DNA from: Alphaproteobacteria bacterium | GTDB lineage: Bacteria > Pseudomonadota > Alphaproteobacteria > Rhizobiales > JAKIUO01 | DNA length: 64,000 bases | Direction: 5' to 3' | NCBI GenBank assembly: GCA_024280895.1 | Contig: JAJRPI010000024.1 | Location: forward strand, 14-64,013 | The notes under the pieces: model-generated | Databases searched by the model: none | What the model was told of the DNA's origin: nothing | Seen by the model: only the letters and a program-made list of their open reading frames with translations | Shown here: positions 1 through 64,000 of the stretch, piece after piece | Layout: each line of letters begins with the position of its first letter | Position numbering within the stretch: the stretch's first letter is position 1 | Made by a program: the position numbers and the translations under genes

Positions 1-40
1 CGATGCGTCCAAAACCTGATATAGCAACATTAATAGCCAT
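1..40 (-). CDS. gap: Glyceraldehyde-3-phosphate dehydrogenase, 5' end only (runs off window)
   Basis: Reverse complement from ATG at 40 reads MAINVAISGFGRI, matching the type I GAPDH N-terminal Rossmann motif (VAINGFGRIG). Only 13 codons are visible. Confidence 0.8.
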   Translation of the reverse strand, partial: MAINVAISGFGRI

Positions 41-389
41 GATTATAATTCCTCTGTATTTTGCGTTTAGCGTTTGATGCACACGCTGATTTATCTGTGC
101 CTGTAACGGCCTCGTGCCTCGAATATTTAGCCTATAGTGAGCGACAGACACTCACTGGCAGCCGTTTTAGCGCCGTTAGAACCGGTAAAACGCTGCGTCT
201 ATGGGGTTCAATTGAAATGTGATGCAGCGCGTGGCAACGCTGGTCCCGCCTTTAATGCTTTGTTGGCTACAAAGAGTCAATGGCTTAGGCTGGTTAGAAC
301 CGACGAAATAGGGTGATTTTTACTTTTGGCAGAGCAATTGATGAGATAATATGGAGTTTGGGTTGCTTTACAGGGGATGAAGGGGCTGA

Positions 390-803
390 TTGATGGGTGA
401 AGTGAACATCACGATTGGTGGTCGATCATTTAAACTTGGTTGCGATGATGGTGAAGAACGCCATCTTTTGTTGCTGGCGGAGCATTTGGGCAAGCATGTC
501 GAAAACCTGCGCGCCACGATTGGTAAAACGGGAGATGAGCAACTTTTTCTGATGGCGGGACTGATGGTCTGTGATGAGCTTTGGGATAGCCGTGATGCGC
601 TTTTGAAGCTCGAAGAAAAAAGGCAGGCGCGCGTTATCACTCCCGCGCAGGTCGACATATTGCCGCCAGAAGCCAAGCCAATCGCGCCAGCCCGCAAGCC
701 AGGAGCAGCCGGTGGTAAATTGCCAGCCCGAACGCCAGCAGCAAGACCAGCCGCGACACCCGGTCTGGCGGCTCGTCCCAAACCGATCGCGAAACAGACT
801 TGA
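390..803 (+). CDS. zapA: Cell division protein ZapA with a P/A/K/R-rich C-terminal tail
   Basis: VNITIGGRSFKLGCDDGEERHL...QLFLMAGLMVCDEL is the ZapA pattern; followed by a 6S RNA-like sequence as is usual. Confidence 0.9.
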   Translation: MMGEVNITIGGRSFKLGCDDGEERHLLLLAEHLGKHVENLRATIGKTGDEQLFLMAGLMVCDELWDSRDALLKLEEKRQARVITPAQVDILPPEAKPIAPARKPGAAGGKLPARTPAARPAATPGLAARPKPIAKQT

Positions 804-843
804 CGAACCAGTTATTTACCTGTCTGCTTTAAGGTGGAAAGCG

Positions 844-1004
844 GCAGAGCTGCGGGGTGCGTCAGGAACCAAGAAATTCCCCGGGCCGATAATCTTCCAT
901 TGGGAGCCGACGCTGCCAGGGCCCTGGTCCTGATCATTTGGCGCCCACCTTATATTAAGGGACTTGGAGGAATTCAAAGCGCTCCAACGGCTTTTGCGGC
1001 CTGC
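844..1004 (+). ncRNA. ssrS: 6S RNA (alphaproteobacterial type), ends approximate
   Basis: Directly downstream of zapA. The ends can pair (GCAGAGCTGC / GCGGCCTGC). Internal blocks CCCGGGCC, GGGAGC, GGTCCTG, TGGCGCCCACCT, GGAGGA and AACGG match alpha 6S RNAs as I recall them. Length ~160 nt. Confidence 0.75.
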
Positions 1005-1033
1005 TGTTTTCTTTATTTGATTTTACTTTTTTG

Positions 1034-1279
1034 ATCTCACGGCTATTCGCGCTAACGCGCGGCCTGCTTTTTGGTTGCCCTATCGCTTCGCTGTTTGAGG
1101 GCTATGGGCGGGCTAAGCCCGTCGGCCAGTCGGCCTTACCTATGGGTACATCGGAATACTTATCTGATACAAAATCGTCCTTGGAAAAAGAACTCCGACC
1201 GATAGGGCGGCAAGCGTGACCGCGCGCCGGGCTGTAGCCCGCCTATCGGAGGCCGCGTTAGCGCGAATGGCCGTGAGAT
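1034..1279. repeat. Mosaic palindromic element (MITE/BIME/REPIN-like), copy A
   Basis: Terminal inverted repeats ATCTCACGGCTATTCGCGCTAACGCGCGGCCT (1034-1065) and AGGCCGCGTTAGCGCGAATGGCCGTGAGAT (1250-1279), with internal hairpins. A related copy lies at 63561-63805. Confidence 0.8.
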
Positions 1280-1350
1280 ATCACAAATCAAAAATTACTC
1301 AATAAAACCATTATGTTATAATATTTTTTGAAAATAATTGGACAGGGTTT

Positions 1351-1376
1351 GTTCTTATATGGTACAAATAGAGAAC
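1351..1376. promoter_or_regulatory. Chained alpha-type LexA (SOS) box-like motifs upstream of nrdJ
   Basis: GTTC-ttatatg-GTAC-aaataga-GAAC gives two overlapping N7-spaced tetramer pairs, each one base from GTTC-N7-GTTC or GAAC-N7-GAAC. Confidence 0.5.
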
Positions 1377-1419
1377 AAATAGAGTGATTCTCCCCGGTCA
1401 GATGGAAGGCAGATATATA

Positions 1420-3807
1420 ATGAGTATAAGTAATGCAGCGCTGCCGACCATTTCAAAAATGATCTGGGAAAGAAAATATGCCTTGAAAAATGAAGATGGT
1501 TCGCTGGTCGACTTAAGCGTTGAGGATAGCTGGCGGCGTGTCGCCAAGGCGGCTGCGAAGGCTGAGAAAAAGGCTGATCGAGCCAAATGGCGCAAGTGCT
1601 TTTATAAAGCGATGGAAGATTTCGCGTTTCTCCCCGGTGGTCGTATTTTGGCGGGCGCAGGGGCCAATACGCTCTTGGGGCGGAAACTGACCTTGTTCAA
1701 TTGTTTCGTCATGAACCAGGTAGAGGATGATACCTCCTCGATCTTTGAGACTTTGCGTGAAGGTGCCCTGACCATGCAGCAGGGCGGCGGGATTGGTCTT
1801 GATTTTTCGACCCTGCGGCCAGCAGGTGCACTGGTACGCGGGGTCGGGGCTGATGCGGCGGGACCGGTCAGTTTCATGCACGTGTTTGATGCCATGTGCG
1901 GGACTATACAGTCTTCGGGGGCACGAAGAGGCGCGATGATGGCGACCTTGCGTGTTGATCATCCCGATATTGAAAAATTTATAGATGCCAAGTCACAGCC
2001 CGGGCAATTGAATAATTTCAATCTGTCCGTGCTGATCTCTGATGCCTTTATGAAGGCGGTGGATGAGGGGGCCGACTGGGGCCTTTGCTTTGATGGCAAA
2101 ATATATGAGACGGTGAAAGCCTCCACGCTGTTTGACAAGATCATGCGCGCTACTTATGAGCGCGCTGAACCTGGCGTGTTGTTCATGGATCAGGTCAACA
2201 AGCGCAATAAACTATCTTATTGCGAAACAATTTATGCGACCAATCCTTGCGGGGAGCAGCCTTTGCCTCCCTATGGGGCTTGCATGCTGGGTTCGATTAA
2301 TCTGACCCGCCTGATCAAGCAGCCGTTTGCAAAAGAAGCTCGCCTTGATGAAAATAGATTGGTTGAGTTGGTCAAGGTGGCGGTCCGGTTTCTTGATAAT
2401 ATCATTGATATTTCTGGCTATCCCTTGAAGGCCCAAAAACAAGAAGCCAAGGCAAAAAGACGTATTGGTCTTGGCATCACAGGGCTTGGCGATGCGCTTG
2501 CCATGTGCGGGGAGCGCTATGGGGACAAGGCAGCACGTAAGTTGGCGGCGCGCTGGATGAGCCTTATTCAAAATAGCGCTTATCTGGCGAGCGCCGATTT
2601 GGCACAAGAAAAAGGGGCCTTTCCCCTGTATGATGCGGAGCAGCACCTGGCATCACCCGAATTGGCATTTTTGCAAAAAGAAACGCTCAAGAGCGTCAAA
2701 AAGTATGGGCTTCGCAACGGGCTTTTGACCTCAATTGCGCCAACCGGCACCATTTCCTTGCTAGCGGGCAATGTCTCGGGCGGCATAGAGCCCATATTTG
2801 ATCTCTCTTACCAGCGCTCATTTCGTGACCAGAGCGGATCGTCCCATGACCAGCAGATTGAGGATTATGCCTATCATCTGCATCAGCAGCTGCAAGGAGC
2901 TGATAGCTCTTTACCAGACAGTTTTACAACGGTTGCGGATTTGATCCCGAATGATCATTTGGCCATGCAGTCAGCTTTGCAGCCCTTTGTTGATAGCGCT
3001 ATTTCAAAAACCATAAATTGCCCGCAGGATATTTCGTTTGCCAGTTTCAAGTCGATTTATGGCGATGCGTATGCGTTGGGCCTCAAAGGCTGCACGACCT
3101 ACCGGCCAAATGCCATCACCGGGTCCATATTGAAAAGCCGAATAGATATTAGTGACGGTGATGAGTTGGCGAAAGTTTCAATCGAGGAACAATGGGAAAA
3201 CGAAGGTGTTATATCTACGCAAGCTGCCCTGCCTTTGCCGGCGCTGCACGGTTTGCAAAAGGCCGCGCATAAACGATCTCATCCAGGCAATGATGTGCAT
3301 TATTTGAGCGATCCAATGGAGCGCGGTGCAACCTTGGCTGGATATACCTACAAATTGCGTTGGCCAGATAGTGAACATGCGACCTATATCACTATCAATG
3401 ATGTCATCCTCAATGAGCGGCGTCGGCCCTTTGAAATATTTATCAATTCAAAAAACCTCGAACATTATGCCTGGACCGTGGCGCTCACGCGGATGATCTC
3501 GGCCGTGTTCCGGCGCGGCGGGGATGTGTCATTTGTTGTTGAAGAATTGAAAGCGGTATTTGACCCGCGCGGAGGCCAATGGATGAACGGTCACTATGTG
3601 CCAAGTCTGTTGGCGGCGATTGGCGAAGTGGTTGAAAAACATCTGATTGATACCGGATTTCTCTTGCGGTCTGGTGATCAAAAAAAAGGAGAAGCGGAGC
3701 CGACTATGAAGAAAGCGCGCTATTGTCCCAAATGTTCGCAGCCTGCTCTGGTCTATCAAGAAGGATGTCATAATTGTCGTTCGTGTGGATATTCAAAATG
3801 CAGTTAA
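1420..3807 (+). CDS. nrdJ: Adenosylcobalamin-dependent (class II) ribonucleotide reductase with C-terminal TSCPD-like and Zn-ribbon domains
   Basis: Motifs FLPGGRIL, TLFNCFV, GGGIG, TNPCGEQ, IAPTGTIS, KGCTTYRP and C-terminal CPKC...CHNC..CGYSKC. ATG 1420 is preferred over GTG 1384 because of GGAAGG upstream. Confidence 0.93.
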   Translation: MSISNAALPTISKMIWERKYALKNEDGSLVDLSVEDSWRRVAKAAAKAEKKADRAKWRKCFYKAMEDFAFLPGGRILAGAGANTLLGRKLTLFNCFVMNQVEDDTSSIFETLREGALTMQQGGGIGLDFSTLRPAGALVRGVGADAAGPVSFMHVFDAMCGTIQSSGARRGAMMATLRVDHPDIEKFIDAKSQPGQLNNFNLSVLISDAFMKAVDEGADWGLCFDGKIYETVKASTLFDKIMRATYERAEPGVLFMDQVNKRNKLSYCETIYATNPCGEQPLPPYGACMLGSINLTRLIKQPFAKEARLDENRLVELVKVAVRFLDNIIDISGYPLKAQKQEAKAKRRIGLGITGLGDALAMCGERYGDKAARKLAARWMSLIQNSAYLASADLAQEKGAFPLYDAEQHLASPELAFLQKETLKSVKKYGLRNGLLTSIAPTGTISLLAGNVSGGIEPIFDLSYQRSFRDQSGSSHDQQIEDYAYHLHQQLQGADSSLPDSFTTVADLIPNDHLAMQSALQPFVDSAISKTINCPQDISFASFKSIYGDAYALGLKGCTTYRPNAITGSILKSRIDISDGDELAKVSIEEQWENEGVISTQAALPLPALHGLQKAAHKRSHPGNDVHYLSDPMERGATLAGYTYKLRWPDSEHATYITINDVILNERRRPFEIFINSKNLEHYAWTVALTRMISAVFRRGGDVSFVVEELKAVFDPRGGQWMNGHYVPSLLAAIGEVVEKHLIDTGFLLRSGDQKKGEAEPTMKKARYCPKCSQPALVYQEGCHNCRSCGYSKCS

Positions 3808-3968
3808 ACAGGCAAATGAAGCTTCCCATTGATCACAATGGTGGTGTTTATCGGGTTCCTGTGGTTAGGGAATTGTTCACCAAAAGAACAGGTTCGAGCC
3901 ACAATTTATCACAATTGGGCTACTATAGTCATGACGTAACCATAGACATTAAGTATAGCAGGGACATT

Positions 3969-4454
3969 ATGGGAAAGACAGCTTTGAGGCTTATAACGAC
4001 ATCGCTAAATATCCCTGTTGGTGGAGAATCCGCTAATACTGATGGTGCTGGAAACGCCCCTTCGGCCCTCAATCTCAATGATATCGGGCATGGTTTTCAC
4101 TATTGGGACGGTTTGACGGGTGAGCGCTATTTGCACTCAGTTTACAGCTTGCAAGATTGCCCAGAATTGCCAAAAGCCAATTATATCATGGTGCGAAAAC
4201 TGGATAATGGTGAGGCGATCCCCTTGTTTATAGGTCAAACAGTTGCTGATGCGACAAGTCTTAATCTAGCTCACATCCGCCAGAAAGCGTCCAGGCTTGG
4301 TGCCAATGAAATCCACATTCATGTAATGACTGATACGCCAACAGAGCGCGATGATGTAGAACGTGATCTTCTAAAGGGTCAATTTCAGCGCATCGAAAAT
4401 AAATTGCGCGCGCAAGCTGCCAACGGATCATTTGAAACTGGATTAATGTCTTAA
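3969..4454 (+). CDS. Conserved alphaproteobacterial hypothetical protein, GIY-YIG-like
   Basis: FHYWDGLTGERYLHSVY...ANYIMVR...PLFIGQT...RLGANEIHIH. Start placed at ATG 3969 (AGGGA upstream); the track ORF from 3774 overlaps nrdJ. Confidence 0.6.
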   Translation: MGKTALRLITTSLNIPVGGESANTDGAGNAPSALNLNDIGHGFHYWDGLTGERYLHSVYSLQDCPELPKANYIMVRKLDNGEAIPLFIGQTVADATSLNLAHIRQKASRLGANEIHIHVMTDTPTERDDVERDLLKGQFQRIENKLRAQAANGSFETGLMS

Positions 4455-4476
4455 GAGCAGCCCCAATAATTGGGTG

Positions 4477-5364
4477 CTATTGGTTGCTTTCGTCATCGAG
4501 AATATTTTGACGAATATGTCTGGTTCTCTCAAATTGTTCAAAAAGCTTGTCGCCATCGCTCTGTTTGATGGCTTTGGTCAGTGAACCAAGGTCTTCATTA
4601 AAACGTTCCAGCACCTCGAGCACGGCATCCTTGTTATGAAGGAACACGTCTCGCCACATGGTGGGGTCAGAGGCGGCGATACGCGTGAAATCACGAAACC
4701 CCCCTGCCGCATATTTGATGACTTCTTGTTCTGCTACCCCTTCAATATCATCAGCGGTGCCGACAATGTTAAAGGCGATGAGATGGGGCAGATGCGATGT
4801 GATAGCGGCCACTACATCATGATGCTGTGCGGTCATGGTTTCGACATTGGCCCCGCAGGCTTGCCAAAATTCAATTAATTTTTGGGTTGCTAGGGGATCG
4901 CCATCTGGGAGCGGTGTGAGCAAACACCATCGACTGTCAAACAGTTCTGCAAATCCGGATGCTGGCCCTGAAAACTCGGTACCTGCCATGGGATGGCCCG
5001 GCACGAAATGCACGCCCGCCGGAATGTGGCGTTCGCAGTCTGCGATAATGGCCGCTTTCACGGAACCAACATCCGTGACGATCGCTCCTTGTTTGAGATC
5101 AGGCGCAATTTGCTCGCATATGGATCCGCAAATGCCCACTGGGACACACAAGATGACGAGATCGGCACCGCTAACCGCTTTTCCCATATCTTCACACACG
5201 CTATCAACGAAGCCAATGTCGATCGCCGTTTGCAGTGTTTCCTTGGAACGCGCATGTCCTGCAATATGCGAAGCAATGCCGGCACGCTTCATGGCATGGC
5301 CGAGCGATGATCCAATGAGACCAAGACCAATCAAGGCGACCTTTTCAAACGGGGCATCAGCCAT
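4477..5364 (-). CDS. tyrC: Prephenate/arogenate (cyclohexadienyl) dehydrogenase
   Basis: GLGLIGSS NAD-binding motif, DVGSVK, HPMAGTE, SHLPH, FRDFTRIAASDP. ATG 5364 overlaps the hisC stop (ATGGCTGA). Confidence 0.93.
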   Translation of the reverse strand: MADAPFEKVALIGLGLIGSSLGHAMKRAGIASHIAGHARSKETLQTAIDIGFVDSVCEDMGKAVSGADLVILCVPVGICGSICEQIAPDLKQGAIVTDVGSVKAAIIADCERHIPAGVHFVPGHPMAGTEFSGPASGFAELFDSRWCLLTPLPDGDPLATQKLIEFWQACGANVETMTAQHHDVVAAITSHLPHLIAFNIVGTADDIEGVAEQEVIKYAAGGFRDFTRIAASDPTMWRDVFLHNKDAVLEVLERFNEDLGSLTKAIKQSDGDKLFEQFERTRHIRQNILDDESNQ

Positions 5365-6499
5365 TTTGGGGGGCGCTCCCTTGATGGTCGGGCTGTTGGT
5401 TATCTGGGTCCATGAATTCTGCCAGCGCATCAAGAGTGGCGCGACAGTCATCTGCACTGCCAATGGTCATGCGTAGAGCGTTTGGTAGATGGTAACTATC
5501 CAGTCGGCGCAAAACAATGCGCTTCGAGATTAAAAAATCATCAGCTTTATGCGCATTAAATTTGTGTGCATCCGGGAAATGGATCAGCACAAAATTGCCC
5601 ACGCTTGGCGTGACCTGAAGCCCCAATGTCTGGCATTGTTTGCTCACCCATTCGCGCCAGATCCGCGTATGGGCGCGCGCTTCTTCGATAAATTGCTCAT
5701 CTTTGATAGCGGCAGCTCCTGCCATGATCGCGGGGGCTGACAGGTTAAAGGGTCCCCTGATGCGGTTAAGCACGTCAGCAATCTCAAAGGGGCAATAGGC
5801 CCAGCCAATGCGTAATGATGCAAGGCCATAAATTTTTGAAAATGTGCGGGTCATGACAACATTGTTGTTCTTGGAAACCAGCTCGATACCAGCTTCATAA
5901 TCATTGGCATGCACATATTCGGCATAAGCTCCATCCAGCACCAACACGACATTCGCTGGCAAGCCTTGATGCAATCGCTGTACCTCGTCAAACGGGATAT
6001 AAGTGCCAGTTGGATTGTTGGGGTTGGCAATAAATACCATTTTGGTTTTGGGGCTAACCTTTTCAAGGATTGCATCAACATCCGTGGTGAAATCCGTTTC
6101 GCACGCCACGACCGGCGTGGCACCATTCGCCCTGATGGCAATGGGATAGACCAGAAAACCATGTTTGGTGTAAATGGCTTCGTCGCCTGGACCCAGATAG
6201 GCATTGGCCAGCAGGTTCAGCAATTCATCGGAACCGGCACCACACAAGATATGATCCATGTTGAGGCCATAGCGAGCTGAAATCGCCTGACGCAATTCGT
6301 AACTGGTGCCATCGGGATAAAGCTGCAAGCCGTCGGCGGCACGCTTATAGGCCTCGATAGCTTTGGGACTGGCGCCAAATGGTGTCTCGTTGGAAGAGAG
6401 CTTGATGATCGCTCCCGCCCCAGACAATTTGCTTTTTCCTGGCACATAAGGATCAATATCGAAGATCCCTGGTTGTGGTGTGGGCCGATCGCTGGTCAT
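5357..6499 (-). CDS. hisC: Histidinol-phosphate aminotransferase
   Basis: KLSSNE, GAGSDE, NPNNPTG, DGAY, RTFSKIYGLASLRIG (PLP lysine). AGAGG precedes ATG 6499. Confidence 0.95.
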   Translation of the reverse strand: MTSDRPTPQPGIFDIDPYVPGKSKLSGAGAIIKLSSNETPFGASPKAIEAYKRAADGLQLYPDGTSYELRQAISARYGLNMDHILCGAGSDELLNLLANAYLGPGDEAIYTKHGFLVYPIAIRANGATPVVACETDFTTDVDAILEKVSPKTKMVFIANPNNPTGTYIPFDEVQRLHQGLPANVVLVLDGAYAEYVHANDYEAGIELVSKNNNVVMTRTFSKIYGLASLRIGWAYCPFEIADVLNRIRGPFNLSAPAIMAGAAAIKDEQFIEEARAHTRIWREWVSKQCQTLGLQVTPSVGNFVLIHFPDAHKFNAHKADDFLISKRIVLRRLDSYHLPNALRMTIGSADDCRATLDALAEFMDPDNQQPDHQGSAPQNG

Positions 6500-6929
6500 T
6501 CTTTGCAAGTCCTCTAAGATCTGCGTGTTAGTTCGTGTGTTGATAGCCTATCGTGCAGACGAGTGGAAGGAAAGAAATCGCGTGATATTTCACGCATTCA
6601 GCCCCTATGCTTTGGGTCAATGAATGAGGCTAAATGGCGCGCGCGGGCCATGGCATGCCCGCAAAAATTTACTTATCGTTCACCAAATGACGCAATAGTT
6701 AATAAGGTCCTAAGCGACCGTTCAGATAATTTTGCGTTAAGCATTGAAAAACAACAATAATACTGGTTAAGTTCCGGGCTATGATAACAGTTGAAGTGAT
6801 TCGAATTCTATAGGTACAAGACAGGTTGTCAGCTTTGCGCGACGATAGACGCGCAAACTCACCAATTTTAAGGCGTTGTCGAGCGTGTGATGTCAGTTTG
6901 ATTTTAATTTCATTCATGAGACGTTTACA

Positions 6930-9900
6930 ATGGCCGAAAATGACAGTCCCGCCAAGGTTGCCGATCAACCCGAAGCGCGATCACAAAAAATACCAGAAAC
7001 CGTGGTTTCAGCTCTGCAGGATGTTAAATCCGACGACGGGCGGCTGATTCATAAACCAGAAGCGGGTGCCACTGAAGTGGTGACCGTGCACGATGGTGAA
7101 AAGCTGCTGTTTGCTTTTCCCATGAGCGACGTTAAGGTCGGACTGGTTGATGTTGATCTGATTTTGAAATTTGCTGATGGTGCCAAGATCATATTGCTTG
7201 AATTTGGCTTGCAGGTGGTATCGGAAGTCGCCCCGGAGATGCTGTTTAACGGCGATCTGGTGAAGGCCCAGGAATTGATTGCCAAGCTTGGTGCTGTGAG
7301 CATTAGCGACGAAAAGTCCGAACTTAATTTTTCGACTGATAGCGCGAACGATGTAGCAGAAAAGTCAACCAGCAATGATAGCGAGACATCGGACGAGAGT
7401 GAAGATACTCCTGTCGTCGAAATCGTCGAAGTCGAAGCAACCGAGTTTTCGTCTCCTGATTCTTCAAATAGCTCAGGTCCATCAACGGGCGAGGGTATTG
7501 CAGAAGAAGAACGCGCGCGCATAGATGAAAATCTCGCGACCAGTGATGAAGCATTGACCCGGCGGGGCGACGATAGCGCCGCTTCTAGTTCGCTCCTAGA
7601 TAACAGCGCCACAAGCGATGGTGAATTCAATATACCTGTCGCCGCAATGGATGTCAGGCTTTTGGGGGTCGCCAAATCCAGTCAGATCTTACAGCCCAGC
7701 GGTGTGACAGAAATACGCGGCGGTGCTGCTGTTTTGCCAGCCGAGACCGATGATGATTTTAATGTCCAACGTGCCGTTGAGAATCTGTCTGGCACCTCAG
7801 GCGATGATATTATTTACGCCGATGATCCAGAAATTGCACCTCAGGGAATGTCCGTGCGCCGATTGGAGATCACGGTAGACCTGCCGATTGCGGGCTATAA
7901 TCCGATTAGCGTGCGCATATCGGGGGTTCAAGATGGCGCGACCATTCTGGGGGCAACGCCTGTATCGGGTGCTTTTGTTCTAGCGCCGTCGGCGGCTGAC
8001 CCAAATATCTTTTTTGTCGATTTGCAATATGTTTTACCGACCTCTACCACGCCAATCAATGGCAATGGATTTCAAGACGAGTTCACATTGTCCTTCGAGT
8101 TTGAAATCTATAATAGTAGCGCGCAAGAATTTTCCCAGGCAGTGGGTTCTGCCCAGTTCGGAGTGCGCCATGTCGATGTGGTTGCAGATACAGAAGTCGT
8201 CAATAGTAGCTCTGGGCAACAGGTCTATGTATTGGCCAGCAATCCTCCGGGCAATAATATTGATGCAGGAGATGGGGACGACAAGGTTTTTGCCGCCGCC
8301 GGCGTCGATACCATTGTTGGCGGCACTGGCGAGGATACGATCTCCTACGACATGTCCCATGAAGCGGTTTCTGTTGACCTCGAAACGCAGATTGTCTCTG
8401 GGGGCTATGCCGAGGGCGATACAATTTCAGGGTTCGAGAATGTTGAAGGGTCTGACTTCGACGATACATTATTGGGCACCTCTGGTGATAATGTGATCAC
8501 CGGCGGCGCCGGTGCTGACACGATTGATGGGCGTGGCGGTATCGATACGCTTGGTTATGAAACCTCCGATGAGGGCGTCAATGTTGATCTTGGCACAGGC
8601 ACAGGCACGGGCGGCGATGCCCAGGGTGATGTGATTGCCAATGTTGAAAATATCAAGGGTAGCAAGTTTGATGATATCTTAACCGGCGATGGCTTTGATA
8701 ATGAGCTTGATGGCGGTCTTGGTGATGATATCTTGAGCGGTGCGGCTGGTGCCGATACACTCATCGGCGGTGCGGGTGATGATCGCCTCGAAGGCGGTGC
8801 CGGAGCCGATCAACTAAGTGGTGGCGCTGGATCCGACACGGCAACTTATGCCAGTTCAGCCAGTGGCGTGGATGTTAATCTGAACCTTGGAACCGCAGCG
8901 GGGGGTGACGCTGCTGGTGATAGTTTGACCGATATCGAAAATCTTGCAGGGTCCTCGCATGATGATACGCTGACCGGCGATAGTGCGGATAATGTACTGT
9001 CTGGCAATGGTGGCGACGATGTTCTTGCAGGGCTTGGCGGCGCGGACGCTCTCGTGGGTGGTGCAGGATCCGATACGGCTGACTATAGTCTATCTGGTGC
9101 GGCGGTGACCGTTAATCTGTCTGATGGTACGAGCACGGGCGGCGATGCGCAGGGCGATAGCTTCACTGATATTGAAAATCTGCGAGGATCCGCCTTGGCT
9201 GACAGTCTGACAGGGGACGTTGGCGACAATGTTCTGGATGGCGGAGACGGGGATGATCTTCTTAAAGGGGGAGGGGGTGCCGATACCATTATTGGCGGCC
9301 TTGGGACCGACACTGTTGATTTTAGTGACAGCGATGATGGAGTCAATGTTGATTTGGTAACCGGCATTGGTAGCGGCGGAGATGCCGAGGGTGATAGCTA
9401 TGCCGGGCTTGAAAATATTACGGGTTCGCGTCAGGGCGATATATTGCGCGGCGCGGCTGGTTCCAATGTGTTGCTGGGTGGTCTTGGAGATGACGTTCTG
9501 GAAGGTGGTGCCGATGATGACCAGTTACTTGGTGGTGCCGGTTCCGACACGGTCAGTTACGCCCATTCGAGCGGCGCGGTAATAGTCGACCTTTCAACCA
9601 ATAGTGGCTCTGGAGCGGATGCCGCGGGCGATCATTTCGACAGCATTGAAAACCTGTTGGGGTCTGATTTTGATGATGAGTTGCGCGGCGATGGGCAAGA
9701 CAACAATCTGGATGGCGGTCTTGGTGACGATCGGCTGATTGGCGGGGCTGGCGCTGATGAATTGCGTGGCGGCGCTGGCATTGATACTGCTGACTACAGT
9801 GCTTCTGGCAATGGAGTAACGGTTGATCTGACGCTTAATTCAGGTATTGGCGGCGATGCCGAGGGTGACCGTTTTAGTGAAATTGAAAATGTCACCGGCT

Positions 9901-12900
9901 CTGATTATACCGACATGATTACTGGCGACGATGGTGACAATCAACTTGAAGGTGGCGATGGCGGCGACACTCTTATCGGCCATGACGGGGACGATATCCT
10001 GCGGGGAGAAGCTGGAGCAGACCGCCTTGATGGTGGAGCTGGTGCTGACCAATTGGACGGTGGTTCCGAAAATGACACACTTGATGGCGGCTTGGGTGAT
10101 GACGCGCTTGATGGCGGGACGGGCGCTGATGTTCTGATCGGTGGAGCTGGCGCAGATGATCTTGATGGCGGTACTGGTATTGACCGTATCGACTATCAAG
10201 GATCTGCAGGCGGCGTGACCATTGACCTTGCTGCCGGTACTGGTGTTGGCGGTGATGCTGATGGCGATACGATCAGCAATGTCGAGCAGGTGACGGGCTC
10301 ATTTCAAGACGATGATCTGCGCGGTGATGCCTTTGACAATACGTTTGGCGGATCGCAGGGTAACGACCGACTGGAGGGGCGTGCCGGCAACGATATTCTT
10401 GACGGTGGTCTTGGCGACGACCTGTTAGTTGGTGGGGCAGACGCCGACTTGCTGATTGGCGGTCTTGGTAATGATACCGCCGACTATACGGCCTCTGGCG
10501 CAGGTGTCACTGTCAATCTTGATACGGGTGCAGGTACGGGCGGCGATGCTGCGGGTGATGTGCTGATCGGCATCGAAAATGTCACGGGTTCCGCCTTTGA
10601 CGATACTTTAACGGGAGATGCGCAAAGCAATGACCTAACCGGTGGTGCTGGTGACGATATTCTTGTTGGCGGAGCCGGGGCGGATAAGCTGGATGGCGGC
10701 GCTGGCATTGATACGGTTGATTATAGCGCGTCGAGCGATGCTGTTACAGCTTATCTAGATGGCACTGGTGGCGTTGGCGGCGATGCGGCTGGTGACACCA
10801 TTAGCAATGTGGAGCGTCTTGTCGGCTCCGATCTGGGCGATCATCTCGAAGGCGATATCACAGATGATATTCTCGAAGGTGGCCTTGGGAATGATGAACT
10901 GATTGGTGGCGCTGGTGATGACACCCTTTTAGGCGGTGACGATGATGACACCCTGCGCGGTAGTAGCGGCGATGATGTGCTCGATGGGGGCAGCGGTGAT
11001 GATCTGCTGGAAGGCGGCGCTGGTGCTGATGATCTAAGTGGCGGCATTGGCCGCGATCGCGCGGACTATAGTGCCTCAATGGCGGGCGTTGATGTCGACC
11101 TTGTTGCGGGAGCTGGTATTGGCGGCGACGCGGCTGGTGATGTGCTAAGTGGCATTGAAGATCTTACCGGATCGCAATTCGCAGATACTCTGACCGGAGA
11201 TGCCAATGCCAACCTGTTGCAAGGGCTTGGCGGTGATGATGTTTTAATCGGTGGTGCTGGTGACGATACCCTGGAGGCAGGGACTGGCGATGATATTTTG
11301 GCGGGTGGCGTTGGCGCGGATAATCTCGCTGGTGGTGCGGGGAGCGATACCGCTGACTATAGTGCTTCAGCTGCTGGCGTCGGTGTGGACCTTGCTGCGG
11401 GCTCAGGCGTTGGCGGCGATGCCGATGGAGATACCTTGTCGGCAATCGAGAATGTCACAGGATCGGCATTTAATGATGAATTGCTCGGTGATCGCCGGGA
11501 CAATATTTTATCGGGCGGCGCGGGCGATGATGTGCTCGAAGGTGGCGATGGTGACGATACGCTAAGTGGTGGCCTTGGCGATGACAGCCTGGAAGGCGGC
11601 GCGGGTGCAGACAGTCTTGATGGCGGCGCTGGTACTGATAGTGCAGATTATGGTTTGTCAGCCAATGGGGTCACGGTTGACCTTGGTGCCGGTACGGGAA
11701 CGGGCGGTGATGCTGACGGCGATACTTTTATAGATATCGAAAATCTCGATGGCTCAAATTTTTCTGACACACTGATCGGTGACGGGAGTGCCAATGTGCT
11801 TAGCGGCGCAGGCGGCGACGATACGCTAAGCGGTGCAGCGGGTGATGACACCTTGCGCGGTGGGGCGGGCGACGATGTCTTGATCGGTGGAGCCGGGGCC
11901 GATGATTTGATTGGTGAAAGTGGCACGGATAAAGCTGATTACAGCGCCTCTGGTGCGGGCGTGACCATTGATCTTGCGGCTGGAACAGGTCTGGGTGGAG
12001 ACGCGCAAGGCGATACGTTAAGCGGTGTAGAAGATGTGCAAGGCACGGACTTTGCAGATCTGCTAACGGGCGATAGCCAAGATAATATGCTGTCAGGTGG
12101 CGCGGGCGATGATGTGCTGGCAGGGGCAGCTGGTGCGGATGATTTGCGCGGCGGGGCTGGTACGGATGAGGCCGATTATTCCGCCTCAGTGGCGGGAGTG
12201 AATGTTAACCTTGGTAGTGGCACGGGATCAGGTGGCGATGCCGCTGGCGATACGCTTGTTGGTATTGAAAACGTTCGGGGTTCGGATCAATCCGATACGC
12301 TCATCGGTGACGATAATGACAATGTCCTAAGTGGCGGCCTTGGTGATGATGCGCTGGCCGGTGGCCTTGGCGCCGATACCCTTAGCGGTGGCGGCGGCGT
12401 CGATCGTGCAGACTATAGCGCCTCCGATGCGGCAGTGACGGTGGATCTGTTCGCGGGAACTGGCGCTGGCGGTCATGCTCAGGGTGATAGTTTCAGCAGC
12501 ATCGAAAATATCACGGGGTCAAATTTTGCCGATACCATTACAGGCGATAATGCTGACAATTTGCTCGAAGGTGGCCTTGGCGATGATGTCATTTTGGGCG
12601 GCCTTGGCAATGATCATGTACTTGGCGGCGGCGGCAATGATGTATTGATCGGCGGTGCTGGTGCAGACGACCTGACGGGCGGCAGCGGTACCGATGAAGC
12701 TGATTATTCCGCCTCTGGGGCTGGCGTCACTGTTGACCTTGCGGCGGGCTCCGGGCTGGGCGGCGATGCGGCTGGTGACACTTTGCTTGAGATTGAGAAT
12801 GTCACGGGCACAGATTTTGCTGATATTTTGAGCGGTGATATTGCAGACAATGTGTTGGATGCGGGCACTGGCGCAGATACTCTTAGCGGTGGAGCTGGTG

Positions 12901-15900
12901 CCGATACGCTTTTGGGCGGGGCCGACACTGACAGCCTTGAAGGCGGCAGTGGTGCCGATGTTCTGGACGGTGGCACGGGCATTGATACGGCCGTCTATGG
13001 CGGTTCAGCTGCTGGCGTAATAGTTGATCTCGTGTCAGGGACCGGATCTGGCGGGGACGCTACTGGCGATACGCTAAGCAATATAGAAAATATTACTGGG
13101 TCAGAAAATGCCGACCGTCTTGCGGGCGATGCCTTTGTCAACGTGCTGACGGGTGCCAGCGGCGATGATGTGCTTATTGGCCGTGGGGGTGCTGATCAGC
13201 TAATCGGCGGAGGTGGTACGGATACGGCGAGCTATGAGGGCTCGGCAGCGGCCGTAACAGTGACGCTCGATGGATCACTGGGCGTGGGCGGTGATGCTCA
13301 GGGCGATAGCTATACCAGCATTGAAAATGTGATTGGCTCAAGCCATGACGATACGCTGACGGCAGCTGCAGCTGGCGGTAACCAGCTTGATGGGGCGGCG
13401 GGTGATGACCTGCTTGTTTCAGGCATCGGAGCTGATACATTGATCGGTGGCGCAGGGTTCGATACCGCGAACTATGCGGGGTCTGGTCAGGCCGTTGCGG
13501 TTAATTTGACGACCGGTACAGCGACCGGCGGCACCGCAGAAGGCGATCAGCTATCATCTCTTGAAGCCGTGATTGGTTCTGATTTTGACGATATTCTCGT
13601 TGGTAATAATACGCAAAATACGCTGGATGGCGGTATTGGCAATGATCGGATCGCTGGCCGTGGTGGTGCGGACACTCTGGACGGTGGCGCAGGCGTTGAC
13701 TTTGCCGATTATTCTGCGTCCTTGACCGGCGTCGATGTTAATCTGGGCACCGGGGTTGGCTCTGGCGGCGATGCGCAGGGCGATACATTAAGTAATTTTG
13801 AAAACATAATCGGTTCTGAAGTGGCCGATAGCCTTACGGGCGATGCGGGTGTCAATGCGCTGCTGGCCGGCGGCGGCAATGATGTGCTCGACGGTGGTGC
13901 CGGGGCGGATATTCTGAGTGGTGGTACCGGTAATGATACCGCTGATTACAGCGCTTCTTCAGCCGGGGTTACGGCCGATCTATTCACTGGTATTGGCAGT
14001 GGCGGTGATGCGGCAGGGGACACATTATCCTCGATTGAAAACCTTACTGGATCTGCATTTGATGACAGCTTGATTGGCGACGGCGTTGTTAACACCATGT
14101 TCAGTGGTGCGGGTAACGATTTGCTGCAAGGGGCCGGCGGCGGCGATATTCTTGATGGCGGTGCTGGCACAGACACGGCTGTTTATGCAGCCAGTTTTGC
14201 CGGTGTTGATGTTAATCTGGCAACTGGTGCTGGTGCTGGTGGCGATGCGCAGGGCGATACGCTCTCAAATATCGAAAATATTGTTGGCTCCCTGCATGAT
14301 GATATTTTGACCGGTGATACCGGTGCAAACCAGTTGGAAGGCGGCGTGGGGGATGATCGTCTGGCTGGCGGTCTTGGCGCTGATGTTCTTGATGGCGGCG
14401 CCGACAATGATATCGCTGATTACAGCTCTTCGGCTGGCGCTGTGACGGTTGATCTTTTGGCAGGCACAGCGACGGGCGGCGATGCGGCTGGTGACACGCT
14501 GATCAGCATTGAGGGCGTGGGCGGTTCTGCCAATGATGACGTGATTTCTGGGGATGCCAATGACAATGTGCTCGAAGGCGGCGCAGGCGATGACCAGTTG
14601 CTCGGGCGTGGCGGCGCCGATGTGCTTGATGGCGGCGCGGGCAATGATACCGCTCTTTACACAGGTTCAATAGATGGCGTCAGTGTCGATTTGATTACTG
14701 GCCTTGGTGTGGGCGGTGATGCCCAGGGAGACACGCTCAGCAATATTGAAAATCTTGCCGGTTCAGCTCAGGACGATACCTTGTCGGGCAATACTGGGGC
14801 CAATGTACTGGAAGGCGCTGATGGCCAGGATACACTGCTCGGGCGCGGTGGGGCTGATACCTTGCGCGGCGATGCTGGTGACGATCGCCTCGAAGGGGGT
14901 GCCGGTGCCGATGTGCTGATTGGCGGCACAGGCACAGACACGGCGGACTATGGATCATCGGGCAGCGGCGTGACCGTTGACCTTGCTGCCGGGACTGGCC
15001 TTGGCGGCGATGCCGCTGGCGATACCCTTGCGACCATTGAAAATATTGACGGGTCCCTCCATGACGACGTGCTGAGCGGAGACACAGGTACCAACAGGCT
15101 GTCAGGTAATGAGGGCGATGATCGTCTGATCGGCGGGGCTGGTGCCGATATTCTGGTGGGCGGCGCCGGTACTGATACTGCTGACTATCAGACCTCAGTT
15201 TTAGCGGTCGATGCCAATCTTGCGACAGGGGTTGGAACGAGTGGCGATGCGACAGGGGATACTTACGCAACTATTGAGAACCTTCGCGGCTCACTTCAAG
15301 ATGATGTTCTAACCGGCGATGTGAACGCCAATGTTCTTGAAGGCGGCGATGGAGATGATCGTCTGGTTGGAGGCGTTGGTGCCGATACATTGATTGGTGG
15401 CGCTGGCACGGATGAAGCAGATTATAGCACCTCTGGCGCGGCGGTGAGCGTTGATTTGACGACGGGAACGGGATCAGGCGGCGATGCTGCTGGTGACAGT
15501 TTGACGACCATTGAAAATGTCACGGGTTCGGCCAATAATGACACGCTGACCGGGGACGCCGGTGCAAACACTCTTGATGGTGGTGCGGGTGATGATGTGT
15601 TGGCGGGGCGCGGTGGTGCTGATACTCTGCTGGGCGGTAGTGGCACAGATGCTGTGGACTATAGCGCATCTGCGACAGCAGTTAGTGTGGATCTGTCAAC
15701 CGGTACTGGTACTGGCGGTGATGCGCAGGGCGATACATATACCGGTATTGAAGATGCCATTGGCTCAAGCAATAATGACACGCTTATCGGTGATGCGGGG
15801 GTTAATACTCTTCAAGGTGCTGGCGGGGCGGATGATCTGCGCGGCGGTGCAGAAGACGATACCCTGGAAGGCGGCGCAGGCACAGACCGGCTGGCTGGCG

Positions 15901-18900
15901 AGGCGGGTGCTGACAATATTGATGGCGGGGGCGGCATCGACACAGCGGACTATAGCGCCTCTGACGCAGCCGTTTCGGTCAATTTGGGCAGTGGTGCAAC
16001 CAGTGGCGGGCATGCCGCTGGCGATATTCTCACAAGCATTGAAAATATTGATGGTTCCGATTTTAATGATAATTTGGTCGGCGATCTGCTTGCCAACCAA
16101 CTTGATGGCGGCCTTGGCGATGATCAGCTGAGTGGCGGCGATGGCGCAGATATATTGATTGGTGGCTTTGGTGATGATGTGCTTGAAGGCGGCCTTGGCA
16201 GCGATGATCTGCAAGGCGGCACGGGGAACGATACCGCCGATTATAGCAACTCGGTTGCCAGCGTATCCATTGATCTTACTGCGGGCACCGGTACGGGCGG
16301 AGAAGCAGATGGCGACACGCTAAGCTCGATCGAAAATATCTCGGCTTCTGGACAAGATGATATTCTCATTGGTGACGCCAATGTCAATGTGCTGGAAGGC
16401 AATGGCGGCAATGATCGTCTGTCAGGTCTGGCAGGGGCCGATATTTTGGATGGCGGCACGGGTACTGATACGGCTGATTATTCGGCGTCGGGCGTGGCCG
16501 TTGATGTGAATCTTCTGGCCGGGACCGCGTCTGGTGGCGATGCCACCGGTGACACGCTGATCAGCATCGAAAACCTCGATGGCTCCGATCATGATGATGT
16601 TCTGGAGGGAGATGCGGCCACCAACAGGCTTGATGGCGGGCTTGGTGATGACCGGTTGATTGGCGGCGCGGGCGCCGATGTGCTGGTCGGTGGGGTTGGC
16701 ACTGATATTGCCGACTATAGCAGCGCTTCTGGCGCTGTGACCATTGACCTTGGTGCAGGCACCGGCATTGGTTCGCAGGCTCAAGGCGATACGCTTTTTG
16801 AAATCGAGAATGTTGAGGGTTCAAACTTTAACGATAATTTGCGAGGCGACGCCGGGGTCAATCTACTGATCGGTGGCGCTGGCAATGATAGTCTTGAAGG
16901 AGCTGCGGGCGCCGATATATTGCAAGGCGGCGATGGCAGCGATACGCTGGCTGGCGGCGCGGATGCCGATGATCTGCAAGGCGGCGCTGGCTCTGATACG
17001 GCTGACTATAGCGCGTCTGGCAGTGCGGTTGATGTGTCATTGGTGAGCAATACGGGATCTGGCGGCGATGCGGCTGGCGACACGCTCACGGACATCGAAA
17101 ATCTCACTGGTTCAGCTCTGGATGATACGCTGACCGGGGATGCTGGCGACAATGTTCTGACCGGTAATGCTGGCGATGACTTGTTGATTGGTGGCGCGGG
17201 TGCTGATGATCTAATTGGCGGCGATGATACCGATACGGCTGATTATAGCGGCTCGGCAGCTGGTGTACTGGTTGATTTAACACTTGGCACTGGTGCTGGC
17301 GGCGATGCCGCTGGCGATACGCTGGCGACCATTGAAAATGTGTTGGGATCGTCGTCGGCTGATACCCTCACAGGCGATACCTCATCCAATGTTTTGACCG
17401 GTAATGATGGCGACGATATTCTATCTGGCGCGGCAGGTCTTGATACACTGCTTGGCGGTGCCGGGGATGATGTGCTGATTGGCGGCACGGGGGCCGATGT
17501 GCTCACCGGTGGCACCGGTATTGATACTGCCGACTATAGCGCTGCGAGTGCTAGTGTGGCAGTGGATCTGGGTATTTCGGCGGGAACGGCTGGTGAGGCA
17601 GCGGGCGATAGTCTGACCGAAATCGAGAATTTGCGTGGCTCCAGCCACGGCGATACTCTTGCAGGCGATGGCCTTGTCAACCTGCTCGAAGGGCAGGCTG
17701 GCGATGATGCGCTTGATGGTGGCGCTGGCGATGATGTGCTTGATGGCGGTGCTGATGATGATATTCTAACGGGCGGCGCTGGCGCTGATGATCTGCAAGG
17801 CGGCACGGGTGATGATACGGCCAGCTATGCGGGTGCGGCATCGGCCGTCGATGTTTCACTGGCCTCCAACACGGGCACTGGATCAGATGCCCAAGGTGAT
17901 ACGCTCACTGATATTGAAAACCTTGAAGGCTCCGCCAATGATGACACGCTGACCGGCGATGGCGGCGCCAACACCCTTTCAGGCCTTGCAGGTGATGATT
18001 TGCTGATCGGTGGTGCGGGCGTTGATGACCTGCAGGGCGGCGCGGGCAATGACAGCCTGGTGGGCGGTGCGGGCGCAGATATTTTGTCAGGCGGCGCGGA
18101 TATCGACACGGCTGATTATAGCGCCTCTGGTAGCGCTGTTGTGGTTGATCTGGCGGCAGGCAGTGGCACTGGTGGCCATGCCCAGGGTGATACGCTTGAC
18201 ACCATCGAAAATGTAACGGGATCAGCCTTTGGCGATACGCTTGAAGGCGAGGTCGGTGTCAACGCGCTTGATGGCGGTGCCGGGGATGATGTGTTGCAGG
18301 GGCGCGGTGGCGCTGATGCGTTGGACGGCGGTGCTGGTTCCGATACAGCCTCATATGCAGGATCAGCTACAGCTGTCAATGTCGATCTTGGCACCAGCAC
18401 CTATACGGGTGGCGACGCGCTTGGCGATACACTCACAAATATAGAAAATATAACCGGCTCTGGAAATGACGACACCATAATCGGTGATGCGGCTGCCAAC
18501 ATTTTGTCTGGTGGGGCCGGGGCTGACGCCATCACTGGTGGCGCTGGCGATGACGACCTGCGCGGTGAGGCTGGAGATGACACGCTGATTGGTGGCATTG
18601 GTGCTGATGTACTGGATGGTGGTCTTAATTGGGATATTGCCGATTATTCGAGTGTCACTACGGCGGTGACTGTGGCGCTTGATGGCACTGCTGCTGCAGG
18701 CGGCGATGCTGCTGGCGATACGCTCTTTAATATCGAGCAAATCATTGCCACGAATTTCGATGATAATTTGATGGGTAATTCCGACAATAGCGCTGAGCGT
18801 TTTGATGGCGGCGCGGGCAATGATCTTCTTGAAGGGCGCGGCGGTGCGGATCAGTTCTTTGGCGGCGTCGGCATTGACACCGTGACTTATTCACTGGCGT

Positions 18901-21900
18901 TAAGCGGTGTCACCGTGGCGCTTGATGGTTCCGCTGGTGTAAATAGTGACGCCCAGGGCGATACCTTTGACAGTATCGAAAATCTCATTGGTTCTTCGTT
19001 TAATGATGTACTGACTTCAGGCGCTCTTGGGAATCAGCTTGAAGGTCGCTCAGGCGATGATGTGCTCACTGGCGGGGTCGGCATTGATCTGCTCTATGGC
19101 GGCGATAATGATGATGTGCTGGCGGGCCTTGTCGGTGCAGATGAATTGTATGGTGGCATTGGCACGGACAGAGCCGACTATAGCGCTTCTAACGCGGCAG
19201 TGACCGTCAACCTTTTGACGAATGTCAATCTGGGCGGCCATGCAGCTGGTGACACGCTTGATAGCGTCGAAGATGTGACCGGATCTACTTTTGATGACAG
19301 TCTTATTGGCGATAATGAAGACAATGAGCTGATCGGCGGGGCGGGTAATGACACATTGGTCGGCGGCCTTGGGGCAGATACTTTGACAGGTGGCGCTGAT
19401 ATTGACACCGCTGATTATAGCGCCTCAACGGCGGGTGTTAGCATAAATCTTGTCGCTGGCACGGGTGCTGGCGGGCATGCCCAGGGGGATGTGCTTGCCA
19501 CTATCGAGAATGTCATTGGTTCAAATGGTGCTGATAGTATTACCGGCGATGCCAATGCCAATATTCTGACCGGAGGGATTGGCGCCGACAGATTATTTGG
19601 TAATGAGGGCGATGACACCCTTGATGGTGGCGCTGGCAATGACATTTTAAGCGGCCATGAAGGAGATGACACCCTTGATGGTGGCGACCACGATGATAGC
19701 CTCTCTGGTGGTCTTGGCGCCGATACGCTCTCTGGCGGCACCGGCAATGATACGCTTGTTGGGGGGGCTGGTGGCGATGCGCTGGACGGCGGCGCGGGAT
19801 CGGATATCGCCTTTTATACGGGGTCGTCAGCGGCTGTGCAGATCAATCTTGGTGCCAATACGGCAACAGGTGGGGATGCTACAGGCGATACCTTGACAAA
19901 TATTGAGAGAGTGGCGGGGTCTCTTCACGACGATACGTTGACCGGCGATGCCAATGCCAATGCCCTATATGGTTACGATGGGGACGATGTGATTGACGGG
20001 GCTGGCGGGAATGACGTTATTTTTGGCGATCACTATGGCGCCAATAATAATCTTGGCAATGATACGCTGAGCGGCGGAGACGGGAATGATGCTCTTTATG
20101 GAGAGAATGGAGATGATGTTCTAAGCGGTGGTACTGGCGATGATGCTCTTTACGGGGGGGCTGGTAGCGATACTCTAACCGGTGGTGCTGGCGCAGATGT
20201 TATAAACGGTGCAACCGGCATTGATACGGCAGACTATTCAGCCTCAACTGCTGGAGTGAGCCTCAATCTGGACGGAGGAGTAAGTTCTGGCGGTGATGCG
20301 GCGGGTGACAGGATCACTTTTGTCGAGCACATCATTGGCTCCGATTTTGACGACACGGTGCAAGGCACACTGCTTGATACAAATGAGCATTTTGAAGGTG
20401 GGGCCGGGGACGACAGTTTCCAGGGGCGCGGCGGCAGCGATATACTCGATGGCGGCGCGGGGCTAGATACGGCCAGCTATATCTTGTCCAGCGCTGCGGT
20501 AACGGTCAACCTGAATGGCTTTGTTGGTATTGGTGGTGATGCGGCGGGCGACAGTTATATCAGCATCGAGCGGCTTATTGGCACCAACTTTGCAGATACG
20601 CTGACCGCCAACAATAGCGGCAATACGCTCATCGGCGGGGCCGGAAATGACGTGCTGACGGGTGGCTCCGGCGATGATACGCTTGAAGGTGGTGATGGCA
20701 CTGATGTGCTGATTGGTGGTCTTGGGGCTGACGCACTTGATGGCGGCATTGGTGGCGACCGCATTGATTATAGCGCATCAAACGCTGGCATTACCGTCAA
20801 TATGGTGTTGGGCACTGGTGTTGGCGGACATGCCGACGGCGATACGCTGACCAATCTCGAATATGTTACGGGGTCGGCGTTTGATGACCACTTCACAGGT
20901 TTCTATTCTGTCATCGCTGGCGATGGAAATGATATTATAATCGCGGATGCCGGAGCTGACATTTATGCGGGAGGCAGCGGCATCGATCTGGTCGATTATT
21001 CCGCGTCTGACGCAGCTATTCAGATCAATCTAACGACAAACCTGAATTCAGGCGGTTTTGCCCAAAATGATAATCTCTCCAGTATCGAACATATCATTGG
21101 CTCCGATTTCGGAGATACTTTGTTTGGTAGTGCTGGTAGCGATATTCTGGAAGGCGGATTGGGGAATGATCAATTCGTTGGCTATGACGGAGCCGATGCT
21201 TTTGATGGCGGCGATGGTTTTGATACGGTAACTTATGCAAACGCCGTTCACGTAACTGGCGTCAATGTGAATCTGTTGGCGGGGACCGCGACTGGCGGCT
21301 TTGCTCTTGGCGACACGTTTACAAGTATCGAGCGTGTCTATGGAACCTCCCATAATGACAGTTTTATCACATCCAATGTGGCATCGACAATATATGGCGG
21401 CGCGGGTGTTGATACATTCACGGGTGGTACTGGGGATGATACATTCTATGGGGAAGATGGTAATGATATCTTCAGTGGAGGTGATGGCAACGACTATATT
21501 GATGGTGGTCTCAATAATGATACGCTCGACGGGGGGGCTGGAGACGACACGCTGATCGGCAATGATGGCGACGATAGTTTCGTTGCCGGACTGGGAGCCG
21601 ATGACCATCAAGGTGGCAGTGGTATTGATATCGTAGACTATTCGGGATCAACAGCTGTCAATATCAATATGGTCACCAATATTGGTACGGGTGATTTTGC
21701 ACAAGGGGACACCTGGTCAGGCATCGAGAATATTATTGGCACCAGCGGTGCTGATACGATCATTGGCAATGATTTGGCCAATAATTTCCAAGGCGGCGCT
21801 GGTAATGACATTATTGAAGGCGGCATTGGCGGCGATACGCTGGATGGCGGTGCTGATATCGATACCTTGTCTTATGCCGGATCGCTATCGGGTGTAACTG

Positions 21901-24900
21901 TTGATCTATCCACATCCGGCGTTACTGGTGGTGATGCTGCGGGCGACATTATCAGTAATTTTGAAAACCTCACCGGTTCGGACAATAATGATAATCTGAC
22001 AGGAACGTCGGGAGATAATATTCTGCTCGGCGGTGCTGGCAATGATACGCTGGAAGGACTGGCCGGAGCCGATATCATCGATGGTGGTGCCAATTACGAC
22101 ACGCTTGATTATGATCAATCCGATAGTGCCGTGACCGTCAATCTACAAACTCAGACCGCCAGCGGCGGGCATGCGGATGGCGATGTCATTAGCAGTATTG
22201 AGCGTGTACTTGGTTCTGACTTTGGTGATACGCTGATCGCCAATGTTGCGGGTAGTGTCATGGACGGCAAGGCCGGGAGTGATACTCTTACCGGCGATAT
22301 CGGCAATGACAATTTGCGCGGTAGCGATGGCAATGATGTGATCGACGGCGGTGGTGGCAATGATATACTACGCGGTGGCCGAGACGATGATATTATACAG
22401 GGTGGCGATGGCAATGATTTCATCGATGGCCAGGACGATATGGATACGCTTTCGGGCGGCGCTGGGACCGATACTATTGAGGGTGGCGCTGGCAACGACG
22501 TCATCGATGGCGGTATAGGCAATGACACCTTGCTGGGGGAAGCTGATGATGACATCATTCATGGCAATGAAGGCCTGGACACAATTGATGGCGGCACCGG
22601 TAATGATACTCTTTATGGTGATGCCGACAATGATGATATAACTGGCGGTACAGGCAATGACACGCTGATCGGCGGCACCGGTGCTGACACGCTAGACGGT
22701 GGGGCCGATATTGATACGGCTGATTATAGCAGCTCGATTGCAGCCGTAACCGTTGATCTGACCAATGCCGGGGCGCAGGTCAGCGGCGGCGATGCCTCTG
22801 GCGATACGCTTGCAAACATTGAAAATATTATTGGCTCAACTGGCAATGATACTCTCACTGGTGACGCCAATGCCAATGTGCTCACTGGCGGTGCCGGCAA
22901 TGATATCCTCACTGATAGTGCAGGCGATGACACCATCGATGCGGGCAGCGGTAATGATTTATTGATCGCTGGAGCCGGAGCTGACATTTATGATGGTGGC
23001 GGGAATACTGACACACTCGATTTTTCCGGTTCTGCGGGTGGCAGTATTGATGTCAATCTGACCAGTGCGGTCGGACTGGGAGGGGACGCTGCGGGCGATA
23101 CCTATCAAAATATCGAAAATGTCATTGGAACCGGATCGGCCGATACTCTCACAGGTGATGGTGCTGCCAACGAGCTGACCGGCGGCGCCGGTGATGATGT
23201 CCTTGAAGGGGCCGGCGGTGCCGACGTTCTGGATGGCGGCGCGAATATTGATACAGCTTCTTATGCAAATGCCGGATCTGGTGTGAGTGCCAGCCTTGCG
23301 ACCAATAGCGGCTCGGTTGGTGATGCCCTTGGCGACAGTTTTTCAAATATCGAAAATCTCTCGGGTTCAGAGTTTGCCGATACACTCACCGGCGATGGCA
23401 ATGACAATGTGCTGACCGGCCTGGCAGGCAATGATACGCTGGCTGGCGGCGGCGGTGTCGATACTCTTGTCGGTGGTGCTGGTGCGGATGATCTGTCAGG
23501 TGGTACCGGGGTTGATAATCTCGATGGTGGCGCGGGTGATGATACGTTGGATGGCGGAACGGGTGACGATACGCTGATCGGTGGTACCGGGGCTGACAGC
23601 CTGGCTGGTGGTGCTGGTGCAGATATACTGGATGGCGGCGCTGATATTGATACGGCAGATTACAGCGCTTCTGCCTCTGGTGTGACGGTTGACCTGACGA
23701 ATGCGGGCGCTCAAAGTGGTGGCGATGCGCTTGGTGACACCCTCTCCAATATTGAAAATATTACCGGTTCAGGCGGGGCGGATATTCTCACTGGCGATGG
23801 CAATGACAATGTGCTGAGCGGTGGTGCAGGAACCGATACGCTTACTGGCGGTGTAGGTGCTGATACTTTGTTGGGCGGTACCGGCGCAGACATCCTCATT
23901 GGTGGTGCCGGCACAAATACTCTCGATGGTGGTGCTGGCAATGATACCCTGATAGGGGGCGCCGGAGCTGACGCCATTGATGGCGGCGCTGATATTGATA
24001 CGGTCGATTACAGCTCGTCTGCGGCGGCAGTCAAAGTTGATTTTGCCACATTTACCGGCTCTGGCGGCGATGCTGCGGGTGATAGTTATGCCAATATCGA
24101 AAACGCCATTGGTACGGTTGGCGCTGACTGGTTGATTGGCGATGGTGCTGACAATGTCCTCACGGGTCTTGCCGGAGTTGATGTTCTTGATGGCGGTGCA
24201 GGCGCGGATACGCTTGTTGGTGGCGACGGCGATGATTTTCTGAGCGGCGATGCGGGCGGCGACGATCTGCAGGGGGGAGCTGGCACAGATACGGCGAGTT
24301 ATACGACATCCGGCACGGGCGTAAATGTCAATCTTGGAGCGGGAACAGCGTCTGGCGGTGATGCGGCCGGAGACAGTTTCTCCAGTATTGAAAACCTCGT
24401 TGGTTCAGCCAGCGGCGATACACTGACCGGCGATGGCAATGATAATGTATTGAGCGGTTTGTCGGGAATTGACACGCTGGTTGGCGGCGGCGGCAATGAT
24501 ACGCTCTCTGGCGGCACCGATGCGGACAATCTTTCTGGTGGCACGGGCGCAGACAGTCTTGATGGCGGTACGGGCAATGATACTCTTGATGGTGGTGCCG
24601 ATATTGATGTGCTGACCGGCGGTGCTGGCGATGACACTCTGGTGGGCGGCGCTGGCGCGGATACTCTTGATGGTGGTGCCGATATTGATACAGCCGATTA
24701 CAGCGCCTCTGGCGCAGGGGTGACGGTTGATCTTTCCAATACGGGCGCACAGGTCAGCGCCGGCGATGCTTCTGGTGACACGCTTGCCAATATCGAAAAT
24801 GTTACGGGTTCTGCAGCGGCAGATATCTTGACCGGCGATGGCAATGATAATGTGCTTGCGGGTGGCGCAGGTGCCGACACTTTGACCGGCGGTGCTGGTG

Positions 24901-27900
24901 CTGACACGCTTGATGGCGGGGCGGGGAATGACAGTTTTGTAGGTGGTTCTGGCGCGGATGCCATCACGGGGGGTGCCGATACAGATACGGTCGATTATAG
25001 CGCTTCAGCTGCTGGCGTCACGATCGCCATTGATGGGCTGGCAGGTAGCGGCGGCGATGCTGCTGGCGATACACTGACTACTGTTGAAAATATAATCGGA
25101 TCTGACCTAGCAGACAATCTGACTGGTGATGCAAATAACAATGTTCTGACGGGCGGAATCGGTAACGATATATTGTCCGGTGATGGCGGTATGGATACTC
25201 TTACCGGCGGCGTTGGTGGTGATACGCTAAGTGGTGGTGCTGGTGCTGATACTCTTGATGGCGGTGCCGACAATGACACGCTGGATGGCGGTGCTGACAA
25301 TGATACGCTGACCGGTGGCACAGGTGATGATATTCTCATTGGCGGTGCCGGCGCCGACATTCTTGTTGGTGGTGGTAACACAGATGTTGCTGATTATAGC
25401 GGTTCAGCTGCTGGCGTCACTGTTGATCTATCCAATCTGGGTGCTCAGGTTGGCGCAGGCGATGCGGCAGGTGATACGTTATCCGAAATCGAAAATTTGA
25501 TCGGTTCCTCTCAGTCTGACAGCCTGACAGGCGATGGTAATAATAATGTTCTCACCGGTGGTGCTGGCAATGACACGCTGACGGGTGCTGGCGGGATTGA
25601 CACATTGGACGGCGGTACTGGTGCCGACACCCTGATCGGCGGCGCGGGTGCTGACGGCCTGGATGGTGGCGCGGATATTGATACGGCTGATTACAGCGCT
25701 TCTGGTGCTGGTGTTACGGTTGATCTGACCAATGCAGGCGCGCAAAGCGGCGGCGATGCCGCTGGCGATACGCTTGTAAATATCGAAAACATAATTGGCT
25801 CAGGCTCTGTTGATATTCTGACCGGCGATGGCAATGACAATGTGCTGACCGGTGGTAGCGGTGCTGATACGCTTACGGGCAATGGTGGTGCAGATACACT
25901 GGACGGCGGTGCGGATAATGATGTTCTCATTGGTGGCGCTGGTGCCGATACGTTGATCGGTGGCGCGCAAACCGATACGGCTGACTATAGTGCTTCTGGT
26001 GCCGGGGTCAGCGTTGATCTCACCAATCTGGGTGCGCAAAGCGGCGGGGACGCGGCTGGCGATACGTTGAGTGGCATCGAAAATCTGATTGGCTCTGGTC
26101 TGGTGGACACTCTTATCGGCGATGCTGGTGTCAACGTTCTGGCAGGTGGTGCTGGCTCTGACACTCTGTCTGGCAATGCCGGGGCAGATATTTTGCAAGG
26201 CGGCGCCGATAATGACATTTTGATCGGCGGTGCTGATGGGGATGACCTGCAAGGTGGCAGCGGTACTGATACGGCCAGCTATGTGAGCTCTGGGTCGGGC
26301 GTCAATGTCGATATTGATACCGGTGCTGTTTCTGGCGGCGATGCTGCTGGCGATACATTTACCAGCATCGAGAATATCACGGGCTCTGCATTTGCAGATA
26401 ATCTGGACGGTGATGGCAATGATAATACGATTATTGGCGGTGCGGGTGCAGATGTGATTGCCGGGGATGCCGGAGCGGACAATCTTTTCGGCGATGATGG
26501 CAATGATGATCTGTCTGGCGGAACCGGTGCTGATAACCTGTATGGTGGTGCTGGCAATGACACACTGGATGGCGGCGCAGATGGTGACCTTCTAACCGGT
26601 GGTACTGGCGCTGACACCCTGATCGGCGGCGCGGGTGCAGATACGCTTGACGGCGGATCTGATATTGATACAGCTGATTACAGTGCCTCTGGTGCCGGTA
26701 TTACGGTAGATCTCACCAGTGTGGTTGGACAGAGCGGCGGCGATGCTGCTGGCGATACGCTGACCAGTATCGAAAATGTTATTGGTTCGGGTTCAGCTGA
26801 CACCATCACCGGCGATGCCAATGATAATGTTTTGACTGGCGGCGCGGGCGCAGATACGCTCACCGGTGCGGCTGGCGCTGACACCCTTGATGGGGGAGCT
26901 GGCAATGATACTATTGAAGGTGGAACCGGTGCTGACACACTAAGTGGGGGTGCCGATACAGATACGCTAAGTTACGCTGGTGACAGTGCGGGCGTGACAG
27001 TGAATATCGCAACCAATGCCGTAAGTGGCGGTGATGCTGCTGGCGATATTATTTCGGGTTTCGAAAATCTGATCGGTGGTTCAGGCGATGATAGCCTGAC
27101 CGGTACAGCCTCAGCTAATGTCATCGATGGCGGTGCTGGTAATGATATAATCGAAGGTGGTGCTGGCGGTGATACGCTCACAGGTGGAGGCAATACCGAT
27201 ACTCTTAGCTATGCGGGTGATAGCGCTGGTGTGACGATCAATCTAGCCACCAACGCGGTGTCTGGCGGCGATGCCGCTGGCGATACAGTCTCCGGTTTTG
27301 AGAATGTCACTGGTGGTTCGGGCAATGATCAACTCACAGGTGATGGCAATGTGAATGTGCTTGTTGCTGGTGGTGGTAACGATACTCTGACTGGTGGCGC
27401 TGGTGATGATACGCTTATAGGCACATCGGGTACCAATACCCTGATTGGTGGTGCCGGTGCCGATACCCTGACTGGCGGCGTCAATAATGATACGGCAGAC
27501 TATTCCGCATCTGGTTCCGCTGTATCCGTAAATCTATCAACCAATTCTGGTTCTGGCGGTGATGCCGCTGGTGACGTGTTGACCAATATCGAGGATCTGA
27601 TCGGGTCTGCTGCCGGTGATACCCTGACTGGCAATGGCGGTGCCAATACATTCGATGGCGGTGCTGGTGCCGATACGCTGGATGGCGCTGCTGGTGTCGA
27701 TACGCTCACCGGCGGTACGGGCAATGATAGTCTTATTGGTGGCGCTGGTGCTGATATCCTTGATGGCGGTGCGGATAATGATACGCTGACGGGCGGTGCT
27801 GATAATGATACGATCATTGGTGGCGCTGGCACGGATACGGCCGTCTTTAGCGGCAACTGGTCTGACTATACAATTACTGAAGCACCGGTTGGTACTTACA

Positions 27901-29246
27901 CGGTTGTCGATAATCGCGGCAGCTCGCCTGATGGCACAGACACCATCACCGGCGTTGAGAATTTCCAGTTTGCCGATGGCACGGTGACAGCCGCTGCATC
28001 CTTGAATGATGCACCAACGGACATTACGCCCAATAGTAGCTCTGTTGCTGAAAACTCAGCGACAGGTACGGTGGCCGCGACGCTTGCTGCAGCCGATGCC
28101 GATACGCTCGATAGTCCGACCTTTACGCTGGTGGGAGTTTCCACACAGTTCGAGATCATCGGCAACGAGGTGCGCGTCAAGGCGGGAGCCAATCTGGATT
28201 TTGAAACGGCAACCAGCCATGATATCACGGTGCGCGTCACCGATGTACACGGTGTGACTTATGACGAGCTGATCACCATCAATGTGACCAATGTGGACAA
28301 TATTATCACCGGTACAGCTGGCGTTGATGCGCTGGCGGCGACACTGGAGAGTGATGCCATTGATGGCCTGGCCAGCAATGACACGGTTTCTTATGCGGGT
28401 TCCGGTTCTGGCGTCACGGTCAATCTTGCCACCAATTCTGGCACTGGTGGTTTTGCGCAGGGCGATACATTTACCAGCATCGAAAACATTACAGGATCGA
28501 GCTTTAACGATACCATCACCGGTGATCTGAACGCCAACGTGCTAACAGGCGCTGGCGGTGTCGATACGCTGACCGGCGGTGCGGGCAATGACACTCTTAT
28601 TGGTGGCGCTGGTGCAGATACGCTCACCGGTGGAGCAGATATTGATACCGCCGATTACAGCAGCTCTGCAACTGGGATCGATATCGATCTCACCAATGCT
28701 GGAGCACAGGTGAGTGGCGGTGATGCTTCTGGGGACATTCTTTCTGGTATTGAGATAGTTATTGGTACCAGCGGTAATGACACCTTCTTTGGCGATGCTC
28801 AGGCCAACAGGTTTACAGGCAATGGCGGCGATGATGACTTTTTCGGCGGTGCTGGTGCCGATAGCTTCTTTATTGATGAATCATCACTTAATCTGATGGC
28901 TTTGAGTGGAAATATGATCGATGGCGGCACAGATAGTGATACGGTCGAGTTGGAGGCCAGTGCCGGATTTAGTGAAGCAGATCTGTTGAGTGTCTTGACG
29001 GGTATTGAGATCCTCGATTTCACCAGCGCCAGCGTCGCTGCCACACTTTCTTTGGATGTAAGCCAGGTTCAGGGAGCCACCGATGGCAATAATATTCTCA
29101 ATATTAATATTGATGGTGACGATAGCATTTCGTCGGTCGGCGGGGCAGAAATTCTCACCACCGTCGCTGGGTCGGTCACAACTCACGAGTTTTATACCGA
29201 TGGGACCCATACGACGCTGGAGGCAACCTTGATTGTCAACGGCTAG
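6930..29246 (+). CDS. Giant (7,438 aa) T1SS-secreted RTX / Ca2+-binding repeat protein, probable adhesin or surface protein
   Basis: One uninterrupted 22.3-kb ORF with hundreds of GGxGxDxLx nonapeptides. About 70 modules (hand count) of DTADYSxSxxGVxVDLxxGxGxGGDAxGDTLxxIENxxGS. Cadherin domain near the C-terminus, no signal peptide, adjacent T1SS genes. Confidence 0.93.
28005..28298 (+). other. Cadherin-like domain within the giant protein
   Basis: NDAPTDI...SVAENS..GTV.ATL.A.DAD...LDFET...[21 protein letters not shown] matches the bacterial cadherin consensus (xEN, DxD, LDxE, xVxD). Confidence 0.85.
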
Positions 29247-29263
29247 TGCAAAAGCTAACTAGT

Positions 29264-29293
29264 GGGCAGGGCAGGGCAGGGCAGCGCAGGGCA
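29264..29293 (+). repeat. (GGGCA)n pentamer tandem repeat / G-quadruplex motif
   Basis: GGGCA GGGCA GGGCA GGGCA GCGCA GGGCA, beginning 17 nt after the giant-gene stop codon. Confidence 0.8.
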
Positions 29294-29302
29294 ACAAGCT
29301 CA

Positions 29303-29330
29303 GATCGCCTCTTGTCGAAGAGCTGCGATC
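29303..29330. terminator. Hairpin between the convergent giant gene and the MFP gene (possible terminator)
   Basis: GATCGC-CTCTT-gtcg-AAGAG-ct-GCGATC stem-loop; no clear U-tract. Confidence 0.4.
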
Positions 29331-29400
29331 GACCGCATTGTCGAGGGATGGTTTGGTAAGGGATTGTTTTGCCGCAAAAAAAACATCAGTATTGCGAATG

Positions 29401-30732
29401 CTATTGACGAAGGGCGCGCTCACTAATTCTGTTCATGGGTTTTAGCAGATAGCTCATCACAGAGTGCTTGCCGGTGAGAATATCAATATTGGCCAGCATG
29501 CCAGGTGTCACCGGTTTCAAAGGACCAAAATCACTTGCAGCCGCTTCAAGGCGCACCCGAAAATAGGGTTGACCCTGCTCGTCAGTCAGCGCATCTGCCG
29601 ATATCTCAGTGACCTTGCCAGTTAGACCGCCGTAGATGGAATAGTCATACGCGCTGATCTTGATGACAGCTGGCAGACCTGGCCAGACATTGGCACGGTC
29701 TTTAGGTGACAGGCGCGCTTCAATGGAAATAGCTTTGTCAGCCGGGACGATTTCGGCCAGCTCTTGCCCTGGCTTGATAACACCGCCAATGGTCGCAACG
29801 GCTAGACGGTTGACGATACCACTAATGGGCGCGCGCACGTCAAAACGGCGATTGCGGTCAGACATGGCCGACAGGGTTTCTATCAGTTTGGAAATTTTCA
29901 ACTGCACTTGCGTGCGCTCATTCTCAGCTTCGGCGCGAAAACGTAACCGGGCCTCGGTTGCCTTGCGCTGCGTTTGCGTGACATTGCTTTTGATGCGCGG
30001 GATCTGGTGATTGAGATCTGAAATAGTTGTTTTGATGCGTTGTAGAACGGCTTTCTTTTCGAGCAGCTTATTGGTCGAGGCAGCGCCGATCTTTACCAGC
30101 TGCACCAGACTTTTGACTTGCTTGCGAACCAGCTCGCGTTCGCGAACCTTGTTTTTGAGACGGGCCTTTAGTTCTTCGAACTCCAGCTTTTTTTCATTTG
30201 ATTGATCCTTTAAAATCAATAGCTGCTCATTGAGGCTGGCTTGGCGGCGCGAGAATAAACGTTTTTCATTGTCGATGAGTTCGGGATGTTTTTGTGCCGT
30301 CGGGGTAGGGAAGATCAGTTCCGCAGCGCCATTGGATTCTGCGCTAAGTCTTTGAAGTTCTAATTTTTTCGCGATCAAATCCAATCCAACACGGCTGTTT
30401 TCTGCATGCGAGAAACTATTTTTAATGCGTAAAAGAATATCGCCCTTGGAGACCTTGGCCCCCTGTTTGACGAGAATTTGTGCGACAATGCCGCCCTCAA
30501 GATGCTGGACGATCTGATTATTGGTGGCGGGGACGACGCGGCCCTCGCCTCTGGTGACCTGGTCAAGATGCACAAGATTGGCCCAGAGGATAAAAAGTCC
30601 AAAACCGATGCTCACCGTATAAAGAAATATTTTTTGTCCAGAAGAACCGATTTTGTCGCATTGGCGCGCAAAAAGGGAGGATTCAAGGGATTTTGTATCC
30701 ATAGCTTCGTCGTTCATTTGATTAGCCATCAT
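29401..30732 (-). CDS. HlyD-family type I secretion membrane fusion protein
   Basis: N-terminal TM, GEGRVVP..NNQIVQHLEGGIVAQILVKQG, long coiled coil, VRAPISG.V, LTPGM.A..DI.TG, YLLKP. Confidence 0.93.
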   Translation of the reverse strand: MMANQMNDEAMDTKSLESSLFARQCDKIGSSGQKIFLYTVSIGFGLFILWANLVHLDQVTRGEGRVVPATNNQIVQHLEGGIVAQILVKQGAKVSKGDILLRIKNSFSHAENSRVGLDLIAKKLELQRLSAESNGAAELIFPTPTAQKHPELIDNEKRLFSRRQASLNEQLLILKDQSNEKKLEFEELKARLKNKVRERELVRKQVKSLVQLVKIGAASTNKLLEKKAVLQRIKTTISDLNHQIPRIKSNVTQTQRKATEARLRFRAEAENERTQVQLKISKLIETLSAMSDRNRRFDVRAPISGIVNRLAVATIGGVIKPGQELAEIVPADKAISIEARLSPKDRANVWPGLPAVIKISAYDYSIYGGLTGKVTEISADALTDEQGQPYFRVRLEAAASDFGPLKPVTPGMLANIDILTGKHSVMSYLLKPMNRISERALRQ

Positions 30733-30921
30733 GATGATCCGCGTAATTTTCAGTTAATTACGGCCTACGACACAAGGCGTTTACAAGTTCTTAATCAATG
30801 GAAACATAGTTTTGGAGGAACTGCATTTGCACCAATGGTGCGATATGCTGGTTTCGGGATGGTTGGTATCTCAAATTTTGGCTCTCACACTGGTTCGGCG
30901 TTTGGATGTGGATTGAAAAAC

Positions 30922-33168
30922 ATGCAACACGCAAAATTGGCAAAAGAGCTGGACAAGGAGCGCGAAAACGGCGCGCCAAAACCGGTGCCTCTAGGCTCTA
31001 TATTCCCTGAAGGGGAGGGCGCGCAAAAACCGCGCGCCAAACCGCAAGAGGTTCTGCCCGGTGCCTTGTCAATTCTTGAACAACTACACCGCTTTGCCGC
31101 ATTGATGAGCGGTCGTGCGCGTCATGAAATCAAATCGCCCTCCCATATTGCCAATCATGCCGGTTCCATCACCCGAGAAGTTCTGTCGGCGGCGGCCGGG
31201 GAGCTTGATCTTGGCGTCCGGTATCAGCTCACTGAGCTAAGGGCGCTCAAGGAAACGGATTTTCCATGTCTGTTGCCTCTTAATGATGGTACGGCTTTTC
31301 TGGCTACGGGTTTGCAAAACGACAAGGTGCTGCTGGTTGAGCATGAGAACGACATTGTTGCGGTGCCGTTCCTGCAATTTTTTGAGCTGTATGCGGGGCT
31401 TGTTTTACAATTGCACTCATTGCCCGTGAGCAAGCAAGAGCCAGCAGCAAAGCAAGCAGCATCAAAGAGGCGCGGACAGGGCAAGCTGGCCTTGCAGATC
31501 TTCAATGCCATTTTAACTCATAACAAGGCCCAATTGATGCAATTGGCGCTGGCGGCGACTTTGAGCAATCTGCTGCTGGTGGTGCTGCCTTTATTTATCA
31601 TGTCGGTTTATGATCGCATCATTCCCCATCTGGCGATGGAAACCTTGTGGGCTCTGGCGATAGGCGTGTTGCTGGCGCTGGTGATCGATCTGGGCTTGAG
31701 GGTTGTACGTTCCACCATGCTTGAAGCCATTGCGACCTCTGTCAGCAATCACTATCAAGGGCGGTTTTACAATCGATTGATACGTCAGCAAATGTCGTCC
31801 ATGCCGCGCACCGCCGGGGGCCTGTCGGGGGCCATCAATGAGTTTGATAATCTTTGCCGCATCGTGCCGCAGGCGATTATTGCCGTATTGGTGGATCTGC
31901 CGTTCTTTATTCTCTTGCTGGGACTGCTTTATTATATGGGCGGCGCCGTTGTTGTTGCGCCGGTTCTGGGGATCTTGGTGATTGCGCTGGCCAATGTGGT
32001 GACTTACGCCAAAGCCCGAGAAGTCAACGCCGCCAGTATCGAGCTTTCTTATCAGCGTGCCAATCAGCTAATCGAGACTGTCGGGGCGATCGAGACCATC
32101 AAGGCGACCCGTTCGGAGCACCAGCTATTGGCCAAATGGGAGCAGCTGGTTGATCGAGGCGCATATTTTTCCTATCTGGCCCGGCATCAATCTGGATTTG
32201 CATCTCATCTGACGATTATCACCGTGCAGGTAACCATCGTTTTGACCTTGATCATTGGGGTCTACGAGTTGCAGGCGGGCGGTATCACGATGGGAGCGCT
32301 GGCGGCGTCTTCCTTGCTGGTGGGGCGTGCCATGGCACCGATGGGCAATTTGATCGCGCTATTTGTGCGTGGCTTTCATATGGTGCGATCCAGTAGCGCC
32401 GTTGAGCAGATCCTCGATGCGCCGCAGGAAGTCGCCGGTGACCAGAATAAAGGCAGCGCTTCTGATTTTGTGGGTGAAATCAGTTTGCATGATGTGAGCT
32501 TTGCCTATGAGGCTGACGGAAATAAGGTGTTAAACGGGCTTAGTTTTACCATCAAGCCCGGGGAGCGTGTTGGACTGATTGGCCGTATTGGTTGTGGCAA
32601 GAGCTCGCTGTTGAAGCTGTTGCCGCGGCTGGACCAGGCGAGCAGCGGATCCTTGCTAATTGATGGACATGATATTCGCCAATATGATGCGGGCATGTTG
32701 CGCCAGAATATGGCGTTGATGCCACAAGAAGCGGTGTTGATTGAGGGCTCGTTGCGCGACAATATCTGCTTTGGTCTTGGCGAGATTGCCCGCGAAGATT
32801 TCGAACAGGCGGTTGAACTATCGGGAGTCAAGGAATTTGCCTCCGTGCATCCGCAGGGATATGGCATGCAGGTGGGGCCGCGCGGTGAGAGATTGTCGGG
32901 GGGCGAGCGGGCCGGTGTGGCCCTTGCCCGGACTTTGTTACGGCCTTCAAAAATGGTGCTGCTTGATGAACCAACAGCAGCTATGGACAATGAATTGGAG
33001 CGCCGAATTGTCAGCAATCTTGGTGGTTGGCTCAAGGATCGCACATTGATCGTGGCCACCCATCGAGCCCCCGTGCTGGCGCTTGTTGATCGCATTATCT
33101 GGCTGCACAAGGGCCGGGTCATCGCTGATGGTCCTCGCGATGAAGTGCTTGCAAAGCTTAAAGGATAA
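30922..33168 (+). CDS. Type I secretion ABC transporter (permease/ATPase, HlyB/LapB-like, with N-terminal C39-like domain)
   Basis: PLFIMSVYDRIIP TMD motif, Walker A GRIGCGKS, signature LSGGER, Walker B VLLDEPT, H-loop ATHR. Start moved to ATG 30922 because the track ORF from 30478 overlaps the MFP gene on the opposite strand. Confidence 0.92.
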   Translation: MQHAKLAKELDKERENGAPKPVPLGSIFPEGEGAQKPRAKPQEVLPGALSILEQLHRFAALMSGRARHEIKSPSHIANHAGSITREVLSAAAGELDLGVRYQLTELRALKETDFPCLLPLNDGTAFLATGLQNDKVLLVEHENDIVAVPFLQFFELYAGLVLQLHSLPVSKQEPAAKQAASKRRGQGKLALQIFNAILTHNKAQLMQLALAATLSNLLLVVLPLFIMSVYDRIIPHLAMETLWALAIGVLLALVIDLGLRVVRSTMLEAIATSVSNHYQGRFYNRLIRQQMSSMPRTAGGLSGAINEFDNLCRIVPQAIIAVLVDLPFFILLLGLLYYMGGAVVVAPVLGILVIALANVVTYAKAREVNAASIELSYQRANQLIETVGAIETIKATRSEHQLLAKWEQLVDRGAYFSYLARHQSGFASHLTIITVQVTIVLTLIIGVYELQAGGITMGALAASSLLVGRAMAPMGNLIALFVRGFHMVRSSSAVEQILDAPQEVAGDQNKGSASDFVGEISLHDVSFAYEADGNKVLNGLSFTIKPGERVGLIGRIGCGKSSLLKLLPRLDQASSGSLLIDGHDIRQYDAGMLRQNMALMPQEAVLIEGSLRDNICFGLGEIAREDFEQAVELSGVKEFASVHPQGYGMQVGPRGERLSGGERAGVALARTLLRPSKMVLLDEPTAAMDNELERRIVSNLGGWLKDRTLIVATHRAPVLALVDRIIWLHKGRVIADGPRDEVLAKLKG

Positions 33169-33174
33169 TCCATC

Positions 33175-34011
33175 GTGGCTCGCAGAGAAGCAGAAGCAGA
33201 AAATCACTGGCCGGGTTTTGTCGATGTGCTCTCGACCATTGTGATGGTTGTGACATTCCTGCTGATTATTCTGGGTATCGTGATTTTTGTGATCTCGAAA
33301 AATATTTCGACGGAACTTGAAAAAGCGGCTCAGGAAGTGGAGGCGGCGCAAGAGGCGCTGGCGCTGGCGCAAGACAAAGCGGATGAGATGAAGGAGAAGG
33401 CGGAGGCTCAGAATGAGGCTCAGGCTCAGAATCAAGCGCAGGCTCAGGCGCAGGCTCAAAATCAAGCGCAGGCTAAGAATGAGGATCAGGCCGAGGCCGA
33501 GGCCGAGGCTCAACAAAGTAGCGCCAGCTCTAGCAAATCAGCGGCCGTGTTTCGTTCGCAAATGTCAGAAGAACTGACGCAAAATGATGAGATTGAAAGC
33601 GAAGACAAGTTGACGGTGCGCACCCGTCAGACCAAGAACACCAAGCAGATTGTTATCTCGACAAACGAGCGCGAAACCGATCCGCGCAAGCTCAAGGTGA
33701 CCAGTTCCAAAGCGGCGTTGTCACTTTTATTTAAGGGCGGCGTAAAAATTTCTGCAGATGCAACCAATGAGATACAGACTTATCTGAAGTCGAATACAGA
33801 AATAGACAAAACAAAAAAATACGAGATACGAGCTTTTTTCAACACGACGACTGGTTCCATTAGTGAAGCCAAGCGATTGGCTTATTATCGAGCCCTTGCA
33901 ACGCGCAATCAATTGTTGACATTGGGCGTTGAGGCCAAAAAAATTGGTATCAAGGTTGCCGCATCGGGGCGCGGCGAGGACGCAGGCAAAGTCAATATTT
34001 ATCTGAAGTAG
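33175..34011 (+). CDS. MotB/SiiA-like single-pass membrane protein with C-terminal OmpA-like domain
   Basis: WPGFVD(17)VLSTIVMVVTFLLIIL TM helix with the stator-type Asp, an A/Q/E-rich linker, and C-terminal LAYYRALATRNQLLTLGV (OmpA-like RA..R..L...GV). GTG start 6 nt after the ABC stop. Confidence 0.75.
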   Translation: MARREAEAENHWPGFVDVLSTIVMVVTFLLIILGIVIFVISKNISTELEKAAQEVEAAQEALALAQDKADEMKEKAEAQNEAQAQNQAQAQAQAQNQAQAKNEDQAEAEAEAQQSSASSSKSAAVFRSQMSEELTQNDEIESEDKLTVRTRQTKNTKQIVISTNERETDPRKLKVTSSKAALSLLFKGGVKISADATNEIQTYLKSNTEIDKTKKYEIRAFFNTTTGSISEAKRLAYYRALATRNQLLTLGVEAKKIGIKVAASGRGEDAGKVNIYLK

Positions 34012-34173
34012 AATAACTCAGGGCTTTTGGAGCAAACGAACAGCTCGAACAAGCCCTGGTGCCGAAATGCAAAATTAACTAGTTATTGAGCAATTATCAT
34101 TAACACTCATACTTGATTGTACTGCGCTTGAATTAAATCGACGATTTTAATAATCGCGCATCCAGGATCACGA

Positions 34174-35817
34174 ATGAGACAAGACATTCAAAAACAACTC
34201 TACCGCATGACCTTTGTGGTATTTGTGATGATTGCTCTTGGCATCTGGCAGCGCGAATTTGTTGTCACTGCCATCAATTCCAATATTTTTCTCAATGCGA
34301 CCATTATCGGCACATTTGTGTTCGGTCTTGGACTGGTCTTTAAATATCAGTTTGATCTGCGCAACGAGATTATCTCTTTTGAGGCACTGCAAGAAAAATA
34401 TAATGATATTTTGCGCAAGGACGAGGATGAAACCGATCCGTTCTGGCGTTTTCAGCGTTGTCAGAAGCCAGCCATTATATTCTCGCCTCCACGTGTCATG
34501 TGGCAGGCTTATTTCCTCATATCTGATGAGATGTCGCGGACCGGTAATCTGAAGATTTCCGCCGGAACCATGCAGACGCTCATCGATGGGATTGACACCA
34601 AGCTGGATGATCAAAAAAGCCTGTCGACCTATATTACGGGTCTGCTGGTGTTTCTTGGCTTGATCGGCACATTTGTGGGTCTGATGGTGACATTGGCCTC
34701 GGTTGGTAAAATCATTGGTGATCTGGATTTGTCGGGAGGTGGCGGCACTGAAAGCATCCAGCAATTGATGACCAACCTGAAGACACCGCTTCAGGGCATG
34801 GCGACGGGTTTTAGCTCGTCCTTGTTTGGTCTCGTGACATCACTGGCACTTGGTCTGATTGTGCGGTTTCAAAGCCTTGCAGCCTCTAGCCTGAAACTTG
34901 GTTTTGAAGCCTGGCTGTCTAGCGTTGTGCATATTACCGATGATGCAGATGGTGGCGGCGCTGTTGCTGGAAGCGCTGGAGCGGGGATCGATCCCCAACA
35001 TTTACGTTTGATGTATAATGTGGCCAAATATACGCTGACTTCATCGAACAGAACCAATCGTACACTCGATAAACTGGCAAGCGCTGTTCTGGAACTAACG
35101 CGCGAGCAGTCCAGGCAGGAGGCGGCGACCAGCGAGCTGTCTGGCCATATGGAAAAGAGCGCGCAATATCAAGGTGCCATGTCCTATCATCTTGGACGCA
35201 CCGCCAAGGCACTTACAAGTTATGAAGATGCGGCTTTGAGCGCGTCGCGGCAAACCAATAGTCAACTTGATACGATGGCTTCAACCATCAAGGATCTCAC
35301 ATCAGAGCAATCTCGTCACGGCAGCGCCACCAGCGAACTGGCAGGCCGTATGGAGGAAAGTGCCAAACTGCCAGGCATCATGTCTCATCATCTGGGTAAA
35401 ACGGCTCAGGCTTTGGCCAACCATGATGATGTGGCGGTCAAATTGCGCGAGATTGATGTTGCCCTCAATGGCAGACTTGATGGACTGGAGGGGGCGATTG
35501 ATCGCTCGGCTGGCAATATTGAGAGCCTGACCGAAGAAATGATCAAATTGGCTGAACCTGATGAAAGTGCGCTGGATGCTGAATATCAAAGCATGATGGC
35601 GAAAATAGAAAACACCATTGAGCGCGATGCTATCGTGCAAGAACCCATTGCTGTGAACGCTGTTGGCGCGAGGCCCGCTGGGGCACCACGGCCTGCTGCG
35701 GGGCAAAATACTGCCACGACGGCTTCTACAACAACATCGCGAAACGCCGACTCCATTGGTGAAATGAGAGACAGGCTAACCGGTGCGTATGGGCGCGGAA
35801 CGGATCAGGAAGTCTAA
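34174..35817 (+). CDS. MotA/TolQ/ExbB-family (SiiB/ZorA-like) proton-channel protein with long cytoplasmic tail
   Basis: Four hydrophobic segments, including LVFLGLIGTFVGL and GMATGFSSSLFGL (ExbB/MotA channel helices), then a ~300-aa helical tail. Confidence 0.8.
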   Translation: MRQDIQKQLYRMTFVVFVMIALGIWQREFVVTAINSNIFLNATIIGTFVFGLGLVFKYQFDLRNEIISFEALQEKYNDILRKDEDETDPFWRFQRCQKPAIIFSPPRVMWQAYFLISDEMSRTGNLKISAGTMQTLIDGIDTKLDDQKSLSTYITGLLVFLGLIGTFVGLMVTLASVGKIIGDLDLSGGGGTESIQQLMTNLKTPLQGMATGFSSSLFGLVTSLALGLIVRFQSLAASSLKLGFEAWLSSVVHITDDADGGGAVAGSAGAGIDPQHLRLMYNVAKYTLTSSNRTNRTLDKLASAVLELTREQSRQEAATSELSGHMEKSAQYQGAMSYHLGRTAKALTSYEDAALSASRQTNSQLDTMASTIKDLTSEQSRHGSATSELAGRMEESAKLPGIMSHHLGKTAQALANHDDVAVKLREIDVALNGRLDGLEGAIDRSAGNIESLTEEMIKLAEPDESALDAEYQSMMAKIENTIERDAIVQEPIAVNAVGARPAGAPRPAAGQNTATTASTTTSRNADSIGEMRDRLTGAYGRGTDQEV

Positions 35818-35818
35818 T

Positions 35819-36214
35819 ATGTCAATTTTTTCCCAGCTCTTTGATCGAAATCTTAGGAATAAAATCCCGGTCTTGCGGATTGGCACTTCGGCGGATCGCC
35901 GTTACCAGCGGACCGATTGCTATATTATTAGCTCTTTGTCGCTGATGAGCCGCCCCATCATGTTCGATGGTGTGGTCGACAGTGTTTCTTCCAAAGGCAT
36001 GCAGTTTCGCCCCGCTTCGAGCTATATTCTCGACCGTCGCGGTGAAATGGTCGGTATTGACATCAATTACAAAACCTATTTTGGCACCATCGTTGCGGTG
36101 CGCTATTCCGGTTATGGGATCGCGTTATCTGAACCGATTTCAGATGAAGAACTGGATGGCATATTGGAAGAATATGGCTATGCCAATGCGCAAGAGGCCG
36201 GCGTTTCTGCTTGA
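35819..36214 (+). CDS. PilZ-domain-like protein
   Basis: RRYQR (RxxxR) followed by DSVSSKGMQF (variant of [D/N]xSxxG) and a beta-rich C-terminal half ending GIAL. ATG lies 1 nt after the MotA-like stop, with AGGAAG upstream. Confidence 0.6.
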   Translation: MSIFSQLFDRNLRNKIPVLRIGTSADRRYQRTDCYIISSLSLMSRPIMFDGVVDSVSSKGMQFRPASSYILDRRGEMVGIDINYKTYFGTIVAVRYSGYGIALSEPISDEELDGILEEYGYANAQEAGVSA

Positions 36215-36220
36215 ATAATA

Positions 36221-36670
36221 TTATTCGGGTTGTGCGAACAAAGAGGTAAATTCCCCATATCCCTGATCTTCCAGCTCGCTGAGCGGGACAAAGCGCATGG
36301 AAGCCGAATTCATGCAGTAGCGCATGCCGGTCGAAGGCGGGCCATCATTAAACACATGCCCCAGATGACTGTCGCTTTGATAGCTGCGCACTTCAGTGCG
36401 GGTTGAGAATAGTTTGCTGTCGGTTTTTTTTGTGACAAACTCCTCTTTTATGGGTTTGGAAAAGCTTGGCCATCCGGTGCCGCTATCATATTTGTCGCTG
36501 GACAAAAACAATGGTTCGCCGCTGACTATATCCACATAGAGGCCGTCGCGTTTTTCGTCCCAATAGTCATTTTGAAAGGGTCGCTCCGTGCCCTCGTTTT
36601 GCGTGACATCATATTGTAAGGGGCTAAGGCTTTTTCTTAATTCATCATCGGAGGGTTTTTTATAGCTCAT
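36221..36670 (-). CDS. msrB: Peptide-methionine (R)-S-oxide reductase
   Basis: [36 protein letters not shown]. Start placed at ATG 36670. Confidence 0.95.
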
Positions 36671-36845
36671 GATCTTTTCTTTCCAAAAAGGCGGGACTGC
36701 CGATAATCTATGGTTTTGTCTGGCATATTGCAAAAGGTTCAGGGCTGAATTGTTTGTGATGCGGGGTCTTGCTAGCGGTTGTGCTTAACGACAAGCGATG
36801 ATGAATAACTTGATTTGTCGCTTTTGTTGGGGCAAAATGGCTTGT

Positions 36846-36907
36846 GTGTGGTGATTTGGCCGGTCGGCTTGCAGCCACGTTAAAAAAGTCGCTAAAAAAG
36901 GCCGAGG
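36846..36907 (+). promoter_or_regulatory. SAM-II (SAM_alpha) riboswitch upstream of metX
   Basis: GTGGTGATTTGGCCGGTCGGCTTGCAGCCACGTTAAAAAAGTCGCTAAAAAAGGCCG matches the SAM_alpha pattern and sits in the metX leader. Confidence 0.9.
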
Positions 36908-36993
36908 GATCTGTGAGCCCGGCTTTATTGATGCGGTAAAGTCGGTTTTTTTGTGCGCCTGATTTGTTTCAAGGCCACGAGGAGGTAAGGCAG

Positions 36994-38250
36994 ATGTCTC
37001 AATCTGATGCCCCAGACAAGGGCCACGGCGACCAGCCCAGCAAGAGTAAGCTGGCGGCAACTCCCTATGACAGCCATTCGGTGACCTTTGGTGAAGACCA
37101 GCCACTGCACCTTGATAGCGGCGATCGTATCGTCCCCTATACGATTGCCTATCAAAGCTATGGTGTCCTCAATAAAGACAAAAGCAATGCCATTTTGATT
37201 TGCCATGCGCTGACCGGTGATCAGCATGTGGCCAATGATCACCCGCTAACTGGCAAGCCTGGCTGGTGGGATGTTATGGTCGGTCCCGGCAAGCCTGTCG
37301 ATACGGATCGCTATTTCGTCATTTGCTCCAATGTCATTGGTGGCTGCCTTGGTTCAACCGGACCAAGTTCCCCAGATCCCGCGACTTTCAAACCTTACGG
37401 CCTGGATTTTCCCGTCATCACTATTGCCGATATGGTGCGTGCCCAAGCCAGCCTTATTGATTATCTGGAAATAGACACGTTGTTTTGTGTGATGGGCGGC
37501 TCGATTGGCGGCATGCAGGTACTGGAATGGGCCGCAAGTTACCCGGACCGTGTTCAAACCGCTATTCCTATCGCCACAGCGGCGCGTCATTCATCGCAAA
37601 ATATTGGCTTTAACGAAGTGGGCCGCCAAGCCATCATGGCCGATCCCGACTGGCATAATGGGCGCTATTATGATCATGACAAGCGACCCCGAAAGGGTCT
37701 CGCGGTCGCTCGTATGGCGGCGCATATTACTTATTTATCGGAAGAAGCCATGCAGGAGAAATTTGGTCGCAATCTGCAAGATCGTGACAAGGTGACCTTT
37801 GGCTTTGACGCTGATTTCCAGATCGAGAGCTATTTGCGCTATCAAGGCTTTAAATTTGTCGAACGCTTCGATGCCAATGCTTATCTCTATATCACGCGCG
37901 CCGTGGACTATTTTGATCTCGCTGCCGATCATGCTTCTACTGCTGGCGGCACACTGGCGGATGTGTTCAAGGGCACCAAGACGCGCTTTTGTGTGGTATC
38001 TTTTACCTCCGATTGGCTTTATCCAACCTCGGAGGCCCGCACCATCGTCAAGGCCCTTAACGCCGTTGCCGCCAAGGTTAGTTTTGTCGATATTACAACC
38101 GACAAAGGGCATGACGCCTTTTTGCTTGAGGAACCAGAATTTTTTGATGCCATCAGAGGCTTTTTAAGCTCGGCCGCTCGGCAGGCTGGTCTTGAGCCGG
38201 CCCGCAAACCCGCGCACGAATCTACGCACACTGGGGGAGGGGCCTCATGA
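36994..38250 (+). CDS. metX: Homoserine O-acetyltransferase
   Basis: [47 protein letters not shown] precedes ATG 36994. Confidence 0.95.
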
Positions 38251-38879
38251 GCGAGCATTTGACAAACGGATCCGAGTCGATCACCCGCGTCGACCATTTG
38301 CTGATCGCCAGCATGGTTAAACCAGGCACCCGCGTGCTTGATGTGGGCTCAGGAGAAGGTTCATTGTTGGCCTTGTTGGAGAGGCAAAAACGGGTTGATG
38401 GGCGCGGCATCGAGTTGCACCAGGAAGGGGTCAACAGGAGTGTTGCCAAGGGGCTTTCGGTTATTCAAGGCGATGCCGACAAGGATCTCGTGGATTATCC
38501 TGATGATGCCTTTGATTATGCGATTTTGAGCCAAACCCTGCAGGCCACGCACCAGCCGCGCGAGGTGCTCGAGCAGCTTTTGCGCATTGGTCATCGGGTG
38601 ATCGTTTCTCTGCCCAATTTCGCCCATTGGAAACTGCGCAGCCAGCTATTGCTGACAGGGCGCATGCCCGAGACGTCGCATCTGCCCTATAAATGGTATG
38701 ATACGCCCAATATCCATTTTTGCACCCTGAAGGATTTTCGCGAGCTCTGCGAGGAGCTTGGTGCCACCATCGAGCAATCCTACACGCTTAATTCTTATGG
38801 CTATAAACTGCCCTATGCCGTGCCATATTTCCTGCAAAACCTCATTGGCGAACAGGCGGTGTTCTTGTTGAAGCGGTAG
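38247..38879 (+). CDS. metW: Methionine biosynthesis protein MetW
   Basis: [40 protein letters not shown] overlap with metX. Confidence 0.93.
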
Positions 38880-38930
38880 CAATGTAGGTTGGTGGCGTGT
38901 GGGGGCTTTAACACTGCGACAAAGCCGCTC

Positions 38931-38960
38931 TTGACTTTAGGGTGCTATTTCGATTCTAAT
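38931..38960 (+). promoter_or_regulatory. Possible sigma70 promoter for rhlE
   Basis: TTGACT-N18-TCTAAT about 260 nt upstream of the rhlE start. Confidence 0.4.
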
Positions 38961-39222
38961 GCGCTTAGCGACACTCCCAAGACGACTGAATCTTGACGGA
39001 CTGCTGACCGCCTTGATAATGAGGCGCATCATTTCTTCTTGTATTCAGGGTGTTTCGCACGATGGGTCCGCCGTTTTAAAGGCGCGATCACGTCGGCAAC
39101 AACCAACCGCAGGCAATGGGTCGGCGGTTCTTGAAGTGAGCATAATCCCCAAAATCCGGCCTTCGCGCATGCGCGATGCACCCGTTTGGCGAGTGATTGT
39201 GCACAAATTGAATTGAGAAAAT

Positions 39223-40551
39223 ATGACTGAATTTGTAGGCCTCAAATTGGCCTCACCCATCCTTCGCGCTGTCACAGACGAAGGCTATACAATCCCCACC
39301 CCTATTCAGGCGCAATCGATCGATGCGATCATTGATGGCCATGATCTGATGGGCGTGGCCCAGACAGGCACCGGTAAAACAGCAGCTTTTAGTCTGCCAT
39401 TGCTGCATCTGTTATCTGATAATGAAGGCCGTAGGGCACAACCTTGCGCACCATTAGCTCTTATTCTGGCTCCGACCAGAGAGCTGGCCGGGCAGATCCA
39501 GGACAGCCTTAAACTATATGGCCGTCATGTGCCGTTGCGGAGCATGGTGGTATTTGGTGGCGTCAATATCCGCCCGCAGATACAAGCGCTCAAACGCGGT
39601 GTTCACATTCTGGTGGCGACGCCAGGGCGGCTGATCGATTTGATGAATCAGGGCTGCTGCAATCTCGAAAAAATTGAGCTATTCGTGCTTGATGAAGCCG
39701 ATAGAATGCTCGATATGGGCTTTATTCACGACGTGCGTAAAGTCGCGGAAAAACTGCCAAGGCAGCACCAGACCATCATGTTCTCGGCCACCATGCCGCC
39801 CAAGGTCAAAAAGCTGGCAGACGGCCTGCTCGATGATCCGGTGCATGTCTCTGTGGCACCAGCCGCCACCACTGCTGAAAAGATCGCGCAAAGCGTGATG
39901 TTTGTACCCAAAGATAAAAAACGGGTATTGCTTGAGCAGCTCATGGAGGACGAGGCCATCAAAAAGGTGCTGATTTTTACGCGCACCAAACATGGCGCCA
40001 ACCGCGTTGCCAAGCAATTGGTACAAAAGGGTGTGAGTGCTGATGCCATTCATGGCAACAAGACGCAAAATGCCCGCCAGAAAGCCTTGAAGAAATTCAA
40101 GGCCGGTGAGGTCAGAGTATTGGTGGCAACCGATATTGCCTCACGCGGTATCGATGTTGATGGCGTCACCCATGTCATCAATTATGAGCTGCCAAACGAA
40201 CCTGAGAGCTATGTGCATCGCATTGGACGAACAGCAAGGGCCGGCTGCGAAGGTATCGCCATTTCTCTTTGTGAAATGGATGAGCGCGCTTATCTACGTG
40301 ATATTGAGCGGGCCATCCGCGCCAAGGTGCCCGTTGATAAAGATCATCCCTGGCACAGCGAAGAAATATCCGACCATACCGGTCCCGCTCCCAAACGTAG
40401 TGGCGGCGGTGGTCGTGGTCGTGGCCGAGGTGGCAATGGCGGCGGAAACGGTGGCGGTGGCAATCGCCGCAGAGGTCAAGGCGGCGGCGGTGGCAATCCT
40501 CAGAAAAAACGCGGCAACAATGCCAAACGCTCAAGGCCACGGGCTGCTTAG
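39223..40551 (+). CDS. rhlE: DEAD-box RNA helicase (RhlE-like) with G/R-rich tail
   Basis: AQTGTGKT, PTRELA, TPGRL, DEAD, SAT, HRIGRTAR and a GGGGRGRG tail. Confidence 0.92.
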   Translation: MTEFVGLKLASPILRAVTDEGYTIPTPIQAQSIDAIIDGHDLMGVAQTGTGKTAAFSLPLLHLLSDNEGRRAQPCAPLALILAPTRELAGQIQDSLKLYGRHVPLRSMVVFGGVNIRPQIQALKRGVHILVATPGRLIDLMNQGCCNLEKIELFVLDEADRMLDMGFIHDVRKVAEKLPRQHQTIMFSATMPPKVKKLADGLLDDPVHVSVAPAATTAEKIAQSVMFVPKDKKRVLLEQLMEDEAIKKVLIFTRTKHGANRVAKQLVQKGVSADAIHGNKTQNARQKALKKFKAGEVRVLVATDIASRGIDVDGVTHVINYELPNEPESYVHRIGRTARAGCEGIAISLCEMDERAYLRDIERAIRAKVPVDKDHPWHSEEISDHTGPAPKRSGGGGRGRGRGGNGGGNGGGGNRRRGQGGGGGNPQKKRGNNAKRSRPRAA

Positions 40552-40572
40552 GGGGCACGGTATTTAAACACA

Positions 40573-40606
40573 AAGTGGGCGATGATCGATTGATTGTCGC
40601 CCGCTT
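40573..40606. terminator. Hairpin between convergent rhlE and ankyrin genes
   Basis: AAGTGGGCGATGA...TTGTCGCCCGCTT stem-loop. Confidence 0.55.
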
Positions 40607-40654
40607 GTGATTTGACCGATTGATGTCGGGCTGTTTGATCAATTGAAGATCAAC

Positions 40655-41398
40655 TTACTTCAACAGCTCGATGATATGTCTGTAGCGATGTGATTGGGCA
40701 TGCTGCAATGGCGTAACGCCGTCGCGATCTGCGATTGATTTGTCAGCGCCCGCATTGATAAGCGCCTTTACAATGCTGGTGTGACGTTCCCCGCCATCCC
40801 CCAGAATAACGGCTTCCAAAAGCGCCGTCCAACCCAGACTATTGATCTGGTCAATATCGATTTTGGTGGTAAGCAGATAGCGCACGACGTCCAGGTGACC
40901 GTGATGAGCTGCCGGTGTGAGCGCCGTCCCCCCATAGCGATTGATGCTTTTCAGATCGGCTCCGGCCAAAACGGTCAGTTTCAGGATTTCCAGCCTGCCT
41001 TCGGCCCCCGCATAAAGGTAGGGGCTATCATTTAAATCGTCCTTGGCATTTACATCTGCCCCCGCCTTTATCAAACGGCGAGCGGCATCGACTGCATTGG
41101 CATAGGTTGCGATCAGCAACGCGGTTTTTCCGCTTTCGTCCTTGCTATCAACGCGAATGCCCATCTCGATTGCTCGTGCTAATTTTTTGACATCATTGGT
41201 CCTTGCAGCAGCCAGGAACTCATCAATCTTAGATTGTTGAGAGGTTTTCTTGAGTGGTTCCGCGTATAATTTTGATGGGGCGAGCGAGAACTGAAATATC
41301 GCTGCGCCAAGCAGCAAGGCCGCGATTTTAATGATCGCAGGACACCTTGTTTGATTGGCGCAGTTTTGATGATTTTTCATGTTATGCTTTATGGGCAT
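40655..41398 (-). CDS. Exported ankyrin-repeat protein
   Basis: Hydrophobic signal-like N-terminus, then ankyrin repeats GKTALLIA, GGTALTPAAHHG, GWTALLEA, GVTPLQHA. Confidence 0.85.
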   Translation of the reverse strand: MPIKHNMKNHQNCANQTRCPAIIKIAALLLGAAIFQFSLAPSKLYAEPLKKTSQQSKIDEFLAAARTNDVKKLARAIEMGIRVDSKDESGKTALLIATYANAVDAARRLIKAGADVNAKDDLNDSPYLYAGAEGRLEILKLTVLAGADLKSINRYGGTALTPAAHHGHLDVVRYLLTTKIDIDQINSLGWTALLEAVILGDGGERHTSIVKALINAGADKSIADRDGVTPLQHAQSHRYRHIIELLK

Positions 41399-41417
41399 TG
41401 CCTTTTTTGCCTTATCA

Positions 41418-42965
41418 TCAGGCCTCGACAGTGAATTGCCCCATCATACCAGCATCTTCATGTTCGAGTATATGGCAATGATACATGTAGGGCCGCTCGG
41501 GATCGGCATAATCCTCGAATTTGGCAATGACGCGAACCGTTTCACCAGCACCCACCAACACCGTATCCTTTAACCCGGTTTCTTGTCCGCGCGGCGGTTT
41601 GCCGTTGCGATCAAGGATCTGGAACTGGATATCATGAATATGGAAAGGATGAGCCATCGGAGATTTGTTGACCACTTCCCAGATTTCGGTGGCGCCAAGT
41701 TTGACCCGTTCATCAATACGTTTCATGTCCATCTCGCGGCCATTGATGGTAAAGCCACCACCGCCCCCGCCCATCATCATCATGGGCCCCATGCCCATTT
41801 CGAGCACGAAGCGGCGGGTATTGCTGGCATCACTTGCTTTCATCAAGGGTATCTGAATGAGCTTCGATGGTATAGCGGGCGAGGCTTTAAGAGCGCTTGA
41901 GGGTTGGATCTGAAGCACCTGAAAACGGCGATTATCGCCCCCCATCATGCCCATCATGCGGCGCATCATGCCACCTCCCATCATACCGCCGCCGCCGCCC
42001 ATCATGCCCATTCCGTCAGCTGCTTCATGGGGGTAGGTGACCAGCTCGGCCATCTTTTGATCGCTGACATCGACAATGATCTCAGTGCGCTCGCCGGGAG
42101 AAATTACCACGCGGTTGGTCTTGAACGGGGCGCGCAGCAAGCTGCCATCACCGGCAATGATCTGGAACATGCGATCATCCGCAAACCCAAGATTATAGAT
42201 CCGGGCATTTGAGCCGTTCAGCAATCTTAGTCGCACCTTGCCTGTGGTGGCCTTGAACTGTGGGGCGATGGCGCCATTGACCAGTAAGACATCTCCCTTC
42301 ATGCCCATCATGCGGTCGGGCATGGAGGAGAGATAATCCAAGGAGCCATCACGATTGAAACGCTTGTCTTGCAGAACGAGAGGGATATCATCGACGCCAT
42401 AGTCTGATGGTAAGGCAAGGTCTGGTGTGCGTTGGTCATTGACGATCATTGCCCCTGCCATGCCGAGATAGGCATGAAGGCCGGTCTTGTGCATCAGATG
42501 TGGGTGATACCAGAACATGCCTGCATTTTGTTTCACCTTGAAGGTCGGCGTCCAGGTTTTCCCGGGTTCAATCACCTGATGAGGGCCGCCATCGGCGCGC
42601 GCTGGAATATGTAGCCCATGCCAGTGGATCGTAGTCGGCTCGCCGATACCATTTTTGACGCGTATTTCCACCTGCTCCCCATCGGTGAGATTCAAAGTGG
42701 GGCCGAGATAGGGGCCGTTAATGCCAAGCGTTGGCGTCGAAAGACCCGGTAAAAATTGCGCTTGTCCCCGCTGTAGAGCTAGATCAAAGATACGTACCCC
42801 AGATTCAACGCGCCCCTTGTCGAGTGGCGGGATCGGCAGTTTGACGAGATTATCCGAGCGGGCCTGTACGGGACCAGCTCCAGGGGCTGAGCGTAAACCT
42901 GCACCAAGTGCTGTTAAAGCAACGCCTGCTGTCAGACCGGTTACGACTGTTCGTCTTGTTATCAT
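41418..42965 (-). CDS. Tat-exported multicopper oxidase (CueO-like) with Met/Gly-rich insertions
   Basis: TRRTVV Tat signal and copper ligand motifs HWHG, WYHPH, HPFHIH, YHCHILEHEDAGMM. Confidence 0.92.
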   Translation of the reverse strand: MITRRTVVTGLTAGVALTALGAGLRSAPGAGPVQARSDNLVKLPIPPLDKGRVESGVRIFDLALQRGQAQFLPGLSTPTLGINGPYLGPTLNLTDGEQVEIRVKNGIGEPTTIHWHGLHIPARADGGPHQVIEPGKTWTPTFKVKQNAGMFWYHPHLMHKTGLHAYLGMAGAMIVNDQRTPDLALPSDYGVDDIPLVLQDKRFNRDGSLDYLSSMPDRMMGMKGDVLLVNGAIAPQFKATTGKVRLRLLNGSNARIYNLGFADDRMFQIIAGDGSLLRAPFKTNRVVISPGERTEIIVDVSDQKMAELVTYPHEAADGMGMMGGGGGMMGGGMMRRMMGMMGGDNRRFQVLQIQPSSALKASPAIPSKLIQIPLMKASDASNTRRFVLEMGMGPMMMMGGGGGGFTINGREMDMKRIDERVKLGATEIWEVVNKSPMAHPFHIHDIQFQILDRNGKPPRGQETGLKDTVLVGAGETVRVIAKFEDYADPERPYMYHCHILEHEDAGMMGQFTVEA

Positions 42966-42992
42966 TTCAAACCCTCACTTTTGTGTATTGAA

Positions 42993-43264
42993 TTATTTCA
43001 GCAAAGCTTTCTTGCTTTGGGTGTACTCGCGTTCATCTATTTGGCCGCGCGCATAGCGTTCTTTAAGAATATCGAGCGGGGTGCGTGGGTGCGTGGGTGC
43101 GTGGGTGGTCGATCGGCGCGACCGCTGATCCAACGGAAAAACAGCACCGCAAGAAAAATGGCCAACACCCAAAACCCGATCATGATCAAGGGACCTATAA
43201 ACATGCCGCCACCTCCTCCAAACCAGCCAAATCCATCCATCATTGCGTTTTGTTTCCACATCAT
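42993..43264 (-). pseudogene. SHOCT-domain membrane protein, frameshifted in an 8-bp tandem repeat
   Basis: The TM part (MMWKQ...GMFIGPLIMIGFWVLAIFLAVLFFRW) and the SHOCT part (PLDILKERYARGQIDEREY) are in different frames. Deleting one 8-bp unit joins them into an 87-aa protein. Confidence 0.75.
43079..43107. repeat. (GGGTGCGT)3.6 octamer tandem repeat
   Basis: GGGTGCGT GGGTGCGT GGGTGCGT GGGTG read directly from the sequence. Confidence 0.9.
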
Positions 43265-43731
43265 CTTTGTTCCGATCCATGATCTCAAAAATCATATTCT
43301 TCATGAAAGATAATGATTCCAGCTACTGGAAGCTCAAGAGCTAGGAAATGAAAGGGCATCACAAAGCTGTGATTCAGATTTCAATAGAAGAATTGTGATG
43401 AGTGGCTGGCAATCTAAACGCTGTTAGGCCCCAAAGATGTTAATGTCCAACTGGAACCCGTTGGCACAAAAATGGCCGCAATCGGCAAGGAAGTGATGGC
43501 GATGTCATCCCCACTCATGCCACCGAATTTTTTCCGGCTTGGGGATGGGGGTCTTTACCCGAATGTTCCCGTTGGGCTGTATCATCGGTTCTTGGAGTAT
43601 TGGTGCAAAGATGATCTCTGCGGGATCAATTCGGCGTATGATTAATGAAATGTAAATCAATCCGAAATAGCACTTGTCATATTAGACTCTCGTTATGGCC
43701 CGATTTTTTTTGACAGCTTGTGGGAACGAAA

Positions 43732-45513
43732 ATGAACAACCAGCATGAAAAACACAAACCCAACCAATCTGGCAAGTCAATGAAAATTGGCACCAAGATT
43801 TTTGCTCTGGTGGGCTTTTGCCTGGGGTTGCTTGTCCTTGTTTCAGGGGTTGGCATTTGGCAGATGAACAAGGTCGGCGTGGAAATCGAAGCAATTGCAG
43901 AACGAGATATGCCGCTAACTGAAGCCCTGGCGCTGGTTACTATTCATCAGCTTGAACAGGCTGTAAATCTGGAGCGCTCTTTTCGTGCAGCTATCGAGAT
44001 GAGCACACGCCCTGAAGCAAAAGCTGAATTTAAAAAAGCTGTTCGTAAGTTTGAAAAGCTGTCAAAGAAGGTCAAAAAAGAATTCGGGGCCGCTGAGGAA
44101 ATCGCTCAGCAAGCCCGCGACACAGCGGTAACAGATCGAGGGCGGCACGAATTTGCCAGTGTGCTAGGAGTTTTGAAGAAGCTTAAAGCCGAGCATAGCA
44201 CATATGACAAACATGCGATCAAAGCATTCGAGTTGATAACTGCTGACAAATTGTCTTTGGCGATCCAATCATTACCGAAAATCGAAATTGAGGAACAAAG
44301 TCTCTATCAAGGGTTAGGAAAAATTCTGGTAGAGGTCGAAAAATTCACGGCTCAAGCCGCTACTATGGCTGAGCAGCACGAAGTTTTCGCCTTGAAACTA
44401 TCGATGGTTATTTCCGCGCTTGCCCTGCTTACAGGCACCATTATCACGTTCTACCTGGTCAGATCGACTATTTCGCGCCCGCTTTCCGAGATTGTTATGG
44501 GGCTTGAGGCTCTTAATAATGGCGATATGACGGTTGATGTTAAAGTTCACAATAATGATGAAATTGGCGCTGTGGCAAATGCTTATGTCCTCTTCAAAAC
44601 GAAAGCGATCGAGAATCTGAATGAAGAAAAACGCAAGCTGCAAGAGAATCGTGAAAAGGAAGAAAAGCGCTCGATAATGGAGAAAGTCACGGCAGATTTT
44701 ACAACCAATGTCGGGGGCATTGTGCAAACAGTATCATCTGCATCTGTAGAACTTCAGGCAACGGCCCAGTCCATGTCTGGAATATCCGAGCAGACCAGTA
44801 ATCAAGCAGCCGAAGCATCGATGGGTTCGCGCCAGACATTGAACAATGTGCAGTCGGTCGCGACCGCTACCGAAGAACTGACAAGCACCATTGGTGAGAT
44901 CAGCGAGCAGGTGGCGCAGGCATCCAACGCATCAAGAGAGGCGGTCTCTGAGGTTAGCAACACCAGCGAGCAGATGAATTCCTTGGCGCAGACAGCCAAT
45001 AAAATTGGTGATGTGGTCGAGATGATTTCCGGAATTGCCGAGCAGACAAATCTGTTGGCTTTGAACGCTACGATTGAGGCTGCGCGGGCAGGTGAATCTG
45101 GTAAAGGCTTTGCGGTCGTTGCCGGTGAGGTCAAACAGCTGGCTAGTCAGACTGCCAAGGCAACAGGCGAAATCTCAAAACAGATTAGCGATATTCAAAA
45201 CGCCACCAAACAGGCCTCTGGTTCGATGGATAGTGTGGTCGAGGCGATTGGCAAGGTCGATGAAATCTCAACGGCGATTGCAGCCGCTATGGAAGAGCAA
45301 GGTGCCGCAACGCAGGAAATTGCCAGCAGCGTCAGTCAAGCGGCCATTGGGACCCAGCAGGTCAATGACAATATTACCTCTGTGTCGGAAGCCTCGCAAG
45401 AAACCGGAGCGGCCTCAGGCGAAGTTATGTCAGCGGCAGACGAGTTGTCGCAGCAAGCCGTGCTGCTGCAAAGTGAAGTGAACGGCTTTATCGAAAAAAT
45501 ACGGGCGGGCTAG
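43732..45513 (+). CDS. Methyl-accepting chemotaxis protein (2 TM, HAMP, MCP signalling domain)
   Basis: Two TM helices flanking a helical periplasmic domain, HAMP (NDEIGAVA), and [37 protein letters not shown]. Start uncertain (43720, 43732 or 43780). Confidence 0.93.
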
Positions 45514-45594
45514 TGCCCTTCATGTGTTAGAGCGCCAAAATACGGGGGCGTCCCCAGCAATCTTCCGGTCTGGCTCTTTTGACGTTCTTTTAAT

Positions 45595-46326
45595 TTACCG
45601 CTCGCGCAAACTAATGGCGCTTGGCACGGGTATGAGCCTTGCCGGGATGCGGGATTTTTCTTGCTTGAGCAGGCCGCTATAGACCTGTTTTTTTGCACAC
45701 ACAATATGTACGCCGGCAAAGGCTGGCCACAGGCGGGCACCGGTGCGCTCAAAGGCGATTGCAAAGCGGATCAACAAGGAACGGTGCGAGGGCGGCATGA
45801 ACAGGGCCGGGTGCCAAGATTGCGGGTTAAAATTGGTCTCGGCCAGCAGTTTTTCCAGCTGGGCGCGTGAATAGGGACGGCCATGACCAAAGGGGGTACT
45901 CTCTGGTCCAGCCCACGGGCCGCGCCGGTTCGGTACGATCAATAAAAGCTCGCCTTCTGGTTTGAGGACGCGCCAGGTTTCTTGCAGCATATCATGGCCG
46001 TTCTCACTCATCTCCAGGGCATGCACCATCAGCACGCGCTCAACGGAGCTATCAGGGAGGGGCAGATTGCTTTCATCAATAAGCGCCGCCTTATAGGGGC
46101 CTTCCGGAGGCCACATGGTGACCCCTTGATGGGCAGGCATCAAGGCGCAAACGGGGGTGCGCTGCAAAAAGGTGCGTAGATAAGGGGTGGCATAACCTAG
46201 GCCAACGATTTGTTCTCCGTGGGCATCTGGCCAGATATTACGGATCTGTCGACGTATGAGACGCCGGGCGACAGCGCCAAGCGGCGTTTCGTAAAAATCG
46301 CGAACTTCGGTGACAAACAGATGCAT
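45595..46326 (-). CDS. Class I SAM-dependent methyltransferase (family often adjacent to gloB)
   Basis: RDFYETPLG, VGLGYATPYL, LPLPDSSVERVLMVHALE, PFGHGRPYSR.QL. Confidence 0.85.
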   Translation of the reverse strand: MHLFVTEVRDFYETPLGAVARRLIRRQIRNIWPDAHGEQIVGLGYATPYLRTFLQRTPVCALMPAHQGVTMWPPEGPYKAALIDESNLPLPDSSVERVLMVHALEMSENGHDMLQETWRVLKPEGELLLIVPNRRGPWAGPESTPFGHGRPYSRAQLEKLLAETNFNPQSWHPALFMPPSHRSLLIRFAIAFERTGARLWPAFAGVHIVCAKKQVYSGLLKQEKSRIPARLIPVPSAISLRER

Positions 46327-46365
46327 GGATCAGGCCTGACTTTTTCCCTCTTGTGCGTTGGCCAA

Positions 46366-47241
46366 TTACCTTGTTGGCACCGGCTCGTCGCCACGATAGT
46401 CGTAAAATCCCCGACCGGCTTTTTTGCCAAGCCAACCCGCTTCTACATATTTAACAAGCAGCGGGCAGGGGCGGTATTTGCTGTCGGCCAGCCCCTCATA
46501 AAGCACCTGCATGATCGACAGGCAGGTATCAAGGCCAATGAAGTCGGCCAGTTGCAGCGGGCCCATGGGATGATGAGCGCCATAGACCAGCGCACGATCA
46601 ATTTCGTGAACCGAGCCGACCCCTTCATATAATACATAAATCGCTTCATTGATCATCGGCATCAAGATGCGGTTGACCATGAAGGCGGGGAAATCTTCGG
46701 AAATGGCAATCACCTTGCCAAGGCTTTTAACGAATTTGCGTGAGGCGTTAAAGGTCGGGTCTTCGGTGGCGATGCCGCGAATAAGCTCCACCAGCTCCAT
46801 GCGTGGCACGGGGTTCATGAAGTGCATGCCCAGAAACTGTTCGGGGCGACCAGAACTTGCGGCCAGACGGGTGATCGATATGCTGGATGTGTTGGTGGCC
46901 ATGATGGCCTCGCTTTTCATCACTTTTGCCAGCTGTTCAAACAACTCGTTCTTGGCCTGCTCATTTTCGATGATCGCTTCGATAACCAGATCATGATCGG
47001 CAAAATCATTCAGATCATGACTGGTACTGATTTTTGCGAGCGCTGATTTTTGCGCATCTGATGTGATGATTTCTTTTTTGACCTGATAGGCCATATTCTG
47101 CTCGATGGACAAAAGAGCATCTTTTAATGCCTCTGAGGATGCGTCATTGATCATGACATCATATCCGGCCAGCGCGATGACATGGGCAATACCCTTGCCC
47201 ATCTGCCCTGCTCCAACGATCCCGACTTTTTTGATTTCCAT
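46366..47241 (-). CDS. hbd: 3-hydroxybutyryl-CoA dehydrogenase
   Basis: VGIVGAGQMGKGIA, ATNTSSISIT, GMHFMNPVP, HPMGPLQLADFIGLD. Start placed at ATG 47241. Confidence 0.92.
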   Translation of the reverse strand: MEIKKVGIVGAGQMGKGIAHVIALAGYDVMINDASSEALKDALLSIEQNMAYQVKKEIITSDAQKSALAKISTSHDLNDFADHDLVIEAIIENEQAKNELFEQLAKVMKSEAIMATNTSSISITRLAASSGRPEQFLGMHFMNPVPRMELVELIRGIATEDPTFNASRKFVKSLGKVIAISEDFPAFMVNRILMPMINEAIYVLYEGVGSVHEIDRALVYGAHHPMGPLQLADFIGLDTCLSIMQVLYEGLADSKYRPCPLLVKYVEAGWLGKKAGRGFYDYRGDEPVPTR

Positions 47242-47362
47242 CGTCTTTTCTCCAAACGATTTTTGACCTGGTCTACGCAAATTTTAAAAACAGGTTCGAC
47301 TTTAAGAAATACCCCAATTTTTAGTTCGATTGAAGCATTGTTTTTTAAAGTGGTTTATCGGC

Positions 47363-48304
47363 TTATGATTGCTCATCGGCAAGGGCTTTTTGTAATTGCG
47401 GCAATAGAGTATGAAGATCGCCAATCATGCCATAGTCGGCGACCTTGAATATGGGGGCCTCAACATCCTTGTTGATGGCGATGATTTTCCCCGCATCCTT
47501 GATACCGGCAATATGCTGGACGGCTCCTGAGATACCAAGCGCGATATAGAGATCAGGGGCGATCTGTACGCCGGTCTGACCGACCTGCAAATGATGGGGC
47601 GCCCATCCCATATCAACGGCAATGCGAGAGGCTCCAAGCGCTGCCCCCAATTGATCAGCAAAGCCTTCCAGCTTGTGAAACCCTTCCTTTGAGCCAACAC
47701 CACGCCCCCCGGCTATGACAATCTTTGCCTGCGAAAGGTCAGGGCGTGCCTCATTGGTTTCAACATACTCCAGAATTTCGATCTGCTGGCTGCTGGCAGG
47801 GAGAAGCAGCTCCTTGATGGGGCAGGCGCTTTGGCTCTCTACTGGATCAAAATTAGCGGCTCTGATGGTCGCCAACAATTTGTCATCGTGGCTTGAAATT
47901 TGCTCGACCAGCGAACCGGCATAGATGGGGCGCTCGAAGGTCTGATGGTCGAGAATGGTGCTAAGGCCGGTGAGGGGGGCGATGCCTAGCTGGGCGGCCA
48001 AGAGCAGCAAAACATGTTTTTGTATGCCCGTATTTGTGGTGATCAGGGCTTTATGATTGACCATTAAGGGGCGCAGGAAGGCGGCTATATCTTCAAACCC
48101 AAGCACACCGGGTTGGGGGGAGGGAAGTGTGGAGACCTGTTTGACACCCGCAAGTTCTGCGATCGCTCGGTGCTGATCTGGATCATGCGATCCAATCGAG
48201 ACAACACACACGTCTTCGCCCAGTTTGAGGGCGGCATTGATGAGCCTTGATGTCATATCAAGCGATTGACTTTTATCGTTTAAAGCAAGCACGAGTGTGG
48301 TCAT
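47363..48304 (-). CDS. etfA: Electron transfer flavoprotein alpha subunit (divergent N-terminus)
   Basis: RPIYAG, IAGGRGVGS, QVGQTG, LYIALGISGAVQHIAGIK, AINKD.EAPIF. Confidence 0.9.
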   Translation of the reverse strand: MTTLVLALNDKSQSLDMTSRLINAALKLGEDVCVVSIGSHDPDQHRAIAELAGVKQVSTLPSPQPGVLGFEDIAAFLRPLMVNHKALITTNTGIQKHVLLLLAAQLGIAPLTGLSTILDHQTFERPIYAGSLVEQISSHDDKLLATIRAANFDPVESQSACPIKELLLPASSQQIEILEYVETNEARPDLSQAKIVIAGGRGVGSKEGFHKLEGFADQLGAALGASRIAVDMGWAPHHLQVGQTGVQIAPDLYIALGISGAVQHIAGIKDAGKIIAINKDVEAPIFKVADYGMIGDLHTLLPQLQKALADEQS

Positions 48305-49056
48305 TTCAACAATCCATCCGTTCGCAATTGGGCGGCCAGGTCAGCGGTGCTGTCGAAAAACTGGCAAGCTGGCCGCGCAGCTGGTTCGCGGTATTTGATC
48401 AAGGAAACGGTTTGCTTGAGCGTCACTGGTATGTCGGTCAAAGGTCTGCTTACAATGGGTTTTTGACGGGCTTTCATCATGGCGGGCAGGCTGACCGGGC
48501 GCGGCTCAATGAGATGTAGTTCGCAACTGACAATGGCGGGCAAGGCTGCTCTGGCGCGGGCCTGGCCATTATCGTGATCTGAGCTGGCGACTATATGCTT
48601 GCCCTCGATCTCTATTTTGAAGCTATCGGGCAGTAAAGGCGCGTTGAGGAACCCCGCCAGCAGGGTAGGCGTCTGGCCCGCGTCACTGTCAACCGATTGC
48701 TTGCCCATCAAGGCAAGATCAACCTGTTCTTCGCGAAATATATGCGCAAGGATGCCAGCAATATCGAAAGGTTGCAGAGTTTGATCTTCGCTTGTCACGA
48801 TATGGATGGCTCTATCCGCCCCCATCGCCAATGCGGTGCGCAGGGTGTCTGCGGTTTTTTCGCCGCCAATCGAGACGGCGATCAGCTCACTTGCTTCCCC
48901 GCCAGCGCGCATCATCGCAGCTTTGGCAAGGGCAACCTCGTCGAATGGATTAAGGGCATGAGGCTGGTTCGCGCTGACAATATTTTTGCCCTCAAGGTCG
49001 ATCCGAACGGGGACATTTGGATCGATGACCCGTTTGACCGGCACAAGTATTTTCAT
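48301..49056 (-). CDS. etfB: Electron transfer flavoprotein beta subunit (divergent)
   Basis: MKILVPVKRVID, NPFDE, LAMGADRAI, GKQSVDSDAGQT. Confidence 0.9.
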   Translation of the reverse strand: MKILVPVKRVIDPNVPVRIDLEGKNIVSANQPHALNPFDEVALAKAAMMRAGGEASELIAVSIGGEKTADTLRTALAMGADRAIHIVTSEDQTLQPFDIAGILAHIFREEQVDLALMGKQSVDSDAGQTPTLLAGFLNAPLLPDSFKIEIEGKHIVASSDHDNGQARARAALPAIVSCELHLIEPRPVSLPAMMKARQKPIVSRPLTDIPVTLKQTVSLIKYREPAARPACQFFDSTADLAAQLRTDGLLK

Positions 49057-49074
49057 GGGCTAAGGGCTTATCCG

Positions 49075-49767
49075 CTATTGAAAGAGTTTGACGTTGGGGC
49101 GACGCATTATGAGCACCAACACGGCACCAGCAGCAAGGCCGCCAATATGGGCCCACCAGGCTGTACCAGATTGTCCAGCGCTCATCAGGCTGACAAATTG
49201 TATGGCAACCCAGGCACCCAGCACATAAAGTGCGCGCAGTTTCAAAGAAATAACGCCAAACGCCAGCACCCAGACAAGTACATTGGGGTGCAGCATCAAA
49301 TAGGCGGCGATGACACCCGCAACCGCGCCACTGGCGCCTATTAGCGGAATATTTGAAGTGGGGGCCATCACGCTGTGAGCATAACCGGCCAGCACGCCGC
49401 AGATCAGATAGAAGATCAGGAACATGAAATGGCCCATGGCATCTTCGACATTGTCACCAAACACCCATAAAAACAGCATATTGCCGATGAGGTGCATCCA
49501 GCCACCATGCAAAAACATATAGCTGAGCGGCGTGATGGCTTCGGGAGTGGCGCCGATCACCTGCACGGCACTCGTGGCGCACACATCAAGGCCGAGCAAT
49601 TGGCAAGGAATGATCGCCATATCGACGATACCGGCATGCCCGATGTTAAAAACAAGACCGCTCTGGTAGACGACATAGATAAAGACGTTTACGGCAATCA
49701 GCCCGATGGTCACAAAGGGAAAAGAAATGGAGCGCAGGGGATTATCATCATGCAGCGGGATAAACAT
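49075..49767 (-). CDS. Rhomboid-family intramembrane serine protease
   Basis: FLHGGWMHLIGNMLFLWVFG, GASG (catalytic Ser), AHIGG (catalytic His). Confidence 0.92.
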   Translation of the reverse strand: MFIPLHDDNPLRSISFPFVTIGLIAVNVFIYVVYQSGLVFNIGHAGIVDMAIIPCQLLGLDVCATSAVQVIGATPEAITPLSYMFLHGGWMHLIGNMLFLWVFGDNVEDAMGHFMFLIFYLICGVLAGYAHSVMAPTSNIPLIGASGAVAGVIAAYLMLHPNVLVWVLAFGVISLKLRALYVLGAWVAIQFVSLMSAGQSGTAWWAHIGGLAAGAVLVLIMRRPNVKLFQ

Positions 49768-49790
49768 TTTGGCAAAAGTCCTCGAACGAA

Positions 49791-49982
49791 TTAAGGCGTG
49801 TTGAAATAAAAACTGGCCATAACCAGGAGGACCGCCACGAACTGCATGCCAACGCGCCAGCGCATGAGTTTTTGCGACAGATCCACGGAGCCATCGCGGC
49901 TCATATTAACAATGCCGAACAGCAAAATCGCTGCGACACTGAAGACAGCAAGCATGATCAGAATACTGATTGAAAATGGCAT
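49791..49982 (-). CDS. Twin-transmembrane small protein (HIG1-like)
   Basis: Two TM helices around SQKLMRWRVGMQ; usual position upstream of etfB. Confidence 0.8.
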   Translation of the reverse strand: MPFSISILIMLAVFSVAAILLFGIVNMSRDGSVDLSQKLMRWRVGMQFVAVLLVMASFYFNTP

Positions 49983-50035
49983 ATTTTTTCCCTTTGCGCG
50001 ATTGTAACACAAAAAAATTGAAAAGGCAGTGCGAA

Positions 50036-50755
50036 TTACTGCAAGGTGCCGCCGCCCTCATTTTTTGAAGCGATTTCCATTTCTGCCAGCGCCATCAATA
50101 TCTCAGCGCGGATGTTCAGGGTTTTGGCTTCCAGCAGGGCCTGCTTTTCTTCGGGGCCATAGGGGCTGTGAATACATAGAGTATTGACGAGATAGCCCGT
50201 CGAGGAGCGATGGATCGAGCGCCAGTCAGCAGTCATGTCATTGGCGTTGAGATACAGGCGCAGTAAGGAAAGCAGTTTTTCCCGATCAACCTCGCCTTCG
50301 TCTTCATCACCATTGAGGTCGCTGGCAAAAGGTTCACAATTGATATCACAGATGCGGTAAGGCTTGGTGAGATTAGCCTCGGCTTGTACTTCAAAGCGGC
50401 AAATGCCGGTGAGGGTGACGGCCATGCGGCCATTGTCCTGCTCTTCAAAACCGGTGATACGGCCAATACATCCCGTCTTGCGCAAGGGCCAGTTTCGGTC
50501 TTGCGGGGATTCGCTGTTCTCGTCCTCGTCTGGTTCATCGGTGCTGGCCTCATCGGATCGCCGGGTTTTGGCGGCGGGCTGGATCAGGCCGATCAGGCGT
50601 TCGCGTCCCAGCACATCATCGATCATTTCCAGATAGCGCGGCTCAAAAATATTGAAAGGCAAGGCAGTACGAGGCAGCAAGACAATGCCGCGCAAAGGAA
50701 AAACGGGCAGGTCTGAAGGTAGATCACTCAGCTTGTTATAGCGCTCCGTTATCAC
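50036..50755 (-). CDS. LON peptidase substrate-binding domain protein
   Basis: LPVFPLRG..LLP...LPFNIFEPRYLEMI, GCIGRI, EEKQALLEA. Confidence 0.9.
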   Translation of the reverse strand: MITERYNKLSDLPSDLPVFPLRGIVLLPRTALPFNIFEPRYLEMIDDVLGRERLIGLIQPAAKTRRSDEASTDEPDEDENSESPQDRNWPLRKTGCIGRITGFEEQDNGRMAVTLTGICRFEVQAEANLTKPYRICDINCEPFASDLNGDEDEGEVDREKLLSLLRLYLNANDMTADWRSIHRSSTGYLVNTLCIHSPYGPEEKQALLEAKTLNIRAEILMALAEMEIASKNEGGGTLQ

Positions 50756-50791
50756 AATTGCTCCTTCGTAATTTTCTCGTTTGACAATATC

Positions 50792-51706
50792 TTATGAAAA
50801 CAAGGCGAGGGAAAGCAGGCGCCGCCCCTCAATGGTCATGGGGTCACTGGGGCCCCAGGCTTCGAACAATTGCAACAGCTGCACGCGGGCCGCGTTCTCG
50901 TTCCATTCATTATTGCGCGTGACGATCTCGATGAGATGTTGCACGGCGGCTTCTTGTTGTCCCGCCGCATTGAGGGCGAGGGCAAGATCATAGCGCGATT
51001 GATGATCGTTTGGATCATCTTCAAGCTTGGCGGCAAGTTCGCCAGCATCGCCCAGATCGGCAGTTTTGGCAGCGAGATCAAGACGGGCCTTGACGGTTTT
51101 GAGCAAGGGGTCATCCGCTTTGTCTTCTGGCGCCATATCAAGTATTTTTTGAGCTTCGGGCGGGTTATCCATCTCCAGATGGACCGTGGCCAGCCCGGCG
51201 ATTGCTTCCAGATTTTCCTTGTCCAGCTTTAGCGCCGCCACATAGCCCTCGGCGGCGGTTTGCAGATCACCAGCCGCAAGAGCGGTGCTCAAGGCTGCCA
51301 TATCGACCCCCTCATCGACCGGGACTTCGGTAACACCGAGCTTGTCGATAAAGGCTTTTATTTCACTTTCTCCAAGCGCGCCCATGAAGCCATCAACCGG
51401 TTGTCCATCCTTGAATGCGAACACGGCAGGGATCGATTGTACGCCCATTTGTCCAGCCAAAGACTGGTTCTCGTCGACATTGACTTTGACCATGCGCACC
51501 GCGCCGCCATAGCTATTGACGGCCTTTTCAAGAGCGGGGCCCAATTGTTTGCACGGGCCGCACCAAGGCGCCCAGAAATCGACAATGACCGGCACCTGTT
51601 TAGACGCTTCAATGACATCAGTGACAAAATTTTCGGTGTCGCTATCCATCACATAATTCTGACCGCTGGCGCTATCGCCCGCTTGTGCCCCGTCTATGGT
51701 CTGCAT
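50792..51706 (-). CDS. cnoX: Thioredoxin/TPR chaperedoxin (YbbN/CnoX-like)
   Basis: VIVDFWAPWCGPCKQL thioredoxin domain followed by TPR helices and ARVQLLQLF. Start placed at ATG 51706. Confidence 0.88.
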   Translation of the reverse strand: MQTIDGAQAGDSASGQNYVMDSDTENFVTDVIEASKQVPVIVDFWAPWCGPCKQLGPALEKAVNSYGGAVRMVKVNVDENQSLAGQMGVQSIPAVFAFKDGQPVDGFMGALGESEIKAFIDKLGVTEVPVDEGVDMAALSTALAAGDLQTAAEGYVAALKLDKENLEAIAGLATVHLEMDNPPEAQKILDMAPEDKADDPLLKTVKARLDLAAKTADLGDAGELAAKLEDDPNDHQSRYDLALALNAAGQQEAAVQHLIEIVTRNNEWNENAARVQLLQLFEAWGPSDPMTIEGRRLLSLALFS

Positions 51707-51839
51707 AATTTCGTGCCTTTTGTTGCAAGTGCATTTCTGCACGCTTAATCTTTGGCAAAAACAATGGTACTTCTTGCGCATTATTGCAAGGTCGGCATAG
51801 TGCAGGACATTGGAAAAACATCTTGAAAAGGGATCAGGG

Positions 51840-64000: not shown

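Follow-up and report, generated by a model that had tools for sequence, protein, structure and literature searches.

The palindromic elements A and B, near either end of the 64,000-nt stretch of alphaproteobacterial DNA analyzed here (the window, part of contig C32 of an assembly of 3.36 Mb, 96 contigs, and 50.6% G+C, designated G000), are two head-to-head doublets of a single ~95-nt repeat unit, here called the arm. The best overall explanation, to which we assign a probability of about three in four, is a family of arm doublets whose core is flipped by general recombination, with no programmed switch, and whose arms have a role at RNA 3' ends. A sequence-only reading had placed A at 1034–1279 and B at 63561–63805, and both are found there. 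The features of the window that bear on this explanation are listed below; T is a terminal motif and X a nested element, both described further on.

844–1005, plus strand: 6S RNA gene (Rfam RF00013, 63 bits vs. a gathering score of 46.4).
1034–1161, plus strand: left arm of A, alpha type, with X nested in it (covariance-model match C32:1047-1174, 60.9 bits). Outer parts: T 1034–1048; hairpin 1 1049–1060; GGCCT 1061–1065; X 1066–1103. Inner parts: hairpin 2 ~1108–1122; hairpin 3 (GGCC-AGTC-GGCC) 1124–1135; hairpin 4 ~1139–1154.
1155–1192, no strand: unique AT-rich center between the arms of A, holding the T-rich tails of both.
1188–1279, minus strand: right arm of A, beta type (covariance-model match C32:1201-1292 minus, 83.9 bits; row A_right_1290b of alignment A1). 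Outer parts: T 1265–1279; hairpin 1 ~1255–1265; linker 1242–1254; hairpin 2 1228–1241. Inner parts: hairpin 3 (GCGC-GGTC-ACGC) 1214–1225; hairpin 4 ~1193–1209.
1420–3807, plus strand: nrdJ-like ribonucleotide reductase gene, named as in the sequence-only reading and placed from the ORF listing.
63558–63683, plus strand: left arm of B, beta type, with X nested in it (covariance-model match C32:63571-63696, 47.8 bits).
63713–63804, minus strand: right arm of B (covariance-model match C32:63726-63817 minus, 87.4 bits).
63810–64000, minus strand: two more alpha arms, head to tail with a 99-bp period, cut by the window end.

Copy A starts 28 nt beyond the end of the 6S RNA gene, T motif first, and its beta arm is directed at the 5' region of the nrdJ-like gene, whose ORF opens at 1384 with a likely ATG at 1420; no identical NrdJ is on record in another assembly. 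An RNA fold of the left arm of A reproduces hairpins 1, X, 2, 3, and 4. At the other end of the window, the left arm of B begins 2 nt beyond the TAG stop (63555–63557) of the upstream ORF, and the right arm of B combines a GGGC-GTT-GCCC allele at hairpin 3 with a hairpin 4 of the alpha kind. The array at the window end (covariance-model matches C32:63823-63916 and C32:63922-64014) goes on at C84:1-336; by synteny with the corresponding locus (L049) in a sister genome, G003, contig C84 continues the B locus. The only Rfam families matched in the window are 6S and the SAM_alpha riboswitch, and A itself has no match among these curated covariance models, even at E up to 10.

Reading of the larger loci and alignment of 63 copies showed that the true unit is the ~95-nt arm and not the 246-bp element. 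Its outer half consists of a T-rich leader, the 15-nt terminal motif ATCTCACGGCTATTC (T), hairpin 1, a linker (GGCCTCCGATGG), and hairpin 2; its inner half consists of GGCG, hairpin 3 with a conserved AGTC or GGTC loop, CTTGCC, hairpin 4, and a T-rich tail. GGCGGGCTAAGCCCG and CGGGCTGTAGCCCGCC, the inverted hairpin repeats that had been noted as bounding the core of A, do exist and correspond to hairpin 2 in the left and right arms, respectively. Alpha, beta, and gamma arms are not built from different modules, but carry co-varying alleles of the hairpin 3 stem (GGCC/GGCC, GCGT/ACGC, and GCCC/GGGC, respectively). Further alleles of this stem are GGGC/GCCC, GCGC/GCGC, and GCTC/GAGC, and each allele has a preferred hairpin 4.

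In an alignment of 52 arms (A1; 48 from G000 and four from Tepidamorphus, a Rhizobiaceae MAG, and Citromicrobium), 93.9% of the stem cells are in standard pairs, and both sides have changed in 17 of the 20 pairs. None of 500 shuffled controls reached the observed values, and sliding the partner by one to three columns lowers pairing to 28–43%. Because the copies are paralogues exchanging sequence with one another, the covariation is to be read as evidence for selection on hairpin formation, which could act in RNA or in single-stranded DNA, and not as a count of independent events. One proposed fold paired the CCGATGG of the linker with the 3' half of hairpin 4; covariation in A1 gives it no support.

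By a covariance model built from A1, which was used for all arm counts, G000 contains 89 arms, well beyond chance, including the four in A and B and the two in the window-end array. Some stand alone, some follow one another head to tail in arrays, and others are paired head to head as doublets around a short AT-rich center. Genome-wide BLASTN with A and B finds about 50 related loci totaling 8.9 kb, many of them at contig ends. Of the 301 genomes sampled from the order, 93 have arms, and these represent 49 of the 129 genera, with the four-hairpin unit conserved in one piece in distant genera; elsewhere in the class, arms are confined to 5 genomes of about 300. Single arms that share this terminal motif and linker are also present on MAG records labeled Hyphomicrobiales, which is accordingly taken to be the order. 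The close relatives of the source are deep-sea MAGs. Arm queries against 72,556 plasmids gave no match except one weak partial one, in Phyllobacterium, and in the literature on MITEs and tRNA in Alphaproteobacteria nothing relevant was found.

Eighteen of the loci in G000 are doublets. Their composition is not random: there are 16 alpha|beta and two beta|beta doublets but no alpha|alpha ones, an excess of heterotypic pairs with P = 4e-4 to 7e-4 under random pairing. In each doublet the outer ~55 nt of the arms, from T to hairpin 2, form an inverted repeat, and the inner core of ~105–140 nt is asymmetric.

Aligned globally module by module, the left modules of A and B (terminal motif, hairpin 1, and X) are collinear, with 56 of 73 columns identical (76.7%), as are the right modules (31 of 38, 81.6%); the core (138 and 139 nt) is 75.5% identical when inverted vs. 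62.2% directly. What direct similarity remains between the cores arises because the element is itself palindromically symmetric. In a BLASTN search of A against G000, A 73–210 matches the minus strand of B at 76%, and A 4–246 the plus strand at only 70%. Both methods thus bear out the collinear outer arms and flipped core of the sequence-only reading, which was right as well that the AT-rich centers of the two copies differ.

Part of this apparent flip, however, is due to X. The pattern TTTT.GTTGCCCTA.CG.TTC.CT.TTTGAGGGCT, taken at first as part of the outer arms, is a hairpin element of its own, 40 nt long, which is nested after GGCCT and before hairpin 2. It lies in an alpha arm in A and in a copy at C86:43483, in a beta arm in B and in a copy at C64:116727, and also in gamma, solitary, and array arms. 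There are 48 copies of X in G000, of which 16 are behind a clear T motif and two in arms with a degenerate T; the remaining copies, about 30, are outside arms, alone or in tandem arrays of X. Its 5-bp stem co-varies (GCCCT, GTCCT, GTGCT, GCGCT, GCTCT) around a conserved loop, ACCGCTTCGCTGTTTG, and X is an independent family. The core looks flipped between A and B because the X-bearing arm is alpha in the one and beta in the other, and within this pair the landing of X in different arms and a core flip subsequent to it cannot be told apart.

Orthologous loci are more informative. The flanks of 31 element loci from the sister genomes G001, G003, and G005 were mapped to G000, to which they are 79–95% identical. 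Most of these loci also carry elements in G000, and the elements are thus largely inherited in place, although many differ in internal order. The C49 core (105 nt) is 91.4% identical between G000 and G003 when inverted, without gaps, vs. 56% directly; between G000 and G001 the values are 86.7% inverted and 57.3% direct, with the left outer arm in place at 96.4%. G001 and G003 share the core orientation at this locus (83.8%), and their outer arms are exchanged (94.5 vs. 85.7%). Three of the four possible combinations of outer arm and core orientation are thus seen across three species, as expected from crossovers at different depths in the inverted repeat, although re-insertion at a preferred site followed by outer-arm conversion could in principle yield this pattern with no reciprocal inversion. 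The C10 and C26 loci are flipped too (75% inverted vs. 53% direct, and 69 vs. 60%). At the C86 and B loci orientation is kept, and X and the hairpin 1 allele of the left arm differ.

The A locus itself is less regular. Its orthologue in G005 is a beta|beta doublet, 68% identical to A directly vs. 66% inverted. The spacer between the 6S RNA gene and nrdJ holds a beta|beta-X doublet and an extra alpha arm in G005 and only a TATCTCACGGCT stub in G001; G002 and G004 have nothing there. On these alignments, the core inverts over evolutionary time, and "invertible", as the element was first described, can be retained for differences between species (the C49 core), but not for a switch. The description as a BIME/REPIN-like family assembled from modules has fared better: there are singles, arrays, and doublets, and hairpin alleles and X are reshuffled at the conserved linkers, both among paralogous copies and between sister species at orthologous loci. 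The mosaic arises by exchange at these linkers.

Whole doublets can probably move as well. In G003, an entire alpha|beta doublet directly abuts a TAG stop on one side and ATCGATA on the other; this site is empty in G000 and in the more distant G001, which suggests a doublet movable as a unit, in the manner of a REPIN. This insertion, the only such event, has no target-site duplication.

The genomic placement of arms is narrowly constrained. Outer arms always turn their T end to the neighboring gene. Where an outer arm is preceded by a long ORF, the stop codon falls 1–7 nt before CTCACGG in 23 of 33 cases, and at exactly 5 nt in 11. Six unrelated genes share an end consisting of the GGCTTAATCT leader, which therefore seems to supply the TAA stop itself. 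By gene context, 16 are convergent, 12 tandem, and four divergent, and doublets almost fill the convergent spacers, with typical distances of 2–8 nt on both sides. In G000, 6 of 41 tRNA genes have an arm 11–12 nt after the CCA, and further genera of the order show this placement too. Of the 10 nt that follow hairpin 4, on average 6.0 are T, in an interrupted tail (GGAAUUCUUUU), making hairpin 4 and its tail a weak terminator at best; a scan of A for consensus terminators did not call hairpin 4, and flagged only hairpin 1 with the T-run that opens X. From the T-first placement behind genes and the hairpin with its T-rich tail, that is, from position and shape, we infer that the most likely role of the arms is within the transcript, as 3'-end modules, either terminators or stabilizers.

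How these observations might fit together is as follows. The core of a doublet would be flipped when its inverted arms undergo general recombination or template switching with each other; a crossover inside the arm would flip the core alone, and one at the tip would flip everything. Gene conversion at the conserved linkers would swap modules, X included. A flip of this kind would need no dedicated recombinase, and the element need not be a programmed switch. As 3'-end modules, the arms of one doublet could serve two convergent genes at once, in which case a flip would be close to neutral. The whole doublet would be the mobile unit, moving without target duplication and without a RAYT.

At the RNA level, the main alternative is that the arms are primarily functional 3'-UTR or trailer RNAs rather than selfish DNA, their copy number and doublets being by-products of duplication; a single-stranded CCUCC linker, for example, might act as an anti-Shine-Dalgarno seed. 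The architecture is conserved across the order, with single-stranded linkers and loops that are constant and stems that co-vary freely, and the T-first orientation is fixed behind genes, tRNAs, and 6S RNA. At C49, moreover, conservation of the arm and core (87–96%) equals or exceeds that of the coding DNA on either side (82–91%). Covariation of this kind, however, is equally expected of single-stranded DNA recognized by a transposase, and the right arm of a doublet in tandem context, as in A, faces the wrong way for the upstream transcript. The fresh insertion of a whole doublet and the differences in presence and absence at the 6S locus are signs of mobility at the DNA level, and the Rfam search that drew a blank on A up to the same permissive E value offers no known RNA family. 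On balance we think this alternative improbable, while giving it more weight than any other.

The sequence-only reading had itself named a separate inner MITE as what might explain the two orientations: the core would be a small element inserted, in either direction, into a palindromic outer one. Nesting does occur in this family, as the independent X inside arms shows. Hairpins 3 and 4, however, are always contiguous with T and hairpins 1 and 2, even in solitary arms and arrays that have no partner, and distant genera keep the four-hairpin arm as one piece. BLAST matches to the core alone all fall inside doublets, with no core-only copies found; the core is not an independent unit, and this explanation is very unlikely.

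Slightly less likely still is a programmed inverton, in which a site-specific recombinase would flip the core at the hairpin 2 repeats, altering read-through into, or expression of, neighboring genes such as nrdJ. The core is indeed bounded by inverted repeats, three orthologous loci have it in opposite orientations in sister species, and a recombinase gene is close at hand: the window has none, as first reported, but just past its end, on C84, a XerC-like tyrosine recombinase gene adjoins the B array and is convergent with it. This gene reaches 316 bits against the XerC model TIGR02224 (cut-off 335), 264 against XerD, and 54 against tyrosine DNA invertases, and so scores as a putative housekeeping Xer protein, not an invertase. 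Apart from it, no resolvase-type gene (five in G000) or integrase-type gene (seven) adjoins arms. A scan in and around A (780–1450) found no promoter-like sites, and both arms of a doublet end in equivalent hairpins with T-rich tails, so that a flip swaps like for like. The family counts 89 arms and 18 doublets, mostly placed where convergent genes meet, which leaves nothing obvious for a flip to regulate, and no shared partner gene is evident across the 93 genomes and 49 genera that have the family. The suggestion of a non-coding switch is therefore not supported, there being no associated site-specific recombinase, no promoter-like site at A, and hairpins of the same kind at both of the swapped ends.

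A RAYT was also considered as mobilizer of the arms. The one RAYT of G000 (C10, 198 bits to NF047646) has at its flanks a classical GTAG REP, GTAGGGCGCAATGTATTGCGCC, with its own set of 24 REPs, mostly in ~88-bp doublets, and Y1_Tnp matches are absent from 69 of the 93 arm-bearing genomes, and from 18 of the 24 arm-rich genomes, of the order; this candidate was rejected. The sequence-only reading had proposed looking for a RAYT or recombinase gene flanked by the modules themselves, and none was found in G000 besides the XerC-like gene next to the B array. Nor was a transposase found between any arm pair of G000; the 2-kb interval between facing arms on C40 contains, as read by eye, a putative YCII-like and ECF-sigma-like gene pair. 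A classical MITE of a DDE insertion sequence, with T motifs as terminal inverted repeats and mobilization in trans, is very unlikely, to the same degree as the inverton: doublets do end in inverted copies of ATCTCACGGCTATTC, but the one clean insertion lacks a target-site duplication, single arms and head-to-tail arrays bear only one "TIR" each, the arm pairs of G000 enclose no transposase (the ORFs of the C40 interval looking ordinary by eye) and no parent IS with arm ends, and the plasmids are free of matches but for the weak partial one.

Among known systems, the closest parallel is with the REP elements, reportedly organized as BIMEs in E. coli and other enterobacteria, many units of which are said to lie no more than about 15 nt from a stop codon. 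Like these, arms are extragenic hairpin units in both orientations, with a few conserved linkers, forming mosaics mostly behind genes, with many units near stop codons; their two types alternate in head-to-head pairs like Y and Z units. The architectures of 45 loci, together with the module swaps at orthologous loci, are those of a BIME-type mosaic. The likeness is in manner of working and not one of homology: the arms have no sequence relation to the enterobacterial units, and are ~95 nt long with four hairpins and a 15-nt terminal motif, where a REP is one 35-nt palindrome. They have neither the GTAG tag nor the link to a RAYT.

REP and REPIN sequences are short palindromes with a conserved GTAG (or CGTC) tag at the foot, and REPINs are said to be REP doublets mobilized by RAYT Y1 transposases. 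Arm doublets resemble them in being inverted doublets that move without target duplication, with slightly different halves and dozens of intergenic copies. They differ in carrying no constant tetranucleotide tag, true GTAG REPs being separate in G000, and in that the G000 RAYT is flanked by its own GTAG REPs rather than by arms, with 69 of 93 arm-bearing genomes lacking a Y1 transposase. Recombinase-driven invertible switches, such as fimS, hin, and the Bacteroides invertons, likewise have a segment bounded by inverted repeats and found in both orientations; the arm doublets lack a dedicated adjacent recombinase (the XerC-like gene lies by the B array) and a promoter found in the segment, their two orientations have been seen only between species, and their repeats are structured and ~55 nt long rather than short recombinase sites. 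The family thus works like REP/BIME mosaics and REPINs, without their tag or RAYT; it has neither the target duplication and parent IS of a MITE nor the recombinase and promoter of an inverton.

The RIME1 and RIME2 elements, reportedly Rhizobium-specific intergenic mosaic elements, are from the same bacterial order, and by description they too are intergenic mosaics of large palindromes. The plasmid collection presumably includes the S. meliloti megaplasmids, and its negative result, one weak Phyllobacterium match aside, argues against the arms being RIME. RIME1 and RIME2 are mentioned in PMC2573895 and PMC2245857.

A broader proposal is more tentative, and we would not put it near even odds: that the arm is an undescribed class of element, found in about a third of the genomes sampled from the order Hyphomicrobiales and sporadic elsewhere in Alphaproteobacteria, that homes to the first bases behind stop codons and CCA ends without target duplication or a RAYT, serves as an RNA 3'-end module under structural selection, and in its doublets undergoes repeated core flips through recombination of one arm with the other, free of any dedicated recombinase.

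Taken alone, the flipped core is of modest interest, a by-product of the quasi-palindromic build of the doublets. More notable is the four-hairpin unit itself, present in 49 of 129 genera with no Rfam entry and no RAYT or IS partner, and its near base-level placement behind stop codons and tRNA ends. The mosaics rearrange fast, with flips, conversions, and gains and losses of arms while the flanking genes are still 80–90% identical; this matters for assembly, as many contigs of G000 end in arms, and for the interpretation of "synteny breaks" in arm-bearing genomes. Should the arms prove to be RNA modules, the Hyphomicrobiales MAG lineages found here would contain a very abundant 3'-end element that has gone unannotated, and if the recombinase-free flips are real, they would amount to natural DNA inversion at dozens of loci per genome.

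Arms, the ~95-nt repeat units made up of a terminal motif (T) and four hairpins, tend to lie immediately behind genes: genome-wide in this assembly, 23 of 33 outer arms begin 1-7 nt past a stop codon. One fresh insertion, in the sister genome G003, sits exactly behind a TAG. In the window, the head-to-head arm doublet B is similarly placed.

63555-63560: TAG stop, 2 nt ahead of the T motif of B

The common leader GGCTTAATCT forms the end of six unrelated genes, so the repeat seems to be the source of their last codon and TAA stop.

In many other genera of the order, arms begin 8-13 nt past a tRNA gene's CCA end (loci L026, L027, L031, L046, L052, L073, L074, L076, L077, and L079). Behind such an arm there is often a stretch that looks like a tRNA T-arm and acceptor end with CCA, for example GTTCGAGGTTTCTC...GCACCA; L052 carries tandem repeats of a unit that combines this tRNA 3' piece with the arm. 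Hairpin 4 of these distant arms also has a T-arm likeness (GAACCC...GGGTTCGA).

Two other repeat families are distinct from the arms. The first is X, a 40-nt hairpin nested in one arm each of B and the other doublet in the window, A.

1066-1103 and 63589-63626: X copies in the window
C59:56915-57023, C49:58963-58998, and C79:6517-6557: examples on other contigs of the assembly

There are 48 copies in the genome; their 16-nt loop (ACCGCTTCGCTGTTTG) is conserved, and their 5-bp stem co-varies freely. The copies occur as solitary elements, in tandem arrays of their own, nested within arms, and nested within another composite repeat, CAGCGCTGGGGAGT...TCCCCAGACCCC; X is a hairpin family independent of the arms. 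The second is a REPIN system of the classical kind, with its own RAYT.

C10:1853-2901, outside the window: RAYT gene with its flanking repeats (protein of 175 aa, scoring 198 bits against NF047646)

This is the only RAYT gene in the genome, and GTAGGGCGCAATGTATTGCGCC is found on both sides of it. GTAG REPs of this kind number 24, mostly as inverted doublets ~88 bp apart, with the system also present on contigs C43, C47, C64, C66, and C74.

The window itself ends within repeats, and the next contig, C84, is its continuation by synteny with a sister genome (locus L049 in G003).

63806-64000, then C84:1-1340: array of alpha arms (alpha being one of the stem alleles of hairpin 3) and the region that follows it

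The array extends three or four further units into C84, where the 3' end of a XerC-like gene abuts it. Many contigs of the assembly end inside arms; these repeats therefore break assembly.

Two further features of the window were noted.

1349-1377: inverted repeat TGTTCT-N17-AGAACA, just upstream of nrdJ
36838-36917: SAM_alpha riboswitch (RF00521, 72 bits)

Five genomes of the genus have the 6S-nrdJ spacer, and every one of them keeps the inverted repeat, with or without the repeat element; it is probably an operator.

At the C49 locus (C49:40662-41009 compared with L007 and L018), arm and core, the inner part of the doublet, are 87-96% identical between species versus 82-91% for flanking coding DNA. 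Conservation at least equal to that of the flanking coding sequence suggests either constraint or homogenisation driven by conversion.

Follow-up and report, generated by a model that had tools for sequence, protein, structure and literature searches.

A giant RTX protein and its type I secretion genes adjoin a conserved MotB-like, MotA-like and PilZ trio in Alphaproteobacteria

Main finding

A gene for a giant RTX protein, two type I secretion system (T1SS) genes and a trio encoding MotB-like, MotA-like, and PilZ proteins lie together in an alphaproteobacterial genome, and this neighborhood recurs in dozens of species. We put at roughly 55% the probability that the six genes are one functional unit, in which a giant-RTX T1SS works with a c-di-GMP-gated ion-channel module that controls either retention and release of the giant protein or its export. 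That the trio is functionally linked to the T1SS and RTX protein is the firmest part of this reading, and we consider it highly probable. With these genes together, the cell can probably govern the secretion of the giant protein or its display on the surface.

Locus layout

The window is a 64,000-nt stretch of contig JAJRPI010000024.1 (assembly GCA_024280895.1), and all coordinates refer to it. A preliminary description of the window, made from the sequence alone, had placed six genes between positions 6930 and 36214, and all six were found there (Table 1). On the ABC strand, the MotB-like gene begins 6 nt after the ABC stop, and a 1-nt gap separates the MotA-like stop from the ATG of the PilZ gene at 35819; across related loci, the median gaps on this strand are 72, 120, and 27 nt. 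The window flanks contain housekeeping genes, with nrdJ, tyrC, and hisC on one side and msrB and metXW on the other.

Table 1. Genes and intergenic features of the locus, by position in the window
Feature	Position	Strand	Remarks
Giant RTX protein gene	6930..29246	+	7,438 aa, about 0.7 MDa; presumed T1SS substrate
HlyD-family T1SS membrane-fusion (periplasmic adaptor) protein, MFP	29401..30732	-	443 aa; divergent from ABC gene
MFP-ABC divergent intergenic region, presumed promoter region	30733..30922	.	Sequence and start-codon inspection
T1SS ABC exporter, LssB/HlyB type	30923..33168	+	About 748 aa from ATG
MotB-like B subunit	33175..34011	+	278 aa
MotB-like/MotA-like spacer, 162 nt	34012..34173	+	Conserved element and stable hairpin
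MotA/TolQ/ExbB/ZorA-fold A subunit	34174..35817	+	547 aa
Single-domain PilZ protein	35819..36214	+	131 aa

The spacer before the MotA-like gene has a similar length across loci (median 120 nt, IQR 105-153), and its 3' part is conserved in close relatives. Its RNA is predicted to fold into a stable hairpin (z = -3.5), and when the cluster was searched against Rfam, the spacer matched no known RNA. The spacer may be an internal promoter, an operator, or a processing site; with its conserved element and hairpin, separate transcription of the MotA-like and PilZ genes is possible.

Giant RTX protein and exporter

The giant protein has the attributes of an RTX T1SS substrate, namely nonapeptide repeats, a C-terminal signal region, and adjoining ABC and MFP genes. 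A non-RTX N-terminal part of 463 residues is followed by a continuous RTX region from residue 463 to 7305, which contains 230 strict nonapeptides, and Pfam HemolysinCabind matches 113 stretches of the protein. The chain ends in a secretion-signal region of about 133 residues. Glycine accounts for 21% and aspartate for 15% of residues, and cysteine is absent. The N-terminal 450-500 residues gave zero Pfam or NCBIfam matches. In the six loci where the N-terminus of the neighboring RTX protein is visible, the N-terminal 460 residues are 31-38% identical (E 1e-36 to 1e-55), and the C-terminal 140 residues are conserved in about 50 loci. A conserved non-RTX N-terminal region (about 420 residues) combined with a conserved C-terminal signal region points to one substrate family. 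The substrate open reading frames (ORFs) adjoining the module are all very long, at 1,600 to more than 5,000 residues, and run off the locus ends. The label "adhesin" is tentative. RTX repeats make up almost the whole protein, and a cadherin-like stretch (about residues 6964-7206) matches Pfam Cadherin below the cut-off (8.6e-5).

Both exporter genes are readily assigned. The MFP matches TIGR01843 (type_I_hlyD, 9.1e-109) and Pfam HlyD_3 (2.8e-19), and its gene keeps this minus-strand orientation in almost every related locus. The ABC protein matches TIGR03375 (LssB-type, 2.4e-179), TIGR01846 (1.5e-98), and Pfam ABC_tran and ABC_membrane. Its listed ORF starts at 30478, and the plausible start is the ATG at 30923 (748 aa), which yields a divergent intergenic region of 190 nt.

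MotB-like and MotA-like proteins

Searched one sequence at a time, the three small proteins had few or no matches in Pfam, NCBIfam, and PDB, so family alignments and structure models were needed. We also aligned the family profiles by hhalign with the individual MotA, MotB, TolQ, and Pal sequences of E. coli. The expected motifs were aligned, at probabilities of 0.4-2.4%, and we therefore count these alignments as weak support.

The MotB-like protein begins with WPGFVD17 followed by one transmembrane (TM) helix, and its single hydrophobic segment covers residues 12-48. Asp17 is at least 90% conserved in the family alignment. As is typical of MotB and SiiA, the protein has one N-terminal TM helix and, close to the cytoplasmic end of that helix, a conserved Asp. 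A linker rich in Ala, Gln, and Glu (about residues 45-125) leads to a putative degenerate OmpA-like C-terminal domain with invariant Arg234, Arg239, and Arg244. Pfam OmpA did not match the window's own protein in a single-sequence search and, with a threshold of E<=1, matched 20 of the 39 members of the family, the best at 4.6e-5, so we use the term OmpA-like tentatively. The family profile matched C. jejuni MotB (6ykr) weakly (E 0.015), and hhalign placed the RA...L..G motif on E. coli Pal and MotB, and the OmpA core on Pal, at low probability. NCBIfam PRK09039, named "peptidoglycan-binding protein," matched the N-terminus only (4e-14). By our reading of the alignment, the conserved Asp of the OmpA "TD" motif is absent from the family consensus. 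Given this absence and the lack of a detectable OmpA domain, peptidoglycan binding is uncertain.

The MotA-like protein has four hydrophobic helices (residues 13-34, 37-57, 149-182, and 212-235), with the invariant motifs LIGTF(T166)xGLM and GMATGFSSSLFG. T166, S214, and S216 do not vary across the family, and T211 shows at least 90% conservation; these polar Thr and Ser residues lie in the channel helices and would face the B-subunit Asp. In a weak match, hhalign sets T166 on TolQ T145. Pfam MotA_ExbB reached E 0.024 (14.8 bits versus a cut-off of 22.9), and a full-length profile search of PDB was swamped by coiled-coil matches to the tail. The AlphaFold model has a pLDDT of about 90 for residues 1-250, and its Foldseek matches in PDB were TolQ (1.5e-3), ZorA (7.7e-3), ExbB, PomA, and MotA, with probabilities of 0.9-1.0. 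Structure prediction thus confirmed a MotA/TolQ/ExbB/ZorA superfamily fold for the membrane and cytoplasmic core. Beyond the core, a helical C-terminal tail of about 290 residues includes a duplication, in which 27 of 45 residues are identical between residues 308-352 and 375-419. The family comprises about 130 full-length clusters at 50% identity. A shorter sister family, of about 385 residues, also occurs.

As judged from sequence and models, the two proteins together have the characteristic features of a complex that conducts ions across the inner membrane, like MotAB, TolQR, ExbBD, and ZorAB.

PilZ protein and c-di-GMP

The third protein of the trio was confirmed by modeling to have a PilZ fold. 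Pfam PilZ gave 0.16 for the window's protein alone and matched 32 of 40 family members (best 2.9e-9). The core of the AlphaFold model has a pLDDT above 90, and the top 40 or so Foldseek matches are all PilZ domains (probability 1.0), including BcsA, MapZ, Alg44, YcgR, and MotI. The gene identities in the preliminary description therefore hold for the MotA/TolQ/ZorA and PilZ proteins, for which family profiles and AlphaFold/Foldseek agree, and are less secure for the OmpA-like end.

The window's protein carries R27-R-Y-Q-R31 and S55-V-S57-S-K-G60, and the key residues are conserved in the family (R27 in 37/40, R31 in 39/40, S57 in 35/40, and G60 in 40/40). Across loci, the RxxxR motif is intact in 66 of 72. 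The second motif is SxSxxG in the window and ExSxxG in most of the family (consensus ExSxGG), compared with the canonical D/NxSxxG; in place of Asp or Asn, its first position has Glu in 33 of 40 members and Ser in the window clade. With this non-canonical motif, we regard c-di-GMP binding as likely rather than certain.

Genomic context also points to c-di-GMP. In at least 18 loci, the next gene after the PilZ gene encodes a GGDEF-EAL protein, and 12 of these loci also have T1SS or RTX genes in the vicinity. This favors the c-di-GMP input proposed in the preliminary description; the second motif tempers that proposal. Of the 62 loci with T1SS or RTX genes close by, 60 retain intact PilZ c-di-GMP motifs. 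The motifs are lost in all four scored loci of a clade without an adjacent T1SS, which suggests that this clade is in a derived state.

Conservation of the neighborhood

We surveyed 80 species-level loci, the best 80 of 133 relatives of the MotA-like gene. Among these, the PilZ gene follows the MotA-like gene in 74 of 75 assessable loci, and the MotB-like gene adjoins it in 70 of 73. ABC and MFP genes are present in 48 of the 58 loci with at least 5 kb of upstream sequence, and T1SS and/or giant RTX genes in 31 of the 33 with full 9-kb flanks. Recurrence in dozens of species places this adjacency far beyond chance. The survey had been set beforehand as a test of whether motB-motA-pilZ co-occurs with T1SS and giant RTX genes, and the fully flanked loci bear this out. 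In Maritalea, independent gene calls recovered the same six genes in a different genomic setting, beside nos genes.

Some loci depart from this layout. A small clade (loci L060, L072, L075, L078, L079, and L080) has MotB-like, MotA-like, and PilZ-like genes with a GGDEF-EAL gene beside ptsP and no T1SS within 10 kb, so the trio can occur with no T1SS beside it. The Parvularculaceae loci have a divergent MotB-like gene and lack adjacent ABC and MFP genes, and in them a giant RTX gene directly abuts the PilZ gene. We considered whether the minus-strand MotB-like BLAST matches in Parvularculaceae were low-complexity artefacts and rejected this, as they are real divergent MotB-like genes.

Proposed mechanism and alternatives

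In the mechanism that we propose, the B and A subunits would form an ion-driven channel, with a 5:2 stoichiometry assumed. The B subunit would reach the cell wall via its long linker and degenerate OmpA-like domain, and the helical tail of the A subunit would be cytoplasmic, as in ZorA. The PilZ protein, also cytoplasmic, would bind c-di-GMP and dock on the A subunit, in the manner of YcgR, MotI, and FlgX with flagellar stators, and docking would switch ion flow or rotation on or off. The channel complex would contact the ABC exporter in the way that SiiB contacts SiiF in Salmonella SPI-4. It would then determine whether the giant protein is retained at the surface or released, with the conserved non-RTX N-terminal end, the last part to leave, as the holding point; alternatively, it may decide whether export proceeds at all. 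The module would in this way link c-di-GMP to a T1SS surface protein without LapD/LapG. We favor retention or release as the output tentatively, at slightly less than even odds. More speculative again is the fullest version, in which a c-di-GMP-gated, ion-driven 5:2 rotary complex is physically coupled to the T1SS and mechanically sets the fate of a megadalton RTX protein, which it would grip at the conserved N-terminal end, let go, or begin to export. If so, which we think possible rather than probable, it would be the first non-flagellar PilZ-stator pair and a widespread alphaproteobacterial counterpart of LapD/LapG. The interpretation in the preliminary description is partly supported. Each of the checks it had proposed that could be computed turned out in its favor; its likeness to SiiAB is an analogy, and the retention, release or positioning of the giant protein is something that we can only infer.

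The evidence that ties the trio to the T1SS and RTX genes would serve equally well if the stator-like pair energized export, drawing on ion-motive force to begin or maintain the passage of the 7,438-residue substrate through the T1SS, and if PilZ and c-di-GMP turned secretion on. The uniformly great length of the substrates beside the module fits such a role, and an early step of HlyA secretion depends on proton-motive force. We nevertheless consider it unlikely: deletion of siiAB in SPI-4 did not lower SiiE secretion into the supernatant (PMC12607715), and many giant RTX or BIg adhesins, such as that of Paracoccus BapABCD, use an ordinary three-component T1SS (PMC5588039). Less likely still is that the trio is an autonomous c-di-GMP-responsive envelope module, which might act in outer-membrane or cell-wall remodeling or in polysaccharide export and lie beside the T1SS through co-regulation or shared inheritance only. 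The clade beside ptsP, the divergent MotB-like gene and non-adjacent ABC and MFP genes of Parvularculaceae, and a spacer that allows separate transcription would all suit autonomy. Yet nearly all fully flanked loci, from many families and in different settings, keep the T1SS or giant RTX genes; the Parvularculaceae RTX gene still abuts the PilZ gene; and the four scored loci of the T1SS-less clade have all lost the c-di-GMP motifs, suggestive of a derived state.

Two readings of the MotA-like/MotB-like pair were rejected largely on context, and we regard both as very improbable. One is a Zorya-type (ZorAB) anti-phage sensor. The best HMMs for the A subunit are indeed PADLOC ZorA3 and ZorA1 (8e-11 to 1e-7, residues 149-229; ZorA3 at 8.2e-11), followed by NCBIfam ZorA_2 (2.4e-4), and the long helical tail and the Foldseek match recall ZorA as well. 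These HMM matches, however, span the channel helices only, and neither the MotB-like nor the PilZ protein has a significant PADLOC match. No ZorC-, ZorD-, or ZorE-like effector genes are nearby, the neighbors in dozens of species being T1SS, RTX, and PilZ genes. Zorya genes are ordered zorA-zorB, the opposite of the B-then-A order here. The other reading is a flagellar MotAB stator with a YcgR-like PilZ brake, which the fold class and a PilZ partner reminiscent of YcgR, MotI, and FlgX (PMC11725899) would accommodate. Against it, no flagellar genes occur in the window, Pfam MotA_ExbB is only marginal, TolQ and ZorA outrank MotA and PomA in Foldseek, and the conserved context is T1SS and RTX. 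The trio is in neither a flagellar nor a Zorya setting. The reading that we prefer remains a channel module acting on the giant-RTX T1SS.

Comparison with known systems

Literature searches for a T1SS or giant RTX protein combined with a MotAB-like pair and a PilZ protein found no prior description, and Paracoccus BapABCD, which we checked, is without the stator-PilZ module. SPI-4 is the only studied case of a MotAB-like T1SS accessory, and a 2025 review notes that the mechanism of such channels in type I secretion remains unclear (PMC12607715). The survey indicates that this kind of accessory is no Salmonella oddity: many species of Alphaproteobacteria, from marine, soil, and freshwater habitats, carry it as a conserved module, with a fixed PilZ partner that supplies an obvious, testable input signal. 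If the proposal is true, cultured carriers for genetics exist in Maritalea (such as M. mobilis CGMCC 1.7002), Roseibium (such as Roseibium sp. TrichSKD4), Chthonobacter, and Tepidamorphus, and the rotary complex, should that version be true, would offer a tractable model for SiiAB-type T1SS accessories.

The analogous system in SPI-4 is SiiAB, a proton-conducting channel whose SiiB subunit binds the ABC protein SiiF; siiAB deletion leaves secretion intact and reduces adhesion (bioRxiv 10.1101/641415; PMC12607715). Both systems have a MotB-like protein with a TM Asp and a periplasmic linker that leads to an OmpA-like domain (a putative one here), a MotA-like partner, B-before-A order inside a T1SS cluster (SPI-4 order: PMC12607715), and a giant Ca-binding substrate above 0.5 MDa. 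A further likeness is that a cytoplasmic or inner-membrane signal input, CheM, modulates SPI-4. SiiE, however, consists of 53 BIg domains, whereas the substrate here is almost pure RTX beta-roll. The module here includes PilZ as a fixed third partner, for which SPI-4 has no reported counterpart; its A subunit carries a long tail like that of ZorA, TolC is absent from the cluster (no TolC gene was found in the window), and the host group is Alphaproteobacteria. The MotB-like profile gave no match at E<=10 to the SiiA periplasmic domain in a PDB sequence set in which the presence of a SiiA entry is unconfirmed. The description of the module as SiiAB-like therefore stands for gene order, topology, and T1SS context, as an analogy, since no sequence homology was found.

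The LapA/LapBCE and LapD/LapG system of Pseudomonas and relatives is similar in that the module too would place a giant surface protein exported by a T1SS under the influence of c-di-GMP, and this protein could be held on the cell by its N-terminal end, the last to exit. LapD is a degenerate GGDEF-EAL receptor that controls a periplasmic protease, whereas the receptor here is presumed to be PilZ plus an ion channel. No LapG, LapD, or LapA-type retention module was found in the window, and the LapG site (T/A/P)AA(G/V) is absent from the first 400 residues of the giant protein. On these grounds we rejected a LapA/LapG-type reading, and the module can be seen, as originally suggested, as an alternative to LapD/LapG. 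If the proposal is true, it would connect c-di-GMP with giant surface proteins in lineages in which no LapD/LapG route was seen.

Among stator-like pairs, ZorA provides the closest HMM matches to the channel helices of the A subunit, and ZorAB is also similar in having a long helical tail in the cytoplasm, where the tail here would lie, and a B subunit that ends in a domain of the peptidoglycan-binding type, as the one here may. It differs in its effectors, in gene order, in having a longer tail, and in lacking the T1SS, RTX, and PilZ partners. For residues 1-250 of the A subunit, the structures matched best are those of TolQR and ExbBD. Here, however, no TolA or TonB partner accompanies the pair, the B subunit has a putative OmpA-like end rather than a TolR/ExbD-type periplasmic domain, and the A subunit has four hydrophobic helices, not three, plus the long tail. 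The PilZ proteins YcgR, MotI/DgrA, and FlgX resemble the one here as small PilZ-fold proteins genetically paired with a MotA-family protein, and FlgX binds the cytoplasmic face of stator units (PMC11725899). The partner here is non-flagellar, the PilZ protein lacks a YcgR-type N-terminal domain, and its second c-di-GMP motif is ExSxxG or SxSxxG. If our reading is true, PilZ-stator control extends beyond flagella.

Conservation of the gene neighborhood

The MotB-like, MotA-like, and PilZ-like genes (together the trio; the first two encode the B and A subunits) kept company with T1SS and giant RTX genes across species. One genome per species (GTDB) was scanned, giving 133 A-subunit relatives, and we examined the best 80 of these 133 loci using BLASTP of the window proteins against all locus ORFs, counting loci with enough flank. 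A PilZ gene followed the A-subunit gene in 74 of 75 assessable loci, and a MotB-like gene adjoined in 70 of 73. ABC and MFP (HlyD-type adaptor) genes were present in 48 of the 58 loci with at least 5 kb upstream. The key test of the preliminary description, that the trio co-occurs with T1SS or giant RTX genes, came out in its favor: among the best 80 of 133 loci, T1SS and/or giant RTX genes were found in 31 of the 33 whose flanks reach 9 kb or more on each side.

The window matches exactly the layout seen most often: RTX(+) MFP(-) ABC(+) MotB-like(+) MotA-like(+) PilZ(+). Carriers of this layout include Devosiaceae, Maritalea, Bosea, Methylocystis, Beijerinckiaceae, Rhodobiaceae, Tepidamorphus, Cohaesibacter, Roseibium, Chthonobacter, Geminicoccaceae, and others. 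The window cluster is embedded among housekeeping genes, with nrdJ, tyrC, and hisC upstream and msrB, metX-metW with a SAM riboswitch, and rhlE downstream. This riboswitch, of the SAM-II/SAM_alpha type, is ordinary in Alphaproteobacteria and marks where the cluster ends downstream (see table). In Maritalea, an independent gene-calling pipeline placed the same six genes beside a nos cluster; the unit thus moves from one genomic setting to another. Genes for an ankyrin-repeat protein and a methyl-accepting chemotaxis protein come a few kb beyond the downstream end of the window cluster.

Other arrangements were also observed. Parvularculaceae loci have a divergently oriented MotB-like gene and, directly against the PilZ gene but on the opposite strand, a giant RTX gene. 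Loci of this type also carry a conserved ~430-aa gene (N-terminus ...LFLHNNFPAQFGG...) adjoining the MotB-like gene, which may be glycosyltransferase-like; in one locus, L018, it sits between the MotB-like and MotA-like genes. The well-flanked loci lacking T1SS or RTX genes belonged to one clade only (L060, L072, L075, L078, L079, and L080), in which ptsP(-), encoding a GAF and PEP-utilising enzyme, lies next to a row of MotB-like, MotA-like, PilZ-like, and GGDEF-EAL genes, with no T1SS within 10 kb.

Coordinates of the cluster, its surroundings, and associated genes in relatives (window positions unless a locus is named)
Feature	Position	Strand	Details
ORF	3774-4454	+	226 aa; no Pfam or NCBIfam match; may not be a gene
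Giant RTX protein gene	6930-29246	+	7,438 aa
HlyD-type adaptor gene	29401-30732	-	TIGR01843, 9e-109
ABC exporter gene, LssB/HlyB type	likely start ATG at 30923		TIGR03375, 2e-179
MotB-like gene	33175-34011	ABC strand	278 aa; 6-nt gap before
MotA-like gene	34174-35817	ABC strand	547 aa; 162-nt gap before
PilZ-like gene	35819-36214	ABC strand	131 aa; 1-nt gap before
SAM-II/SAM_alpha riboswitch	36838-36917	+	RF00521, 72 bits, E 3.5e-15; upstream of metX-metW
metX-metW	36964-38879		Downstream of the riboswitch
Ankyrin-repeat protein gene	40655-41398	-	Weakly matches Legionella Ank effector models
Methyl-accepting chemotaxis protein gene	43720-45513	+	
ORF	62574-63557	+	327 aa; no Pfam match; may not be a gene
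GGDEF-EAL gene	L075:12308-14170; L060:6415-8340; at least 16 other loci		~620 aa
~430-aa gene	L036:7885-9198	-	
~430-aa gene	L029:7975-9249	-	
~430-aa gene	L018:8557-9870	+	

Identity of the three small proteins

Taken singly, the three small proteins are nearly invisible to domain libraries, and it is family-level evidence that settles their identity. The MotA-like protein alone scored just 0.024 against Pfam MotA_ExbB. A word-indexed search detected 344 A-subunit homologues, and an exhaustive search found 444 clusters at 50% identity (E<=1e-30), about 130 of them full-length. The channel helices matched PADLOC ZorA models at 8e-11. An AlphaFold model built from 112 sequences was confident over residues 1-250 (pLDDT ~90), and in structure comparison it resembled TolQ, ZorA, ExbB, PomA, and MotA with a probability of ~1. 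The family shows little or no variation in the motifs LIGT166FxGLM and GMAT211GFS214SS216LFG, and hhalign weakly aligned T166 with TolQ T145. A long helical tail spans residues 255-547 and is internally duplicated (aa 308-352 versus 375-419, 27 of 45 residues identical; window 35095-35430). One copy is missing from some homologues, e.g., P0011 (477 aa), which makes the tail variable in length across the family. The exhaustive search also returned a sister family of ~380-400 aa (P0332-P0351) that lacks the first two helices and matches the A-subunit profile at positions ~100-390 only (E ~1e-47).

The B subunit opens with the sequence MARREAEAENHWPGFVD17; a single TM helix comes next, and Asp17 is conserved in at least 90% of the family. 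The N-terminus matched NCBIfam PRK09039, "peptidoglycan-binding protein" (4e-14). An Ala/Gln/Glu-rich linker then leads to a C-terminal domain in which Arg234, Arg239, and Arg244 are invariant. This domain matched Pfam OmpA in 20 of 39 family members (best 4.6e-5) and C. jejuni MotB weakly (0.015). The window protein singly had no OmpA match in domain libraries, and "OmpA-like" is a plausible but not established description of it.

The third protein has a PilZ domain. Its ORF-length form had no Pfam match, and Pfam PilZ was matched in 32 of 40 members (best 2.9e-9). The core of its model has pLDDT >90, and the top ~40 structural matches are PilZ domains throughout, including those of BcsA, MapZ, Alg44, PA0012, YcgR, MotI, VCA0042, MrkH, and PlzA. 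R27 and R31 of the R27xxxR31 motif are conserved in 37 and 39 of 40 sequences, respectively. In the second motif, Ser57 (35/40) and Gly60 (40/40) are kept, and the first position, canonically Asp or Asn, is occupied by Glu in 33 of 40 sequences and by Ser in the clade to which the window belongs. RxxxR is kept in 60 of 62 loci that lie near T1SS or RTX genes; in the T1SS-less clade, both RxxxR and the motif Ser are lost in all four scored loci (L060, L072, L075, and L080). A GGDEF-EAL gene (Pfam EAL 4e-66, GGDEF 4e-38) directly follows the PilZ gene in at least 18 loci from Bosea, Beijerinckiaceae, Methylocystis, and relatives, 12 of which are also close to T1SS or RTX genes; the window has no such gene.

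The MotB-like and MotA-like genes are separated by a spacer (34012-34173, +) of similar length through the family (median 120 nt). This spacer had no match in Rfam. Close relatives share the element AAATTAACT.GTTATTGAGCAATT.TCATTAACACTC...TGATTGTACTGCGC, and a stable hairpin (fold z = -3.5) follows the MotB-like stop codon. Given this element and hairpin, the A-subunit and PilZ genes may have a separate promoter, and the spacer could be an internal promoter/operator that fixes the A:B expression ratio.

The giant RTX protein

Pfam placed 113 HemolysinCabind stretches in the giant RTX protein and no other above-threshold domain. There are 230 strict nonapeptides, from residue 463 to 7305, and the protein is 21% Gly and 15% Asp, with no Cys. 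Three parts lie outside the RTX repeats: residues 1-463, a cadherin-like stretch at ~6964-7206 (Pfam Cadherin 8.6e-5, under the cut-off), and the C-terminal ~133 residues. At the nucleotide level, the gene is not a recent tandem array. Its sole recent tandem repeat is at 25632-26275 (+; period 294 nt, 2.2 copies, 71% matches), and the remaining RTX modules, with periods of 79 and 97 aa, have diverged at the DNA level. The non-RTX N-terminal 460 aa showed 31-38% identity in all six loci in which the neighbor's N-terminus was visible, and the C-terminal 140 aa were found again in ~50 loci. Because both ends recur, we consider the RTX substrates one family. The label "adhesin" is an assumption.

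Proposed mechanism and comparison with known systems

What sequence and fold show is that a T1SS and its giant RTX substrate have two fixed neighbors: an A/B pair bearing the hallmarks of the 5:2 ion-driven motor family, and a protein of PilZ fold. The A/B pair would conduct ions via Asp17 and the conserved Thr/Ser residues, and the B subunit would reach the cell wall. On our own reading of four hydrophobic helices and an N-in topology, the A-subunit tail would be cytoplasmic. The PilZ protein may bind c-di-GMP and dock on the A subunit; YcgR, MotI, and FlgX are PilZ proteins that dock on flagellar stators (PMC11725899). By analogy with SiiB-SiiF, the stator-like complex could contact the ABC exporter. 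The conserved N-terminal end of the RTX protein would exit the cell last, which makes it the obvious candidate for the portion that is retained. The main rival explanation is that the A/B pair energises export.

Two known systems were rejected for the cluster, namely LapA/LapD/LapG, as judged from the genes and substrate sequence in the window, and the plain three-gene T1SS of Paracoccus BapA. The nearest HMMs to the A subunit are those of ZorA, but gene context excludes Zorya. Public annotations call these proteins "hypothetical," "MotA/TolQ/ExbB proton channel family protein," or "PilZ domain-containing protein," and we found no description in the full-text literature of a T1SS with a MotAB-like pair and PilZ, or of this family. 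The preliminary description had proposed a SiiAB-like, ion-motive-force-driven, c-di-GMP-gated module that retains, releases, or positions the RTX protein. The likeness to SPI-4 SiiAB stands for the way the system would work; family membership is not established, as the B-subunit profile did not match the solved SiiA domain at E<=10. We rate the cluster as a SiiAB-type T1SS accessory in which the partner, the substrate class, and the lineage are new.
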